Notes: a model not told the origin generated them from the sequence alone. Shown: positions 1-62,953, counted from the first letter of the whole stretch. The stretch: DNA of 62,953 nucleotides, filler included, from Octopus bimaculoides (GCF_001194135.2; 6 parts of 5 records of this genome joined end to end with filler, not necessarily neighbours in it), one strand, 5' to 3'. Translations and numbers: made by a program.

Positions 1-61
1 AGTGAGAGAGGGGGGAGTACGAGAGAAGAGAGTGAGAGAGAGTAAGAGAGAGGAGAGAAAG

Positions 62-345
62 AGTAGGGGTGAAGAGAAGTGGGAGTGAAGAGAAGTAGGA
101 AGAGAAGTAGGAGTGAAGAGAAGTAGAAGTGAAGAGAAGTAGGAGTGAAGAGAAGTAGGAGTGAAGAGAAGTAGGAGTAAAGATAAGTAGGAGTGAAGAG
201 AAGTAGGAGTGAAGAGAAGTAGGAAGAGAAATGGGAAGAGAAGTAGGAGTTAAGAGAAGTAGGAATGCAGAGAAGTAGGAAGAGAAGTAGGAGTGAAGGG
301 AAGTAGGAGTGAAGAGAGGTGAAGTGACGTACAAAGAAGTAGGAG
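62..345 (+). repeat. Purine-rich minisatellite, ~16-nt unit GAGTGAAGAGAAGTAG
   Basis: Imperfect tandem copies read directly, merging into a GA-rich tract up to 414. Confidence 0.9.
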
Positions 346-414
346 TCGGAGCAGGAGGGGAGGGGGAGATGGGTGGTAGGAGGGAGAGTGGGGGAGAGAG
401 GCAGGAGGAGGGGG

Positions 415-755
415 TTAGATGAAGAGGGGAGGGAAGTTGAGCCCATGTGGCGCAAAGGAGCGAAGAGAGAAGATTAATCCCTGTTCACGGCGAAAACGGA
501 AGTCCGGATGGCCCCTGTACATGGACAATCCAAATACGGAGAGGTGTTGCTGCAAGGAATAGCCGGCAGAACGGAAGTGGCGTGACACCGGGGTGTCATT
601 GCCAACGTTGATGTCTCGGCGGTGTTCCGTGAATCGGTCGGCCAGGCGGCGCCCCGTTTGTCCGATGTACAGAGAATGGCAGAGAGAGTAGGAGATGCAA
701 TAGATGATGTTGGTAGAAGTGCAGGTGAAGGGGTCGGTGATGCGAAAGGGTCGGT
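415..755 (-). pseudogene. PLE C-terminal GIY-YIG endonuclease fragment (5' part lost in N gap)
   Basis: FTCTSTNIIYCISYSLCHSLYIGQTGRRLADRFTEHRR...PVSRHF...FRREQGLIFSLRSFAPHGLN has the IIY/YIG/R/H pattern typical of PLE endonucleases. The frame is open to the stop at 415. Confidence 0.85.
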
Positions 756-1501
756 NNNNNNNNNNNNNNNNNNNNNNNNNNNNNNNNNNNNNNNNNNNNN
801 NNNNNNNNNNNNNNNNNNNNNNNNNNNNNNNNNNNNNNNNNNNNNNNNNNNNNNNNNNNNNNNNNNNNNNNNNNNNNNNNNNNNNNNNNNNNNNNNNNNN
901 NNNNNNNNNNNNNNNNNNNNNNNNNNNNNNNNNNNNNNNNNNNNNNNNNNNNNNNNNNNNNNNNNNNNNNNNNNNNNNNNNNNNNNNNNNNNNNNNNNNN
1001 NNNNNNNNNNNNNNNNNNNNNNNNNNNNNNNNNNNNNNNNNNNNNNNNNNNNNNNNNNNNATATATATATATATATATATAATTATATATACATATATAC
1101 ACGCTGATATCGAACAGTAAGTATGAGTGCTCAACACCGCATGGTGGAGAAATATTCTTTATTTGTAAGTTAACAAGGCTACCAATATTTGCACGGGAAT
1201 GTTGGTACTCGTCTACATTTTGGATGTGTATATATATGGGAAAATGGAGAACAAAAAAGGCAGGACAATTACCACAAGTCATTTAGAATATTTAATAAAT
1301 ACTTTTCCTCTAACATATATCTACTGACTCGGAAGACTGCTACTGTTACATAGCTCCATCCTCAGCTCTGTACTCGGAACTGGACGGATGACCATTTATA
1401 GCACATACACAACGTACTTATTCGTTTAGATCACAAGAGAACTAAATCTCTCATATTCTCTCTCCTTCTCTGTATGTGTCTGTCTGTCTCTCCCTCCCTC
1501 T

Positions 1502-1532
<31 letters not shown>

Positions 1533-1668
1533 NNNNNNNNNNNNNNNNNNNNNNNNNNNNNNNNNNNNNNNNNNNNNNNNNNNNNNNNNNNNNNNNNNNN
1601 NNNNNNNNNNNNNNNNNNNNNNNNNNNNNNNNNNNNNNNNNNNNNNNNNNNNNNNNNNNNNNNNNNNN

Positions 1669-1719
1669 TCCTAAGGTATTTTTCGATGTTTTTGTTGTTG
1701 TTGTTGTTATTATTATTAC

Positions 1720-1766
<47 letters not shown>

Positions 1767-1852
1767 TTATTATTATTATTCAGGTCACTGCCAGGAATCG
1801 AACTCGGAATCTTGGGGTTAGTAGCCCGCGGAGTTAACCACTACGCCATATA
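1669..1852 (-). mobile_element. PLE1 terminal module copy (tRNA-like head + (AAT)n; remainder in gap)
   Basis: Reverse complement reads TGGCGTAGTGGTTAACTCCGCGGGCTACTAACCCCAAGATTCCGAGTTCGATTCCTGGCAGTGACCTG-(AAT)n-AACATCGAAAAATACCTTAGGA, matching 48248-48360. Confidence 0.9.
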
Positions 1853-3010
1853 TCCCTACGTATATGTGGAGCTTAAGTGATAATTTTAATTTACTCCAAA
1901 ATACACACGATGAACGAAGATACGTAGATAATTGATGCTACATAATTAATATGTAATAACGTCAAATCCTTCTTTCTCTTATGCAACAAAAATCAAGTGT
2001 CTAATTGGAATTTTCTTCTTTCTTATTACCAATGTTGAGAACCCCTAGCTTCTTCCAGCAGGTTGTTCTACAAATGGTCCAGTGTAGCACATTGCTCTCA
2101 AAATATTTTTCCTTTCTCCTACTTTATGCGTGCACTACAGCCGTCTTGTATTTCATCGATTTTATATAGGATTATAGTTCTGTAGATCTTAAATTCTTAG
2201 ATCTGAAATTTCACATAATATCCCTTATAGGTTTTGTGAATACACCTGGTCAAATTGATATTTTAGTATCGTGCTGTCCCTTTTGAGGTTAAAATGTTAT
2301 TGTTTACAGCTATTTCATTTAGCTGCAAGTTTTGCTTATTTTACAACGTTAGATTTAATGGTTTATGTACTTTAAGAGATTTAGATAAAACCGAATGTTT
2401 AAGAAGATTGTTTCGCAATCAAACGTTACACTTTTGACTTCAGTGTATGAAATTTTATTCATGTCTCAATTAGCACAACATTAAATTGGCTATGCACTTT
2501 TGAATGAAATTGTAAGATAGAATCTCGGCGGGAAGAGATAGCACAGCTAGAATCTGTAATGGAAAACAGGAAATTTTTCTTACACTTTAATATAAAGATA
2601 CTCACCGAAAAAGAAGTTAACCAAATACCAGTCTCTAGAAAGCTCAGTCGGTAGCAACACTCGTACTTCGAGTAGGTAATTCGACAGCGGAAATTCAATT
2701 GTAAATAACTGCGAAACCAACGTTTGTCTATACTTTCTAGGTATTAATCAAGGTTATAAAGTTAGAATACTTATAAATAAACGTTGAATGTTTTTCCATC
2801 TGAATTGTTATAATAACGTAAAATTACTCATTTCACGTGGGGCGTTGTGAGGAATCGATTGCTTGTTTCTAAATTTTCATTTTGATATTCAAGTAACTTT
2901 GAACAATTACGATGTTCTGAATACTTTTGTGCACCTTAATATTTCTGGGGTAATTTATTTTCCCGTCTCACCTTTTGTACTGACAGCTCGAATATCATAT
3001 TTGTTTTCTT

Positions 3011-3187
3011 TATTTATATTTGACGGATATTCGTCCTCATCTTGTTTGATATTAACACAAGTTTCGGCTGATATACTCTCCAGTCTTCAACAAGTGTCTT
3101 GGGAAATTTCGAACCTGGGCATATGGCGTAGTGGTTAAGAGCGCGGGCTACTAACCGCAAGATTCCGAGTTTGGTTCCAGGCAGTGA

Positions 3188-3253
<66 letters not shown>

Positions 3254-3270
3254 TAATAATAATAATAATA
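3011..3270. mobile_element. PLE1 terminal module: inverted HHR-bearing tail (3011-3119) + forward tRNA head and (AAT)n
   Basis: Direct similarity to 47221-47335 and 48248-48340. The HHR core at 3054-3098 (-) is mutated. Confidence 0.9.
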
Positions 3271-3476
3271 AGGAATATAAGAGACGCCAAGACAATATAG
3301 CCATGCTTTCCTGTCGACACTCTGCAACAAGTATGGACTTAACATAGCAAAAAAACTGGTACGACCACAAGCCGGAAGGCATCGTCGAAAATAGAATTGC
3401 AATGATCCTATGGGATTTTAGGATTCAGTGCGACCATGAGATAGAGAATAGGAAGCCAGCCATAGTCTTAATTGAG
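3270..3476 (+). pseudogene. R4/Dong-like non-LTR retrotransposon fragment (zinc knuckle/RLE region)
   Basis: With frameshifts reads KEYKRRQDNIA...LCNKYGLNIAKK/WYDHKPEGIVENRIAMILWDFRIQCDHEIENRKPAIVLIE, matching the RHD...WY.H.P..V.EN...ILWDF.IQ.D.....R.PD motif of RLE LINEs. Confidence 0.8.
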
Positions 3477-4127
3477 ACATTTTGCCAGCTCACCGTCTAA
3501 AATTAACTTTACATATTATTCTATATTTTAAAATTTGGGTTGAGCGTTAGTTTCTATGTATTGAAACAAACTTCAACGTTATTACTTAAAAGAATATATC
3601 GCTAAAAGACACTAAAATCACATTTCGTATTTTCATACTTCTAGTTCAGAATCACTTATTCTTATAACTACAATAGCAATCATTGCCTTTGGTGCTCTGA
3701 TCGACGCTAAATAAATTGCTATGGGCTAGAATCATATGTAGTTGTGCGAGTTCTGCGACGTATTAAAAAAACAACACTAATATTGATGTTTTAATATAAA
3801 AGGAGATTATTAAATATTCCACGAAGTTTAATTACCAGCGTATGACATATTCGTAAATATTTCATAATGTTAATATCATAGTAATTTAGATGCTATATTT
3901 TCTCAAATATGTTCCATAAAATTGATGTTGAATCTTGTTAGGTTGTCGAATTGATGTCGGCATTATGATAAACATCAAATTTGGAATATCTAATGTCAGT
4001 CATAACATTGAAAAATAATGTAATTGTAGCGGGAATAAAATTTGCTTTTTCTAAATCCAAAAGTTAAAATCCCTTCGTAATAGTGTTAACAATGGCGACA
4101 TTGACATTAGATTACTTAGAAAAAAAC

Positions 4128-4270
4128 AGCAAGTTGACAGATTTGTTAACACACCGAGCATAATGCTTAGCCGTAATTCGTCCCCTTTACGGTCTGAATT
4201 GGTTTTTCATTTCGTCCGTCTTTACGCTCCAGTTCGACTTTCGTCCTTTCGTCCTTTCGTCGATAAAATA
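4128..4270 (+). mobile_element. Degenerate SINE family B copy
   Basis: Loose match to 62628-62760 (ATGCTTAGC.GTA.TTCGTC...TTCGACTTT...CCTTTCG..GTCGATAAA). Confidence 0.55.
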
Positions 4271-4519
4271 ATTATTAATCGACTTAAATTCTCCATCGAA
4301 TTCAAACATGCCTTTCAACCTGTTTAAAAAAAACAGCAAAGTAACGGTCAAATATTGGCATCGATAAAATCAATTTACCGCCTCCACCAAAACTTGTCGG
4401 CGTTCTGCCAAAATTTTGAACAACCGATAAAATTATTAATGTCTTTGGCATGATAAATATTGACATGTCACAATTTCAGATTATTAAGTGATTTTATGGA
4501 AATTTTTCTGTATTATTAG

Positions 4520-4660
4520 CGTACAAGTGGCTGAGCACTCCACAAACACACGTACCCATAACGTAGTTCTAAGAGAGAGTCAGCTGACACAGAATATGGA
4601 GAGGCTAGTCCTTTGAAATACAGATATTACTCATTTTCGTCAGGTCTGTAGACTGGGCTA
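4520..4660 (-). mobile_element. SINE F/C-type body and tail fragment
   Basis: CAAGTGGCTGAGCACTCCACA.ACAC..GTACCC.TAACGTAGTTCT matches 41510-41560. Confidence 0.75.
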
Positions 4661-4712
4661 CTGGGAAATGAAATGTTTTACTGAAGGAGACAACGTGCTG
4701 TAGGCTGCTGCA

Positions 4713-4766
<54 letters not shown>

Positions 4767-4853
4767 AATTCAAATAACAAAGATATAAAATAATTAATCG
4801 TGAGGACATGCACAAACAATATATTAATTTCACGCTCGGTGGAAGGAGTTGCT

Positions 4854-4880
4854 AACGTTTCGAGCATAGCTCTTCGTCGG
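4854..4880 (-). ncRNA. Variant hammerhead-like core (U4C), probably a decayed PLE terminal repeat
   Basis: Minus strand reads CCGACGA-A-GAGC(TAT)GCTC-GAAAC-GTT. Stem II is perfect; stem I is not convincing. Confidence 0.45.
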
Positions 4881-5635
4881 ATAGAAGAAAGTCTACAGAG
4901 AAAGAAGGAAGAATGAGGGGAAATATCCAACAATCCACGTGCGGTTAGATTACGTATATGTGTGTATACGGAGAGGGAGAGCGCGATCGAGAGAGAGAAG
5001 GTGTGTTAAAGAGAGTGAGAAAGAGCGAGAGAGAATGTGTACATGTGTGTGTGTGTGTGCATGAGAGAGAAGGAAACAACAACACATCCATGAAATTTGA
5101 ATAAGCTATATATTGAGGTATCTAATCAATATATTTTTGTATGAACACATACGTTACTCACACACGCAGTCTACACATATAGACAGACACACACACATAC
5201 ACGCGCACACACACACAAACACACATATACACACACATATATATGTGATGGACAGAGACACACATACAGACATGTAAAACTGTTACTGCGGTAGAACTGA
5301 ACAGGCAGAACTGAAAGCAATGGATGCAATTTATAAGGCAGAAGTAACTATTGACACGTGTTGTTCATTTATATTTAGTTATGCATTATAAAATGCAGTA
5401 TAAGATGGACACAAACGAAAATAATAGAAGGAAGGGAGGGTGAAAATGAAGGAACATGATAATAGAATGAAAGCGTGGCCATTGAAACGAGAAGAAGCAG
5501 TCATGTTGAGAACTTTTAAGAGGCGCAATTGCTTTAAATATAAGAATAAAATATACCATGATAAACAACTTTTTCTTTTTAAACTGAGAAAAAATATAGA
5601 ATAAATAATCATTTTCATTTTAAGCACAAGACCTT

Positions 5636-6004
5636 GAAACTTTTTTGGGGAAGGGGGCTAGTCAATTACAACGACTCCAGTGCGTAACTGGTATTTAACT
5701 AACTCATCGACACCGAAAGGATGAAAGGCAGAGTCAGCCTCAGCGGAATCTGAACTCAAAACATAGCGGCTGGTGAAATAAATACACCATTAATAATTAC
5801 TGCCGCCTTAAATATACCATTAATAATTACTTCGAATTTTGGCTCAAAGACAAATAATATGCTTTCTACTTTAGGAACAAGGCCTGAAAGTTTGGGGAAT
5901 GGGGATTGTCGATTACATTGACCTCAGTGCTCAACTGGTATTTAATTCATTGACCCCGAAACGATAAACGACAAAGTTGACCTCGGCGGAATTTGAACTC
6001 AGAA
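5636..6004 (-). mobile_element. Two adjacent SINE B copies (5636-5780, 5826-6004)
   Basis: Both carry AACTGGTATTTAA...GAC(A/C)CCGAAA.GAT.AA.G.CA.AGT...CCTC.GCGGAAT.TGAACTCA, the reverse complement of the family B core. Confidence 0.85.
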
Positions 6005-6621
6005 TATAATATTATTAATAATATCAACATAGAAACGTCTGCGTGTTTCACTGAGATGATCGCTTTGCACCTATGTGGATTTAGATACAGTCTACGCACG
6101 TGACATCTGGCGCATTTGGCTTTGAATATAACCCCAGGATAATCAATGCATTATAGACTGAAACTGCGTGGAAGCCGTTTGTATATATGGATTCTATGTA
6201 TGTGTGTATCAGGCGGGTACCATCAGTAATTAATGAGGGTAGGCAGTTGGTGAACTTTATGTAGTAAAACACACAAAAAGTGAGCGAAACAGGGACGCGC
6301 GATTGAATTGGCGGCAGGTTTACTTCTGCCTTTAATACACGTAAAGAAAATTGTGTTGTAGGAGTGTACGCAGCATGCGCACTACAGCAGTTCTATTCGT
6401 AGCTTAATACTGAGATTGAAAAGCAGGGCGAATTATGCGTACCTAATCTACAAAAATATATATTTTGCGTTTTATACATAGTAATCAGAGAAATCTTCAA
6501 AAATTTTATTCAATTAGATACATATTTTGCTATAAAAGGAAAATGTTGCTATCGATCTATTTTATTCAAGGTAGGCACTGCCTACCTTGCCTACCTAGGC
6601 GGCACATGTGTTTGTGTGTGT

Positions 6622-6730
6622 GTCTTTCTGTTTGTCGGCACCCACTACTTGTTAACCAGCGTTGAATTGTTTATGTTCCTGTAACCTAGCAGTTCGGCCA
6701 AATTGGTTGATAGAATAAGTATCAGACGTA
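6622..6730 (+). mobile_element. SINE A 3' fragment
   Basis: GTAACCTAGCAGTTCGGC...GATAGAATAAGTA matches 29600-29645. Confidence 0.7.
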
Positions 6731-7250
6731 AAACTAAACGCAAATCTCTATTTATTTGAGTAAAGACATCCAGGTGAAGACAAACCATGGCCATTGTCCA
6801 AATGACTGCAGGAAATATAAGAGATAAAAGATGAAATTCGTTATTGTCTGCGACAGTCAAATTTTATAGAAATCTAATTAAACCAAGTTTTCCAGAAAAG
6901 ACTTGTGACCGACATTAATGAGAGCGGTTTGTTAAAAAATCAGAAGAAATAGAAATATGTTGCAATCGTTGAACTGCAGACACGCTGGGAAAATGTTTTT
7001 AATGCTTCAAATGTATTGGCTGGCTGTCAAATCTGGGTACTCGCAGGCCAAGCGAGCATTTTACCACTAAACTATTAATGTACACACCTTTGAAAATTCT
7101 CAGTTATTAAAAGATTTATGAAATAGATTTAAAATGGTCGATTTACTATTAAAAAGGAATCAAAAGATATGGAAGTGATGTTTGCAAAGATATTTGTAAA
7201 ATGGTTTTACTTATATGAAATAGAATATGTTGCATGACAATAATACATTA

Positions 7251-7522
7251 TTTATATTATTTATAATTGACGGATATTTGTCCTCATTCTGTTCGTTGTT
7301 AACACAACGTTTCGGCTGATATACCCTCTAGCCTTCATCAGGTGTCTTGGGGAAATTTTGAACCTGGGTTCTCATTCCTAAGGTATTTTTCGTTGTTGTT
7401 ATTATTATTATTATTATCTTTATTATTAACCAATACGCCACATAGCCATAGGCATATGGCGTAGTCGTTGAGAGCGCGGGCTACTAAACCCAAGATTCCG
7501 AGTTCAATTCCAGGCAGTGACT

Positions 7523-7576
<54 letters not shown>

Positions 7577-7619
7577 GTAACACCAACATCGAAAAATACC
7601 TTACGAATGAGAACCCAGG
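7251..7619. mobile_element. PLE1 terminal module: inverted tail (7251-7430) + forward head, (AAT)n and start of tail running into gap
   Basis: Near-identical to 47221-47360 and 48248-48375. Confidence 0.92.
7301..7346 (-). ncRNA. Minimal type I hammerhead ribozyme (PLE1 family)
   Basis: GACAC-CUGAUGA-A-GGCU...AGCC-GAAAC-GUU-GUGUU with intact core. Confidence 0.75.
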
Positions 7620-8243
7620 NNNNNNNNNNNNNNNNNNNNNNNNNNNNNNNNNNNNNNNNNNNNNNNNNNNNNNNNNNNNNNNNNNNNNNNNNNNNNNNNN
7701 NNNNNNNNNNNNNNNNNNNNNNNNNNNNNNNNNNNNNNNNNNNNNNNNNNNNNNNNNNNNNNNNNNNNNNNNNNNNNNNNNNNNNNNNNNNNNNNNNNNN
7801 NNNNNNNNNNNNNNNNNNNNNNNNNNNNNNNNNNNNNNNNNNNNNNNNNNNNNNNNNNNNNNNNNNNNNNNNNNNNNNNNNNNNNNNNNNNNNNNNNNNN
7901 NNNNNNNNNNNNNNNNNNNNNNNNNNNNNNNNNNNNNNNNNNNNNNNNNNNNNNNNNNNNNNNNNNNNNNNNNNNNNNNNNNNNNNNNNNNNNNNNNNNN
8001 NNNNNNNNNNNNNNNNNNNNNNNNNNNNNNNNNNNNNNNNNNNNNNNNNNNNNNNNNNNNNNNNNNNNNNNNNNNNNNNNNNNNNNNNNNNNNNNNNNNN
8101 NNNNNNNNNNNNNNNNNNNNNNNNNNNNNNNNNNNNNNNNNNNNNNNNNNNNNNNNNNNNNNNNNNNNNNNNNNNNNNNNNNNNNNNNNNNNNNNNNNNN
8201 NNNNNNNNNNNNNNNNNNNNNNNNNNNNNNNNNNNNNNNNNNN

Positions 8244-8299
<56 letters not shown>

Positions 8300-9582
8300 T
8301 TTGTGCTCACACGTTTCAGCCAGTAGAATATCGAGGGCATGGCAGCCAAAACAAGAGAAGGCCGAGGAGACTCGAAAAATACGAAATGACGTAAGTTACT
8401 CAATGTAATATCATGAATTGTCTGGCGAAGATATCAAATCAAACTTCTTGCGCGCAAGAATTTGACACCCGAAATACACGTTGATATGGGTGTATTGATT
8501 CCTTAATAATGATGAAATTTATATACAAGGTCAACATAACCGAAGCACAATGTCATTTTGCCAATGTCAAAATTAATTTCCAGGGAAGAAAATTATTTAT
8601 GGTTATTGCCTTGTTAATATTTTCTTAACACGTCAAAGAAATATTCTTTGGAGTAAATCATAATAGTAAGTTATGTGTAACACGAAATGCTTCGTATTCT
8701 ATTTCCAACAAAAGTCACTTTTTTAGACAGCATTCATACGATTTCCTACATTTATTTTAATTAATTACGAACAATATGATAAAAACATGACGCATTTCTA
8801 AAAGACCACTTAATAAATTTAGATAAGTGCTTTTCCAATCGTCTTCTGTGTGATAGCATTGAATATATCACCTCCTCCTCCCTCCGTTTTACTTCGCGTA
8901 AATAAATAACCAATGGAATAAAAATCTGAGGGAGAACAGGGAATTTGAATTAAGGGAATCGTTGTATAGATACGCAAAAAAAAAATATCAATTGAAAAGG
9001 AAATGCGTGGACAGGAAGTGAAGTAATACATTTACACATTCGTACATGTGTATGTATGTATATANNNNNNNNNNNNNNNNNNNNNNNNNNNNNNNNNNNN
9101 NCGTGTGTGTGTGTGTGTGTGTGTGTACGTATATGTGCTTGTATGTATATATATATATATATATTTATTTATACATATGTGGTTATGGTATATTCTGTTA
9201 AGAACGCAGTACAGTACAAAATAAAGATAAAGCTAGTCCACCTTCAGATTTCACCCTGTACTATCCAGTAGTAGTATTATACGCACTTCCAGGTTAGCGT
9301 TTGGGCATCTATCGTGTGTGATTAGATGACTGAAAAAAATTGGAGCCAACAAGAAATACGATTTGACATATATTTTCAAACACTACAATTCTTTCTAAGC
9401 AACGTATCTCACCAGGCGTGCAGGTAATTTATTATGCACCCTTCCCTATAAACGCTGTATTATTTAATCAAATCACAAATAAAATGATGCGAGATACAAT
9501 ACAACTCCAAACGAATTTCTTTCCATTCGATTTAAATATCGATTGTTGTAAGGTATAAGATGGTGAAGAACTATAATTTCCT

Positions 9583-9908
9583 TCATCTTGGGGTTTGTAG
9601 CCTACGCTTTTAACCACTACGACATATGCTCGTGGGCGTAGTGGTTTAGAGCGCGGGCTACTACTCCAAGATTCCGAGTTCGATTCCAAGCAGTGACCTG
9701 AACAATGATAATAATAATAATAATAACATCAAAAATAGTTTAGGAATGAGAACCCAGGTTCGAAATTTCACCAAGACACCTGATGAGGGATGGCGGGTAT
9801 ATCAGCCGAAACGTTGTGTTAACAAAAAACAAAATGAGGACATATATCCGTCAAATGTAAATAATGTAAATAATGTACATAATTCCTCCTCTCTCAAATA
9901 TAGTACTG
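9583..9908 (+). mobile_element. Complete ORF-less PLE1 terminal module (9628-9908), preceded by an inverted copy of its own head (9583-9625)
   Basis: A box, B box (GAGTTCGATTCC), (AAT)n, HHR at 9775-9820 with a stem II mismatch, and end motif CTCTCAAATATAGTACTGT. Confidence 0.92.
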
Positions 9909-11091
9909 TATGAAACCTCTTGTTATCATACTGTATTTTTACATTGGTGTTAGTAATAACACACATACACACACACATACACACACACACACACACACGC
10001 ACACACACACACACACAGACACACACACGCACAGGCGCACGCACTCACACTTAGGTGCGCAGATTCGCAGCATCTTTTCTACCATAAACATTGATGTCTC
10101 ACATGTCGATAGGTGACAAGGGGTCTAGCTACATTTGTATTTATGCTTTTATGAATCTGCTTACGTATTTATCACTATGTTTCTATGGCTCTCTATGCGG
10201 TGATTAATATTTTGATTTTTGTTTTTTACTGTGCTGAAAAAGTATCTATTGCTGATATTAACCAGTCACTCTAATATACACAGGAAAAGTGAAAAAAAAA
10301 AAAAAAAAACCTGTTAATAGTTTCTTTTTTTTTTTATTGGTTATGTATATCATTTTCCTGTTTTCAGTTACCACGTATCTCTTCCTTTGGGTATACATTA
10401 TTGAAAAGATGTGTTCACATTCACACATTTAATTATCATGATTCATATTACCAAAAGAATGTTTCCTGTGTATGATGAATAAATATTTCTGTATATATAT
10501 AATACATCTATTTAGCATCTGCCTACGAATATAATATGTTCAGCTAGAACACTTTTTTTTTATTTTCTCAGTTGCAGTTTTTTTTTTTTTTATGATTGTG
10601 AGGCTGAAGGTCAAAATTACTGGCGACAATCTAAATAACATATATGTCTTTGCTGTTTTCATATTTCATAGTAATCTATTATTATTCAGTTGAAGAAGGA
10701 GGATGTGGCGTTCCCCTAGTGGCAACCGTCGTTGTAGCAACATATGTTGCTTGACATACAGTAATATGTAATAAGACTCCCGAACGAACACATCCACGCA
10801 GAAAATTATACAATGCTTCGGGAATCTTTATTTTATCGTCTATATTGAGTACATATTTCAGGAAACCATTCACGTAACGTGTAATAAGAACCAGAAGCGT
10901 ATAATAATTAACTACGGGATATTTACGGTTTATATGCTAATGTACTTGTGTCGTATTAGAAATAAATAAGGCAAAGGAAGAATACGCAAATTAGTATTCA
11001 AATTGTAATGTATAATGAACTTTATGAGAATACCGAATAAATGGCTCTTCATGTCTATATATGTGTATGAGTGAGTGAATGTGTGTGTGTG

Positions 11092-11142
<51 letters not shown>

Positions 11143-12426
11143 GAGATGTATTATATCAGTTGTGCTTTGAATCACATCTACATTTCCTCGCTGTCCAGCT
11201 GAGTAAATTTAATATAATCGATTTCCCTCCTTGTAATAACAAGTTAGTGGATTGCACAAGGATATGTTCTGCTATTTGCCCTCAATAAAATGCTTCAAAA
11301 TGAGTTCATATGGTAGTGCCCCAAATTGCCATTAAGTGTTATAATTGATTAAAACTTATACAATGTTATAATATTATATGTCATGTAACGAATTCTTCAC
11401 ATGAATAATCTTTGGTTTCCGAAGATACTAGAAGACCAGTAATTAAATCAAATTTTCAAATAAGGAAACAAAGTGAATGAACATTCATGTTCGTTGCGAA
11501 TGATGAGAACTCAGGAGCTATTATTATGTAACACAGAGTTCATCTTTCTCATTTATTCTCCCACAAACCATAAATTTTTGCCTTGAAAACTTTGCCTCAA
11601 AGGAAGTAGGTAACACAATAATAATAAATGTTTGCTCTTAATATATTATCAATTACTGTAATACAGGAATTAAACAATCATTATCTACACATTTTTTTTT
11701 ATCAGCTGCCTTCTCTCTATCACTTCATGTAATTAGATCTGTATACTGCATTCGCTTTTATCGCTGCTTCAGCGGATTTGATTTTCCCAGTGAAAAGTTG
11801 CGCATCGCTTATGTCGAATACCATTTCTTTCATTGATATCAAAAGAATTCTGTTTCCTAAATATAACCTTCAGATTGCCAACGCACAAATTTTCTAATTT
11901 TATTCTATTTTACATCTAATATCGTTTAAATAATGAAGTTGACGTTTTTCAACGAGTATGTATTTATATTACCGCGTAAAATTTGAAGAAGACGCTGACT
12001 GGTTAACAGAAAAACATAACACATAGCACAAGAGTAAATATAATTTCCAGATCTGTAACAAAAGACGACTTATCTTAGTATTTCAATATATTTTCATGGG
12101 AATACATGACAACTTTTTCTTTCCTATCGTATTTTGCGCACAACCAAACACACACACGCACACACGCCCAAATGCATACAATCATAAGTACATACATGTG
12201 TGTGTGAGCGCGCGTGTGTAAGCATATATGTGTGCGTGTGTGGTTCAGGTGTGCGTGTGGGTGAAACTTCGTTGATATTTCAAGATCTCTAAGGAAATTA
12301 ATGGAAACTCCCATACATATACATGTATAAAATGATGCACACATACATACATATATCAACTTATACGGATATTCATAGGCATAAATCGGACAACGGCTGT
12401 ATTTCATAAATGTTGTATAATGTACA

Positions 12427-12462
<36 letters not shown>

Positions 12463-12899
12463 AATCTATAGAAATATATGTGTGTGTGCATATCTGTACG
12501 CGTGTTTGTGTGTGTGATCGTGTGTCTATCGTTTTGAATTCATTTAGGTTTACAGTGCACATGTTTTCTCGTATGGAAAAACATATATTCAAGAAAAGAA
12601 TTAATATATGTCTCCTCCATCCTCGTATGAAGTCTTTCTATATAAAACTTGCATCATCTGTGCCAGTAAAACTTTACCCTGCCAAGACACTATAAATCAG
12701 TTAATTAAATCCAAGACAATCTGTAAAGCTAAGAATAGTGTAGAAATATATTCGTACACAAAACACCTTTGATAGCAATCTAATGACCTTATCTCTATAT
12801 ATTTGGTTTCTGCAATTCTAGTGAATTAGCATTTTTTATATTTTACAACAGAACCAAAGACGAGAATATTTATAACAGTAATCATGAAAAATATCGATG

Positions 12900-13013
12900 G
12901 TTATAATAACAATAGTAATAATCATATCGATGAAGATAACGATAACGGTATTTACGACGGTGATGACAATGATGTTGATGATGACGACGATGATGATGAT
13001 AATAATGATGATG

Positions 13014-13055
<42 letters not shown>
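12900..13055 (+). repeat. Compound (GAT)n/(AAT)n microsatellite
   Basis: Read directly; it explains the poly-D/N/I ORFs here. Confidence 0.95.
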
Positions 13056-13827
13056 GTTTCAAATTTTGCCATGAGGACAGCAATTTTGCTTGTTGAAAGG
13101 TTTAACAAAATTTAAAATGTGACACTTTTGTTGCATTTTGCAGGCTCGTTATGTTTATTAGATAATTCGAAAATATTATTAGAACGATACCCGATCATAT
13201 GGAAGGAGTGCGTCGCCAGGCATACATATACATACATATATATATATATACGTAAACGAGCATTCAAAGACACATGGAGATACTGACACAAACACGCACA
13301 CGACAGCACAATGCTTATCTCTGTTTCCGTCACGCTGTTATAGCTCTGGTGGCATACATGAAGCAAGGATACTCTCAGAGATTGAAACAGAGAATCGAGG
13401 AGCAAATTTGTTGCTAGATAAAACTACTTATGGAAGCATACACACCTTTATTTTTTAAAGTTCTTTTGATTTTGTACAAAAATTAAAAACAAACAGGAAA
13501 AAACGAATCATTTTTCAATCGCATTCTCTTATTATTTTTTCTTTCATCAAAATAATCTCTCTGTACACATCCACCCATCCATCCATCCATCCATCCATTT
13601 ACACATGCATACATACAAACATAAAAAGAGATAGATAGTTATGCATATATATATATGCATCCACACATACATATTTGTATGCATATATACATACATATAT
13701 ATTCACAAAAACATATATATATATATATACACAAATATATGCTTATATACATATACATACATACATACATATACATATATGTAGATATATATATACATAC
13801 ACACATATATATATATATACATACACA

Positions 13828-13885
<58 letters not shown>

Positions 13886-14561
13886 TATATGTGTGTGTGT
13901 TCGTGTGTATATATTTGTGTGTATGTGTGTGTGTGTTTGAATAATGTAGAATTTTTTCTGGATTTTCCATTTTCTCATTAAGTTTTGTAATATTTGAAAT
14001 ATTATTTCAGGAAAACGATTTTAACATTTCGATATTTCTCAGCACATGCTATCTTCCATGTGCGTATCTTGGGAACGGAAAATGGTTTTCCTTACATTTT
14101 GTATTTTAAACTTGCATTGAATGAAATATATGAAACACCAATGTAATGATTGTCGTTCTATTGTCCGTAAGGCGAGTATGTTTGAACTCAAGCATTTTGT
14201 AATGTATTTAGATACATCATTTCCTTAGAATCTCTAAGGTGTCATAAGAATATTTTATATCTATATTTACGCAACCTACTCTTTCGGCAGTTACCTTATT
14301 TATGTATATGTATAAATGTATATAAAAATACATATACATGTACGCGGGCGTGTGTACCTTGTGTTTGCGTGTGTACCTTGTTTAATGGCTTATTCGTTGC
14401 TCTCCCTATCATGAGTTTGTGGTTTCAATTGAGAATCACAGCCTCAGGCTCGAGTTTATATCACTTTTCTGTGACTGGACATTGATACACTTGGCTAACA
14501 TCCGAATGTTAAACCCTGCACTCTTACCTACTTGATGCTGGTTTTCTGTCTTCATTTAACT

Positions 14562-14824
14562 CAGAGGTTTCCAAAGTGAGCAGTATTGTTCCCTGGAGGA
14601 GGTGGAAATGTCAAAGGGGGCGTTGAAGAAAAGTGGGCGCCATAATGAGGTAGAAATTCAGGTAAAAACAAAAAAAATAATGGATTCATTATGTTAAGTT
14701 TTATTTGTGAAATACAGTTGCTTTGAATTTGCTTCAGAAAGAGGTCTATGTTTGTGATACTTACTTGGGATGGCAGCGCTGGGTGTAAAGAGGGCACCAG
14801 CCAGAAAATGTTTGGGAACCACTG
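14562..14824. mobile_element. hAT (Charlie-type) MITE
   Basis: TIRs CAGAGGTTTCCAAA / TTTGGGAACCACTG. The 8-bp flanks ATTTAACT/GCTTAGAT match only partly, consistent with an old copy. Confidence 0.7.
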
Positions 14825-15757
14825 GCTTAGATGATTCTACCTTTTCCACAGCTTCATTTGGACTGTGACAGAGTTTTATCGATGTTTTGCTTTTGAAATA
14901 AAGTATCATTACATTTTTCAGATACTAAATTGCACACAAAAATTGATTCTAATGGATACGGATATTTAATTTTACGATGTGAATACTTTTTACTTTGGAC
15001 ACATTGGCAAACATCTTGGGATGTTTACATACATGAAACTGCGATGCCATTAGAGAACTGTATGTAGCACAAACAAGACTTCACATCTGCATGTTGTATC
15101 ATTACAAATCTGTAGATAACATTTACCAGGTCTGGCACAGAATTCCACAAAAATACCTATCTATTCTGATACTTCTTTTTCAGCTTCCGTAAAATCTGCG
15201 AAAGCACTGCACTTGTGAATATGACTTATTCACAGCACTCCAACTAAGAACATACTGCGATGATAGATTTCAAGTTCTGTTTTGTTGGCGGGATAAGTGT
15301 TCCTCATTAAAGGGGGGCTTTTGGCCGAATATAATCTTCTATGAAAATTAATATTGTATGGCCAGACAATATAAAATTAACCACGAATAAGATGCTGTTT
15401 TTGTATGCATACCGAATGCTTATCTTCACGCAAATGTGAACAATCTATGAAATGCTTTACGTTACATGTATCTATTTTACAGAAGATACTTTATCCTTAC
15501 AAATTACCATATATTGAGAACAAGAAATAAGTATATTAGAACAAGAAATAAGTATATTATATTCGATGCATCCAGAGAAGGAGTGCATTGAGATGAAAAG
15601 TTAAATGAGTGCTGTCTCTATGTAGTCTCAATTCTCTGTTCCTAGGAGGAAGAATTCAATGAGATATCCACACGTATCTTAATCTAGTGTTGTTCAAACG
15701 ACGAAAGTACACCTAATAAACCCTATGTTATTTACGCATCGTTAGTGTGAACACTCA

Positions 15758-15801
<44 letters not shown>

Positions 15802-16002
15802 CGCACATAGGAACACACATACACGCTCACACACGCACAGGCACACACATACACAAGCACACACATAGTGTTTTCAAAATATAATGTAATTCCTAAATTC
15901 ATATTGTATGAATGATCGTCTTCTGTCTCATTGTGCTCTCTGTCGCTGTTATTCCGTTTGCCTGCGTATATATNNNNNNNNNNNNNNNNNNNNNNNNNNN
16001 NN

Positions 16003-16035
<33 letters not shown>

Positions 16036-16185
16036 CTTACACACATATACATGTATATATATATGTGTGTGTATATGTATATATACACATATATAGAGAG
16101 AGAAAGAGAGAGGCTGATACATAGATAGATATATAAATAGATAGTTAGATACATAGACGAACAAAATGACAGATAGATCAATAAG

Positions 16186-16219
<34 letters not shown>

Positions 16220-16551
16220 TATACATACATACATACATACATGCATACGAGATAAGCAAAGGGAGATACAGGCGTACAAACTTTACCATATAGCATTAAT
16301 TATAAATTCCTGATTTGTCAATATGTAAAGATGTTTTCGCCTCAAAAGGTTGGTCTACATTTACAAAATAGAACATGAGCAGAACTCGGTGTGAGTATTG
16401 GAAATACCCTCAAAACTCAACAACTCTATAGATTTAACATGTGAATGGCTTAGTTGAGGAGAGAGCACAACGGTGGGCCATGAATACGGGTAACTGCATC
16501 AATAGTCGTTGCCGACAATATATGAACACACTAAATGAAATACTAATACAT

Positions 16552-16599
<48 letters not shown>

Positions 16600-16626
16600 G
16601 AGTATATATATGCATATATGCATATA

Positions 16627-16654
16627 CTAGCTGACATACCCAGTAATTTCCGGG
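16627..16654 (-). mobile_element. Helitron-type 3' terminus
   Basis: Minus strand reads CCCGG-AAATTA-CTGGG hairpin, then TATGTCAG, CTAG and T. Confidence 0.55.
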
Positions 16655-17334
16655 AAAGCGGGGCTTATTCCTTAATTCTGTTCTTATAATTTTTTCACTA
16701 ATCCAGTAACAACAATACAAAGTGTGTAGCTCTTAAAACGGGTTTTGTGCATTTATTGCGAATAGCGAACTGTCTTACACAGGATCTTGTTTTTAGGAAT
16801 TCCCAATAAATTATGAATACACAAATTATGAAGTCAATTGTGTAATAGCATTAAATTAGTTACTCAATAGTAAGAATTCAAATAAAGTAGCCCCGAAAAG
16901 GACTTTAATACGTTCCAAGATGATAGAGAACTTAGGACGAAATACGAATAAGGTATGTATATAAAATCGTGAAGCATGTTACGTAATGACAGGGTAATCA
17001 GATATGAGATACTAACATTTCAAAGTAAATAACGGTGAAAAAAGCTTTTCTGCGTTCGCAGAGAATATTACCCTCGCTGGTGCTAGTGTTGGTATATTCG
17101 TAAATAAGTCACTAAGCGAAATAAGTGGATCTATTGTTTAGGAGAATACTATTTACTTGTTTAAGCGTTGTACTGGATAAATTACGAAAAAAACCTCAAA
17201 TAGTTCAAATACTAAGAATTAAGCATACCCAATTTGATTTAAACGAAATAAGTTACGAAAGGTTATTTCCTTTGGCTCTATATAAGAATCCGTTTCAGGA
17301 GCGAATGGGTTATCTCCCTTGTATGTATGTATGT

Positions 17335-17668
17335 ATGCATGTCTCTTGTATTTTTTAATTATTATAAAGCTTCCATTTGGCATGGAGCCAGTTTCCAACA
17401 ACGATACAAGACCCTAACTTTGGGATGATGTTAATGCAGACAAATTCACATTTGGAACTTGAGAAATGTCTTGCATATTTTTACTGTTCTACTCATAGAT
17501 TGGATTTGTAATGTACAAATCAGCTGGCCGATTTCTCTTTCTGAAAATCCCAGTTTATCCAGATTCTTCTTTAAAAATTTACTAACACAACCGCGTGCTC
17601 CAATTATTATTGGTATGAATAGGAATTCATAGTCTGGGTATAGAAGCTGGAGGTTTCAAAACAGATAC
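17335..17668 (-). pseudogene. 3' end of an RLE-type (R4/Dong/NeSL-like) LINE: ORF C-terminus 17655-17446 plus 3' UTR
   Basis: NLQLLYPDYEFLFIPIIIGARGCVSKFLKKNLDKLGFSEREIGQLICTLQIQSMSRTVKICKTFLKFQM* contains the P++GA.G motif and K+.KTFL end of RLE LINEs. It is absent from the ORF track because the frame has no early Met. Flanked by (CATA)n. Confidence 0.8.
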
Positions 17669-17677
17669 GTATGTATG

Positions 17678-17708
<31 letters not shown>

Positions 17709-20427
17709 TGTAGAATCTCACATGACCATCCTTAGCATTGAACTCACCTTATTGAAATTTACGTGGCGAGTCTGTTGGAAATGTGAATTAGATATGAAAT
17801 AGCATTCAGTTCCGTCAGTTCAGTAGGTATGCTTACAGGCGAAGGAGTTTGCTAGCAAAAATCGTATGATTATTATGGCGGACATTCTTCAGCAATTATT
17901 TTCCGTTGGGGTAAGCCATAGTTGCAGGCAGCGTCGGATTGAAGGATATAAAAAGATGAGAAAAATTCATGGCTGTACTCTATATAATAGATACATTTAT
18001 CTATAGACAATAATTAGCTACGGATATGGAATATGTCTGTGGAGCTTCAGCAAAAAGCACAGTTTTATTTCAGTGCTTAGTGATGTAACGTGGTGGCGAA
18101 TCTTCGCATATATGCATAAGGGCACGGTAAATTTCTATTTGTGTGTGTTTTTGTGTGTGTATTTGTGTGTGTATGTATACTACTGTCCCCTATACGGGTA
18201 GAGGTACACATACACACACGTATATATATATATATATATATATATNNNNNNNNNNNNNNNNNNNNNNNNNNNNNNNNNNNNNNNNNNNNNNNNNNNNNNN
18301 NNNNNNNNNNNNNNNNNNNNNNNNNNNNNNNNNNNNNNNNNNNNNNNNNNNNNNNNNNNNNNNNNNNNNNNNNNNNNNNNNNNNNNNNNNNNNNNNNNNN
18401 NNNNNNNNNNNNNNNNNNNNNNNNNNNNNNNNNNNNNNNNNNNNNNNNNNNNNNNNNNNNNNNNNNNNNNNNNNNNNNNNNNNNNNNNNNNNNNATATAT
18501 ATATATATATATACATATATATGTATATTTGTATGTACCATGAGATAGGAAGTGTTTGCGAGAATTGAGAAAGGAAAAAATTCGGAGAAGACAGAATTCA
18601 GAGAGACGAGATCGAGTAGCATAAAGATATAAAGAAAATGAATTTGTAAAAGATAAGAGAAGGTTGAGAATAAACTAAATAAAATATATAAAAAAAAAAC
18701 GCTACAGCGAAATGGTGAAAAAGCTCCAAGGTTAGAATGAAGTAATGAGGTCGAAAAATAACCTAAGATTTCATAAGTAAATGAAAAAAACAAACAGGGA
18801 ATATTAGATAAGTATGTTTAAAAGAGAAGAGAAAAAGATATTATGTTTGGATATCCGAGAACAAAGAAAATAACATAAATGAAGCATAACTAAGGTAAAC
18901 ATTAGGATAAAACCAGTATATTTGTGTGTGTGTGTGTGTATATACATATTTGTATGTATGTATTATGTATGTATGTGTGTATGTATGTACGTACGCATAT
19001 ATGTATGTTTGTACGTCTGCAGGTATGCATGTGATCATGCTTGCATTTATGCATGCGTATATCTATATATATGGAGAGTGTGAAAAAGGAAATATCGAGA
19101 AAAAGAGCAAGATAACATAATTGGAAGTCCTGATGTGTTGATATGGTGGCAGCGTTTAGAGAACGAATACGTCGTTAGAGGATAAATAGGAAAGAAAAAA
19201 GAAAAGATATTGAATTAAGTTCGATCTAGGAGAGAAAGAGCCAGATAACGAAGTAGAATTAGAGAGAGAGTATGTACACATGACGTTATTTATAAAATCA
19301 AATAGAAGTAAATACAGAAAAAACATGCGCACCACTCTTAAAAAAGCGCACATAATACAAGAAATACAACATAGAAAAAAAAACGGTATATAAATGAGCG
19401 AACCGGCTTAGGTTCAGCAGTAAAAATATAAAAAGAAAAAATATATGAATACCAAGAAAGGGGGAAAAAAACTAATGAAGTATAGGAATAGTAAAAAAGG
19501 TAAAAACAAAACATAGATAAGATGCAAAAAATGGATAAATCAATGTACACTCATCTGCACTTGTGTGGATTCATTGCCAGACGTACCATGCGAAATGAAT
19601 GACGAAATACATGTGGTAAGCAGCATTTACTGTCAATACTGACAATAGCAAACTAGTGTTCTTACGCAAATACGCTGTGACAGATTTAGACTGATTTTAA
19701 AGGAAGATTTTAACTAAAAATAGTTGTACAATTAATGGCAATTTAAAACGTTTTTCCTCGCATTATTTATATATTCTTATATGGTATCCTGTAATATTTT
19801 TTTATTGTGACTGACAAAAAGCGTAATGTTAGTAGACACGCATAGAGCGACACGCATACAAAGTATAAAAACGTATACTAATATTTTATTACAAACTAGA
19901 AAAACAAATAACGCTCTGAAGGAGTGTAATATTAACACTTACGTTAGATGGCAGTGCCATTGTAAAAACAACATGCACACACACACACACACACACACCT
20001 CGAAATGTATGTGTGTGTATATTTATATATATATATATATTTATTTATATGTATGTGTGCGTGCGTGCGTATTTATACATACATATATGTAAACATATAT
20101 ACGTGTATGTAAGTTTTTATACACACACACATATATTATAAGAAACTCGAATACCATTTAAAACTTACGACATTGTTTCGGTAGAACTTTAGTCAATGTA
20201 GTCATAAAAGATTACGTAATAATAATAATGTTGGCTGTGTTCTGGTCGATTATATAAAAGTTTACTTAATAATGGTGGATTTTATATAATGTTGCAATCT
20301 TTTATGACAGTATTAAATAAAATTTAACCGAAACAGCTGTCATACATTTTAAACGCGATTCTTCCTTATAAATTTACTAGCAGAGATACACGGCATTGCT
20401 CGAGATTAAAATAGAATAGTTTGTATA

Positions 20428-21086
20428 TATCAGGTCACCCCATAAGTCCTGACCGTGTTTTCCCTTTGTGTTAATTGAATGAAATTTAATTTTTTTTTAG
20501 GATGTCTAATGGAATTAAAAATTGTTTTGATCCCTTTGTGTGTATTTAAACTAATTAAATATTATTTTATAGAATAATAGAATTAAAGATTATATCATGA
20601 AAGTATCCAAAGAACATTTAAGGCACATAATGCTTTATGAGTACAAAAAAGGAAACTCTGCAGCCGAAGCGACTCGAAACATACACTCAGTTTATGGGAA
20701 ACAATGCTTGAATGAAAGAAGTTGCACAAGATGGTTTGCAAAATTCAGAAGTGGAGATTTCAGCCTTGAATATGAAGATCGAACAGGACGTCCAGTTTAG
20801 TTTGATGATAAGCTCCTTGAGGCATTACTTGAAGAAAATCCTGCATTATCAGTTGAAGAATTGGAAATAAAGCTTAGTTCAAACGATACAACTGTTCATC
20901 GCCATCTTCAACCACTTGGAAAGGTTCCTAAACTTGGAAAATGGGTGCCACATGAATTGTCCGAAAGCAACCACAAATGTGGTTTGACATTTGCTCTTCA
21001 CTCCATTCTCGTGAACTAATTTCACCGTTTTTAGATCGACTTTTGACTTGTGGCGACAGATAGATCTTTTATCGAAATGCTAAACG
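20428..21086 (+). mobile_element. 3'-truncated mariner transposon (left TIR + N-terminal transposase pseudogene from 20597)
   Basis: TA-TCAGGTCACCCCATAAGT left end; MKVSKEHLRHIMLYEYKKGNSAAEA...RWFAKFRSGDFSLE...GRP*, then WVPHEL and a frameshifted FLDRLLTCGD. No second or third catalytic Asp and no right TIR seen. Confidence 0.92.
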
Positions 21087-22374
21087 TCATATGTTAAATA
21101 CTTACTTATTGACTATAAGAAGACATAAGGGGGGATGGGCGAAACTGTTGTGATTTTTATATGCCTGTCTGAGATACAAAATGAACCCCAACATAATATG
21201 ATGCATTTAATCATAATTGTACCGGCTCTTGCAGTTCCTGAACCGATCAGATATGCTTATTATTTCTGCAACACCAGTTCTAATACACTACCGAATGGTC
21301 TAGCTCAAGTGTGAAAGTCGATAGTATTTACGAAACAACGAAATCAAAAAATATTCGCAATTTTGCAGATTTACTAGAAAATATACGGCTACAGCGTTTG
21401 ATCATCGCCTATTACATTGGATAAAAGATCAATTCCATCGCTCACAATGCGTATTCAATAAGAACGGAGAAACCTAATCTTGATTGGTAAAGGAGGATAA
21501 CAATTCAGTAAACGTGTTTTCACAAACATGTATCAATAAATCTTATTGATTAATGTAATCTTTCGATATTAAATGAATATTCTTGTTTACTACATACATT
21601 CAAATTCATCTGATGTTGTTAAGCAAAAAGTATCACAGCTACGAGCATAATACCACAATAATTACATAGCATAAACAGAATCTAAAGCCACACTTAATTT
21701 TGTGGGTTCAATGTCGTGAAAACCCCATTTTCTTATATCTCAAAATATTTGACTGCTGGGTCTTCTGAAACGAAGCAACAGTATGTATCCATTCTTTCGA
21801 TTCTTACTTGTGTGTGTATAGATTATTTAAAGGAAAAGTAAATAGATGTTCGTCTAAGGTGAAAGATATGATAATAATAAAAATTAGATATGAGGGAAGC
21901 AGAATATCAGAACAAAGTAAAGCTTTGGTCAGGACTATGTAATCTATTGTGACCTATTGTTAATCTTTGATAACAAGTATACGAGATATAGAATGAATGG
22001 ATCTCCAGAAATCCAATTTTAGTGTTGAATGGCGTGAATCCTTTGGGCTTAGGGTTGCACAAAAGAGTCGATTCATCTCTGTATAAAATGTTAGATAAGA
22101 AAAGATGGGCAGTATTAGAAATTGTTTGAGCAAAAGGTAAAAAATCAAATGACTGTTTGAAAAAAATAAGAAAAAAAAAGGAACAAAAATAATCTCATAA
22201 TCTTCTGGATTATAGTAGGACGAAAACATTGACGCCGGTGACCGAAATGCATAAAAATGAATGAAAAGAAATGTTGAAAGAATCTGCCACACAAACATAA
22301 ATGCATACACCGTGCATATATGCATGCACAAGGCCATACACTTACACTCATAAACACACACATGCGCACACGTG

Positions 22375-22447
<73 letters not shown>

Positions 22448-23065
22448 ACATACATACATACATANNNNNNNNNNNNNNNNNNNNNNNNNNNNNNNNNNNN
22501 NNNNNNNNNNNNNNNNNNNNNNNNNNNNNNNNNNNNNNNNNNNNNNNNNNNNNNNNNNNNNNNNNNNNNNNNNNNNNNNNNNNNNNNNNNNNNNNNNNNN
22601 NNNNNNNNNNNNNNNNNNNNNNNNNNNNNNNNNNNNNNNNNNNNNNNNNNNNNNNNNNNNNNNNNNNNNNNNNNNNNNNNNNNNNNNNNNNNNNNNNNNN
22701 NNNNNNNNNNNNNNNNNNNNNNNNNNNNNNNNNNNNNNNNNNNNNNNNNNNNNNNNNNNNNNNNNNNNNNNNNNNNNNNNNNNNNNNNNNNNNNNNNNNN
22801 NNNNNNNNNNNNNNNNNNNNNNNNNNNNNNNNNNNNNNNNNNNNNNNNNNNNNNNNNNNNNNNTATATATATATATATATCAAAAGGATGTGTTATAATA
22901 CTATTCCACATATACTAAAGTAGCCATACCAACAATCCAACATATCTCCATCATCAGCTGCCCCACGAATATCATTACAGTATCGACAACTTGGCACTAC
23001 CATTCAATCCTGTGATGTCAACAGCACTAATATATATATACATATGTGTGTTTGTGTGTGTGTAT

Positions 23066-23285
23066 TCTCCCACTTGTTTCAGTTATTTGTCTGCGTCCAT
23101 GCTGGAGCACTGCCTTCAAGAAATGTTTTTAGCCGAAGAAATCGACTCCAGGACTTATTTTTTATGCCTAGCACTTATTCTGTCGGTGTGCTTTGCGGAA
23201 CCACTAATTTACGGGGAAATAACCACACTAATATTGGTTGTCAAGAGATGGTGGTGGAGACAAACGCAGACAGAACGTCACACAC
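23066..23285 (-). mobile_element. SINE A 3' half
   Basis: CTTGTTTCAGT.ATT...CATGCTGGAGCACTGCCTT...CAGGACTTATT is the reverse complement of 49380-49480. Confidence 0.85.
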
Positions 23286-24041
23286 ACATAAGGTATGATA
23301 TATCTCTTGAACAACACATTGACACATATACATATATATATGCACACACAGAAACATTTTATGTGTTTCTAATGTACGTGTTTCTAATGACGTTAACTGC
23401 GAGGATTCTTTTAGTAGGCCTGTGTGTGAGTTTGAATTTGTGAATACGTTTGTGTGTGAGTCTATATGTATTTTTCTCCGTGTATTTTAGGATGCATATA
23501 TGTTTGTGACCATGCAGGCTTTAGGAGAAACCGAATCATAGAAAAAACAGAAGTTAAAATGCTGATGTAAATCATAGTAAAAATGAATTCATTATGTTTG
23601 TAGAAAGTCCGTACAAATTACAAAAATGTGGATGCGATGTATATTAGAAGGAAATTGCTAAATAGACCCCTGGAGACGACCATCTAACTCAGAAGCATAC
23701 AATTTTGGGGGGATCATTTAATTGTACTCCTCCACGCCGAGTATTCCAGCCTCCTGATATTTTCCAAGATCGTGGAAAATAACCACATACATTTCACTCT
23801 CTAACAACAGACCGTCCTAAGCGTAAGCTGCGTAAATACGTTAAAGATCCATGAATTAAATGCATGTAGGAACAAAATATGTAACGGCGACATATTAACC
23901 GCATTTCAATTCATCAGCGCATATTCAGAAGAGGAAGCCTGTAACGCATAACATTTTATGGAATCCCAACTTCGCATATGTGTGAGGAAGACGTTTTGGG
24001 AGAACAATGCCAAGTACGGTAGTTTTAATTCATCTCTTAAG

Positions 24042-24089
24042 AGCTGACGAGACTACAAATCTAGAAGCAACATTCAGTGATTCTGAAAG
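24042..24089 (+). CDS. Candidate 48-nt internal exon of an unknown host gene
   Basis: TTTTAATTCATCTCTTAAG acceptor, AAG|GTAAGT donor, and only one open frame (ADETTNLEATFSDSE), symmetric phase 2. No homology evidence. Confidence 0.3.
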
Positions 24090-25031
24090 GTAAGTGGAGA
24101 TAATTTCATGAAATAAGATTAAATCTGTAAAGTTAATTCACTTGCTTAGGGAAAGAACGATATTTCGCTTAGAAATTAAATTTATTTAGAAATTAAATTT
24201 ACTTGAAAAATTAATTACAATTTTTTCTTGATTATTTCCATGTTTCCTGTAAAGTAGCGAACAGTTGCCGCCATACGATTACGTTCATTGTACAATCATG
24301 GCGAAATTTTAATCAAATGAGAAATGTTTGCAATGCATTTACTGTGACCACGTTAATTATACGAAGCTCATTGTATTTTGAAATATGTGAAAGAGTATGA
24401 AAGAAGAGAGAAAAGAAAAGCGATCGATTTGGAAGTAAGGCCACTTGTTCAATACAATGATATCACTAGAAAAACATATGATAGTAATTAGTTGTATGAC
24501 GGCTGATGTTAACCTCAACTAAAAACGTACAAGCGCGGGAATGAAGAGTCTGGAATCACTTTGTAAGCATTATTTTTGTGACCGACTAATGCTAAACTGC
24601 AGATATTCTTAGAATATCTGATCTCACATGTAAGGGTAGATATTCCTCTATTTCATTTCATGAACAGCATTATCCCAACGCGATGATTTTCTTTATCTAT
24701 TTCTTTTTTTTTTTGTTAGGTCGAAATTGCAATCAGATTTCCCCATCCGATGGAGGTTATATTTAGATGCGAATGAAATTTCAACATACATCGAGTTACC
24801 TTTGCCAATATACCCAGTTTGGCATATGGTTATTCAATTTGCAGAGGAAAATGAGTTAGGGATCTGAGGTGTCTTTCTGAAGCCAATATATTTGAATGTA
24901 TATGAATACAATATGCGACAAGTTTTGCTTTCAAAATGGAACCTATACCAGGAAATAGTTAATAACTGTGAATTTATAGGTTTGTTTACTAGATGTACTT
25001 GGCCGTACTATATATATATATATATATATAT

Positions 25032-25131
25032 NNNNNNNNNNNNNNNNNNNNNNNNNNNNNNNNNNNNNNNNNNNNTTAATTAATTAANNNNNNNNNNNNN
25101 NNNNNNNNNNNNNNNNNNNNNNNNNNNNNNN
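25032..25131. other. Assembly spacer N44-TTAATTAATTAA-N44 (also 33256-33355, 37587-37686, 49941-50040, 60362-60461)
   Basis: Five identical 100-nt cassettes; the 12-mer places stops in all six frames. Confidence 0.97.
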
Positions 25132-25325
25132 ATATATATGTATGTATGTATTATATATTATATCCACACGCATACTACACACATTTTTGAATCGATGTGA
25201 ATGCACTGTTTCCTTCTATGTAGACTCACACACACACACACACACAGAGACTCATGTCTCTAAATACAGACTCTTCATTCTACATGTACTATAATAGGAA
25301 TACATAAATCGAAGGCTGTCGCTTT

Positions 25326-25377
<52 letters not shown>

Positions 25378-26476
25378 CACACACACAGAGTCACATAAAT
25401 GTTCATTTCTTTGATTCGGCCTTGTAATGTAACTGTTTGTGTATGCATGTTTGTGTGCTTATGTGTTTGTGGAGTGTGTGTGTGTGTGCGTGTGTGTGTC
25501 CGTCCGTTCATTCCCCTATATGTTTATTTACACATGCTGTCTGCCTATGATAGAAGTAATACAGTAATACGAGGCGTTGGTACTAAAAGCTAGAAATAAA
25601 ATAACATCTGAAAACTTTCTGTTTCCTATTCCTTCTTCTTCTATCATTCTCTATCCTTCTCCCTCTTCCGCTCCCTTTCTCTCGCTCTCTCTCCCTCTCT
25701 CTCTCTAACTAACCCTGCAAAACCGTCTTCAAGAGTCCCCACAACTCTTATTTTTTTAATAATCTACAGCGTTGAAAGTATTCCTTTACCAGAACCAAAC
25801 AAAAATAAGCAATATAACTTTATCTTTGTGTATTTTTCCTGTGTATTTTTCTTATCAACGTAATTCTTTGAACGTGGCTTCAGATTCCGATAGGCCTTGT
25901 AAATCTTTTGTCAGTGTGACCTAACTACACCAATAGTCATGTTTTCACATCTAATTTAAGAATTTGTTTCATGTCTCTTCGTATATCGTTCAACTTCAAG
26001 TCAAATAGAACTAAAATAATTTATTCTTGCTTTAACTTGGATTCTCAGTTCCTTGGTGGAGTTTTAAGGATGCCTTTGCGACATTCGGTGTGTTTTGGCC
26101 ATTTTTAGACCCAGTTCTCTGCCGCTTTGAGCACTGCTGATTTATTCCAGGAGTGGAAAGCCACCGACCTTCTTACAAGACGAACCCTTTACTTATCTGT
26201 CTTTAAAGAACCAAAGATTAAGTTGACATTAGCCGGACTTGAACTCATGGCGCAGAGCAAAGTCTGTTACCACAGAGTAATCTATGCGACGCTCTAACGA
26301 TTCTGCCGATCGGCCACCCATAATTTAGGTCTGAGGATTGTGGTTCGAACGAATCGTTAGATACAATGGCTTGCGGTATTTACTACGTCCAGTTATGGTG
26401 GGAGTTTAGTTTCCCCTGAGATCGATGTCTCACCGTTGTATGATTGATTAAATACACATCTTAATTAAATTAGAAT

Positions 26477-26678
26477 TGGTTTCAAATTTTGGTACATGAC
26501 CTACAAGTTCGGCGGATTCCATCGAACCGAGTGCTCAGCTGGTAATTACTTTATCGATCTCGAGAGGATGAATGCCAAAGTCGACCTCGGAAGAATTTGA
26601 ACTCAGAACTTAAAGGCAGACAAAATTCCACTAAGCATTTTCCCCGGCGTGCTAACGACTCTGCCAGCTCGCCGCCTT
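26477..26678 (-). mobile_element. SINE B, near full length (degenerate copies also at ~26180-26320 (-) and ~26345-26440 (+))
   Basis: Reverse complement starts AAGGCGGCGAGCTGGCAGAGTCGTTAGCACGCCGGGG.AAATGCTTAG, as at 62628. Confidence 0.9.
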
Positions 26679-26705
26679 TCATTAAGTTAATATTAGCATA
26701 TTCAT

Positions 26706-27093
26706 GTGGAGGCACAATGGCCCAGTGGTTAGGGCAGAGGACTCGCGGTCGAAGGATCGCGGTTTCGATTCCCAGACCGGGCATTGTGAGTGTTTATTGA
26801 GCGAAAACACCTAAAGCTCCACAAGGCTCCCACAGGGGATGGTGGCGAACCCTGCTGTACTCTTTCACCATAACATTTCTCTCACTCCTTCTTCCTGTTT
26901 CTGTTGTGCCTGTAATTCAAAGGGTCAGCCTTGTCACACTGTGTCACGCTGAATCTCCCCGAGAACTACGTTAATAGTACACGTGTCTGTGGAGTACTCA
27001 GCCACATGCACGCTAATTTCACGAGCAGGCTGTTCCGTTGATCGGATCAACTGAAACCCTCGTCGTCGTAACCGACGGAGTGCCAAAAACAAC
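26706..27093 (+). mobile_element. SINE C, full length
   Basis: A box TGGCCCAGTGG, B box GTTTCGATTCCC, tail CGTAACCGACGGAGTGCCA + (AAC)n; copies at 41422 and 43189. Confidence 0.95.
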
Positions 27094-27362
27094 ATTAACA
27101 TATTTAATGCAGTTGGTTCGACAAAATAAATCGATGAAATATATGCCCTATTGAAAATAAGTGGTTGGCTAAGAATTGTTGACTAAATTTCTCCTTGCTA
27201 GTGCCCAATATTTTGTGTTTATTTGTTTTATGGAAGAATCAACCCCACCCCTCTTTCTTCCCTACAAGACTGACGAAGCTAACTTCTCATTGAACAACTT
27301 CCAGGCGACAATCTGTAGGAAAGCATTTCGGAACCATGCTGTAATGAGGAAGAAAGATTGGT

Positions 27363-27638
27363 CAGGAGGGACTGTGTGGTAAGGAGCTTGCCTACCAACC
27401 ACATGGTTCCGGGTTCAGTCCCACTGCGTGGTACATTGAGCAAGTGTCGTCTACTATATCCTCGGGCCGACCAAAGCTTTGTGAGTGGATTTGGTAGACG
27501 GAAATTGAAAGAAACCCGTTGTATGTGTGTGCATTTGTGTGTCTGTGTTTGTCCCCCTCACCATCGCTTGACGACCGATGTTGGCGTGTTTACGTCCCCG
27601 TAACTCAGTTCGGCAAAAGAGACCGATAGAATAAGTAC
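27363..27638 (+). mobile_element. SINE A; a second piece of its 3' end recurs at 27932-27972
   Basis: GACTGTGTGGTAAG...GGTTCAGTCCCACTGCGTGG tRNA-like head and internal (GT)n. Confidence 0.92.
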
Positions 27639-27919
27639 ATTTAAGACCAATTTATCACTGTTTTACTCTGTGTTACAGTTCTTGTTTGGCCTGGTGTGTT
27701 GTGTGCCTTCTCTGTCGAATTGTTTATACAGAATGGCGAATGCGGAGATATTTTGTCACGTGTATCTAACATTACTTGTTGTTCTCTGTACAAAGCTAAT
27801 ATAAGTTTAAGAGTGTGGGGGGGGGGACAAGCAAACATATGAAGCAGATTAGATATCAAAGCGAATACAGTTAGAGACCTGAATAGTTTGTGACGATAAA
27901 GGTAGTATTTTCTTAGCCC
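27639..27919 (+). repeat. Unclassified interspersed repeat E, copy 1
   Basis: About 280 nt aligning by eye to the reverse complement of 31138-31418. Confidence 0.85.
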
Positions 27920-28185
27920 GTATTTTATTACAGCGGTTCGGCAAAAGAGACCGATAAAATAAGTAGTAGGTTGACGCGTGGTGCTAGATGATTAGGTGTG
28001 ACTAAAGGGTTCTGGCTAGAGACGAAATATCTCCAGAAACACTGACCGCTGCCCTAACGATAAAAATGACCGAGGGGACAACATGTTTTGGAAGCTGAAT
28101 GTGGTGTACTGCTAAGTGACTTCAAGCGAAAAGTTTTATTGGATTTAGTTTAGATGTTGCCAACTCTATCACTATGTTTAGAGAA

Positions 28186-28505
28186 GGCGCGTGACTTCGT
28201 GGTTGGAGGTATTTGGCTCACCACCCCAAGGTTGCGAGTTCGATTCCCGGCGGCGCGTTGCGTCATCGAGTAAAACTCTTTATTTCACGTTTCTCCAGTT
28301 CACTCAGCTGGCAAAAGTAAATTCAACCTGTATTTCAAAAGGGCCAGTTTTCTCACACCCTGTGTCACGCTGAATCTCCCTGTGAGCTAATTATGGATGC
28401 GCGTAGTTATAGAATACTCAACCACTTTCATGTTAATTTCGTGAGCAGGCTGTTCCGTTGATCGAATCAACTGGAAAACACGTCGACGTAACCGACGGAG
28501 TGCCA
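28186..28505 (+). mobile_element. SINE with family F head/core and family C tail
   Basis: B box GAGTTCGATTCCC; core TTTATTTCACGTT.CTCCAGT.CACTCAGCTG shared with 59218-59450; tail CGTAACCGACGGAGTGCCA shared with 26706. Confidence 0.88.
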
Positions 28506-28732
28506 GTTTTTATGTTTAACAATAAGAACGTCCCAAAGGTAGGAGAAATAGTTTATTGCTCTCTGAGAATCACATAGAGCTTATCTTCTGGTGAGTGTTC
28601 AGAAGACCTTGAAGCTGATCATGACAATATCTATTCCCGAAGAAAATAGCGAGATCAAATGAATATACGCAATTCATTAACAGAGTTGCGTGTATAACAT
28701 TTATGCTTTGTATACAAACAATACAACAGAAT

Positions 28733-28926
28733 ACAGTTCTATATTTCAGAGATGAGGAATTATGTACAATATTTACATTTGACGGATATTTGCCCTCATC
28801 TTCTCTGTTATTAACACAACGTTTCGGCTGATATACCCTCCAGCCTTCAATAGGTGTCTTGGGGGAAATTTCGAACCTGAGTTCTCATTCTAAGGGTATT
28901 TTTCGATGTTGTTGTTGTTGTTGTTG

Positions 28927-29025
<99 letters not shown>

Positions 29026-29262
29026 TTCACGTCACTGCCTGGAATCGAACTCGGAATCTTGGGGTTAGTATCCCGCGCTCTTAACCACTACGCCATATGC
29101 CCGTGGACCTTAGGAATACCTTAGGAATGAGAACCCAGGTTCGAAATTCCCCCAAGACACCTGATGAAGGCTGGAGGGTATATCAGCCGAAACGTTGTGT
29201 TAACAACAAACAAAATGAGGACAGATATCCGTCAAATGTAAATAATGTAAATCATGTAAATA
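28733..29262. mobile_element. PLE1 terminal module inverted pair: full copy on minus (28733-29106) + forward tail (29115-29262)
   Basis: The arms 28760-28905 and 29115-29255 are reverse complements of each other. Confidence 0.95.
29156..29201 (+). ncRNA. Minimal type I hammerhead ribozyme, best copy
   Basis: Stem I GACAC/GUGUU; core CUGAUGA plus an extra A; stem II GGCUG/CAGCC; GAAA; loopless palindromic stem III (ACGU); predicted cleavage after GUU (29196). Confidence 0.8.
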
Positions 29263-29323
29263 TAACAGAATGTTACAGTTTATACCGTTCCTTGTCGCTG
29301 TGCAAATAATCAATCTTAAACAT

Positions 29324-29510
29324 AGGCGCAGGAGTGGCTGTGTGGTAAGTAACTTGCTTACCAACCACATGATTCTAGGTTCAGTCCCACTACGTGACAC
29401 CTTGGGCAAGTGTCATTTGCTATAGCCTCGTGCCGACCAAAGCCTTGTGAGTGGATTTGGTAGGCGGAAACTGAAAGAAGCCCGTCGTATATATGTATAT
29501 GTATATATGT

Positions 29511-29556
<46 letters not shown>

Positions 29557-29665
29557 TCCCCCAACATCGCTTGACAAACGATGCTGGTATGTTCACGTTC
29601 CTGGAACTTAGCGGTTTGGCAAAAAGAGAACGATAGAATAAGTACCAGGCTTACAAAGAAGAAGG
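29324..29665 (+). mobile_element. SINE A
   Basis: AGGCGCAGGAGTGGCTGTGTGGTAAG head through AAGTACCAGGCTTACAAAGAA. Confidence 0.95.
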
Positions 29666-29842
29666 ACTTAAAATGCATGCGCATATAAATATAGGTTGTG
29701 CCCTGAATAAACGTTTATATTGTAACACACACACACACACACATACACACACACACACACAGATAGGCACACACACAAGTATATATAGATGTGAGTGCAT
29801 GTGTGTGTGAGTGCATGTGTGTGAGTGCATGTGTGTGAGCGC

Positions 29843-29913
<71 letters not shown>

Positions 29914-29939
29914 ATATATATATATTCACGAAAGAACAC

Positions 29940-29974
<35 letters not shown>

Positions 29975-30198
29975 NNNNNNNNNNNNNNNNNNNNNNNNNN
30001 NNNNNNNNNNNNNNNNNNNNNNNNNNNNNNNNNNNNNNNNNNNNNNNNNNNNNNNNNNNNNNNNNNNNNNNNNNNNNNNNNNNNNNNNNNNNNNNNNNNN
30101 NNNNNNNNNNNNNNNNNNNNNNNNNNNNNNNNNNNNNNNNNNNNNNNNNNNNNNNNNNNNNNNNNNNNNNNNNNNNNNNNNNNNNNNNNNNNNNNNNN

Positions 30199-30232
<34 letters not shown>

Positions 30233-30776
30233 ATACATATATGTATATTTATATACATGTGTGCATATATATATGTATATACAAATATATATACGTGTGT
30301 ATATATATGTATATACATATATATATGTATATATATATATATATGTATGTATGTATGTATGTATATATGAGAGGCAGACAGACGGACAGACAGAGTGTCT
30401 GATATGGATGGGGGTGAGGAATTCCGATATATTTATGAAAATGCTCATGGGCGTAAACCCTTATAAATATGCACACCCGTTAATGATTATTTAATTAGTA
30501 TCACAAAGAACGGATTAATTCTCACACATACTCGCATATACACATGTACATAGCAGGACTGCGTATATAGATGTGTGTGTGTTTGTGTGTGCGTATGTGT
30601 GTGTGTGTGTGCATGTGTGTGTGTGTGTGTGTGTGCGGTATGTGTTATATTTACATCAATCTGGAAGACATACATATATAGAGTTTTGTTTGGCATATAT
30701 ATCAGAGGTGGGTGGGGTGGTGGCAAGAAAAAAAGTATAGTCAGTATGTGTGTCTTTACACCAATGTCTGTGAGTG

Positions 30777-30809
<33 letters not shown>

Positions 30810-30874
30810 CATCTCTATATATAGTATTTATATACATCTATATATATACATATATACATGTATGTGTATATGTA

Positions 30875-30990
<116 letters not shown>

Positions 30991-31137
30991 GGGGGGGTGT
31001 AGAAATATACAAATGTATTAATTCTTCAGGAAGACTACAGCATTTAGCATTGGTTAATCATCTTATCTCACTCTTCAATATCGCATTTCTCATCACACTA
31101 CGTGTAATATCCTGTCTTTCCGACAACCTCCTTATCA

Positions 31138-31418
31138 GGGCTAATAAAATACTACCTTCATCGTTACAAACTATTCACGTCTCTAACTGTAGTCACTTTG
31201 ATATCGAATCTGCTTCATATGTTTGCTTGCCTCCCCGCCCTCTTAAACTTATATTAGCTTTGTGCAGAAAACAGCAAGCCATATTAGATACACAGAGCGA
31301 CAAAATATCTCGCCATCCGCCGTTCCGTATAAACAATTCGACAGAGAAGGCACACAAACACATCAGACCAAACTAGAACTGTAACACAGAGTAAAACAGT
31401 GATATATTGGTATTAAAT
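31138..31418 (-). repeat. Repeat E, copy 2
   Basis: Inverted relative to 27639-27919. Confidence 0.85.
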
Positions 31419-31860
31419 ATTTGCACAAGGCCTGCAATTTCGAAGGAGGTGGGAAACTCGTTTACATTGAAGCTCCCACCCAGCAATCAACACTTAATTT
31501 TTTTCTCGGTTCGGAAAGAATGAAAGATAAAGTCGATCTCTGCGCAATTTGAACCCGGAACATTAAGACAGACGAGTTGCCGCTAAGCATCTTGCTCAGC
31601 GTGCTGACGTTTCTCCCAGCTCACTGTCTCCTGTACTACTATCATATTGGCTTCAGATTTTCGCATAAGGCCAGCAATTTCGGGGCTGGGTGTAAATCGA
31701 TATCATCGAACCCAATGACCATCTATCAATTATTTTATAGACACCAAAAGGATGAAAAGCGATGTACACCTCGGCGGAATTTGAACTCAAAGCACACAGA
31801 CGGACGAAATGCCGCTAAGCATCTTGGTCAGCTTGCAAACGATTCTGCCAGCTCAGCTAC
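31419..31860 (-). mobile_element. Two tandem SINE B copies (31419-31628, 31646-31860)
   Basis: Each ends (on plus) in GCCGCTAAGCATCTTG...ACG.TTCT.CCAGCTC. Confidence 0.85.
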
Positions 31861-32083
31861 TCTTCTCATCTGTCTGACTTGGATGGCACCATGCCTGCGA
31901 GTGCGTAAAACATCATTTTTCTGCTACTTCTGTATTTGTCCATATTTGTTATTACGAGACTTTCCCGTTCAGAGATTTAGAACTAATAGTTCTTCAATTT
32001 ATGAAATCAGTAACTGTGTGTCACTTTGAAAATTATATATTTCGAATAAGAACTAGTGCTGCTATCTCCAGCCAAGCGATTAT

Positions 32084-32129
32084 TCTGTGCTGATGAAGAG
32101 AAATAACCCAGAAACCATTGGTGCACAGA
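32084..32129 (+). ncRNA. Decayed type I hammerhead (different family)
   Basis: Stem I UCUGUG/CACAGA (6 bp), CUGAUGA, GAAA, stem III ACC/GGU. The cleavage triplet is GUG and stem II is mismatched. Confidence 0.6.
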
Positions 32130-32639
32130 TATTGCTGTGAGCTGGGTGGGGTCAACAGCTCCCTTGTTCGAAAATATAAGGACGCAGTTAGTGGGTCGAT
32201 TGCCAGCTGGAAAAGATATTTTTTCTGGGGTTAAATAGCAGTAGTATTCGTTCAAACCAGGTCTGCCACTTTACGTTGGCAAATAATCTTTACTCTAGAG
32301 TACTGTTACTGCATGCTTCTCGTTCAGAGATTTAGAACTAATCTTCTTTTTTTTATTGTTGAATAATACATTTTAGTAGATGTAAAATTTTTAGTGATTA
32401 TATCGCCAACAACTATGTTAGCTATGATCAAAGAGGTCTATGACCACAAACATTCTTAATGTGACCATCTCGACTTTTGTGTCGCCATCACTACATTGTT
32501 CTTTTTTAAGACTGAAGGGTGTGATGTGAGAATTTTTAACGGTAAAGAAGACACAATTATATCAATTTCTTTCTTTGGTTATAGAATTTGGTCCCTCTCT
32601 TTCGAGTATGGATTGAGAATGCGTGTGTGGGTGTGTTCG

Positions 32640-33010
32640 ATGAGGACATTAAGTGCAAGAGGTGTGAAGCAGGTATTCGTGTACACCTTTCTAAGGCTGG
32701 GTGCATCAACATGAAAGACCAACTCTATGCTACTTCCTCCCTCCAAGAGCAGGTGGTTTAACGTGGGTAATATGGGGAAATTTGGAAGTCAGTTTCAGGT
32801 GTGAAAATATTGATGGGAGTATACAAATGTTCTGCCCCACAAAGTGACCCAATCAATGCAGTGGATGTTGCAGCTTTTATCTGTCATCTGTGCTTTAGAC
32901 CAGGTAGATCTGAAGTGGGACTAAATAGTCATCGGAGAAGTCATGGGCGGAAAGTCGGAAATGCTATTGACAACGAGGAAGCACAAAAAGACAGTAGTCT
33001 TTTGTGAAGA
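32640..33010 (+). pseudogene. Degenerate RTE-type LINE ORF C-terminus with C2H2 finger
   Basis: FICHLCFRPGRSEVGLNSHRRSH resembles the C..C.R...S..GL.SH.R.H terminal finger of RTE ORFs; the upstream frames are broken. Confidence 0.55.
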
Positions 33011-33077
33011 AGAAGCAACATACGCACACGCACACACACACGCACATATGTATGTATATATCTGCATGCATGTATCC

Positions 33078-33237
33078 AGAGTGGCTGTGTGGTACGTAGC
33101 ATGCTTACCAACCACATGGTTCCGTGTTCAGACCCTCTGCGTGGCACCTTGGACAAGTGTCTTCTACTACAGCCTCGGGCCGACCAAATCCTTGTGAGTT
33201 GATTTGATAGACGGAAACAGAAAGAAGCCTGTCGTAT
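33078..33237 (+). mobile_element. SINE A 5' half (runs into gap)
   Basis: GAGTGGCTGTGTGGTA...GAAAGAAGCCTGTCG. Confidence 0.92.
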
Positions 33238-33359
33238 ATATATATATATATATATNNNNNNNNNNNNNNNNNNNNNNNNNNNNNNNNNNNNNNNNNNNNT
33301 TAATTAATTAANNNNNNNNNNNNNNNNNNNNNNNNNNNNNNNNNNNNNNNNNNNNTATA

Positions 33360-33717
33360 TCTTTCAATTTCTGCTCTCTGCAAATAAATTTTTACGGATA
33401 AAACTGCTTACAAAAATTGCTATTAATGTATAATTTCTTTCTATGTTCATAATTGAATAAATCTTTTAATGATTAGACAGACGTCCAATAGAATAGCTCT
33501 CACAAACAGACTACGTACAAATTCTTTCTTCACAACTCCTGAAGCCATTTTCTGACAGGAGGGGGGTGGGGTGAAATCTTCATACAGCTGGAGGCTCCAA
33601 TCGAAACGGGACACGAAATGATCAGGTTGAGAAACGCTGTTATAGATTACGCCTAACCGAAAACAACCACAACCACGTCATCCAAACAGACCGGGTGAAA
33701 CCGGGTTTAGCTGCTAG
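33360..33717 (+). mobile_element. Candidate non-autonomous Helitron
   Basis: A|TC start, CCGG-GTGAAA-CCGG hairpin at 33691-33704, CTAG|T end, no TSD. Confidence 0.5.
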
Positions 33718-33756
33718 TATATGTATAAATATATATAAATATAAGCATCCTGAGAG

Positions 33757-34447
33757 AAATGTTGGACATAAGAGGCATTGGATGTGGCATGCAAGAGAGA
33801 CGTTTGCACTGGTATGGTCATGTACTACGGATGGATGAGGAGAGATGTGTGAAGAAGTGCCACTACCAAACAGTTGAAGGAATCTGGGGTAGAGGTAGAC
33901 CCAGGAACACATGGGATGAGGTAGTGAAGCATGAACTTCGAACGTTGGGCCTCACAGAGGCAATGACGAGAGACCGAGACCTCTGGAGATATGCTGTGAC
34001 TGCGAAGACCCGGCAAATAAAGTGAGTTCATGGCTGTATCTTACACCAGTTTCGCATACCCAGCCCATTCTAAAGTACCTTGGATCGTAGGGCGACCTGC
34101 TGTATTTGAGGAGACCTATTGAGTCAAATGCATCAACATCAAAATGAAAATCAAATGGAAATTGTAGTTGTGATACCTGTGCCCGTGGCACGTAAAAAGC
34201 ACCATCCGTTCATGGTCAATGCCAGCACCTCTGGCTCCTCTGCCCATGGGACGTAAAAAGCACCATCCAAATGTGACTGATGCCAGCACCGCCTTGACTG
34301 GCTTCCGTGCCGGTGGCACGTAAAAATCACCAATCTATTGTGGCTGTTGCCAGCCTCCTCTGGCTCCTGTGCTGGTGGCACGTAAAAATCACCCACTACA
34401 CTCACGGAGTGGTTGGTGTTAGGAAGGGCATCCAACTGTAGAAATAC
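33757..34447 (+). mobile_element. RTE-clade LINE 3' fragment (ORF end 33759-34025 + 3' UTR with tandem units)
   Basis: ERRLHWYGHVLRMDEERCVKK...GRGRPRNTWDEVV...DRDLWR is the RRL.W.GHV.R...GRP...W motif of RTE ORFs. Confidence 0.92.
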
Positions 34448-34689
34448 TGGGTCCTGTGGTATTCTTTGACAGCAAAACGCAGCTTACATAGATAAGAATT
34501 GGTCCCCTAGACCCATGACGTACCCAGGCAACTGTCCAGTGTGCCCATGACTTAAGAGGGCACTGCTGCAGACATTTTGTTAAATCTCTGGAAAAGTCAT
34601 TAATAGTACTTTTTGAGCTGAAGACCATTCATAGAATTTCTTTCAGGTAGAAACATGTGATAAATAAGGATCCCAGTCAGGTAGATATT

Positions 34690-35545
34690 TATCTCTCAAC
34701 CCTTTAGTGTCACTGAACTCCCACTTACTCTATCCAATCCTCTGTACCACTTCACTTATATATCCCTCCCTGTAACTTAAGGGTGTGCGCCAATCTCTCT
34801 CTCTCTCCTTTCCTTTTTGCAATTGAGGTAGTCATGTATCTCCTTTACTGCAAGACACCTGTTTGCACCTTTAGGAAAGTGGGTTATACATCATTAGATA
34901 TACACCTGACTTTCCTATATTAAATTAGAAGTGAACGGAACGCAGAACTCCAAACTGATCAACAACAACAATATTTATTTATGGTGGAAAATATACAGCT
35001 TCCAATTGTCCGGTTTCTGAGTAGCCTGAATGTAGATGTACTGTCCCTAGAGATGAATCGTTGGAGAGACAACTTGCTTCTTCCACACTCAATGAGAGCT
35101 TGTTTTAGACCGTCTTGCTTGTTCGCTGTCTGGCGTGGTAAGAGAGAGAATAGAAGCGGGAAGGCTTGGATGTCGAAATCCACGCATGCGTGGTCAAAGA
35201 TGCAGCAATGGCGACTATGCCTTTTTGGCGCCAATATGACGTCACTACACACCCTTCTATTATAGCCTAACCTTTTATCAACTGGCACAAGGCCACCTTC
35301 CTTGAAACTACTCTCTTGTCTTGTAAAGTTACTTGGTGATCTCGCTGGTGCTGGTGCCCGTAAAATGCACCAAGTATATTCTATAAAGTAGTTGGCGTTA
35401 GAAATGGCACCCAGCTGTAGAAACCATGCCAAAGCAGACAGTAGAGCTTGGCATAGTCCTCTGGATCACCAGCTCCTGTCAAACCGTCTAACCCATGCCA
35501 GCATGGAAATCGGGCATAAAATAATGATGACGATGAGGATGATAA
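34690..35545 (+). mobile_element. Old repeat G (34690-34871 and 35293-35545) with RTE-like tail, split by a ~420-nt insert
   Basis: AATCCTCTGTACCACTTC, TGAGGTAG.CATGTATCTCCT and GTTACTTGGTGATCTC are shared with 42530-43135; tail AACCCATGCCAGCATGGAAA-(GAT)n. Confidence 0.75.
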
Positions 35546-36274
35546 AATTAGATGTTAGTATTGGATGTCTGGGTCCTCAACAAATGTGGATATTTGTTTA
35601 ATAGTATGAAACGAAAGAACGGAAGATAACTCTTGCACAAATGGTTCTGCTAGTAATAATTGTTTCACAAATAAATCATCGTGACAAATACTGTTATAAA
35701 TGAAGTCTTTCAAAACTATAAATCCCCTAACTGGCAGAAAGTTACAGGGGGTACCAATGTAAAGTTTTCTACTGGCAAATTTAAATGTATAAAACTGGGA
35801 TAGAAAGCGTTTGTCATAAGAGACAGGAATAAAATATGTCAGTGGTTTCGTTATTATAAACGATGTGTTTATTATAAACATCTGTCTATTTATACTCGCA
35901 AACATGTGAGTTTGTTAGTAATTATGCAATATGTGGGCCTGTGATGCGTTGTCATGTTACGTATGCGTATACGAAGCTTTGTAAGCAATACTCTACAGTA
36001 AAAAATAGCCAGAGAACAGCTGCTCTTCAGATATTATTCGATGCCTATCTTCACACTCGACAATACCAATATGAAATGTTCATATAGCTGACATAATACA
36101 GTTCACAGACAGAAGGTAGTGCAAAAACCTAACGGCACTTAATTCACGTGCGCGCGCGTTTAAGGATATGTATGTATCTATATTCCAATTCATGTACATA
36201 TTTTGGTATATAATTATATACGTATACTACGTATACACACATAAATATCTTTATGTATTTGCATATATGTGTGC

Positions 36275-36354
<80 letters not shown>

Positions 36355-37995
36355 NNNNNNNNNNNNNNNNNNNNNNNNNNNNNNNNNNNNNNNNNNNNNN
36401 NNNNNNNNNNNNNNNNNNNNNNNNNNNNNNNNNNNNNNNNNNNNNNNNNNNNNNNNNNNNNNNNNNNNNNNNNNNNNNNNNNNNNNNNNNNNNNNNNNNN
36501 NNNNNNNNNNNNNNNNNNNNNNNNNNNNNNNNNNNNNNNNNNNNNNNNNNNNNNNNNNNNNNNNNNNNNNNNNNNNNNNNNNNNNNNNNNNNNNNNNNNN
36601 NNNNNNNNNNNNNNNNNNNNNNNNNNNNNNNNNNNNNNNNNNNNNNNNNNNTGCATATGCATGCATATATGGGTACAGGACGTCACAAAACGTAACAACA
36701 TGAACTACGAAAACATGAAACCCGGAAGACGAAAAACATGAAATATGAAGACAAACTTTTTTTTGCGAACAACGAGAAAGACAAATGGAAAACAAAACGA
36801 GTAACATAAAGAACGACCCTTTATCAGTTGTTGGTTGTTTATCTACTCCACATTTCGAGTATTTCCCGACAATATGTGCCTTCAAGAAAACAGTTGCTCC
36901 CGCAAACTAAAATAAAATTTGGGATTTTGCGGAGGGTCAAAGTTGGTAACAAAAACAGGACAGTGAAACAAATAGTGAGGGCTGCTAAGCCAGACGGGGT
37001 AAGGTGGCGAACTCTGAGGAACATTCTTTGAAAGGAGAAAAGATAGGAGAAGAGATAGACAAGAATACATCTGTTTTGTGCAACAGATCGGAAGAAAAGA
37101 AAAATGATGGACGATGGTCACGTGTGAGCAACGAGAGAGTAAAGGAGGAAGAAGGAGAGAGAGACAAAGGGACAGATAGAAAACGGTGAAGGAGAGAATA
37201 AAAGAATTAGAGAAAGGATGAGAGGAAAAAAAAACGAAAGGGAGAGAAGAAGAGAAAAAAATTAGAGGGATCTTTTTGGTTTGACGGGCAACATTTTTTT
37301 ATGTAGTGTTTTTGGTACCGAAACACTTTCAAACTTCGAATACTTGTATATTTTGTGTTATAGAACAGATAAAAAATTTTGTATTCCAAGTTATTTCATG
37401 TAAAAAATTGTCGTATTTCGGTAATTTCAACCAATCACTGACGTCTATTGAGGTGAAAACAATTACGCCGTGGAATGTAAACAATGGTGTCAGGGGATCT
37501 TTTCCCTTGAATAAAATTAGTGCCGTTGTTTGTAAACAAAAACTATCCGTTGTCAACAACAACTATCAGCGGTATATATTTCGTTTNNNNNNNNNNNNNN
37601 NNNNNNNNNNNNNNNNNNNNNNNNNNNNNNTTAATTAATTAANNNNNNNNNNNNNNNNNNNNNNNNNNNNNNNNNNNNNNNNNNNNGTATGTATGTATAT
37701 ATGTATGTATGTATATATGTATGTATATATATATGCGTAAGTAGGTGGTGCAGAAATGTATTAAATGACCGAGTTCACATCCCAAAGACAAGAGGGCAAT
37801 TGAACGTAACTTCCTGTTTTTGCTTTTTACTATCATCATAGAGAAATACAGAGTGGCATAAATAGAAAAGTAGCCTTTTTGCTATTATTATTGTTATTGT
37901 TATTATTATCATCATTTCATTATTATTATTATTACACTCCTCATCCTCTTCTCTCCTTCCTATCATTATTTAATTTAACTTTATTGTTGTTGTTG

Positions 37996-38043
<48 letters not shown>

Positions 38044-38414
38044 TCATTATTATCATTATCATTATAAGATCTCCTTAAAAATGTGGGTTACAGCAAAACT
38101 CCTTATTACTATTACAATTACTTCAAATGCTTCTAGTATTTCTTTAGCCAGTTGCAAGAAAAAATTGCCACCACAAAAAAAACATGACCAAAGAAGCAAC
38201 ATGGTTAATGTACCAAACCTGTTTGGCTCTTCTAGTCTGTTTATTACCGAAGGTTAGAAGAATTATTTTATTTCACTATCATTCTTAGTTGCATCCAATT
38301 GATTTTTATTTATCTTTCATTGACTTCAAATAATTCATTCTAATATATTTGTGACATTAGACAGTTTCATACATTAACATATGGATATTTAGTATATGTA
38401 TATATAATAATGAC

Positions 38415-38461
<47 letters not shown>

Positions 38462-38545
38462 TAATAATAATAATAATAATATTTTACCGAACACTCATTT
38501 GTCGTTCATGACAACAGAATCCATTATCATATATATGCATGTATG

Positions 38546-38579
<34 letters not shown>

Positions 38580-38636
38580 TGTATGTATGTATGTATGTAT
38601 GTATGTATGCATGTATATACATATGTATGTGTGTAA

Positions 38637-38805
38637 GTAGGAGTAGCTGTGTGGTAAGTAGCTTGCTTACCAACCACATGGATCTGAGTTCATTCCCACT
38701 GCGTGGCACCTTGGGCAAACGTCTTCTACTATAGTCTCAGGCCGACCAATGCCTTGTGAGTGGATTTGGTAGACGGAAAACTGAAGGAAGTCTGTCGTAT
38801 ATATG

Positions 38806-38838
<33 letters not shown>

Positions 38839-39056
38839 CTGTGTTTGTCCCCCCACCATCGCTTGACAACCAATGGTAGTGTGTTAATGTCCCCGTAACT
38901 TAGTGGTTCGGCAAAAGAGACCGATAGAATGAGTACTGGGCTTACGTACATGTATATGTATGTACATGTATACGTATGTATACATATATGTATATATGTA
39001 TATATATATATACATATGTATATATGTATACATACAGGTATATATACATATATGTA

Positions 39057-39103
<47 letters not shown>

Positions 39104-39946
39104 GCACATACAGAGTTATACATACAGAAATACATAAATGCATGCATTTGTATGTACATACATACATACATATATACATAGACATGGCTACATGATAAGA
39201 TGTTCCCACTTCAGTCCCACTGAGTGGCACCTTGAGCAAGTGCTTTTACTATAGCGCTGGGCCAACCAGTGTCTTGTGAGTTGATCGGATAGATGGAAAC
39301 TAAAAGAAGCTCATTGTAAAAACACACACATATGCACATGCACACACACACACACACACGTGGCTGTACTTGAGAAGACCCGTCAAGCCAAGTGGAATCG
39401 TAGTCATAGCTGGTACTGGTGACACGTAAAAGGCACCGATGCTGGTGACACGTAAAAGGCGCCCATGTCGGTAACACATAGAAGGCACCCATGCCATTAG
39501 AGGTAAAAGGTACCCACTGCATTCTTGGAGTGGTTGACATTAGGAAGGGCATCCAGCTGTAGAAATCAAGCCAAATCAGACGGGAACCTGATACAGCTCT
39601 CTGGCTTACCAGTTCTAGTCAAACCATCTAACCCATGCCAGCATGGAAAGCGGATGCTAAATGATATATATATACATATATATATATGCACACCTAACAC
39701 TCTATACATATATACATTTCTTTATTGCCCCCAGGGGACTAAACATAGAGGGGACAAACAATGACAGACAAAGGGATTGAGTTGATTATATTGACCTCAG
39801 TGCATAGCTAGTACTTATTGAATTGACCCCGAAAGGATGAAAGGCAAAGTCAACCTCAGTGGAATTTGAACTCAGAATGTAACAGCAGATGAAATACCAC
39901 TTGGCATTTCACCCGGCGTGCTAATGATTCTCCCAGCAGGCTGCTC
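38637..39946. mobile_element. Cluster: SINE A (38637-38945 +), partial SINE A (39203-39320 +), RTE 3' UTR/tail (39361-39666 +), SINE B (39716-39946 -)
   Basis: Each piece matches its family copies elsewhere in the window. Confidence 0.88.
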
Positions 39947-40011
39947 TTTATATATACACACATACACACACACATACACACACACACACAAACATATATA
40001 TGTATGTATAC

Positions 40012-40047
<36 letters not shown>

Positions 40048-40400
40048 ATACACACACACACACGTATATATATATGTATGTATGTACATGTATGATGATA
40101 ATTACGTATATGTATATGTAAAGGAGGAATGGCTCAGTGGTTCGAGATCAGGCTTACATACATGGAAACATTCGTACATACATGCGTATAAACATATATA
40201 CATGCATATATGGTGGCTGTTGACTTGCTGCCAAGTATAACAACATATTGTACTACTTTCTTCCCTCTTAAAACTCTAGTGTCACCTTGACATGTGTTTT
40301 AAGATGACACACGCACACATGTACACATACATACTTATATACATGTATACATACATACACAGGCATGTACATACATACATACTTACATACATTCATACAT

Positions 40401-40480
40401 CTTCCCCTCGCTCTTCCCCTCGCTCTTCCCCTCGCTCTTCCCCTCGCTCTTCCCCTCACTCTTCCCCTCGTTCTTCCTCT
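40401..40480 (+). repeat. 12-mer tandem repeat CTTCCCCTCGCT (about 6 copies)
   Basis: Read directly. Confidence 0.95.
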
Positions 40481-41421
40481 TTACTACTACGTATCTCGCT
40501 TTACCCCTCTCGTTCTTCCTCTGTTACTACTACGTATCTTTTTTCCCCCTCGTACTTCCTCTCTTTCTCTTTTCCTCTCGTTGCTCACCTATTCTTCTAC
40601 TTCCTCCCTTTGTTTCTCCCTCTGCCACTCTCACTCTTCCCCTTACACNNNNNNNNNNNNNNNNNNNNNNNNNNNNNNNNNNNNNNNNNNNNNNNNNNNN
40701 NNNNNNNNNNNNNNNNNNNNNNNNNNGGTCAATAATCCTTTTCTTCCTTGGCTGTCGCCGAGCAAACAAGCGAACCACTTCATCCCTACTTTCAAGTTCG
40801 TGCCTCACAGCGTTCATACACAAACAATTTTTCTCGTCTGGCCGTAAAGCCTTTTCTGTTTGTTTTCCTGTCTTGTTTTTTGTCCGCCATGACATTCCTC
40901 CATGGCAAGATTTAATTTGTGTATACAAATTTAATTTGCAGTCCATGGGAAGAGCTGTTTTAACGATGCGTCCTGCCTAGCTCTTCGAAACGCTGGTGTT
41001 AAAATGGAGGTAGCTGATGAAGTAGAATGTTCTCTATGTGGCTTGTGTGTTTTCTCGTCTCTGTTTTGTTTGCAATGTCCTGTACCCAGATATGCACCTA
41101 TACATACAGGTGGATGTCGGTATGCACATACCTGTGCGTATATATGCATATACTCATTTACTATTTGTTTTTACATACTTACATACATACATACATACAT
41201 ACATGTATACATGCATGTGTGTGTATGTATATATGGCAAGCATGACCATTGCTGACAGCTAAATATCAGCTATGCTCGTGTACAACACCATAACTCTCAC
41301 CAGCAATACCTAGAAGTCCTGAGACAAGTGTAAGCCTTCTTCAAGAGAGATGCCTTAATGAAGACCAGGGGTCCCTCACTGCCAAGTATTTCTACATCCC
41401 AAGTATTTCTACCCAAATATT

Positions 41422-41813
41422 CCTTCCTTCCTTTGGCACTCCGTCACTTACGACGTCGAAGGTTCCAGTTGATCCGATCAACAGAACAGCCTGCTCGTGA
41501 AATTAACGTGCAAGTGGCTGAGCACTCCACAGACACGTGTACCCTTAACGTAGTTCTTGGGGATATTCAGCGTGACACAGTGTTACAAGGCTGACCCTTT
41601 GAATTACAGGCACAACAGAAACAGGAAGGAAGAGTGAGAGAAAGTTGTGGTGAAAAAGTACAGCAGGGTTCGCCACCATCCCCTGCCAGAGCCTCATGGA
41701 GTTTTAGGTGTTTTCGCTCAATAAACACTCACAACGCCCGGTCTGGGAGTCAAAACAGCGATCCTATGACTGCGAGTCTGCTGCCCTAACCACTGGGCCA
41801 TTGCACCTCCACA
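41422..41813 (-). mobile_element. SINE C, full length, with 11-bp TSD
   Basis: ACCCAAATATT at 41411-41421 and 41814-41824. Confidence 0.95.
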
Positions 41814-42236
41814 ACCCAAATATTTCTACCCAAGTATTTCTACATCCCATTGCTCATAGTTAACCCATAGCTGGGACCTAATAGGTGGTATTATTCTGGG
41901 TCAGAGTCGACCTGGGAAAAATAGTGTCTAAGAAGTGGTTCCACACTTCTCAAAATCATGGACCTCTTGAACCATACATACATGCATACATATGCATGTA
42001 TCATATACATAAATATACAAGCATGCAAAGACATATGCTTACATATACACACACATAGGTATATATATTGTTTCATATCAACATTAAAGGAAATATTTTC
42101 AAATTGTGCAGAGGATGACTCTGGTTTTCTTCATTCAGATTCGATAAAATAGGTACCAGTTGAGCATTGGGGTCAAATGACTTAGCCTCTTCCCCAAAAT
42201 TGCTGGCCTTGTGCTAAAATTTGAAACCAATATTAA

Positions 42237-42447
42237 CCCTTTAGCATTTAAACTGGCCACATTCTGTGCAATATATTTTACCTGTTTTATGCTTATACTG
42301 GCTAGATCCAGCTTTTCATACCTTGCCTACAATGTTATTCTAGAAATAAACTGTTACAGTATTGAAACCCTAATTCTTTGAGATTAATTCAAAAGAATGT
42401 GAATAAATAAGCATTACATTTGACGAAGTAATCTGAATGCTAAAGTT
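42237..42447. mobile_element. piggyBac-type MITE (abuts a SINE B 3' fragment at 42125-42232)
   Basis: TTAA|CCCTTTAGCATT ... AATGCTAAAGTT|TTAA; the outer two bases of the right TIR are mutated. Confidence 0.8.
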
Positions 42448-42529
42448 TTAAAGGAAATATAAATAACAGTTTGCATTATTTTTGCAATCTTTTCAAACTT
42501 GTCAATTTTATATAACTGATATCTCATGC

Positions 42530-43135
42530 AGCTATTCCCAACTTCCACACATTTTACATCATCTGTGCTATGACCTATAAATTCCCTAGCTCAGTCCTCC
42601 ACCTGTTTACCCCAACTCATTATCACAGTTGATTAAGCTTCTACACATGTTCACTGTTCCCTACATTTACCTATCTCCATCCATCCGCCACTTTCCTTTC
42701 ACATTCTAGTGAACCTACTTACCTACCTGTTATTCTGCACAATCCTCTGTACCACTTCTCTTATATACAGGAGTGCATACCCTCCTGTAACTTGAGGGAA
42801 TGCCCTGACATACCTTTACCATTAATTTCTCTCTTTTCCAGCTGAGGTAGCCATGTATCTCCTCTACAGCAAGATACCTGTTACTGTCCACTCTCCATCA
42901 TACTTTAATCTCTCATCATCCAGCATAAAACCACCTCCCTTAATACAACACTCTCCCTCAGTTGAGAGGGCCTTGTCTTGCAAGTTACTTGGTGATCTCA
43001 CTAGTGCTGGTACTGCATAAAAAGCACTCAACACACTCTATAAAGTGGATGGTACTAATAAGAGCACCCAAAACCATATGGAAGCAGACATTAGTGTTTG
43101 CCACAGCCCTCTAACTCACTGGGTCCTGTCAAATC
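42530..43135 (+). mobile_element. Old repeat G, longer copy
   Basis: Shares blocks with 34690-35545; class not determined. Confidence 0.65.
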
Positions 43136-43188
43136 TTTGTGGAATGCTGTGGCAAGGGTATACATAATGAAATGCACATGCTCACATG

Positions 43189-43522
43189 CGTTGTTGTTGT
43201 TGGCACTCCGTCGCTTACGACGTCGAGGGTTCCATTTGATCCAATCAGTGGAACAGCCTGCTCGTGAAATTAACGTGCAAGTGGATGAGCACTCCACAGA
43301 CACGTGTACCCTTAACGTAGTTCTCGGGGATATTCAGTGCGAGTGAGAGAAAGTTGTGGTGAAAGAGTACAGCAAGGTTCGCCACCATCCCCTGCCGGAT
43401 GCCTCGTGGAGCTTTAGGTGTTTTTGCTCAATAAACACTCACAACGCCCGGTCTGGGAATTGAAACCGCGATCCTATGACCACAAGTCTACTGCCCTAAG
43501 CACTGAGCCATTGCGCCTCCAC
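43189..43522 (-). mobile_element. SINE C with ~55-nt internal deletion
   Basis: Matches 41422-41813 but lacks GTGACACAG...CAGGAAGGAA. Possible TSD ACATGCT(C/G)ACAT at 43176 and 43524. Confidence 0.93.
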
Positions 43523-43657
43523 GACATGCTGACATACATATACACATATATTAACACATACAAACATATATATTCATACATATATATTCTTACTTATGTC
43601 AGCATGGAAGATGGACATTAAATGTCATAATGTATTATATATAAGCCGAGTTAGCCC

Positions 43658-43709
<52 letters not shown>

Positions 43710-43809
43710 TTTTGGCAGAAAGTTAGAAACTTTCAGCGGGGGGGGGGGGGGGCAAGTTGATTATATTGATCCTGTACTCAACTGGTACTTATTTCATTGA
43801 CCCTGTGTT

Positions 43810-45920
43810 TTATAAAAGTTATGATTATTTTCCAGTTTTATCATTTTTATTAAAGAGCTTTCATATCTTCATATTAGTCTTCTACAGCTAGTCTGGAACA
43901 ATAACGTTTCTGAACATTTGCAAACCTTTACAGTCTAATGTGTAAGACCTTAAATACATTTGGTATCTACTTTAACTTCTTATATCCTAGTCAAATTTTT
44001 CTAAGCTTTTCCGCCAAAGGATTTTTTTTTTTGTTTTGTTGCATTTATGTAAGATTTTCCACCTAAATCTTTTGGCCATTAGGCTTTCATGTCAGTAGCC
44101 ATGTATTGATTTAATGTATGTGTATTGTTTGTGCATTTATTTTGGTATTGTGTATAACTTCCATGATTAATGTCCTGTTTTTTGTGAAGAATTTTATTGG
44201 GTATTATCATCTAGTATTATCCTCAAGTATTTTTCTAACTTTGGTAGCATGTTTGTATACCAAAGATTGCTACATGTTGTAAATGCACTGAAATACTAGT
44301 ACAATATTCTCGTGTTCAAAGCCAACATGGTAGTGTTGTACTAGTCTGTCCAGTATGTCAGCTGGAATCCTGACGTTCACAATTTCAGTTTCACAATCAA
44401 ATTGTAGATTACATTGGTCATTAGTAGTTTGTTCTGAGGCATACACACTTATGGTGTGTTATTGATAAGGAGATTTTTGATCTTGGTACTTTTGCAGTAT
44501 ATCATTGGCCTAATTTTATGGTTGGGTGTGATGTCTTTTGTGTCCCATTTTATTAAGTTTTTGATTATGGCTTCATCTGTTCGAAAGTTATTATGCAGTT
44601 AATTCAAATAATAAATTTTATGTGTGATCTGTGTATATATCTTTGATGTATTTGTTGCACTTGTTTCTGTATATTTCTATAGATGAGTCTACTAGTTTGT
44701 TGGAATATCCATTGTGTTATTTTGTAGATTTCTTCCTTTAGTGCAGTGTTTATGACTGAGAATATGTTTCTCTTCAAAGGAATGATTTTACTTCAGATAT
44801 CTTATAGTTTGTGGGTATCCACTGTATCCATATGCATTTGTTTCATTATTTGGTGTATACTGACATAATGTATCTGTTTTTCCAATCTCAATATTTAAGT
44901 CTACAAACAAGATCTCATTTGTATTATTTTGGATGTTAAACTTTAGTTCGGAGTTGTTTTCTAAGTCTTCTTTTAGTCTCTCCACTTCCTTAAGTGTATC
45001 CATTACAATTAGTTTATAATCTATGTATCTGAAGTATATTACATGTTTATGCTATGGTAGTATTCTGTTCTTGTTTGTAAATCAGCAGATGCTGCAAATG
45101 CAGGTCATAAGGGGAACCCATGGCTACTCCATCTGTTTGTACAAATTACAATATGGACAGTGAAGAAATATTTCAGTTATACACATCATTTTCTTTTATC
45201 TTTTATCTCTTACTTGTTTCAGTCATTAGACGATGCCCATTCTGAGGTATTGTCTTGAATAGGTTTTAGTCAAATAAATTGACCCCAATACTTATTTTTA
45301 TTTTTAGCCTGGTACTTATTCTATCAGTTATTTTTTTGCCAAACTGCTATGTTATGGGGGATGTAAACAAACCAACACTGGTTGTTGAGCAGTGGTGGGG
45401 GACAAACACAGACACACATATATACACAGCAGGCTTCTTTCAATTTCCGTCTACCAAATCTACTCACAAAGCTTTGGTTAGCCCAAGGCTATAGTAGAAG
45501 GTGCCAACAATGGGACTGCAGTGGTTAGAAAGTAAGCTTCTTATCATAGAGTCACACCTGTGTCTATCATAAATAGCTGGTTTTGTTTTTGAGTGTTTAT
45601 ATACATTCTCCATTATGATTTCTATCATTTCTGCCAGTGAGACATTAGTGAACAAACTTTCTACATCTAAGGTAGAGATGTTAACTACTGTATTGTTTTC
45701 TTCTAAAATCTGCAAATATTCCTTATTTTATATTTCTCTTGTATGTATTCTCTGTTTATTTGTTTGGTGATTAAATGTACAGATGTATTTATTTGTGATA
45801 TTATGGGTCTGAGAGCATTGGTTTGGTTCTACATCTTTTTCTGTGCCATATATATATATGCTGGGAAGAATTCTCCTTCAAAGAATGGAAAGTCAAGGTC
45901 AAGGGAGCCTATTTGTGCAC
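43810..45920 (-). pseudogene. Degenerate PLE2: RT + GIY-YIG, interrupted by SINE A
   Basis: Collinear broken motifs AYIYG, ALRPIISQI, TLDVESLFTNV, QTDGVAMGSP, YFRYID, LKFNIQ...EILFVDLNI, then NVIY...HTGQTSTTL. Confidence 0.85.
45195..45562 (-). mobile_element. SINE A inserted in the PLE2 RT
   Basis: Reverse complement of the family A sequence, lying between RT motifs A and B. Confidence 0.88.
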
Positions 45921-45921
45921 A

Positions 45922-46113
45922 TATTCTTTTATTCTTTGGCTTGTTTCAGTCATTTAATTGCAGACATGCTGGAGCACTGCCTTGAATGATTTCTCAACTG
46001 CAGGACTTATTCTTTGTAAGCCTAGTACTTATTCTAATGGTCTCTTTTGTTGAGCTGCTAAGTTACAGGGATGTAAACACACTGACATCGGTTGTGAAGC
46101 AATGGTGGGGCAA

Positions 46114-46157
<44 letters not shown>

Positions 46158-46320
46158 CACACATATACGATATGCTTCTTTCAGTTTCCATCCACCAAAT
46201 CAACTCACAATGCTTTGGTTGGCCTGAAGCTATAGTAGAAGACACTTGCCAAAGGTGCATGCAGTGTGATTGAACCTGGAACCTTGTGGCTGGGAAGCAA
46301 ACTTCTTACCACACAGCCAC
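45922..46320 (-). mobile_element. SINE A, full length
   Basis: Ends (on plus) in CTTACCACACAGCCAC. Confidence 0.93.
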
Positions 46321-47267
46321 TCAGATAGATACATTTATTTGAGAATTCCAATTGTGTTTACATTAGCTCGTGCAGCACCACCTTCAAAGCCAGAGTAGGC
46401 AACCATTATTCTAGCTTCAAATCCCAAGCAAGAACTAACAGCACTTCTTTATCTCAGCTAATTCACAACCTAAAACATTATCTCAGCTGATTCACATATA
46501 ATTTTAAATGATCCATACTTACCCACGTAAAACTGTATAACGGCTATAACAACAAATGCAATCTATCATTGCTGAAGTATTTTCTATTAGGCAACTCACC
46601 AATTGTTTGAACAAACAAAATGATCTAATTTTTAATTGCGGACATAGACTATGCAACACATTCTCAAAGTACAAATAACAGTGCCTCCCTCCCTTGTGTC
46701 ATTCCCCAACCATTCCTCTACCCCCACTTGCAGCTCTTCTATGTATTTATAAAAAAAAACTTTTTAACTACCTTTATAATTTTTATATAAATTTAAAAAA
46801 TTTTATTTCTTTATTTTATACCTTAAAGTTTTCCTCACACTTTTATCTCCCAACATCTTCCTTCTGCACATGAGGATATACAGGGGCCCACACACACATG
46901 CACATCCACTAGATACTACAGGCACACGCATGTGCATGCTAATATGAGCCTGTATAGTTTTAAAATTAAGTGATAAACTACCAACATACATAGAACTATT
47001 ATGTTCCTCTACTGACCCAAAACACTATTTTCTATCTCCCTCTCCTAACAAATTCTATCTTAATACCACTCCTATATCTTCTTTTTCTTTGACTCTGTTT
47101 AAATGTATTTACAGGGTTCCAAAATATATTTACATATTTATTCTACAGTAGACCCAGTAAATGGGTCTACTTATTTATTCAGTTCTATATTTAAGAGATA
47201 AGTAATTATCTACATTATTTGCATTATTTACATTTGACGGATATTTGTCCTCATCTTGTTTGTTGTT

Positions 47268-47313
47268 AACACAACGTTTCGGCTGATATACCCTCCAGCC
47301 TTCATCAGGTGTC
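47268..47313 (-). ncRNA. Minimal type I hammerhead (intact); the forward copy at 48391-48436 has C3U
   Basis: Identical to 29156-29201. Confidence 0.8.
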
Positions 47314-47405
47314 TTGGGGAAATTTCGAACCTGGGTTCTCATTCCTAAGGTATTTTTTGATGATGATGATGATGATGTTTTTGTTGTTCACAATGGAAAA
47401 GGAAG

Positions 47406-48217
47406 TTCACAATGGAAAAAGAAAATGTCAATCAGCTAGCATTCCTGGACATATTAATAACATGCACCAAGTATGGATTCCGGACATCTGTATACCGCAA
47501 GCCAACCTTCACTGGACAATACCTCAACTACAATTCCCACCATCCATGCAGTGTAAAGAGAGGGATTGCTCAGTGCTTAAAACACTGAGCAAAGAATATA
47601 AGTAGCGATCGTGATGTCCACCATGAAGAAATGATCAAGCTCAGTAACAATCTATAAAGCAACAACTACCCCAAAAACATACTATCCACTCCAATTATGA
47701 AGAAAAGAGAGGATGAAACAAAAAACTGTCCACAGTCTGTCTGCCCTATGTGAAAGGCTTCTCCGAAAAGATACAAAAGATATGCGGCACATATGACCTC
47801 AGGACAGTGTTCAAGAGTAATACGACACTTCGCAAGTATATCCTTTGAGTAAAACCACCAACAGAAGAGAATATGACCAAAAACTGCATGTACTCCATCC
47901 CATCAAGCTGTGGCAGGTCATACAAAGGCAAAACATGTCGCCTCCTCAAAACAAGGGTAGAGGAACATTGCAAAGCTGTGACATGGGGAGATATTGATAA
48001 ATCGGGTATAGCTGATCATGTATGGAAAAATGGAGACCACTTCCCCCTGTGGGATGAAGTTAAAATAATAGACAGAGAACACCATTAGAAAATATGAAAA
48101 CTAAAAGAAGCAGCACATATGCTAGGACATAACTACCTCCTAAGCAGACTGAGTGCAGATATGAATAGCATATGGGAACCAATATTAAGGAAGTATAGGA
48201 AAATATTAGATTTATGA
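47406..48217 (+). pseudogene. PLE1 RT thumb + GIY-YIG endonuclease
   Basis: FTMEKENVNQLAFLDILI...VYRKPTFTGQYLNYNSHHP...LPYVKG...KNCMYSIPSSCGRSYKGKTCRLLKTRVEEH...SGIADHVW...KLKEA. By my reading it has five internal stops and one frameshift. Confidence 0.93.
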
Positions 48218-48904
48218 GCCCTAAATTTCACTCCATAATTGCCCACAGGCATATGGTATAGTGGTTAAGAGCGTGGGCTACTAACCTCAAGATTCCGAGT
48301 TCGATTCCAGGCAGTGACCTGAATAATAATAATAATAATAACATTGAAAAATACGTTAGGAATGAGAACCCAGGTTCGAAATTTCCCCAAGACACTTGAT
48401 GAAGGCTGGAGGGTATATCAGCCGAAACGTTGTGTTAACAACAAAGAAGATGAGGACAAATATCCATCAAATGTAAATAATGTACTTATTTATTCTACAG
48501 TAGACCCAGCTTAAATTCACAGACATTCTCCTATCCAGCTTCAATAATACCAAATTTCCCCTCCCCCCACTCTTCCCTTTTTCTTTATTCTTATTCTTTT
48601 CCTTAACAAATTTAGACATTTACCCCACTCCCATATATTATTTCTCCACAAATATGTTTTCCCTTTTGTTCTCTCACTCTGTGCTTTCCATACATTTTGG
48701 ATCAAATGTCCTGTAAGTTAATATGGGATCCCTTGATGACAATGTAACCTTCATTTGATTAAGGTATCTTTGGCTCAATGAGTAGCGAGTGGATTACCAC
48801 TTGTCTGGGTAATTACTACTTCTGAGGTTCTGCTAGATATGAAACATATGTAGCCTGGATTTTATCTACTCCATTCCCTAATTTTGTATATATATATATA
48901 TATA

Positions 48905-49112
48905 CTGGGTGTTCAAAAAGTCTCCGCAGTGAATTTTTTTCTCCAAGATGTATTTCAAAACATGTGTAGAAGAGTCAACTTATGTATTGAAAATGAAGTA
49001 CGACACTTTCAACACCTCTTATAATTTTTTTTAAAGCCTAATAAAGTCTAATATATTCCTTTGTAGTCTTATACCATCTTATAAGTTGCGGGGTAACTTT
49101 TTGAACACCCTG
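48905..49112. mobile_element. Tc1/mariner-type MITE
   Basis: TA|CTGGGTGTTCAAAAAGT ... ACTTTTTGAACACCCTG|TA: 17-bp TIR with one mismatch and TA TSD. Confidence 0.88.
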
Positions 49113-49259
49113 TATAAAGAAAGAAAGAAAGAAAGAACACAAATGGGTTGAATTTTACTATAGCTGTTTTACACATGTTTTTATTGATGAAAACACTGAT
49201 TGCATCATGAAAACACAATATTTTTCAGGGGAATTAAAACTTTCCATCTNNNNNNNNNN

Positions 49260-49490
49260 TGTGTGTGTGTGTGTGTGTTTGTGTGTTTGTGTGTGTGTGT
49301 GTGTGTGTGTTTGTGCATCTGTGTTTGTCCCCCCATCATCGCTTGACAACCGATGTTGGTGTGTTTAAGAAACCAATAGAATAAGTACTAGGCTTACAAA
49401 GAATAAGTCCTGGGGTCAATTTGTTCGACTAAAGGCAGTACTCCAGCATGGCCTCAGTCAAATGACTGAAACAAGTAATAGAGTAAAGAG
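49260..49490 (+). mobile_element. SINE A 3' half
   Basis: Tail CAGCATGGCC.CAGTCAAATGACTGAAACAAGTAA. Confidence 0.92.
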
Positions 49491-49901
49491 TTCAGAGAGA
49501 ATATCAATATATGAATTTTGTGATGACCCTCTCATTTTGGCAATGAGAGAATAAATCTGTACTGAAACATGGCCATATATAATATGAGTAATGTTATAAA
49601 CCTATCAACAAAGAAGACAACTTGATGGTGATGATAAAGTTTGTGAGGACAACAGAGGGAACAAAAATATCAAGATATAAAGCTATTGAAGAAGACAGGG
49701 AGAAAGGAGGATCGGAATGAACAGGGAAATTATAGTGTGGAGGAGCAGAATGTCAAGTAGAGAAGACATAATTATTGGCAAACATTAGAACAGGATCGTT
49801 TACGATAACGAATACTAATATTAACAAATACAAATACTCAAACACACATGTCATCATACAGATACGTACAAGTAAATACATACATTTACATTTACATATA
49901 C

Positions 49902-49940
<39 letters not shown>

Positions 49941-51951
49941 NNNNNNNNNNNNNNNNNNNNNNNNNNNNNNNNNNNNNNNNNNNNTTAATTAATTAANNNN
50001 NNNNNNNNNNNNNNNNNNNNNNNNNNNNNNNNNNNNNNNNTATATATATATATATATATATGATATAATATATGTATATATATATAGTGTTGTTTGTTTC
50101 AGACTCAACAACCATTTTCAGAATAAATCTGATGCGTAACAAAGACCATTCGACAGAATTATCAAAATGAAAAAGTCAAGGAAACAAAAAGAAGAAATTT
50201 TAATGACACTTATGGCAAAATAAGGGCAGCTATGAAACGATCTAGAAGTTAAGTTTTGCAAGTTGTCAGAGAGAATGTTTAGTTAGAAAATCAACATTGA
50301 TTCCTAATATTGACATAAAATGTTGCTGGACGATATATTTGAAGATTTGTCCAATTCCTTTGCTGATATTTTAAATGATCAACCCAAACGTAAAGAGGCC
50401 CAAATATACATCTGGTAGTATTTTGTTTATCGTTCTGTTGGTTCTGAAACTGAACTGCTTAACAGGAAAAAAAAAGTGCCGTTAAATATGAAAATAAAGT
50501 AAAAGAGCGTCATCTGTGAAGGCAAACATTTCTTCGCTTCCTTCTTGTATCTGTCCCTCTATTGTTTCCTTCAAGAAATAATGGCTTTGAATAACGATCA
50601 ATACGAAACATTAGATTTCGTTATTTCTCAGGGCACCCGAATATTAGTCATTTCTTTATACTTTCAAATTTAATATTGGCAAGGGAGCGACAATTCTAAT
50701 TGTAGTAAATTTATGAGAAATACGTCGACGATTATTATTCCGTTTTGTTGTTGTCTAGCGTAGTTTAAGAGTAATAAGATGCCTAAACACACTTGTACCG
50801 TATTTTCTTTGAAACTGCCTTCGCAGAGATGTTAAGGTAAAGTGCAGGCGACTGTGTGTTTGGAAAATGTTGGTTCCAAATCGGTGTAAATAATGATATT
50901 CGTTAACGTCTCTCACCATTTAGATTTCGCTTATACCAGCCAAAAGAAATTAGATTTTTTTCTGGTTCGGGAAACTCTTTTAAATTTGATTTGCTTTGTG
51001 AGTGCTTATTTGAAAACAGTCCAAAAATAACCAAAATTGGAATGATCTTTGGAATGGTGCTATAATAATATTTGCATTATGATGAGAATGCTTGCAGTCA
51101 GAACGGTAGTATTGACCTCATTGTGTGGCAGCTTTTAATCTTTTCACTCACCGTGCCATGGGTGCAGTGAATCAAGGTGGGTTCGTATACTAAATTTAAC
51201 ATATAAAATAATTAGCAACAACTATATATGAAAATTAAAGGAGATACACAGTTGAAAGCCTTCTAATCTGTGGTGTAAGTCTCGAGGAAGCATCTTTTGT
51301 AGATATATCGTGTTAAAAAAGCACAGAACTGTATCAACAGTAAACATTTTAAATATTTCTGAGCTTTTTAACACTATACGGTTATAAGAAATTCTTTCTC
51401 GAGACGAATACCGCAATTAGGAAGCCTTTAACAATATATTTGCTTAATTTTTATATACAGATCGCTAATTTGGATTAATACTGCTTCGTCGCTAATAACG
51501 AGTATGAAATATATATCAGCATCGTCTTGGAGTTGAATTATATAGTTCCTCTTACAAACTGTGGCCTTCAGAGTAAGCAGTATTTATTGATATAAATAAT
51601 ATTGTATTGTATTCAGTTATATGTTATATATTATCTATATATTAATACACTAAGGCCGAATGCGTTACGCTGACGAATGCGTTACGATGAAGGGAGAGGC
51701 GAAGAGTGACAGAAAAAGTGCGAGAGAAAAAAAGAGGGAAAGAGAAAGAGAGAGAGACAAAAAAATGGTCGGGAAAACTGTTAACACGTGATGCCGGGGA
51801 AAATAATAGTTATTGTGCTAAGACGCTGTTAGGTAGTTAGTTGAAGGGAGAAACGAAAAGAGAGGGGGGAGTTTTAGCGCTGAGAAGTAAGAGAAAGGTA
51901 ATGTTATTACGTTGTGTGGTTAGTTGGAGAAAGAGGTAGAAAGAAGACACG

Positions 51952-52002
<51 letters not shown>

Positions 52003-52789
52003 TTAAATATCTTAAGTGCAGGGGCATGTGGTATGGTTGGAAGGAGAGACAAAGAGAGACAGTGAGAGAATGAGTGTTGACTGAAATGAACGCCTGAGTG
52101 GAAAGTTGTTGCATGATTTTAACGTGGTATAGTAGAATGCTATGACAGACAATAAAAATAAAAGTTTAGTTGTTGCTACAAGTTTTAATGTTGAACTGTT
52201 TCTATATCTTCTAGATATAATGACACATAGTTAAATTAGAGTATAAAGAAAAACGAATAGAAAAAAGAAAAAAGGGAAGAAAACATAAAAGCATAAAGAA
52301 AAGCATAAAGAAAAAGAAATAGCTACAGAAATTCAACAATTGTTCGAATTTAAATCAAAGTGAAATAATCTTATCATGTAGTTGTGGAGGCTGATTCTAC
52401 CTGTTTGTATGTAGCAGCCCAAAGACTGACGCCATACTGGGGAACCACAATTATATAGAGTTTTTTTCTTTTTTCTTTATAGTTATTTGGTTTGAACGTT
52501 TGTTCGTATGGTTAGATTACACGGATAGATAAATCGACAGAAGTGCAACTGGAATATGATAGGTAGGTAGTTAGCTAGCCAGGCAGACAGACTGACAGAC
52601 AGGTAGGTAGGTTGCTTCTTCAGTACGGCCTGTGGGAATTTTTACATTTTGTCAAGAATCAAATGTTTCAGAAATTCCACGAGGACTGCTAGTGTTATAG
52701 TAATATTACAAAATATGATTTAATAATATAATACTTCCATAGAATACAGTCGTATTTTATCATTATTACATTACATTACATATACCCTG

Positions 52790-52978
52790 CGCGCGTAAGC
52801 GTGAGCAGCACGTCCTCGGCCTTTACGCTCTGAGTTCTAATTCTGCTGACGTCGACTTTGCCTTTTATCCTTTCGCGGTCGATGAAATAAGTACCAGTCG
52901 AGCAGTGGAGTCGATGTAATCGATTAGCCCCCGCCTCTCTAAAATATCAGGCCTTATACCTACAGTAGAACGTATCAT
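52790..52978 (+). mobile_element. SINE B, 5'-decayed
   Basis: GTCGACTTTGCCTTTTATCCTTTCGCGGTCGATGAAATAAGTACCAG core. Confidence 0.88.
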
Positions 52979-53204
52979 TTTACATTCAGTAGTATTTTGA
53001 TTATTAGGCTGAGTCATTATATGCTGGAGGCGAATGAAACGCGTGACGTGATTTCTTATTGATGTCCTTTCATTTATTCCTGTTAATAATTCAAAGTCCC
53101 TCTCAATATTACAAGTGTGACACCATCAGATCTGTATTAAGCATACAAAACGATCCCTTGGGGTATTTTACCTCAGCTCTGTCTCCATAATCTCCATCAA
53201 CTTT

Positions 53205-53285
<81 letters not shown>

Positions 53286-53307
53286 CCTCTCTCTCTCTAT
53301 CTATCTA

Positions 53308-53348
<41 letters not shown>

Positions 53349-54270
53349 ATTTCTATTTCCACCGATCGTTTATAAATCCTGCAAACTAACCTTAAGCCTC
53401 TTCACTGAGAAGCTCAACTTAATCAAAACTTATCTTTTAAATTAACCAGTTGCCTTAAAACATGTTTCACTCCTACCTGCATTCCTTTTATTTTATGAAA
53501 ATACGGATTTAGTAGTATTATAGTTAGTTCCCTTTGTTTTAAGATATCCCCCAGAGGAAGACAGGTTTTTATTTGTATGAATAGATTTTGTAAACCGTTT
53601 TTTTCTCATTTGACTCTATTGTGTATGCGAGACACAATCATCTGTGTGTTGGATTTCCTAAAATGATTTAGCGAGGTATTTTCACACCATCACTATTTTT
53701 TATATCATCAGTGACATTGCTGCCGTCTGCCGTGTGTNNNNNNNNNNNNNNNNNNNNNNNNNNNNNNNNNNNNNNNNNNNNNNNNNNNNNNNNNNNNNNN
53801 NNNNNNNNNNNNNNNNNNNNNNNNNNNNNNNNNNNNNNNNNNNNNNNNNNNNNNNNNNNNNNNNNNNNNNNNNNNNNNNNNNNNNNNNNNNNNNNNNNNN
53901 NNNNNNNNNNNNNNNNNNNNNNNNNNNNNNNNNNNNNNNNNNNNNNNNNNNNNNNNNNNNNNNNNNNNNNNNNNNNNNNNNNNNNNNNNNNNNNNNNNNN
54001 NNNNNNNNNNNNNNNNNNNNNNNNNNNNNNNNNNNNNNNNNNNNNNNNNNNNNNNNNNNNNNNNNNNNNNNNNNNNNNNNNNNNNNNNNNNNNNNNNNNN
54101 NNNNNNNNNNNNNNNNNNNNNNNNNNNNNNNNNNNNNNNNNNNNNNNNNNNNNNNNNNNNNNNNNNNNNNNNNNNNNNNNNNNNNNNNNNNNNNNNNNNN
54201 NNNNNNNNNNNNNNNNNNNNNNNNNNNNNNNNNNNNNNNNNNNNNNNNNNNNNNNNNNNNNNNNNNNNNN

Positions 54271-54345
54271 TTTCAAGATTTCTTGCCAATAGAGAAAGAG
54301 CCGGTTTCTAACCTAGATCTAAGGCTCCTTCTTTAGTATTTTTGT
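54271..54345 (-). repeat. Short repeat H, copy 1
   Basis: Reverse complement of 58635-58687; next to a (TATG/TG)n tract; other end in gap. Confidence 0.85.
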
Positions 54346-54369
54346 TTGTATGTGTGTATGTAAGTATAA

Positions 54370-54401
<32 letters not shown>

Positions 54402-55798
54402 ACATATAACACACACACACACACACATCTATATATAAGCCCTTTGTACTTTACAGCCTTTGCGTCGTTTCTATACGCGAAATGCTTTCCTGCCTTCGTT
54501 CACCGAAACAATTTATATCGCAATCAATTAAATTTAATGAGTGTCGTGACTGCGAAGATATATCTTTAGATGGCTTGTGTAGCATAGACTTGTGTAGTAT
54601 AGCTCCAGCTGGGCGGAATAGATAAAAGTAAATTTCTTTGATATTATGTAAAAAATATATATTCACAATGCAAGTGAGAGGTGTTATCACATTAAGGAAG
54701 AACATCTCTTAACTGTTGGCATATATTCTTTTCAAAGACACCTGTGAACAACAACGTTCTCATTTAAGTCTGCGCCGTCTCAGCAATACGAATTTCCATA
54801 AAAGAAGCATTATCGAGAGTAGAATCTTTATCCTCTCATACAGTTACTACTAAGCTCTATGGGAAATTTTCAATAACTAACATGATGTGTCATTATGGCA
54901 TCTTTTCTGATTCATTTTAAAGCATATAATTCATTTCATATATCCCATAGCTGAAATCGAAGACACCAATAAATATATATTTATCTGGGTATCTATAGAT
55001 CTTACTTAACCTCGCATAACATTAGAAAACAGCCGGACGTGCCAGTGAAGAAAAGTGTTTCACTGGAGATTCCGCTCTGCGCCTAATTTAAATACAGTAT
55101 AAATAAATATCTCTTCGTGACCCCCTTATTTCCTACCACGCCATAGTTGACTTTTCTTATATGTTTTATTATGTTTTGTGACCTCTTATATTGTTTAGTT
55201 TTCTTTAATTACAGCGATGATTTCTGTTTAGACAAACAGGAAAACGTATTGAGATTTCTATTCACTGATCATTTGTTCCCTTATCACCGCCAGCTTCCAC
55301 ACATAATTATCTTCATTTATAATTGTTAGGTTTTGTATTACTTTACTGCATCATCTTTTATTTTCTTTCTCAGTTCTTCTCATTCTCTTCCCTACCTTTT
55401 CCTCTCCCTCTTCTTCTGCACAAACAATTCCACTGATAAGTGCTGTTATCATTTTGGCAACTCTAACAAAGAATTTCTCATCGAAAAGAAATACCAATAT
55501 ATTCTATCGGCATTACTGAGTAGATTTGGGCGTGATCAAGCAAATATCATCCGTTCCTTGAATGGAATGGGAAGATAGGCCTTACGCTATCTTCTCCGCC
55601 GTACATTTCGTATTAGAGTGTCTAGTAAGAGGTGTGCAAAGCGAATTGTCTACAAATGAGTGCTTTCAGCTGGTCTCGGTGCGTCTCACATTCTCCAAGC
55701 ACTTAATCTCGTTTATATGTATGTTTCTATGTTTGTGTGTATATGTATGTATATCTTTATATATATATACATGTATATGTAAGCACGCAGACACATGG

Positions 55799-55857
<59 letters not shown>

Positions 55858-56097
55858 NNNNNNNNNNNNNNNNNNNNNNNNNNNNNNNNNNNNNNNNNNN
55901 NNNNNNNNNNNNNNNNNNNNNNNNNNNNNNNNNNNNNNNNNNNNNNNNNNNNNNNNNNNNNNNNNNNNNNNNNNNNNNNNNNNNNNNNNNNNNNNNNNNN
56001 NNNNNNNNNNNNNNNNNNNNNNNNNNNNNNNNNNNNNNNNNNNNNNNNNNNNNNNNNNNNNNNNNNNNNNNNNNNNNNNNNNNNNNNNNNNNNNNNN

Positions 56098-56174
<77 letters not shown>

Positions 56175-56297
56175 CACATGAAGATATATGCATGTTTACA
56201 TATATATATGTAAGTGCATGTATATATGTATGTATTATCAGTGGCGACTTTGATGTTGTTTGTGTTCCTGAGTAAAATCAGTTTTTTTTTGTATAAA

Positions 56298-56560
56298 TTT
56301 GATAACTTTGATTGGTTTCGGCCATTATCGGCCCAGGCCATGACTAACCCAATGGCACCACATGGAAAAGTATTTTAGTTAGTTATTTTGGGATACCATG
56401 GACCACTCAAGCAGAGAGTTGTTGTTGGTTGAGACGTATCCAGATGTAGGTGGTATATCCGGTATTTCCTGGAGGAATTTGTCCAGGTACCGTTTGAAAA
56501 TTGTGGGTCTTTTTCTACTTTAATTATATATATCATGAATATACTTAAAAGAGTGACATG
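56298..56560 (-). pseudogene. CR1/L2-group LINE 3' end
   Basis: PTIFKRYLDKFLQEIPDIPPTSGYVSTNNNSLLEW...* (stop at 56379-56381) resembles the FK..LDKFL..IPD.P...GY....NSL end of such ORFs; short 3' UTR. Confidence 0.7.
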
Positions 56561-58596
56561 AACGTTACTGTTGGCATATGTTGGAAATTTTCTGATATAG
56601 TAAAACACGTTTTCATTTTATATTTAAGCTGAGGTTGAACCGGTGTCGTGTTTTCATGGCGCTCAAATGTACTTCAAAAATACACAAACGCAACATTTCT
56701 AACCTTCTTATAAAATACCAAACTTTTGTGCTTTCTCAAAAGTAAGCTTAAAATGTCCGTGAATTTATTAGTAACAGAAATGTTACATTTTTAAACAAAA
56801 TTTGCATTAATAGGATAAAAAGACAAAATTTCCTTGAGAGATTAGCGAAATAATTTCACGTGAATCAAAAGACATGAATCTTTGTAAAAACAATAGTAAA
56901 TATAATCAAGTCTTGTTACTCATTGATAATTATTTATCAACATTCATTATTATATTTATCGATTTGCCGGACATAAAAGAAAATGTTTATGATAATAGTG
57001 ATAATAGGATGTAAATAATATTCATTGTTATGAATAAATTTCACGTTTTCACTCTCTTAGCCATCTTATTTTCTCGTGATTATAACATTTAGCAAGAGAA
57101 AAAATTTTGCGGTGGTGAGGTACTGACGATTTAATTTAGCTTAAAATATTACTTACAGTATTACATACCATGAAGATATGAAAACAAAGAACATTCCAGC
57201 AAAGCGCTGTAAAGTATGTTAATATATAAATGAATTTTCTTTAATACTTCTACCAAATCCTCAATGTTCACCCTTACAATGTTACACGTTACGAAATCAG
57301 AAGTGTGTCAGAAAGTACAAAACGTCTGACTAAATACTCGCCATTTTATTAAATCTTATTCCAATATGTTTTGATACCTATCTTCTCTCAGTTGACTTTG
57401 CATTTCATCGATATTACAATAGGTACCTGTTATATACTGAAGTCGGTTCATTTGACTAGAAAGCTGCCTAATTGTGGCTTTCCTTTTTTTTTTTTTTTGT
57501 CTCTACGAAACAAAACGAAACAACAAATGAAAGGTTGCTTTGCTCAAAATAACAAAACCTTTCAACTTGTGTCAAATTTAGACAACAGAAAATGTCTGCT
57601 AAGATATTGACGAAACCCAAAGTGAAATACGTGACGAAACTTTCGTCTTTCCATCAACTTCAAAATGCTATTAAAATTGAAAAGTCTTCGATTTAACTTT
57701 AGCCGACAAGGAACCAAAATTCCAATGAATGTAACGGCATAAAAAATTCAAATACAGCAAATAAATTCGAAATTCAGTCACTGAAAAATTTTAAACAAAT
57801 TCGAAATCACGACAAGTTAAATGTGTAAAGTATGGTTTTGTATGAATTAGTTTAGATTTCGAAGATCACTTGGAATACCAATGAAAATGTTTCGTAAAAA
57901 GGACAATGGAAGTAAAATTGGTAGTAATGAAGACAATTTCAAATGAAAAGACGAACAAAATAAAATGTTTTCGCCAGTGAAATTGGAATCCAAGAAAAGA
58001 GAAAATCAAAATTAAAACTCAATACACGGATCTAACTAAATATTGGAGCGAAAATTTAGAATGCAAAGCCACAACCAATTTCTAGTCGACATTTGTTTTT
58101 ATATTTCAAAGAATTCTATACATACACACAGAAATAGAAATGTATCAACAGATAACATATCAACATAAAATATACACATATACTCAGAGGACAGACACAC
58201 ATATACACAGTTGTAAATATGTGTGTGTGCGTGTATATGCGTGTATACACACCTATATGTAAATATACACATATAAACATACACACACACACATATATAT
58301 ATTTATATATATACATATGAATTACATATGCAAATAAATGCGTATATATATATATGTGTGTGTGTACAAATACATGTATCATATATATATATATACGTAC
58401 ATATACCTATCTACACATCTCTCTCAAAACCAGAAAGGAAAAAGACTAAATTCAATCCATCACTGGAACTGTTAAAATGTGTAAAACTTTCCAGAAGTTT
58501 ATCATTTAAATATATATGAGCATGTCTAGATATGCAACTATATGCATGAAAATACATACATTGCACATATACATACATACATACATACATACATAC

Positions 58597-58700
58597 AAAA
58601 ATACCCTGTTGTTGATGTTGAAATTCCAATGAATTTGGATCTAGGTTAGAAACTGGCTCTTTCTCTATTGGCAAGAAATCTTGAAATAAATTGAACTATG
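58597..58700 (+). repeat. Short repeat H, copy 2, embedded in (CATA)n
   Basis: (CATA)n-AAAAATACCCTG...GCAAGAAATCTTGAAATAAA..TATG-ACATACAT. Confidence 0.85.
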
Positions 58701-59217
58701 ACATACATCCATATAATATGTATGTGACTATTTCTAGTTTATTAGATCAGGTGGTCTCGTGCAATCGTTCTCTCTTACATTATCATCTAAATTATATTTT
58801 TGTTATTGTGCAGCAGTTTGCTATAGTTCTTCTTTCTCATCATAACGCAATTTGACTCTGGCATTTCCCATTCAAATATGTTCTTAACTATTCATCACTC
58901 AGTTAACCTACTGTGGTGCTCTTTGAAAGATTAGATTTCTCGTGTGTCTCTCAAACGACTTCAATTTTTCATACATATTTCTGCAGTTTGGTGGAACTAG
59001 TCATCCAACTTTTATATTTATTTAGATACGGAATATATATATCGGCAGCAGCTTCGCATTTCCCTGTGTCCGATTTCTTTCAAGGGATTCTTTTCGTTCT
59101 CTCTTGGCATTATCTGTTTGGTCTCCTTCCAGTGATGGTAGTTCTTGTGCTGTAATGTCTGTATACGTTGTCTTTTGTGCTCCTCCATCCATTCTTTCTA
59201 CGGATTCTTAATGAATT

Positions 59218-59450
59218 GTCCCTTAACCCCTTGGCGGACGCGAGGGCACAGCAACCATGCAGCGTATCTAGGGAGAGAAGGCCTGGCGGAACCCATCCCT
59301 CTCCAGGCTGAACACATTTCTAAAGCTGAGTGGACCGGAACAACATGAAATGAAGTGTCTTGCTCAAGAACACAACGCATCGCCAGGTCCAGGGATCGAA
59401 ACAGCAATCTTACGGTCGTGATCCCAACACCCTAACCACTAAGCCACACT
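59218..59450 (-). mobile_element. SINE F with a unique tail
   Basis: Minus strand has A box TGGCTTAGTGG, B box GTTTCGATCCC and core TTGAGCAAGACACTTCATTTCA...GTCCACTCAGCT. Confidence 0.88.
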
Positions 59451-59622
59451 TTTGTAAGTCAATACTATGTTCTACTGTGTTAGCAGTGCTATATCATCAC
59501 TTGTTAAGGTTATCTCTAAAAATATTCTATAGGAATTCTAGCCAGCGCTGATTTTGCTACGATGTTTCCTATCCGAAGCGCCTGATGTAAGCAACAACGA
59601 CATTGAATGTAAAAAATAGTTA

Positions 59623-59674
59623 ATGGGCGTATATGCCTTATTTCGAGAGGCTTTGCTCCTTCATCAGCACCCAT
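59623..59674 (-). ncRNA. Type I hammerhead candidate (third family)
   Basis: Stem I AUGGGUG/CGCCCAU (7 bp), CUGAUGA, GAAA, 3-bp stem III with AUA triplet; stem II imperfect. Confidence 0.6.
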
Positions 59675-59854
59675 CCAATCCATTAACCATTATTGATTGA
59701 ATAAATATTAAATATAGCGGTGTAAGGTTATTAGATTTACTATTTTACATATTAAACACATTCCTGGAAGCCGCTACGTAAACGGCAATGACTTGTTTGG
59801 ACACCGTGTTACCTTATGCAACCGTAGTACAGAATCTCTATGTATGTGTGTGTG

Positions 59855-59947
<93 letters not shown>

Positions 59948-60461
59948 ATATATATATATCGATCTTGTTATCGTAAGCATGTTTATTCTTATTATTTCCT
60001 CACGTTATAATTTTGTACCTTGTATTACCATTTATTTAGGTTAATTACCGTATCTTAATATGATACAAAGCTATGGTTAATTTATTATATTTACAATCTA
60101 TACTTAATTTTACTTCATTATATAAGTTTGTTTACATAAGGAGTAATATATAAAGAATTCATTGGATTCTCTCCCTTTCTCCTTTACTAAGATTTTTTGT
60201 TTACCATTATCTTGAACTTTAGATTTTTGGATTTTACTGTGGTTCATTATGTCTTCTTTTAATTTAAACATTTAGTATAGCGTTCATAGACTCTCTCCCT
60301 TAACAATTCCCTGTAAACTAGCGTTCTTGTTTCTAACGGTCATTTACTTAGCTGTATAGTGNNNNNNNNNNNNNNNNNNNNNNNNNNNNNNNNNNNNNNN
60401 NNNNNTTAATTAATTAANNNNNNNNNNNNNNNNNNNNNNNNNNNNNNNNNNNNNNNNNNNN

Positions 60462-60561
60462 GTCATCATCACCATCATCACCATCATCACCATCATCACC
60501 ATCATCACCATTATCATCATCGTCATCGTCATCATCATCGTCATCATCATCATCGTCGTCG

Positions 60562-60599
<38 letters not shown>

Positions 60600-60781
60600 G
60601 TCATCGTCATCATCATCACCACCATCATCACCACCATCATCATCACCATCACCATCATCACCACCATCATCATCATCATCATCGTCATTATCATCATCGC
60701 CACCACCAACACAAACAACAACGGCAGCTCCACAATTCCACAGATCACTCATTCCCATCAATCCATTCCATGCACTTTTTT

Positions 60782-60866
<85 letters not shown>
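60462..60866 (+). repeat. (CAT/CAC/CGT)n and (ATT)n microsatellites
   Basis: Read directly. Confidence 0.95.
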
Positions 60867-62627
60867 CGTCGTGGCACCACCCCAATATGCCTCGATCACC
60901 CTCAACCGTTCCTCTCCTTCCGCTTCACCCCCTCNNNNNNNNNNNNNNNNNNNNNNNNNNNNNNNNNNNNNNNNNNNNNNNNNNNNNNNNNNNNNNNNNN
61001 NNNNNNNNNNNNNNNNNNNNNNNNNNNNNNNNNNNNNNNNNNNNNNNNNNNNNNNNNNNNNNNNNNNNNNNNNNNNNNNNNNNNNNNNNNNNNNNNNNNN
61101 NNNNNNNNNNNNNNNNNNNNNNNNNNNNNNNNNNNNNNNNNNNNNNNNNNNNNNNNNNNNNNNNNNNNNNNNNNNNNNNNNNNNNNNNNNNNNNNNNNNN
61201 NNNNNNNNNNNNNNNNNNNNNNNNNNNNNNNNNNNNNNNNNNNNNNNNNNNNNNNNNNNNNNNNNNNNNNNNNNNNNNNNNNNNNNNNNNNNNNNNNNNN
61301 NNNNNNNNNNNNNNNNNNNNNNNNNNNNNNNNNNNNNNNNNNNNNNNNNNNNNNNNNNNNNNNNNNNNNNNNNNNNNNNNNNNNNNNNNNNNNNNNNNNN
61401 NNNNNNNNNNNNNNNNNNNNNNNNNNNNNNNNNNNNNNNNNNNNNNNNNNNNNNNNNNNNNNNNNNNNNNNNNNNNNNNNNNNNNNNNNNNNNNNNNNNN
61501 NNNNNNNNNNNNNNNNNNNNNNNNNNNNNNNNNNNNNNNNNNNNNNNNNNNNNNNNNNNNNNNNNNNNNNNNNNNNNNNNNNNNNNNNNNNNNNNNNNNN
61601 NNNNNNNNNNNNNNNNNNNNNNNNNNNNNNNNNNNNNNNNNNNNNNNNNNNNNNNNNNNNNNNNNNNNNNNNNNNNNNNNNNNNNNNNNNNNNNNNNNNN
61701 NNNNNNNNNNNNNNNNNNNNNNNNNNNNNNNNNNNNNNNNNNNNNNNNNNNNNNNNNNNNNNNNNNNNNNNNNNNNNNNNNNNNNNNNNNNNNNNNNNNN
61801 NNNNNNNNNNNNNNNNNNNNNNNNNNNNNNNNNNNNNNNNNNNNNNNNNNNNNNNNNNNNNNNNNNNNNNNNNNGGAGAGGGGAGAGAGAGGGAGAGGGG
61901 AGAGAGAGGGAGAGGGGAGAGAGAGGGAGAGAGGAGAGAGAGGGAGAGGGGAGAGCGAGGGATGGAGAGAAGGTAGAGAAAATGGCCGTACGTGTGAGTA
62001 TATATAGTATATATACATATGTATGTGTGTGTATATACATATATATATATGCTCATGGGTATACATCTATATATATGTATATATATACATAAGCATATAA
62101 ACAAGCATACATGAATACACAGATACACACACACGCACGCACACACACATATATGTATACACACACACATATATATATATACATATGTATATATATTAGC
62201 ATACAAACATACATACATGAATACACAGATATACACAGACGCATACACACGTACACACACATACATATATATGCATATATATATATATATATGTGTGTAT
62301 ATATACACACACATACATATGTGTGTGTGTGTGTATGTATGTGGTCTTTGAAAAAATATTTGTATATATACAATTTTATACAAATAAGGACTTTATTGAA
62401 TAAATATATAAATAAATTTCATAAGCAAAATACAAACGCATGAACCTAAGAATATATATAAGAACGGAGTCTATACTAGATGTGCTAAATATATAAAGGA
62501 CAATAGTGAGTAATTCCAGTTGCCACACACACAAATAGCCACATATATATCAGTGTGAATGAGCATTTATGCGTGTGTGCATATAGGTTTGTGTTGAACA
62601 TTTATTAGCAATATTGTGTTGCCTGAA

Positions 62628-62909
62628 AGGCGCCGAGCTGGCAGAAACGTTAGCACGGCGGGCAAAATGCTTAGCGGTATTTCGTCTGTCTATATTCTGA
62701 GTTCAAATTCCGCCGAGGTCGACTTTGACTTTCATCCTTTCGGGGTCGATAAATTGAGTACTAGTTACGCACTGGGGTCGATGTAATCGACTTAACCCCT
62801 TTGTCTGTCCTTGTTTGTCCCCTCTATATTTAGCCCCTTGTGAGCAATAAAGAAATAAGAAACGTTAGCACACCGGGCGAAATGCTTAGCGGTATTTCGT
62901 CCGTCTTTG

Positions 62910-62910
<1 letters not shown>
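62628..62910 (+). mobile_element. SINE B full copy (62628-62857) + head-to-tail partial second head
   Basis: AGAAACGTTAGCAC..CGGGC.AAATGCTTAGCGGTATTTCGTC occurs at 62644 and again at 62858. Confidence 0.95.
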
Positions 62911-62941
<31 letters not shown>

Positions 62942-62953
62942 TATTTTGCGGAA

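Follow-up and report, generated by a model that had tools for sequence, protein, structure and literature searches.

Within 62,953 nt of Octopus bimaculoides DNA, the window analysed here, a short module with a tRNA-like head, an (AAT)n run and a hammerhead ribozyme (HHR) recurs without an open reading frame (ORF), and the same module closes PLE1, a Penelope-like element (PLE). The question is whether the ORF-less copies form a SINE- or retrozyme-like family of their own, as a sequence-only reading had proposed, or are pieces of the element itself, and why they begin so consistently at the head. One module, 77-96% identical, is present in pieces at all five ORF-less loci and in PLE1 (Table 1). 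The repeats are therefore real, but the one-piece head-(AAT)n-HHR unit described for all five is visible on a single strand at only two of them, the complete modules of Table 1. At the copies beginning at 1669 (−) and 7452 (+), the head and AAT run are present and the HHR is masked by an N gap. At 3011 the AAT run is followed by unrelated sequence, which after 3270 has no match in Pfam, PDB or Atlas, and the HHR there is that of a decayed inverted partner; the HHR near 7251 likewise belongs to an inverted partner and not to the forward unit. The forward start GTGGGCGTAG exists, at 9632 and not 9628. Because the window packs six joined stretches, with the module loci confined to three (G000:C6 for PLE1, C5 for the first stretch), the earlier count of six loci in 63 kb cannot be read as a density.

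Table 1. Pieces of the module and of PLE1 in the window; 5' ends are relative to the PLE1 head start at 48248.
Feature	Position	Strand	Remark
Head-start copy: tRNA-like head, (AAT)n, first tail bases	1669..1851	−	5' end ~+3; remainder under N gap 1533-1668
Inverted 5'-truncated partner, decayed hammerhead	3001..3119	−	
Head and long (AAT)n, then unrelated sequence, no forward hammerhead	3117..3270	+	5' end −1
Inverted partner, hammerhead core intact	7244..7424	−	
Head-start copy: head, (AAT)n, tail start	7452..7619	+	5' end 0; N gap from 7620
Inverted head piece	9585..9637	−	Start −7; 3 nt in common with forward copy
Complete ORF-less module	9635..9914	+	Start +7; finishes at downstream 3' site
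Hammerhead of the 9635..9914 module	about 9775-9820	+	Predicted cut after 9815
Complete ORF-less module, hammerhead core mutated	28731..29106	−	Start −5
Inverted partner, intact minimal hammerhead	29108..29262	+	Predicted cut after 29196
Inverted pLTR piece at PLE1 5' end, hammerhead core intact	47174..47362	−	
PLE1: 5'-truncated broken ORF end (RT thumb, GIY-YIG-type endonuclease) and 3' UTR	47404..48247	+	
PLE1 pLTR tRNA-like head	48248..48325	+	A box 48254-48264, B box 48299-48307
5-bp palindrome at PLE1 head start	−8..+3 relative to 48248		
PLE1 (AAT)n and tail	48322..48491	+	ATG at 48362 in frame with ORF
PLE1 minimal type I hammerhead	48391-48436	+	Predicted cut after 48431
Upstream 3' end site of PLE1	near 48484		

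The module is simply the terminal repeat (pLTR) belonging to an abundant PLE of the Poseidon type. It forms the 3' end of the element and also stands ahead of the ORF in full-length copies, where a direct module piece precedes the ORF at 18 of 30 loci and any head upstream of the ORF is found in only 3 of 30, one of these starting at +11. Other copies, ~90% identical to PLE1, continue into a full reverse transcriptase (RT). The full protein-coding element measures ~2.9 kb and has a single ORF with an RT domain, open over 791 codons in copy L341 (Pfam RVT_1, E=1e-10). Inspection of the L341 translation places a GIY-YIG endonuclease at the C-terminus, with two Cys between its motifs and no zinc-finger linker, a trait ascribed to EN+ Penelope/Poseidon PLEs (PMC8557442); the Pfam GIY-YIG model gave no score on this translation. 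The inverted partners, the two 3' ends and the subfamily marks are all the same, which identifies the module as the PLE pLTR.

Copies finish at either of two 3' sites ~33 nt apart, an arrangement of ends that has been published for PLEs (PMC11167929, PMC8557442), and 41 of 88 head-start copies have an inverted partner. These PLE-type features bear out the proposal that a PLE, not a LINE, mobilised the copies. The hammerhead is of the minimal type I, with both its core and its stems (96% of 80 cells paired) and a palindromic helix III; its stems show no covariation among copies that are near-identical, and Rfam did not detect it. In the window the CTGATGA core is intact at 7341(−), 9780(+), 29161(+) and 47308(−), and mutated at 3011, in the minus copy at 28733 and in PLE1's own 3' copy. 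An RNA of ~190 nt running from head to cut (184 nt in PLE1) had been put forward as the template; it cannot be, because the copies extend beyond the cut by 50-90 nt. A search for a peak of 5' ends at the cut found none, only 4 of 30 copies ending 3-8 nt past it, at a palindrome.

The 5' edge of the copies, in contrast to random truncation, is sharp and lies at −8..+5. In an unbiased sample, 46 of the 52 anchored copies that reach −16..+12 end there, within 29 nt (~88%), and the ending rate per nt is 0.074 where the head begins, ~40-fold above the remaining head (0.0017); in the ORF it is 0.0021. The same edge is seen when 100 10-kb regions are sampled systematically (8 of 9 heads) and in 24 of the 29 best module matches. 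Genome-wide 21-mer counts are 928 (−33..−13), 965 (−13..+7) and 3,953 (0..+20), a step that spans 13 nt, and the six ORF-less heads in the window begin at −7, −5, −1, 0, +3 and +7. The claim that forward copies begin within a few nucleotides of the head thus stands, and the histogram of 5' ends against PLE1 that had been suggested as a check peaks at the head instead of running smoothly. Two other 5'-end piles were rejected: that at tail position 18 is a 9-nt subfamily deletion and not truncation, and that at −16 is artefactual, stemming from 2 nt at which the reference copy differs, and marks copies that continue upstream.

The sequence of the head offers a candidate cause for this edge. Motifs of the A and B boxes occur at tRNA spacing, 45 nt apart in 34 of the 38 copies having both. 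Default ARAGORN made 0 tRNA calls on the head and Rfam did not call it a tRNA; relaxed ARAGORN returned some heads as Ser(act), amid much noise, and across the whole window the 150 Rfam matches listed of 201 are all to microsatellites. The description of a tRNA head therefore holds for the box spacing but gains no support from default ARAGORN or Rfam. Copies likely stop at the head start because the element RNA begins there, at what would be a Pol III promoter; against a promoter counts the coincidence of the upstream edge with the 5-bp palindrome. In unstranded mRNA-seq of a related organism, C, read starts do not pile up at the head, and 62-72% of the reads continue into the flanks; being unstranded and mostly read through from flanks, these reads are uninformative on the start. 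Two small piles of read beginnings (2857, 2958), one run each, lie away from the head.

Are the solo copies then a family in their own right? Two features expected of a SINE are present, a start at the head and A/B boxes at tRNA spacing. The head, however, is not absent from the presumed partner but sits in the autonomous element's pLTR, and at low power no masters of the solos' own emerge: on a module tree, head-start and ORF-linked copies require 25 label changes against 26.9 when shuffled, with a net divergence of 0.0005. Their use of the two 3' sites is similar (51:42 vs 12:17, p=0.29), and one subfamily is common to solos, ORF-linked copies and full-length L341. A single alignment column tells solo and ORF-linked copies apart (p=0.0008); it was discarded, being a CpG position within the anchor used for the search. 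None of the 121 branches of the tree is strongly supported, so many short-lived solo masters would stay invisible. The separate non-autonomous family that had been inferred, whether SINE or retrozyme, is thus not supported by these comparisons. A PLE-dependent SINE nevertheless deserves weighing. Pol III would read solos and 3' pLTRs until it met a first run of T in flanking DNA, the PLE RT would copy these RNAs in trans, and solos would beget solos. Consistent with this are the ~12,500 head-bearing against 3,800 UTR-bearing copies, the retention of an A box in 39 and a B box in 67 of 94 solos, and the rarity of TTTT, found in only 4 of 124 modules and first met at a median of 340 nt from the head; moreover, a rotifer pLTR alone is described as able to move other RNA (PMC3846280), and non-autonomous PLEs exist (PMC8557442). 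Set against it are the lack of solo-specific variants or clades, a shorter 3' end that is not favoured, the absence of shared foreign leaders, and the PLE's own −8..−3 leader, which many solos retain. The anole PLE, furthermore, requires RNA past its start sites (PMC11167929), so that by analogy solos would lack the downstream part that the RT needs. We consider such a SINE unlikely. A tRNA SINE mobilised by a LINE, with (AAT)n as its tail and a hammerhead acquired later, would account for the resemblance of a head followed by (AAT)n to a SINE, and for the copy at 3117, which has no hammerhead behind it. In a sample partly selected on the tail, however, 166 of 185 heads run into the PLE tail and 12 into other sequence, and instead of a 3' tail shared with a LINE the copies have PLE-type 3' ends and junctions and inverted partners; this reading is largely refuted and we give it almost no credence.

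There are two further alternatives. A non-LTR retrozyme, in which hammerhead cleavage frees the module and RNA circles formed from it serve as templates, would draw on the type I hammerhead with its palindromic helix III and on the proposal that retrozymes are PLE derivatives (bioRxiv 10.64898/2026.07.22.740005). Among 268 cores in the fetched loci, however, there are 0 same-strand pairs within 700 nt, which removes the head-to-tail arrangement implied by the retrozyme-like label; 5' ends fall at the head and not at the cut, and an RNA circle, having no 5' end, cannot give the head peak. The probability of this route is very slight. The edge may instead be an ordinary pLTR boundary, set by a Pol II start or by self-priming or stalling at the −8..+3 palindrome, the head being an old SINE remnant in the 3' UTR. 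The palindrome does match the edge in position, junctions in L171, L180 and L289 are fold-backs at it, and published rotifer PLEs have pLTRs of fixed length that bear 5' palindromes and TATA/Inr-like motifs (PMC3846280). A few 5' ends also gather at other short palindromes. This boundary must, however, be squared with the steep rise in ending rate over the rest of the head and with the 41 of 88 head-start copies that adjoin unrelated flank without an element neighbour, so that the peak needs no fold-back. Local folding is unexceptional, 40-nt windows just upstream of the head being unstructured and stabler windows downstream mostly read through. The edge falls where the A/B boxes predict a start, and the PLE tail almost always accompanies the head (in 8 of 9 taken at random). 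A boundary without Pol III is accordingly rather improbable in our estimate.

The reading we prefer, at about even chances, is that the ORF-less copies are short pLTR insertions of the Poseidon-type PLE, most of which stop at the head because the element RNA likely starts there, probably by Pol III. Pol III would bind the A/B boxes in the pLTR preceding the ORF and start ~6-13 nt upstream of the A box. The scarcity of full-length copies with a head ahead of the ORF (3 of 30) speaks against this. The RT would then prime on nicked AT-rich DNA, begin at internal sites just inside the ORF start and copy ~250-300 nt before it runs off the RNA 5' end, giving a head-start copy, or jumps template. Head starts fused directly to ORF-internal positions in L258, L349 and L355 fit such jumps at an RNA end. 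ORF-bearing copies would require a template with the ORF before the head, whether tandem, circle or template jump, and the hammerhead would stay uncut in the copied RNA. In the anole PLE as described, RT starts 111-118 nt into the ORF, requires its first 172 nt and uses uncut RNA as its main substrate (PMC11167929).

With less support, the same Pol III transcript may run through the TTTT-free ORF and serve as mRNA. The sense strand holds 0 TTTT in L080 (2,558 nt) and one, specific to that copy, in L341 (2,751 nt), and no TTTT site is common to more than 4 of 29-60 copies; a 2.75-kb sense strand without conserved TTTT terminators makes whole-element Pol III transcription possible. The scarcity has P 0.003-0.08 depending on the null, and is weak under nulls preserving codon usage or dinucleotides (0.08 and 0.07). 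In 15 control TE frames TTTT occurs 36 times against 31-39 expected, and two other PLE families tend in the same direction (9 vs 37.8, in non-independent blocks; TTC:TTT 18:4). We tentatively suggest, as something short of probable, a protein-coding PLE read over ~2.9 kb by Pol III from a captured tRNA-type pLTR promoter, with TTTT purged, cap-independent translation and tens of thousands of SINE-like run-off leader copies. Against this counts that Pol III RNA would be uncapped.

Schistosome SM-alpha, the analogy first drawn for these copies, is transcribed by Pol III. It resembles the octopus module as a SINE-like repeat with a type I hammerhead, as far as its published description goes (PMC8490949), but the octopus module terminates an autonomous PLE that has been identified, and its hammerhead is of the minimal PLE type. 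The closest likeness is to PAc of Anolis (PMC11167929) and Pen2a_Av of Adineta (PMC3846280), which, in the parts of those papers drawn on here, share a single ORF of RT and C-terminal GIY-YIG type starting in the pLTR by the hammerhead, pLTRs in both direct and inverted orientation, two RT start sites that give an optional tail of 30-40 nt, solo pLTRs and strong 5' truncation. Unlike them, the octopus pLTR opens with tRNA-type A/B boxes and (AAT)n, ~88% of copies reaching the head end there, and conserved TTTT is missing from the sense strand; for the rotifer pLTR, TATA/Inr-like motifs are described instead (PMC3846280). Metazoan PLE hammerheads, in the portion of PMC4209133 used, share the 5-bp helix I, a helix II after a bulged base and a palindromic helix III that lacks a loop and is predicted to require dimerisation, and occur mostly as single motifs or as pairs on opposite strands, 100-700 bp apart, attributed to truncated PLEs; that portion describes neither a tRNA-like head nor a 5' peak. 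Metazoan non-LTR retrozymes are also short hammerhead units related to pLTRs, but are reported as tandem arrays giving circles (PMC7229834; bioRxiv 10.64898/2026.07.22.740005), and 0 of 268 octopus cores are in tandem. The TRIMp3 elements Cassandra, Helenus and Ajax carry a small-RNA-derived Pol III promoter, thought to be SINE-derived, in a terminal repeat; they are non-autonomous LTR elements of <=1.3 kb, whereas the octopus repeat belongs to a protein-coding PLE, and their author holds that autonomous partners must use Pol II (all from the part of PMC10886601 cited). Our literature search turned up no paper on a PLE with a tRNA-like head or driven by Pol III; an entry for the family may exist in Repbase or Dfam, in Ohshima and Okada 1994 on octopus SINEs, or in Lunse 2017.

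If the preferred reading is true, about ten thousand copies would preserve the position of an RNA 5' end, located at a tRNA-type promoter within an autonomous element. Pol III transcription of the entire ORF, if it occurs, would break the usual split in which Pol II serves protein-coding retroelements and Pol III serves SINEs and TRIMp3. Even the weaker reading would provide a route to SINE-looking repeats without a SINE master, which is relevant to genome annotation; in Octopus vulgaris, 893 of 900 recently active SINE families are given as unclassified (PMC13282606, in part). The finding thus bears on how PLEs are transcribed and on the origin of their short copies.

Copies of the module, the tRNA-like head, (AAT)n tract and hammerhead tail that form the end repeat (pLTR) of this Penelope-like element (PLE), begin preferentially at the start of the head. 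Position 0 is window 48248, where the head of PLE1 has its first G; PLE1 is the copy in which a broken ORF end precedes the module. Sampling ignored where copies begin: 93 came from the first exact hammerhead matches on C1, and 30 were the first hits to the 3' piece. Of these 123 copies, 43 stop in the tail and 16 within (AAT)n, N runs truncate 5, and 59 get to the head (58 without one duplicate). Six of these 58 stop inside the 65-nt head body, 46 at −16 to +12 and six farther upstream, with an ending rate per nucleotide of 0.074 at the head start versus 0.0017 in the head body (binomial P ~1e-54) and 0.0021 in the ORF. A systematic sample of 100 10-kb regions gives 8 of 9 heads beginning at −15 to +13. 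Genome-wide counts, with CpG sites neutralised, are flat at 928 (−33 to −13) and 965 (−13 to +7), then reach 3,953 (0 to +20). The 5' ends occupy −8 to +5, and their upstream limit is sharp. The sequence-only reading had named a smooth spread of 5' ends along the PLE ORF and UTR as the pattern that would speak against promoter-defined copies; that pattern is absent, because the ends concentrate at the head in the samples and the genome-wide counts. Copies selected by their ORF also have this module as their 3' end; their 5' ends are smoothly distributed upstream (28 copies, with 26 ends over 12,334 nt at risk).

The edge lies where a promoter might place it. The head shows A- and B-box motifs, the A box beginning at +6, and the boxes are 45 nt apart in 34 of the 38 copies retaining both. 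A tRNA-type promoter initiates a short way upstream of its A box; the edge therefore coincides with the expected start of such a promoter, although neither ARAGORN nor Rfam called the head as a tRNA. It is rather improbable that the edge arises without Pol III, through a Pol II start or through self-priming or stalling at a short palindrome, the head being an old SINE remnant in the 3' UTR: a 5-bp palindrome does span −8 to +3, and palindromes at the 5' ends of rotifer pLTRs are described in PMC3846280, but 41 of the 88 copies that start at the head adjoin unrelated flank, the sequence upstream of the edge folds weakly, and copies mostly extend through the more stable structures downstream.

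A Pol III start at the head is the favoured reading, about as likely as not; transcription of the whole element by Pol III is less likely, and bears on TTTT, the Pol III terminator. Locus L080 holds none in 2,558 nt and the full-length L341 one, copy-specific, in 2,751 nt; across 148 segments (129 kb) no TTTT site is common to more than 4 of 29-60 copies. The probability of zero TTTT is 0.003 under a third-position model, 0.005 under base shuffling, 0.07 under dinucleotide shuffling and 0.08 under codon shuffling. Fifteen control TE frames at these loci (10 identified by Pfam, 2 by BLAST and 3 presumptively by general appearance) contain 36 TTTT versus 31-39 expected. TTTT scarcity may extend beyond the tRNA-headed family, because two other PLE families, one of which has a T-rich pLTR and lacks a visible head, also lean low. 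In unstranded reads from related organism C, coverage of the element steps in depth at the head much as it does in DNA, and 62-72% of the reads continue into the flanks; they show no start pile at the head, short or unadenylated Pol III RNA being beyond their reach. Ribozyme cleavage has been tied to cap-independent translation (PMC13725137), which offers one possible route for uncapped element RNA.

The parent is a recognizable PLE. L341 has 791 open codons, an RVT_1 match (1e-10) and, by eye, a GIY-YIG-type motif that has two cysteines and lacks a zinc-finger linker, features that agree with Penelope/Poseidon as defined in PMC8557442. The element's frame starts at an ATG 70 nt 5' of the predicted hammerhead cut; the ORF begins within the module and passes through the hammerhead (window 48362-48484; L141-L170). 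A variable 9-nt repeat within the ORF preserves the frame, as does a 9-nt subfamily deletion just 5' of the ATG. Among 30 loci picked by the 5' part of the ORF, a direct module piece immediately precedes the ORF in 18 and the head is reached in 3; beyond that piece several carry an inverted module copy. This layout, the in-module ORF start and two 3' end sites ~33 nt apart match the anole element PAc as described in PMC11167929, and the PLE layout in PMC8557442. In the hammerhead, undetected by Rfam, helices I and II are each 5 bp long, helix II following a bulged A, and helix III is palindromic and loop-less, as in the minimal PLE type of PMC4209133, which describes opposite-strand hammerhead pairs 100-700 bp apart.

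The window packs together six stretches of a 2.34-Gb genome. Self-comparison and alignments bear out the module at PLE1 and at all five ORF-less loci first proposed (1669, 3011, 7251, 9583 and 28733), but only 9635-9914 and 28731-29106 carry it unbroken on a single strand. An N gap conceals the hammerhead at 1669 and 7251, and at 3011 (AAT)n gives way to other sequence with no hammerhead continuing. Four of the five, and PLE1, have a head-to-head inverted partner. Window 1-25031 holds 4 insertions in 25 kb, ~10 times as dense as in the systematic sample, which has 13 loci in 858 kb. Exact 21-mers occur 5,360 times genome-wide for the hammerhead and 6,447 for the 3' piece, or ~17,000-20,000 copies after calibration; 19 tail pieces in the 858 kb suggest up to ~45,000. 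The element is also found in contigs of organisms A and C (30 of 30 bins).

A separate non-autonomous family, as previously proposed, does not emerge from comparing 94 head-start with 30 ORF-linked modules: no alignment column divides them, bar one within the search anchor. Net divergence is 0.0005, and tree labels change 25 times versus 26.9 when shuffled (103 of 500 shuffles as low), with no strongly supported branch. A subfamily with the 9-nt deletion and head variants includes 3 of the 94, 2 of the 30 and L341; 3' site usage does not differ (51:42 versus 12:17, p = 0.29), and no foreign leader common to several solos was found. True SINE-like masters, whose short RNAs the PLE reverse transcriptase copies in trans, thus seem unlikely, if somewhat less so than an edge formed without Pol III. 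At L258, L349 and L355 (two of them ORF-selected) a head start is fused straight to an ORF-internal position. Nor does the label retrozyme-like hold, since 0 of 268 hammerhead cores are in tandem, and the suggested ~190-nt RNA from head to cleavage site is contradicted as a template by copies that extend 50-90 nt beyond the cut. The template RNA was therefore uncut, as in PAc (PMC11167929).

Other elements lie nearby (see table). The foreign piece in the AAT tract, whose translation looks like an R4/Dong-type non-LTR endonuclease region, has no match in Pfam, PDB or Atlas; such elements may target the tract. The C/T-rich PLE family gave 7,280 first-look candidates, and the 14 copies examined are short or gapped. 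The third PLE family has no visible tRNA-like head, yet its TTC:TTT ratio is 18:4. At least three further repeat families recur across the window stretches, some with tRNA-SINE-like fronts.

Elements and repeats in the window and at compared genome loci
Feature	Location	Strand	Remarks
PLE1	window 47404-48491		copy truncated at 5' side, from abundant family
Foreign piece inside the module's AAT tract	window 3271-3490	+	similar piece in L065 after its (AAT)n
Second, C/T-rich PLE family, GIY-YIG piece	window 418-747	-	Pfam PF01541, E=0.0009
RT-like piece, old and broken, from a further PLE-like element	window ~43900-45700	-	split by SINE-like repeat
Third PLE family	L344:50-2536; L371-L377	- (L344)	zinc-finger-like linker, T-rich end repeat, own hammerhead-like motif
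Other interspersed repeats, group 1	window 26705-27087, 41432-41813, 43192-43525
Other interspersed repeats, group 2	window 27363-27638, 29329-29664, 38639-38945, 46006-46322
Other interspersed repeats, group 3	window 5603-6009, 39716-39937, 62624-62856

The PLE anatomy is already published. A literature search confined to the main text of papers found no report of a PLE with a tRNA-type promoter; the closest concept is TRIMp3, LTR elements that are non-autonomous and carry Pol III promoters (PMC10886601). In PAc, reverse transcription begins 111-118 nt into the ORF, yet the first 172 nt are required (PMC11167929). If that requirement carries over, the RNA of a solo or of a 3' pLTR would lack the required part, and only the pLTR-ORF junction would serve as template. 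RNA that begins at the upstream pLTR's head would then yield, by run-off, just the ORF-less module, its 5' end fixed, and ORF-less and ORF-bearing copies would share the same masters.
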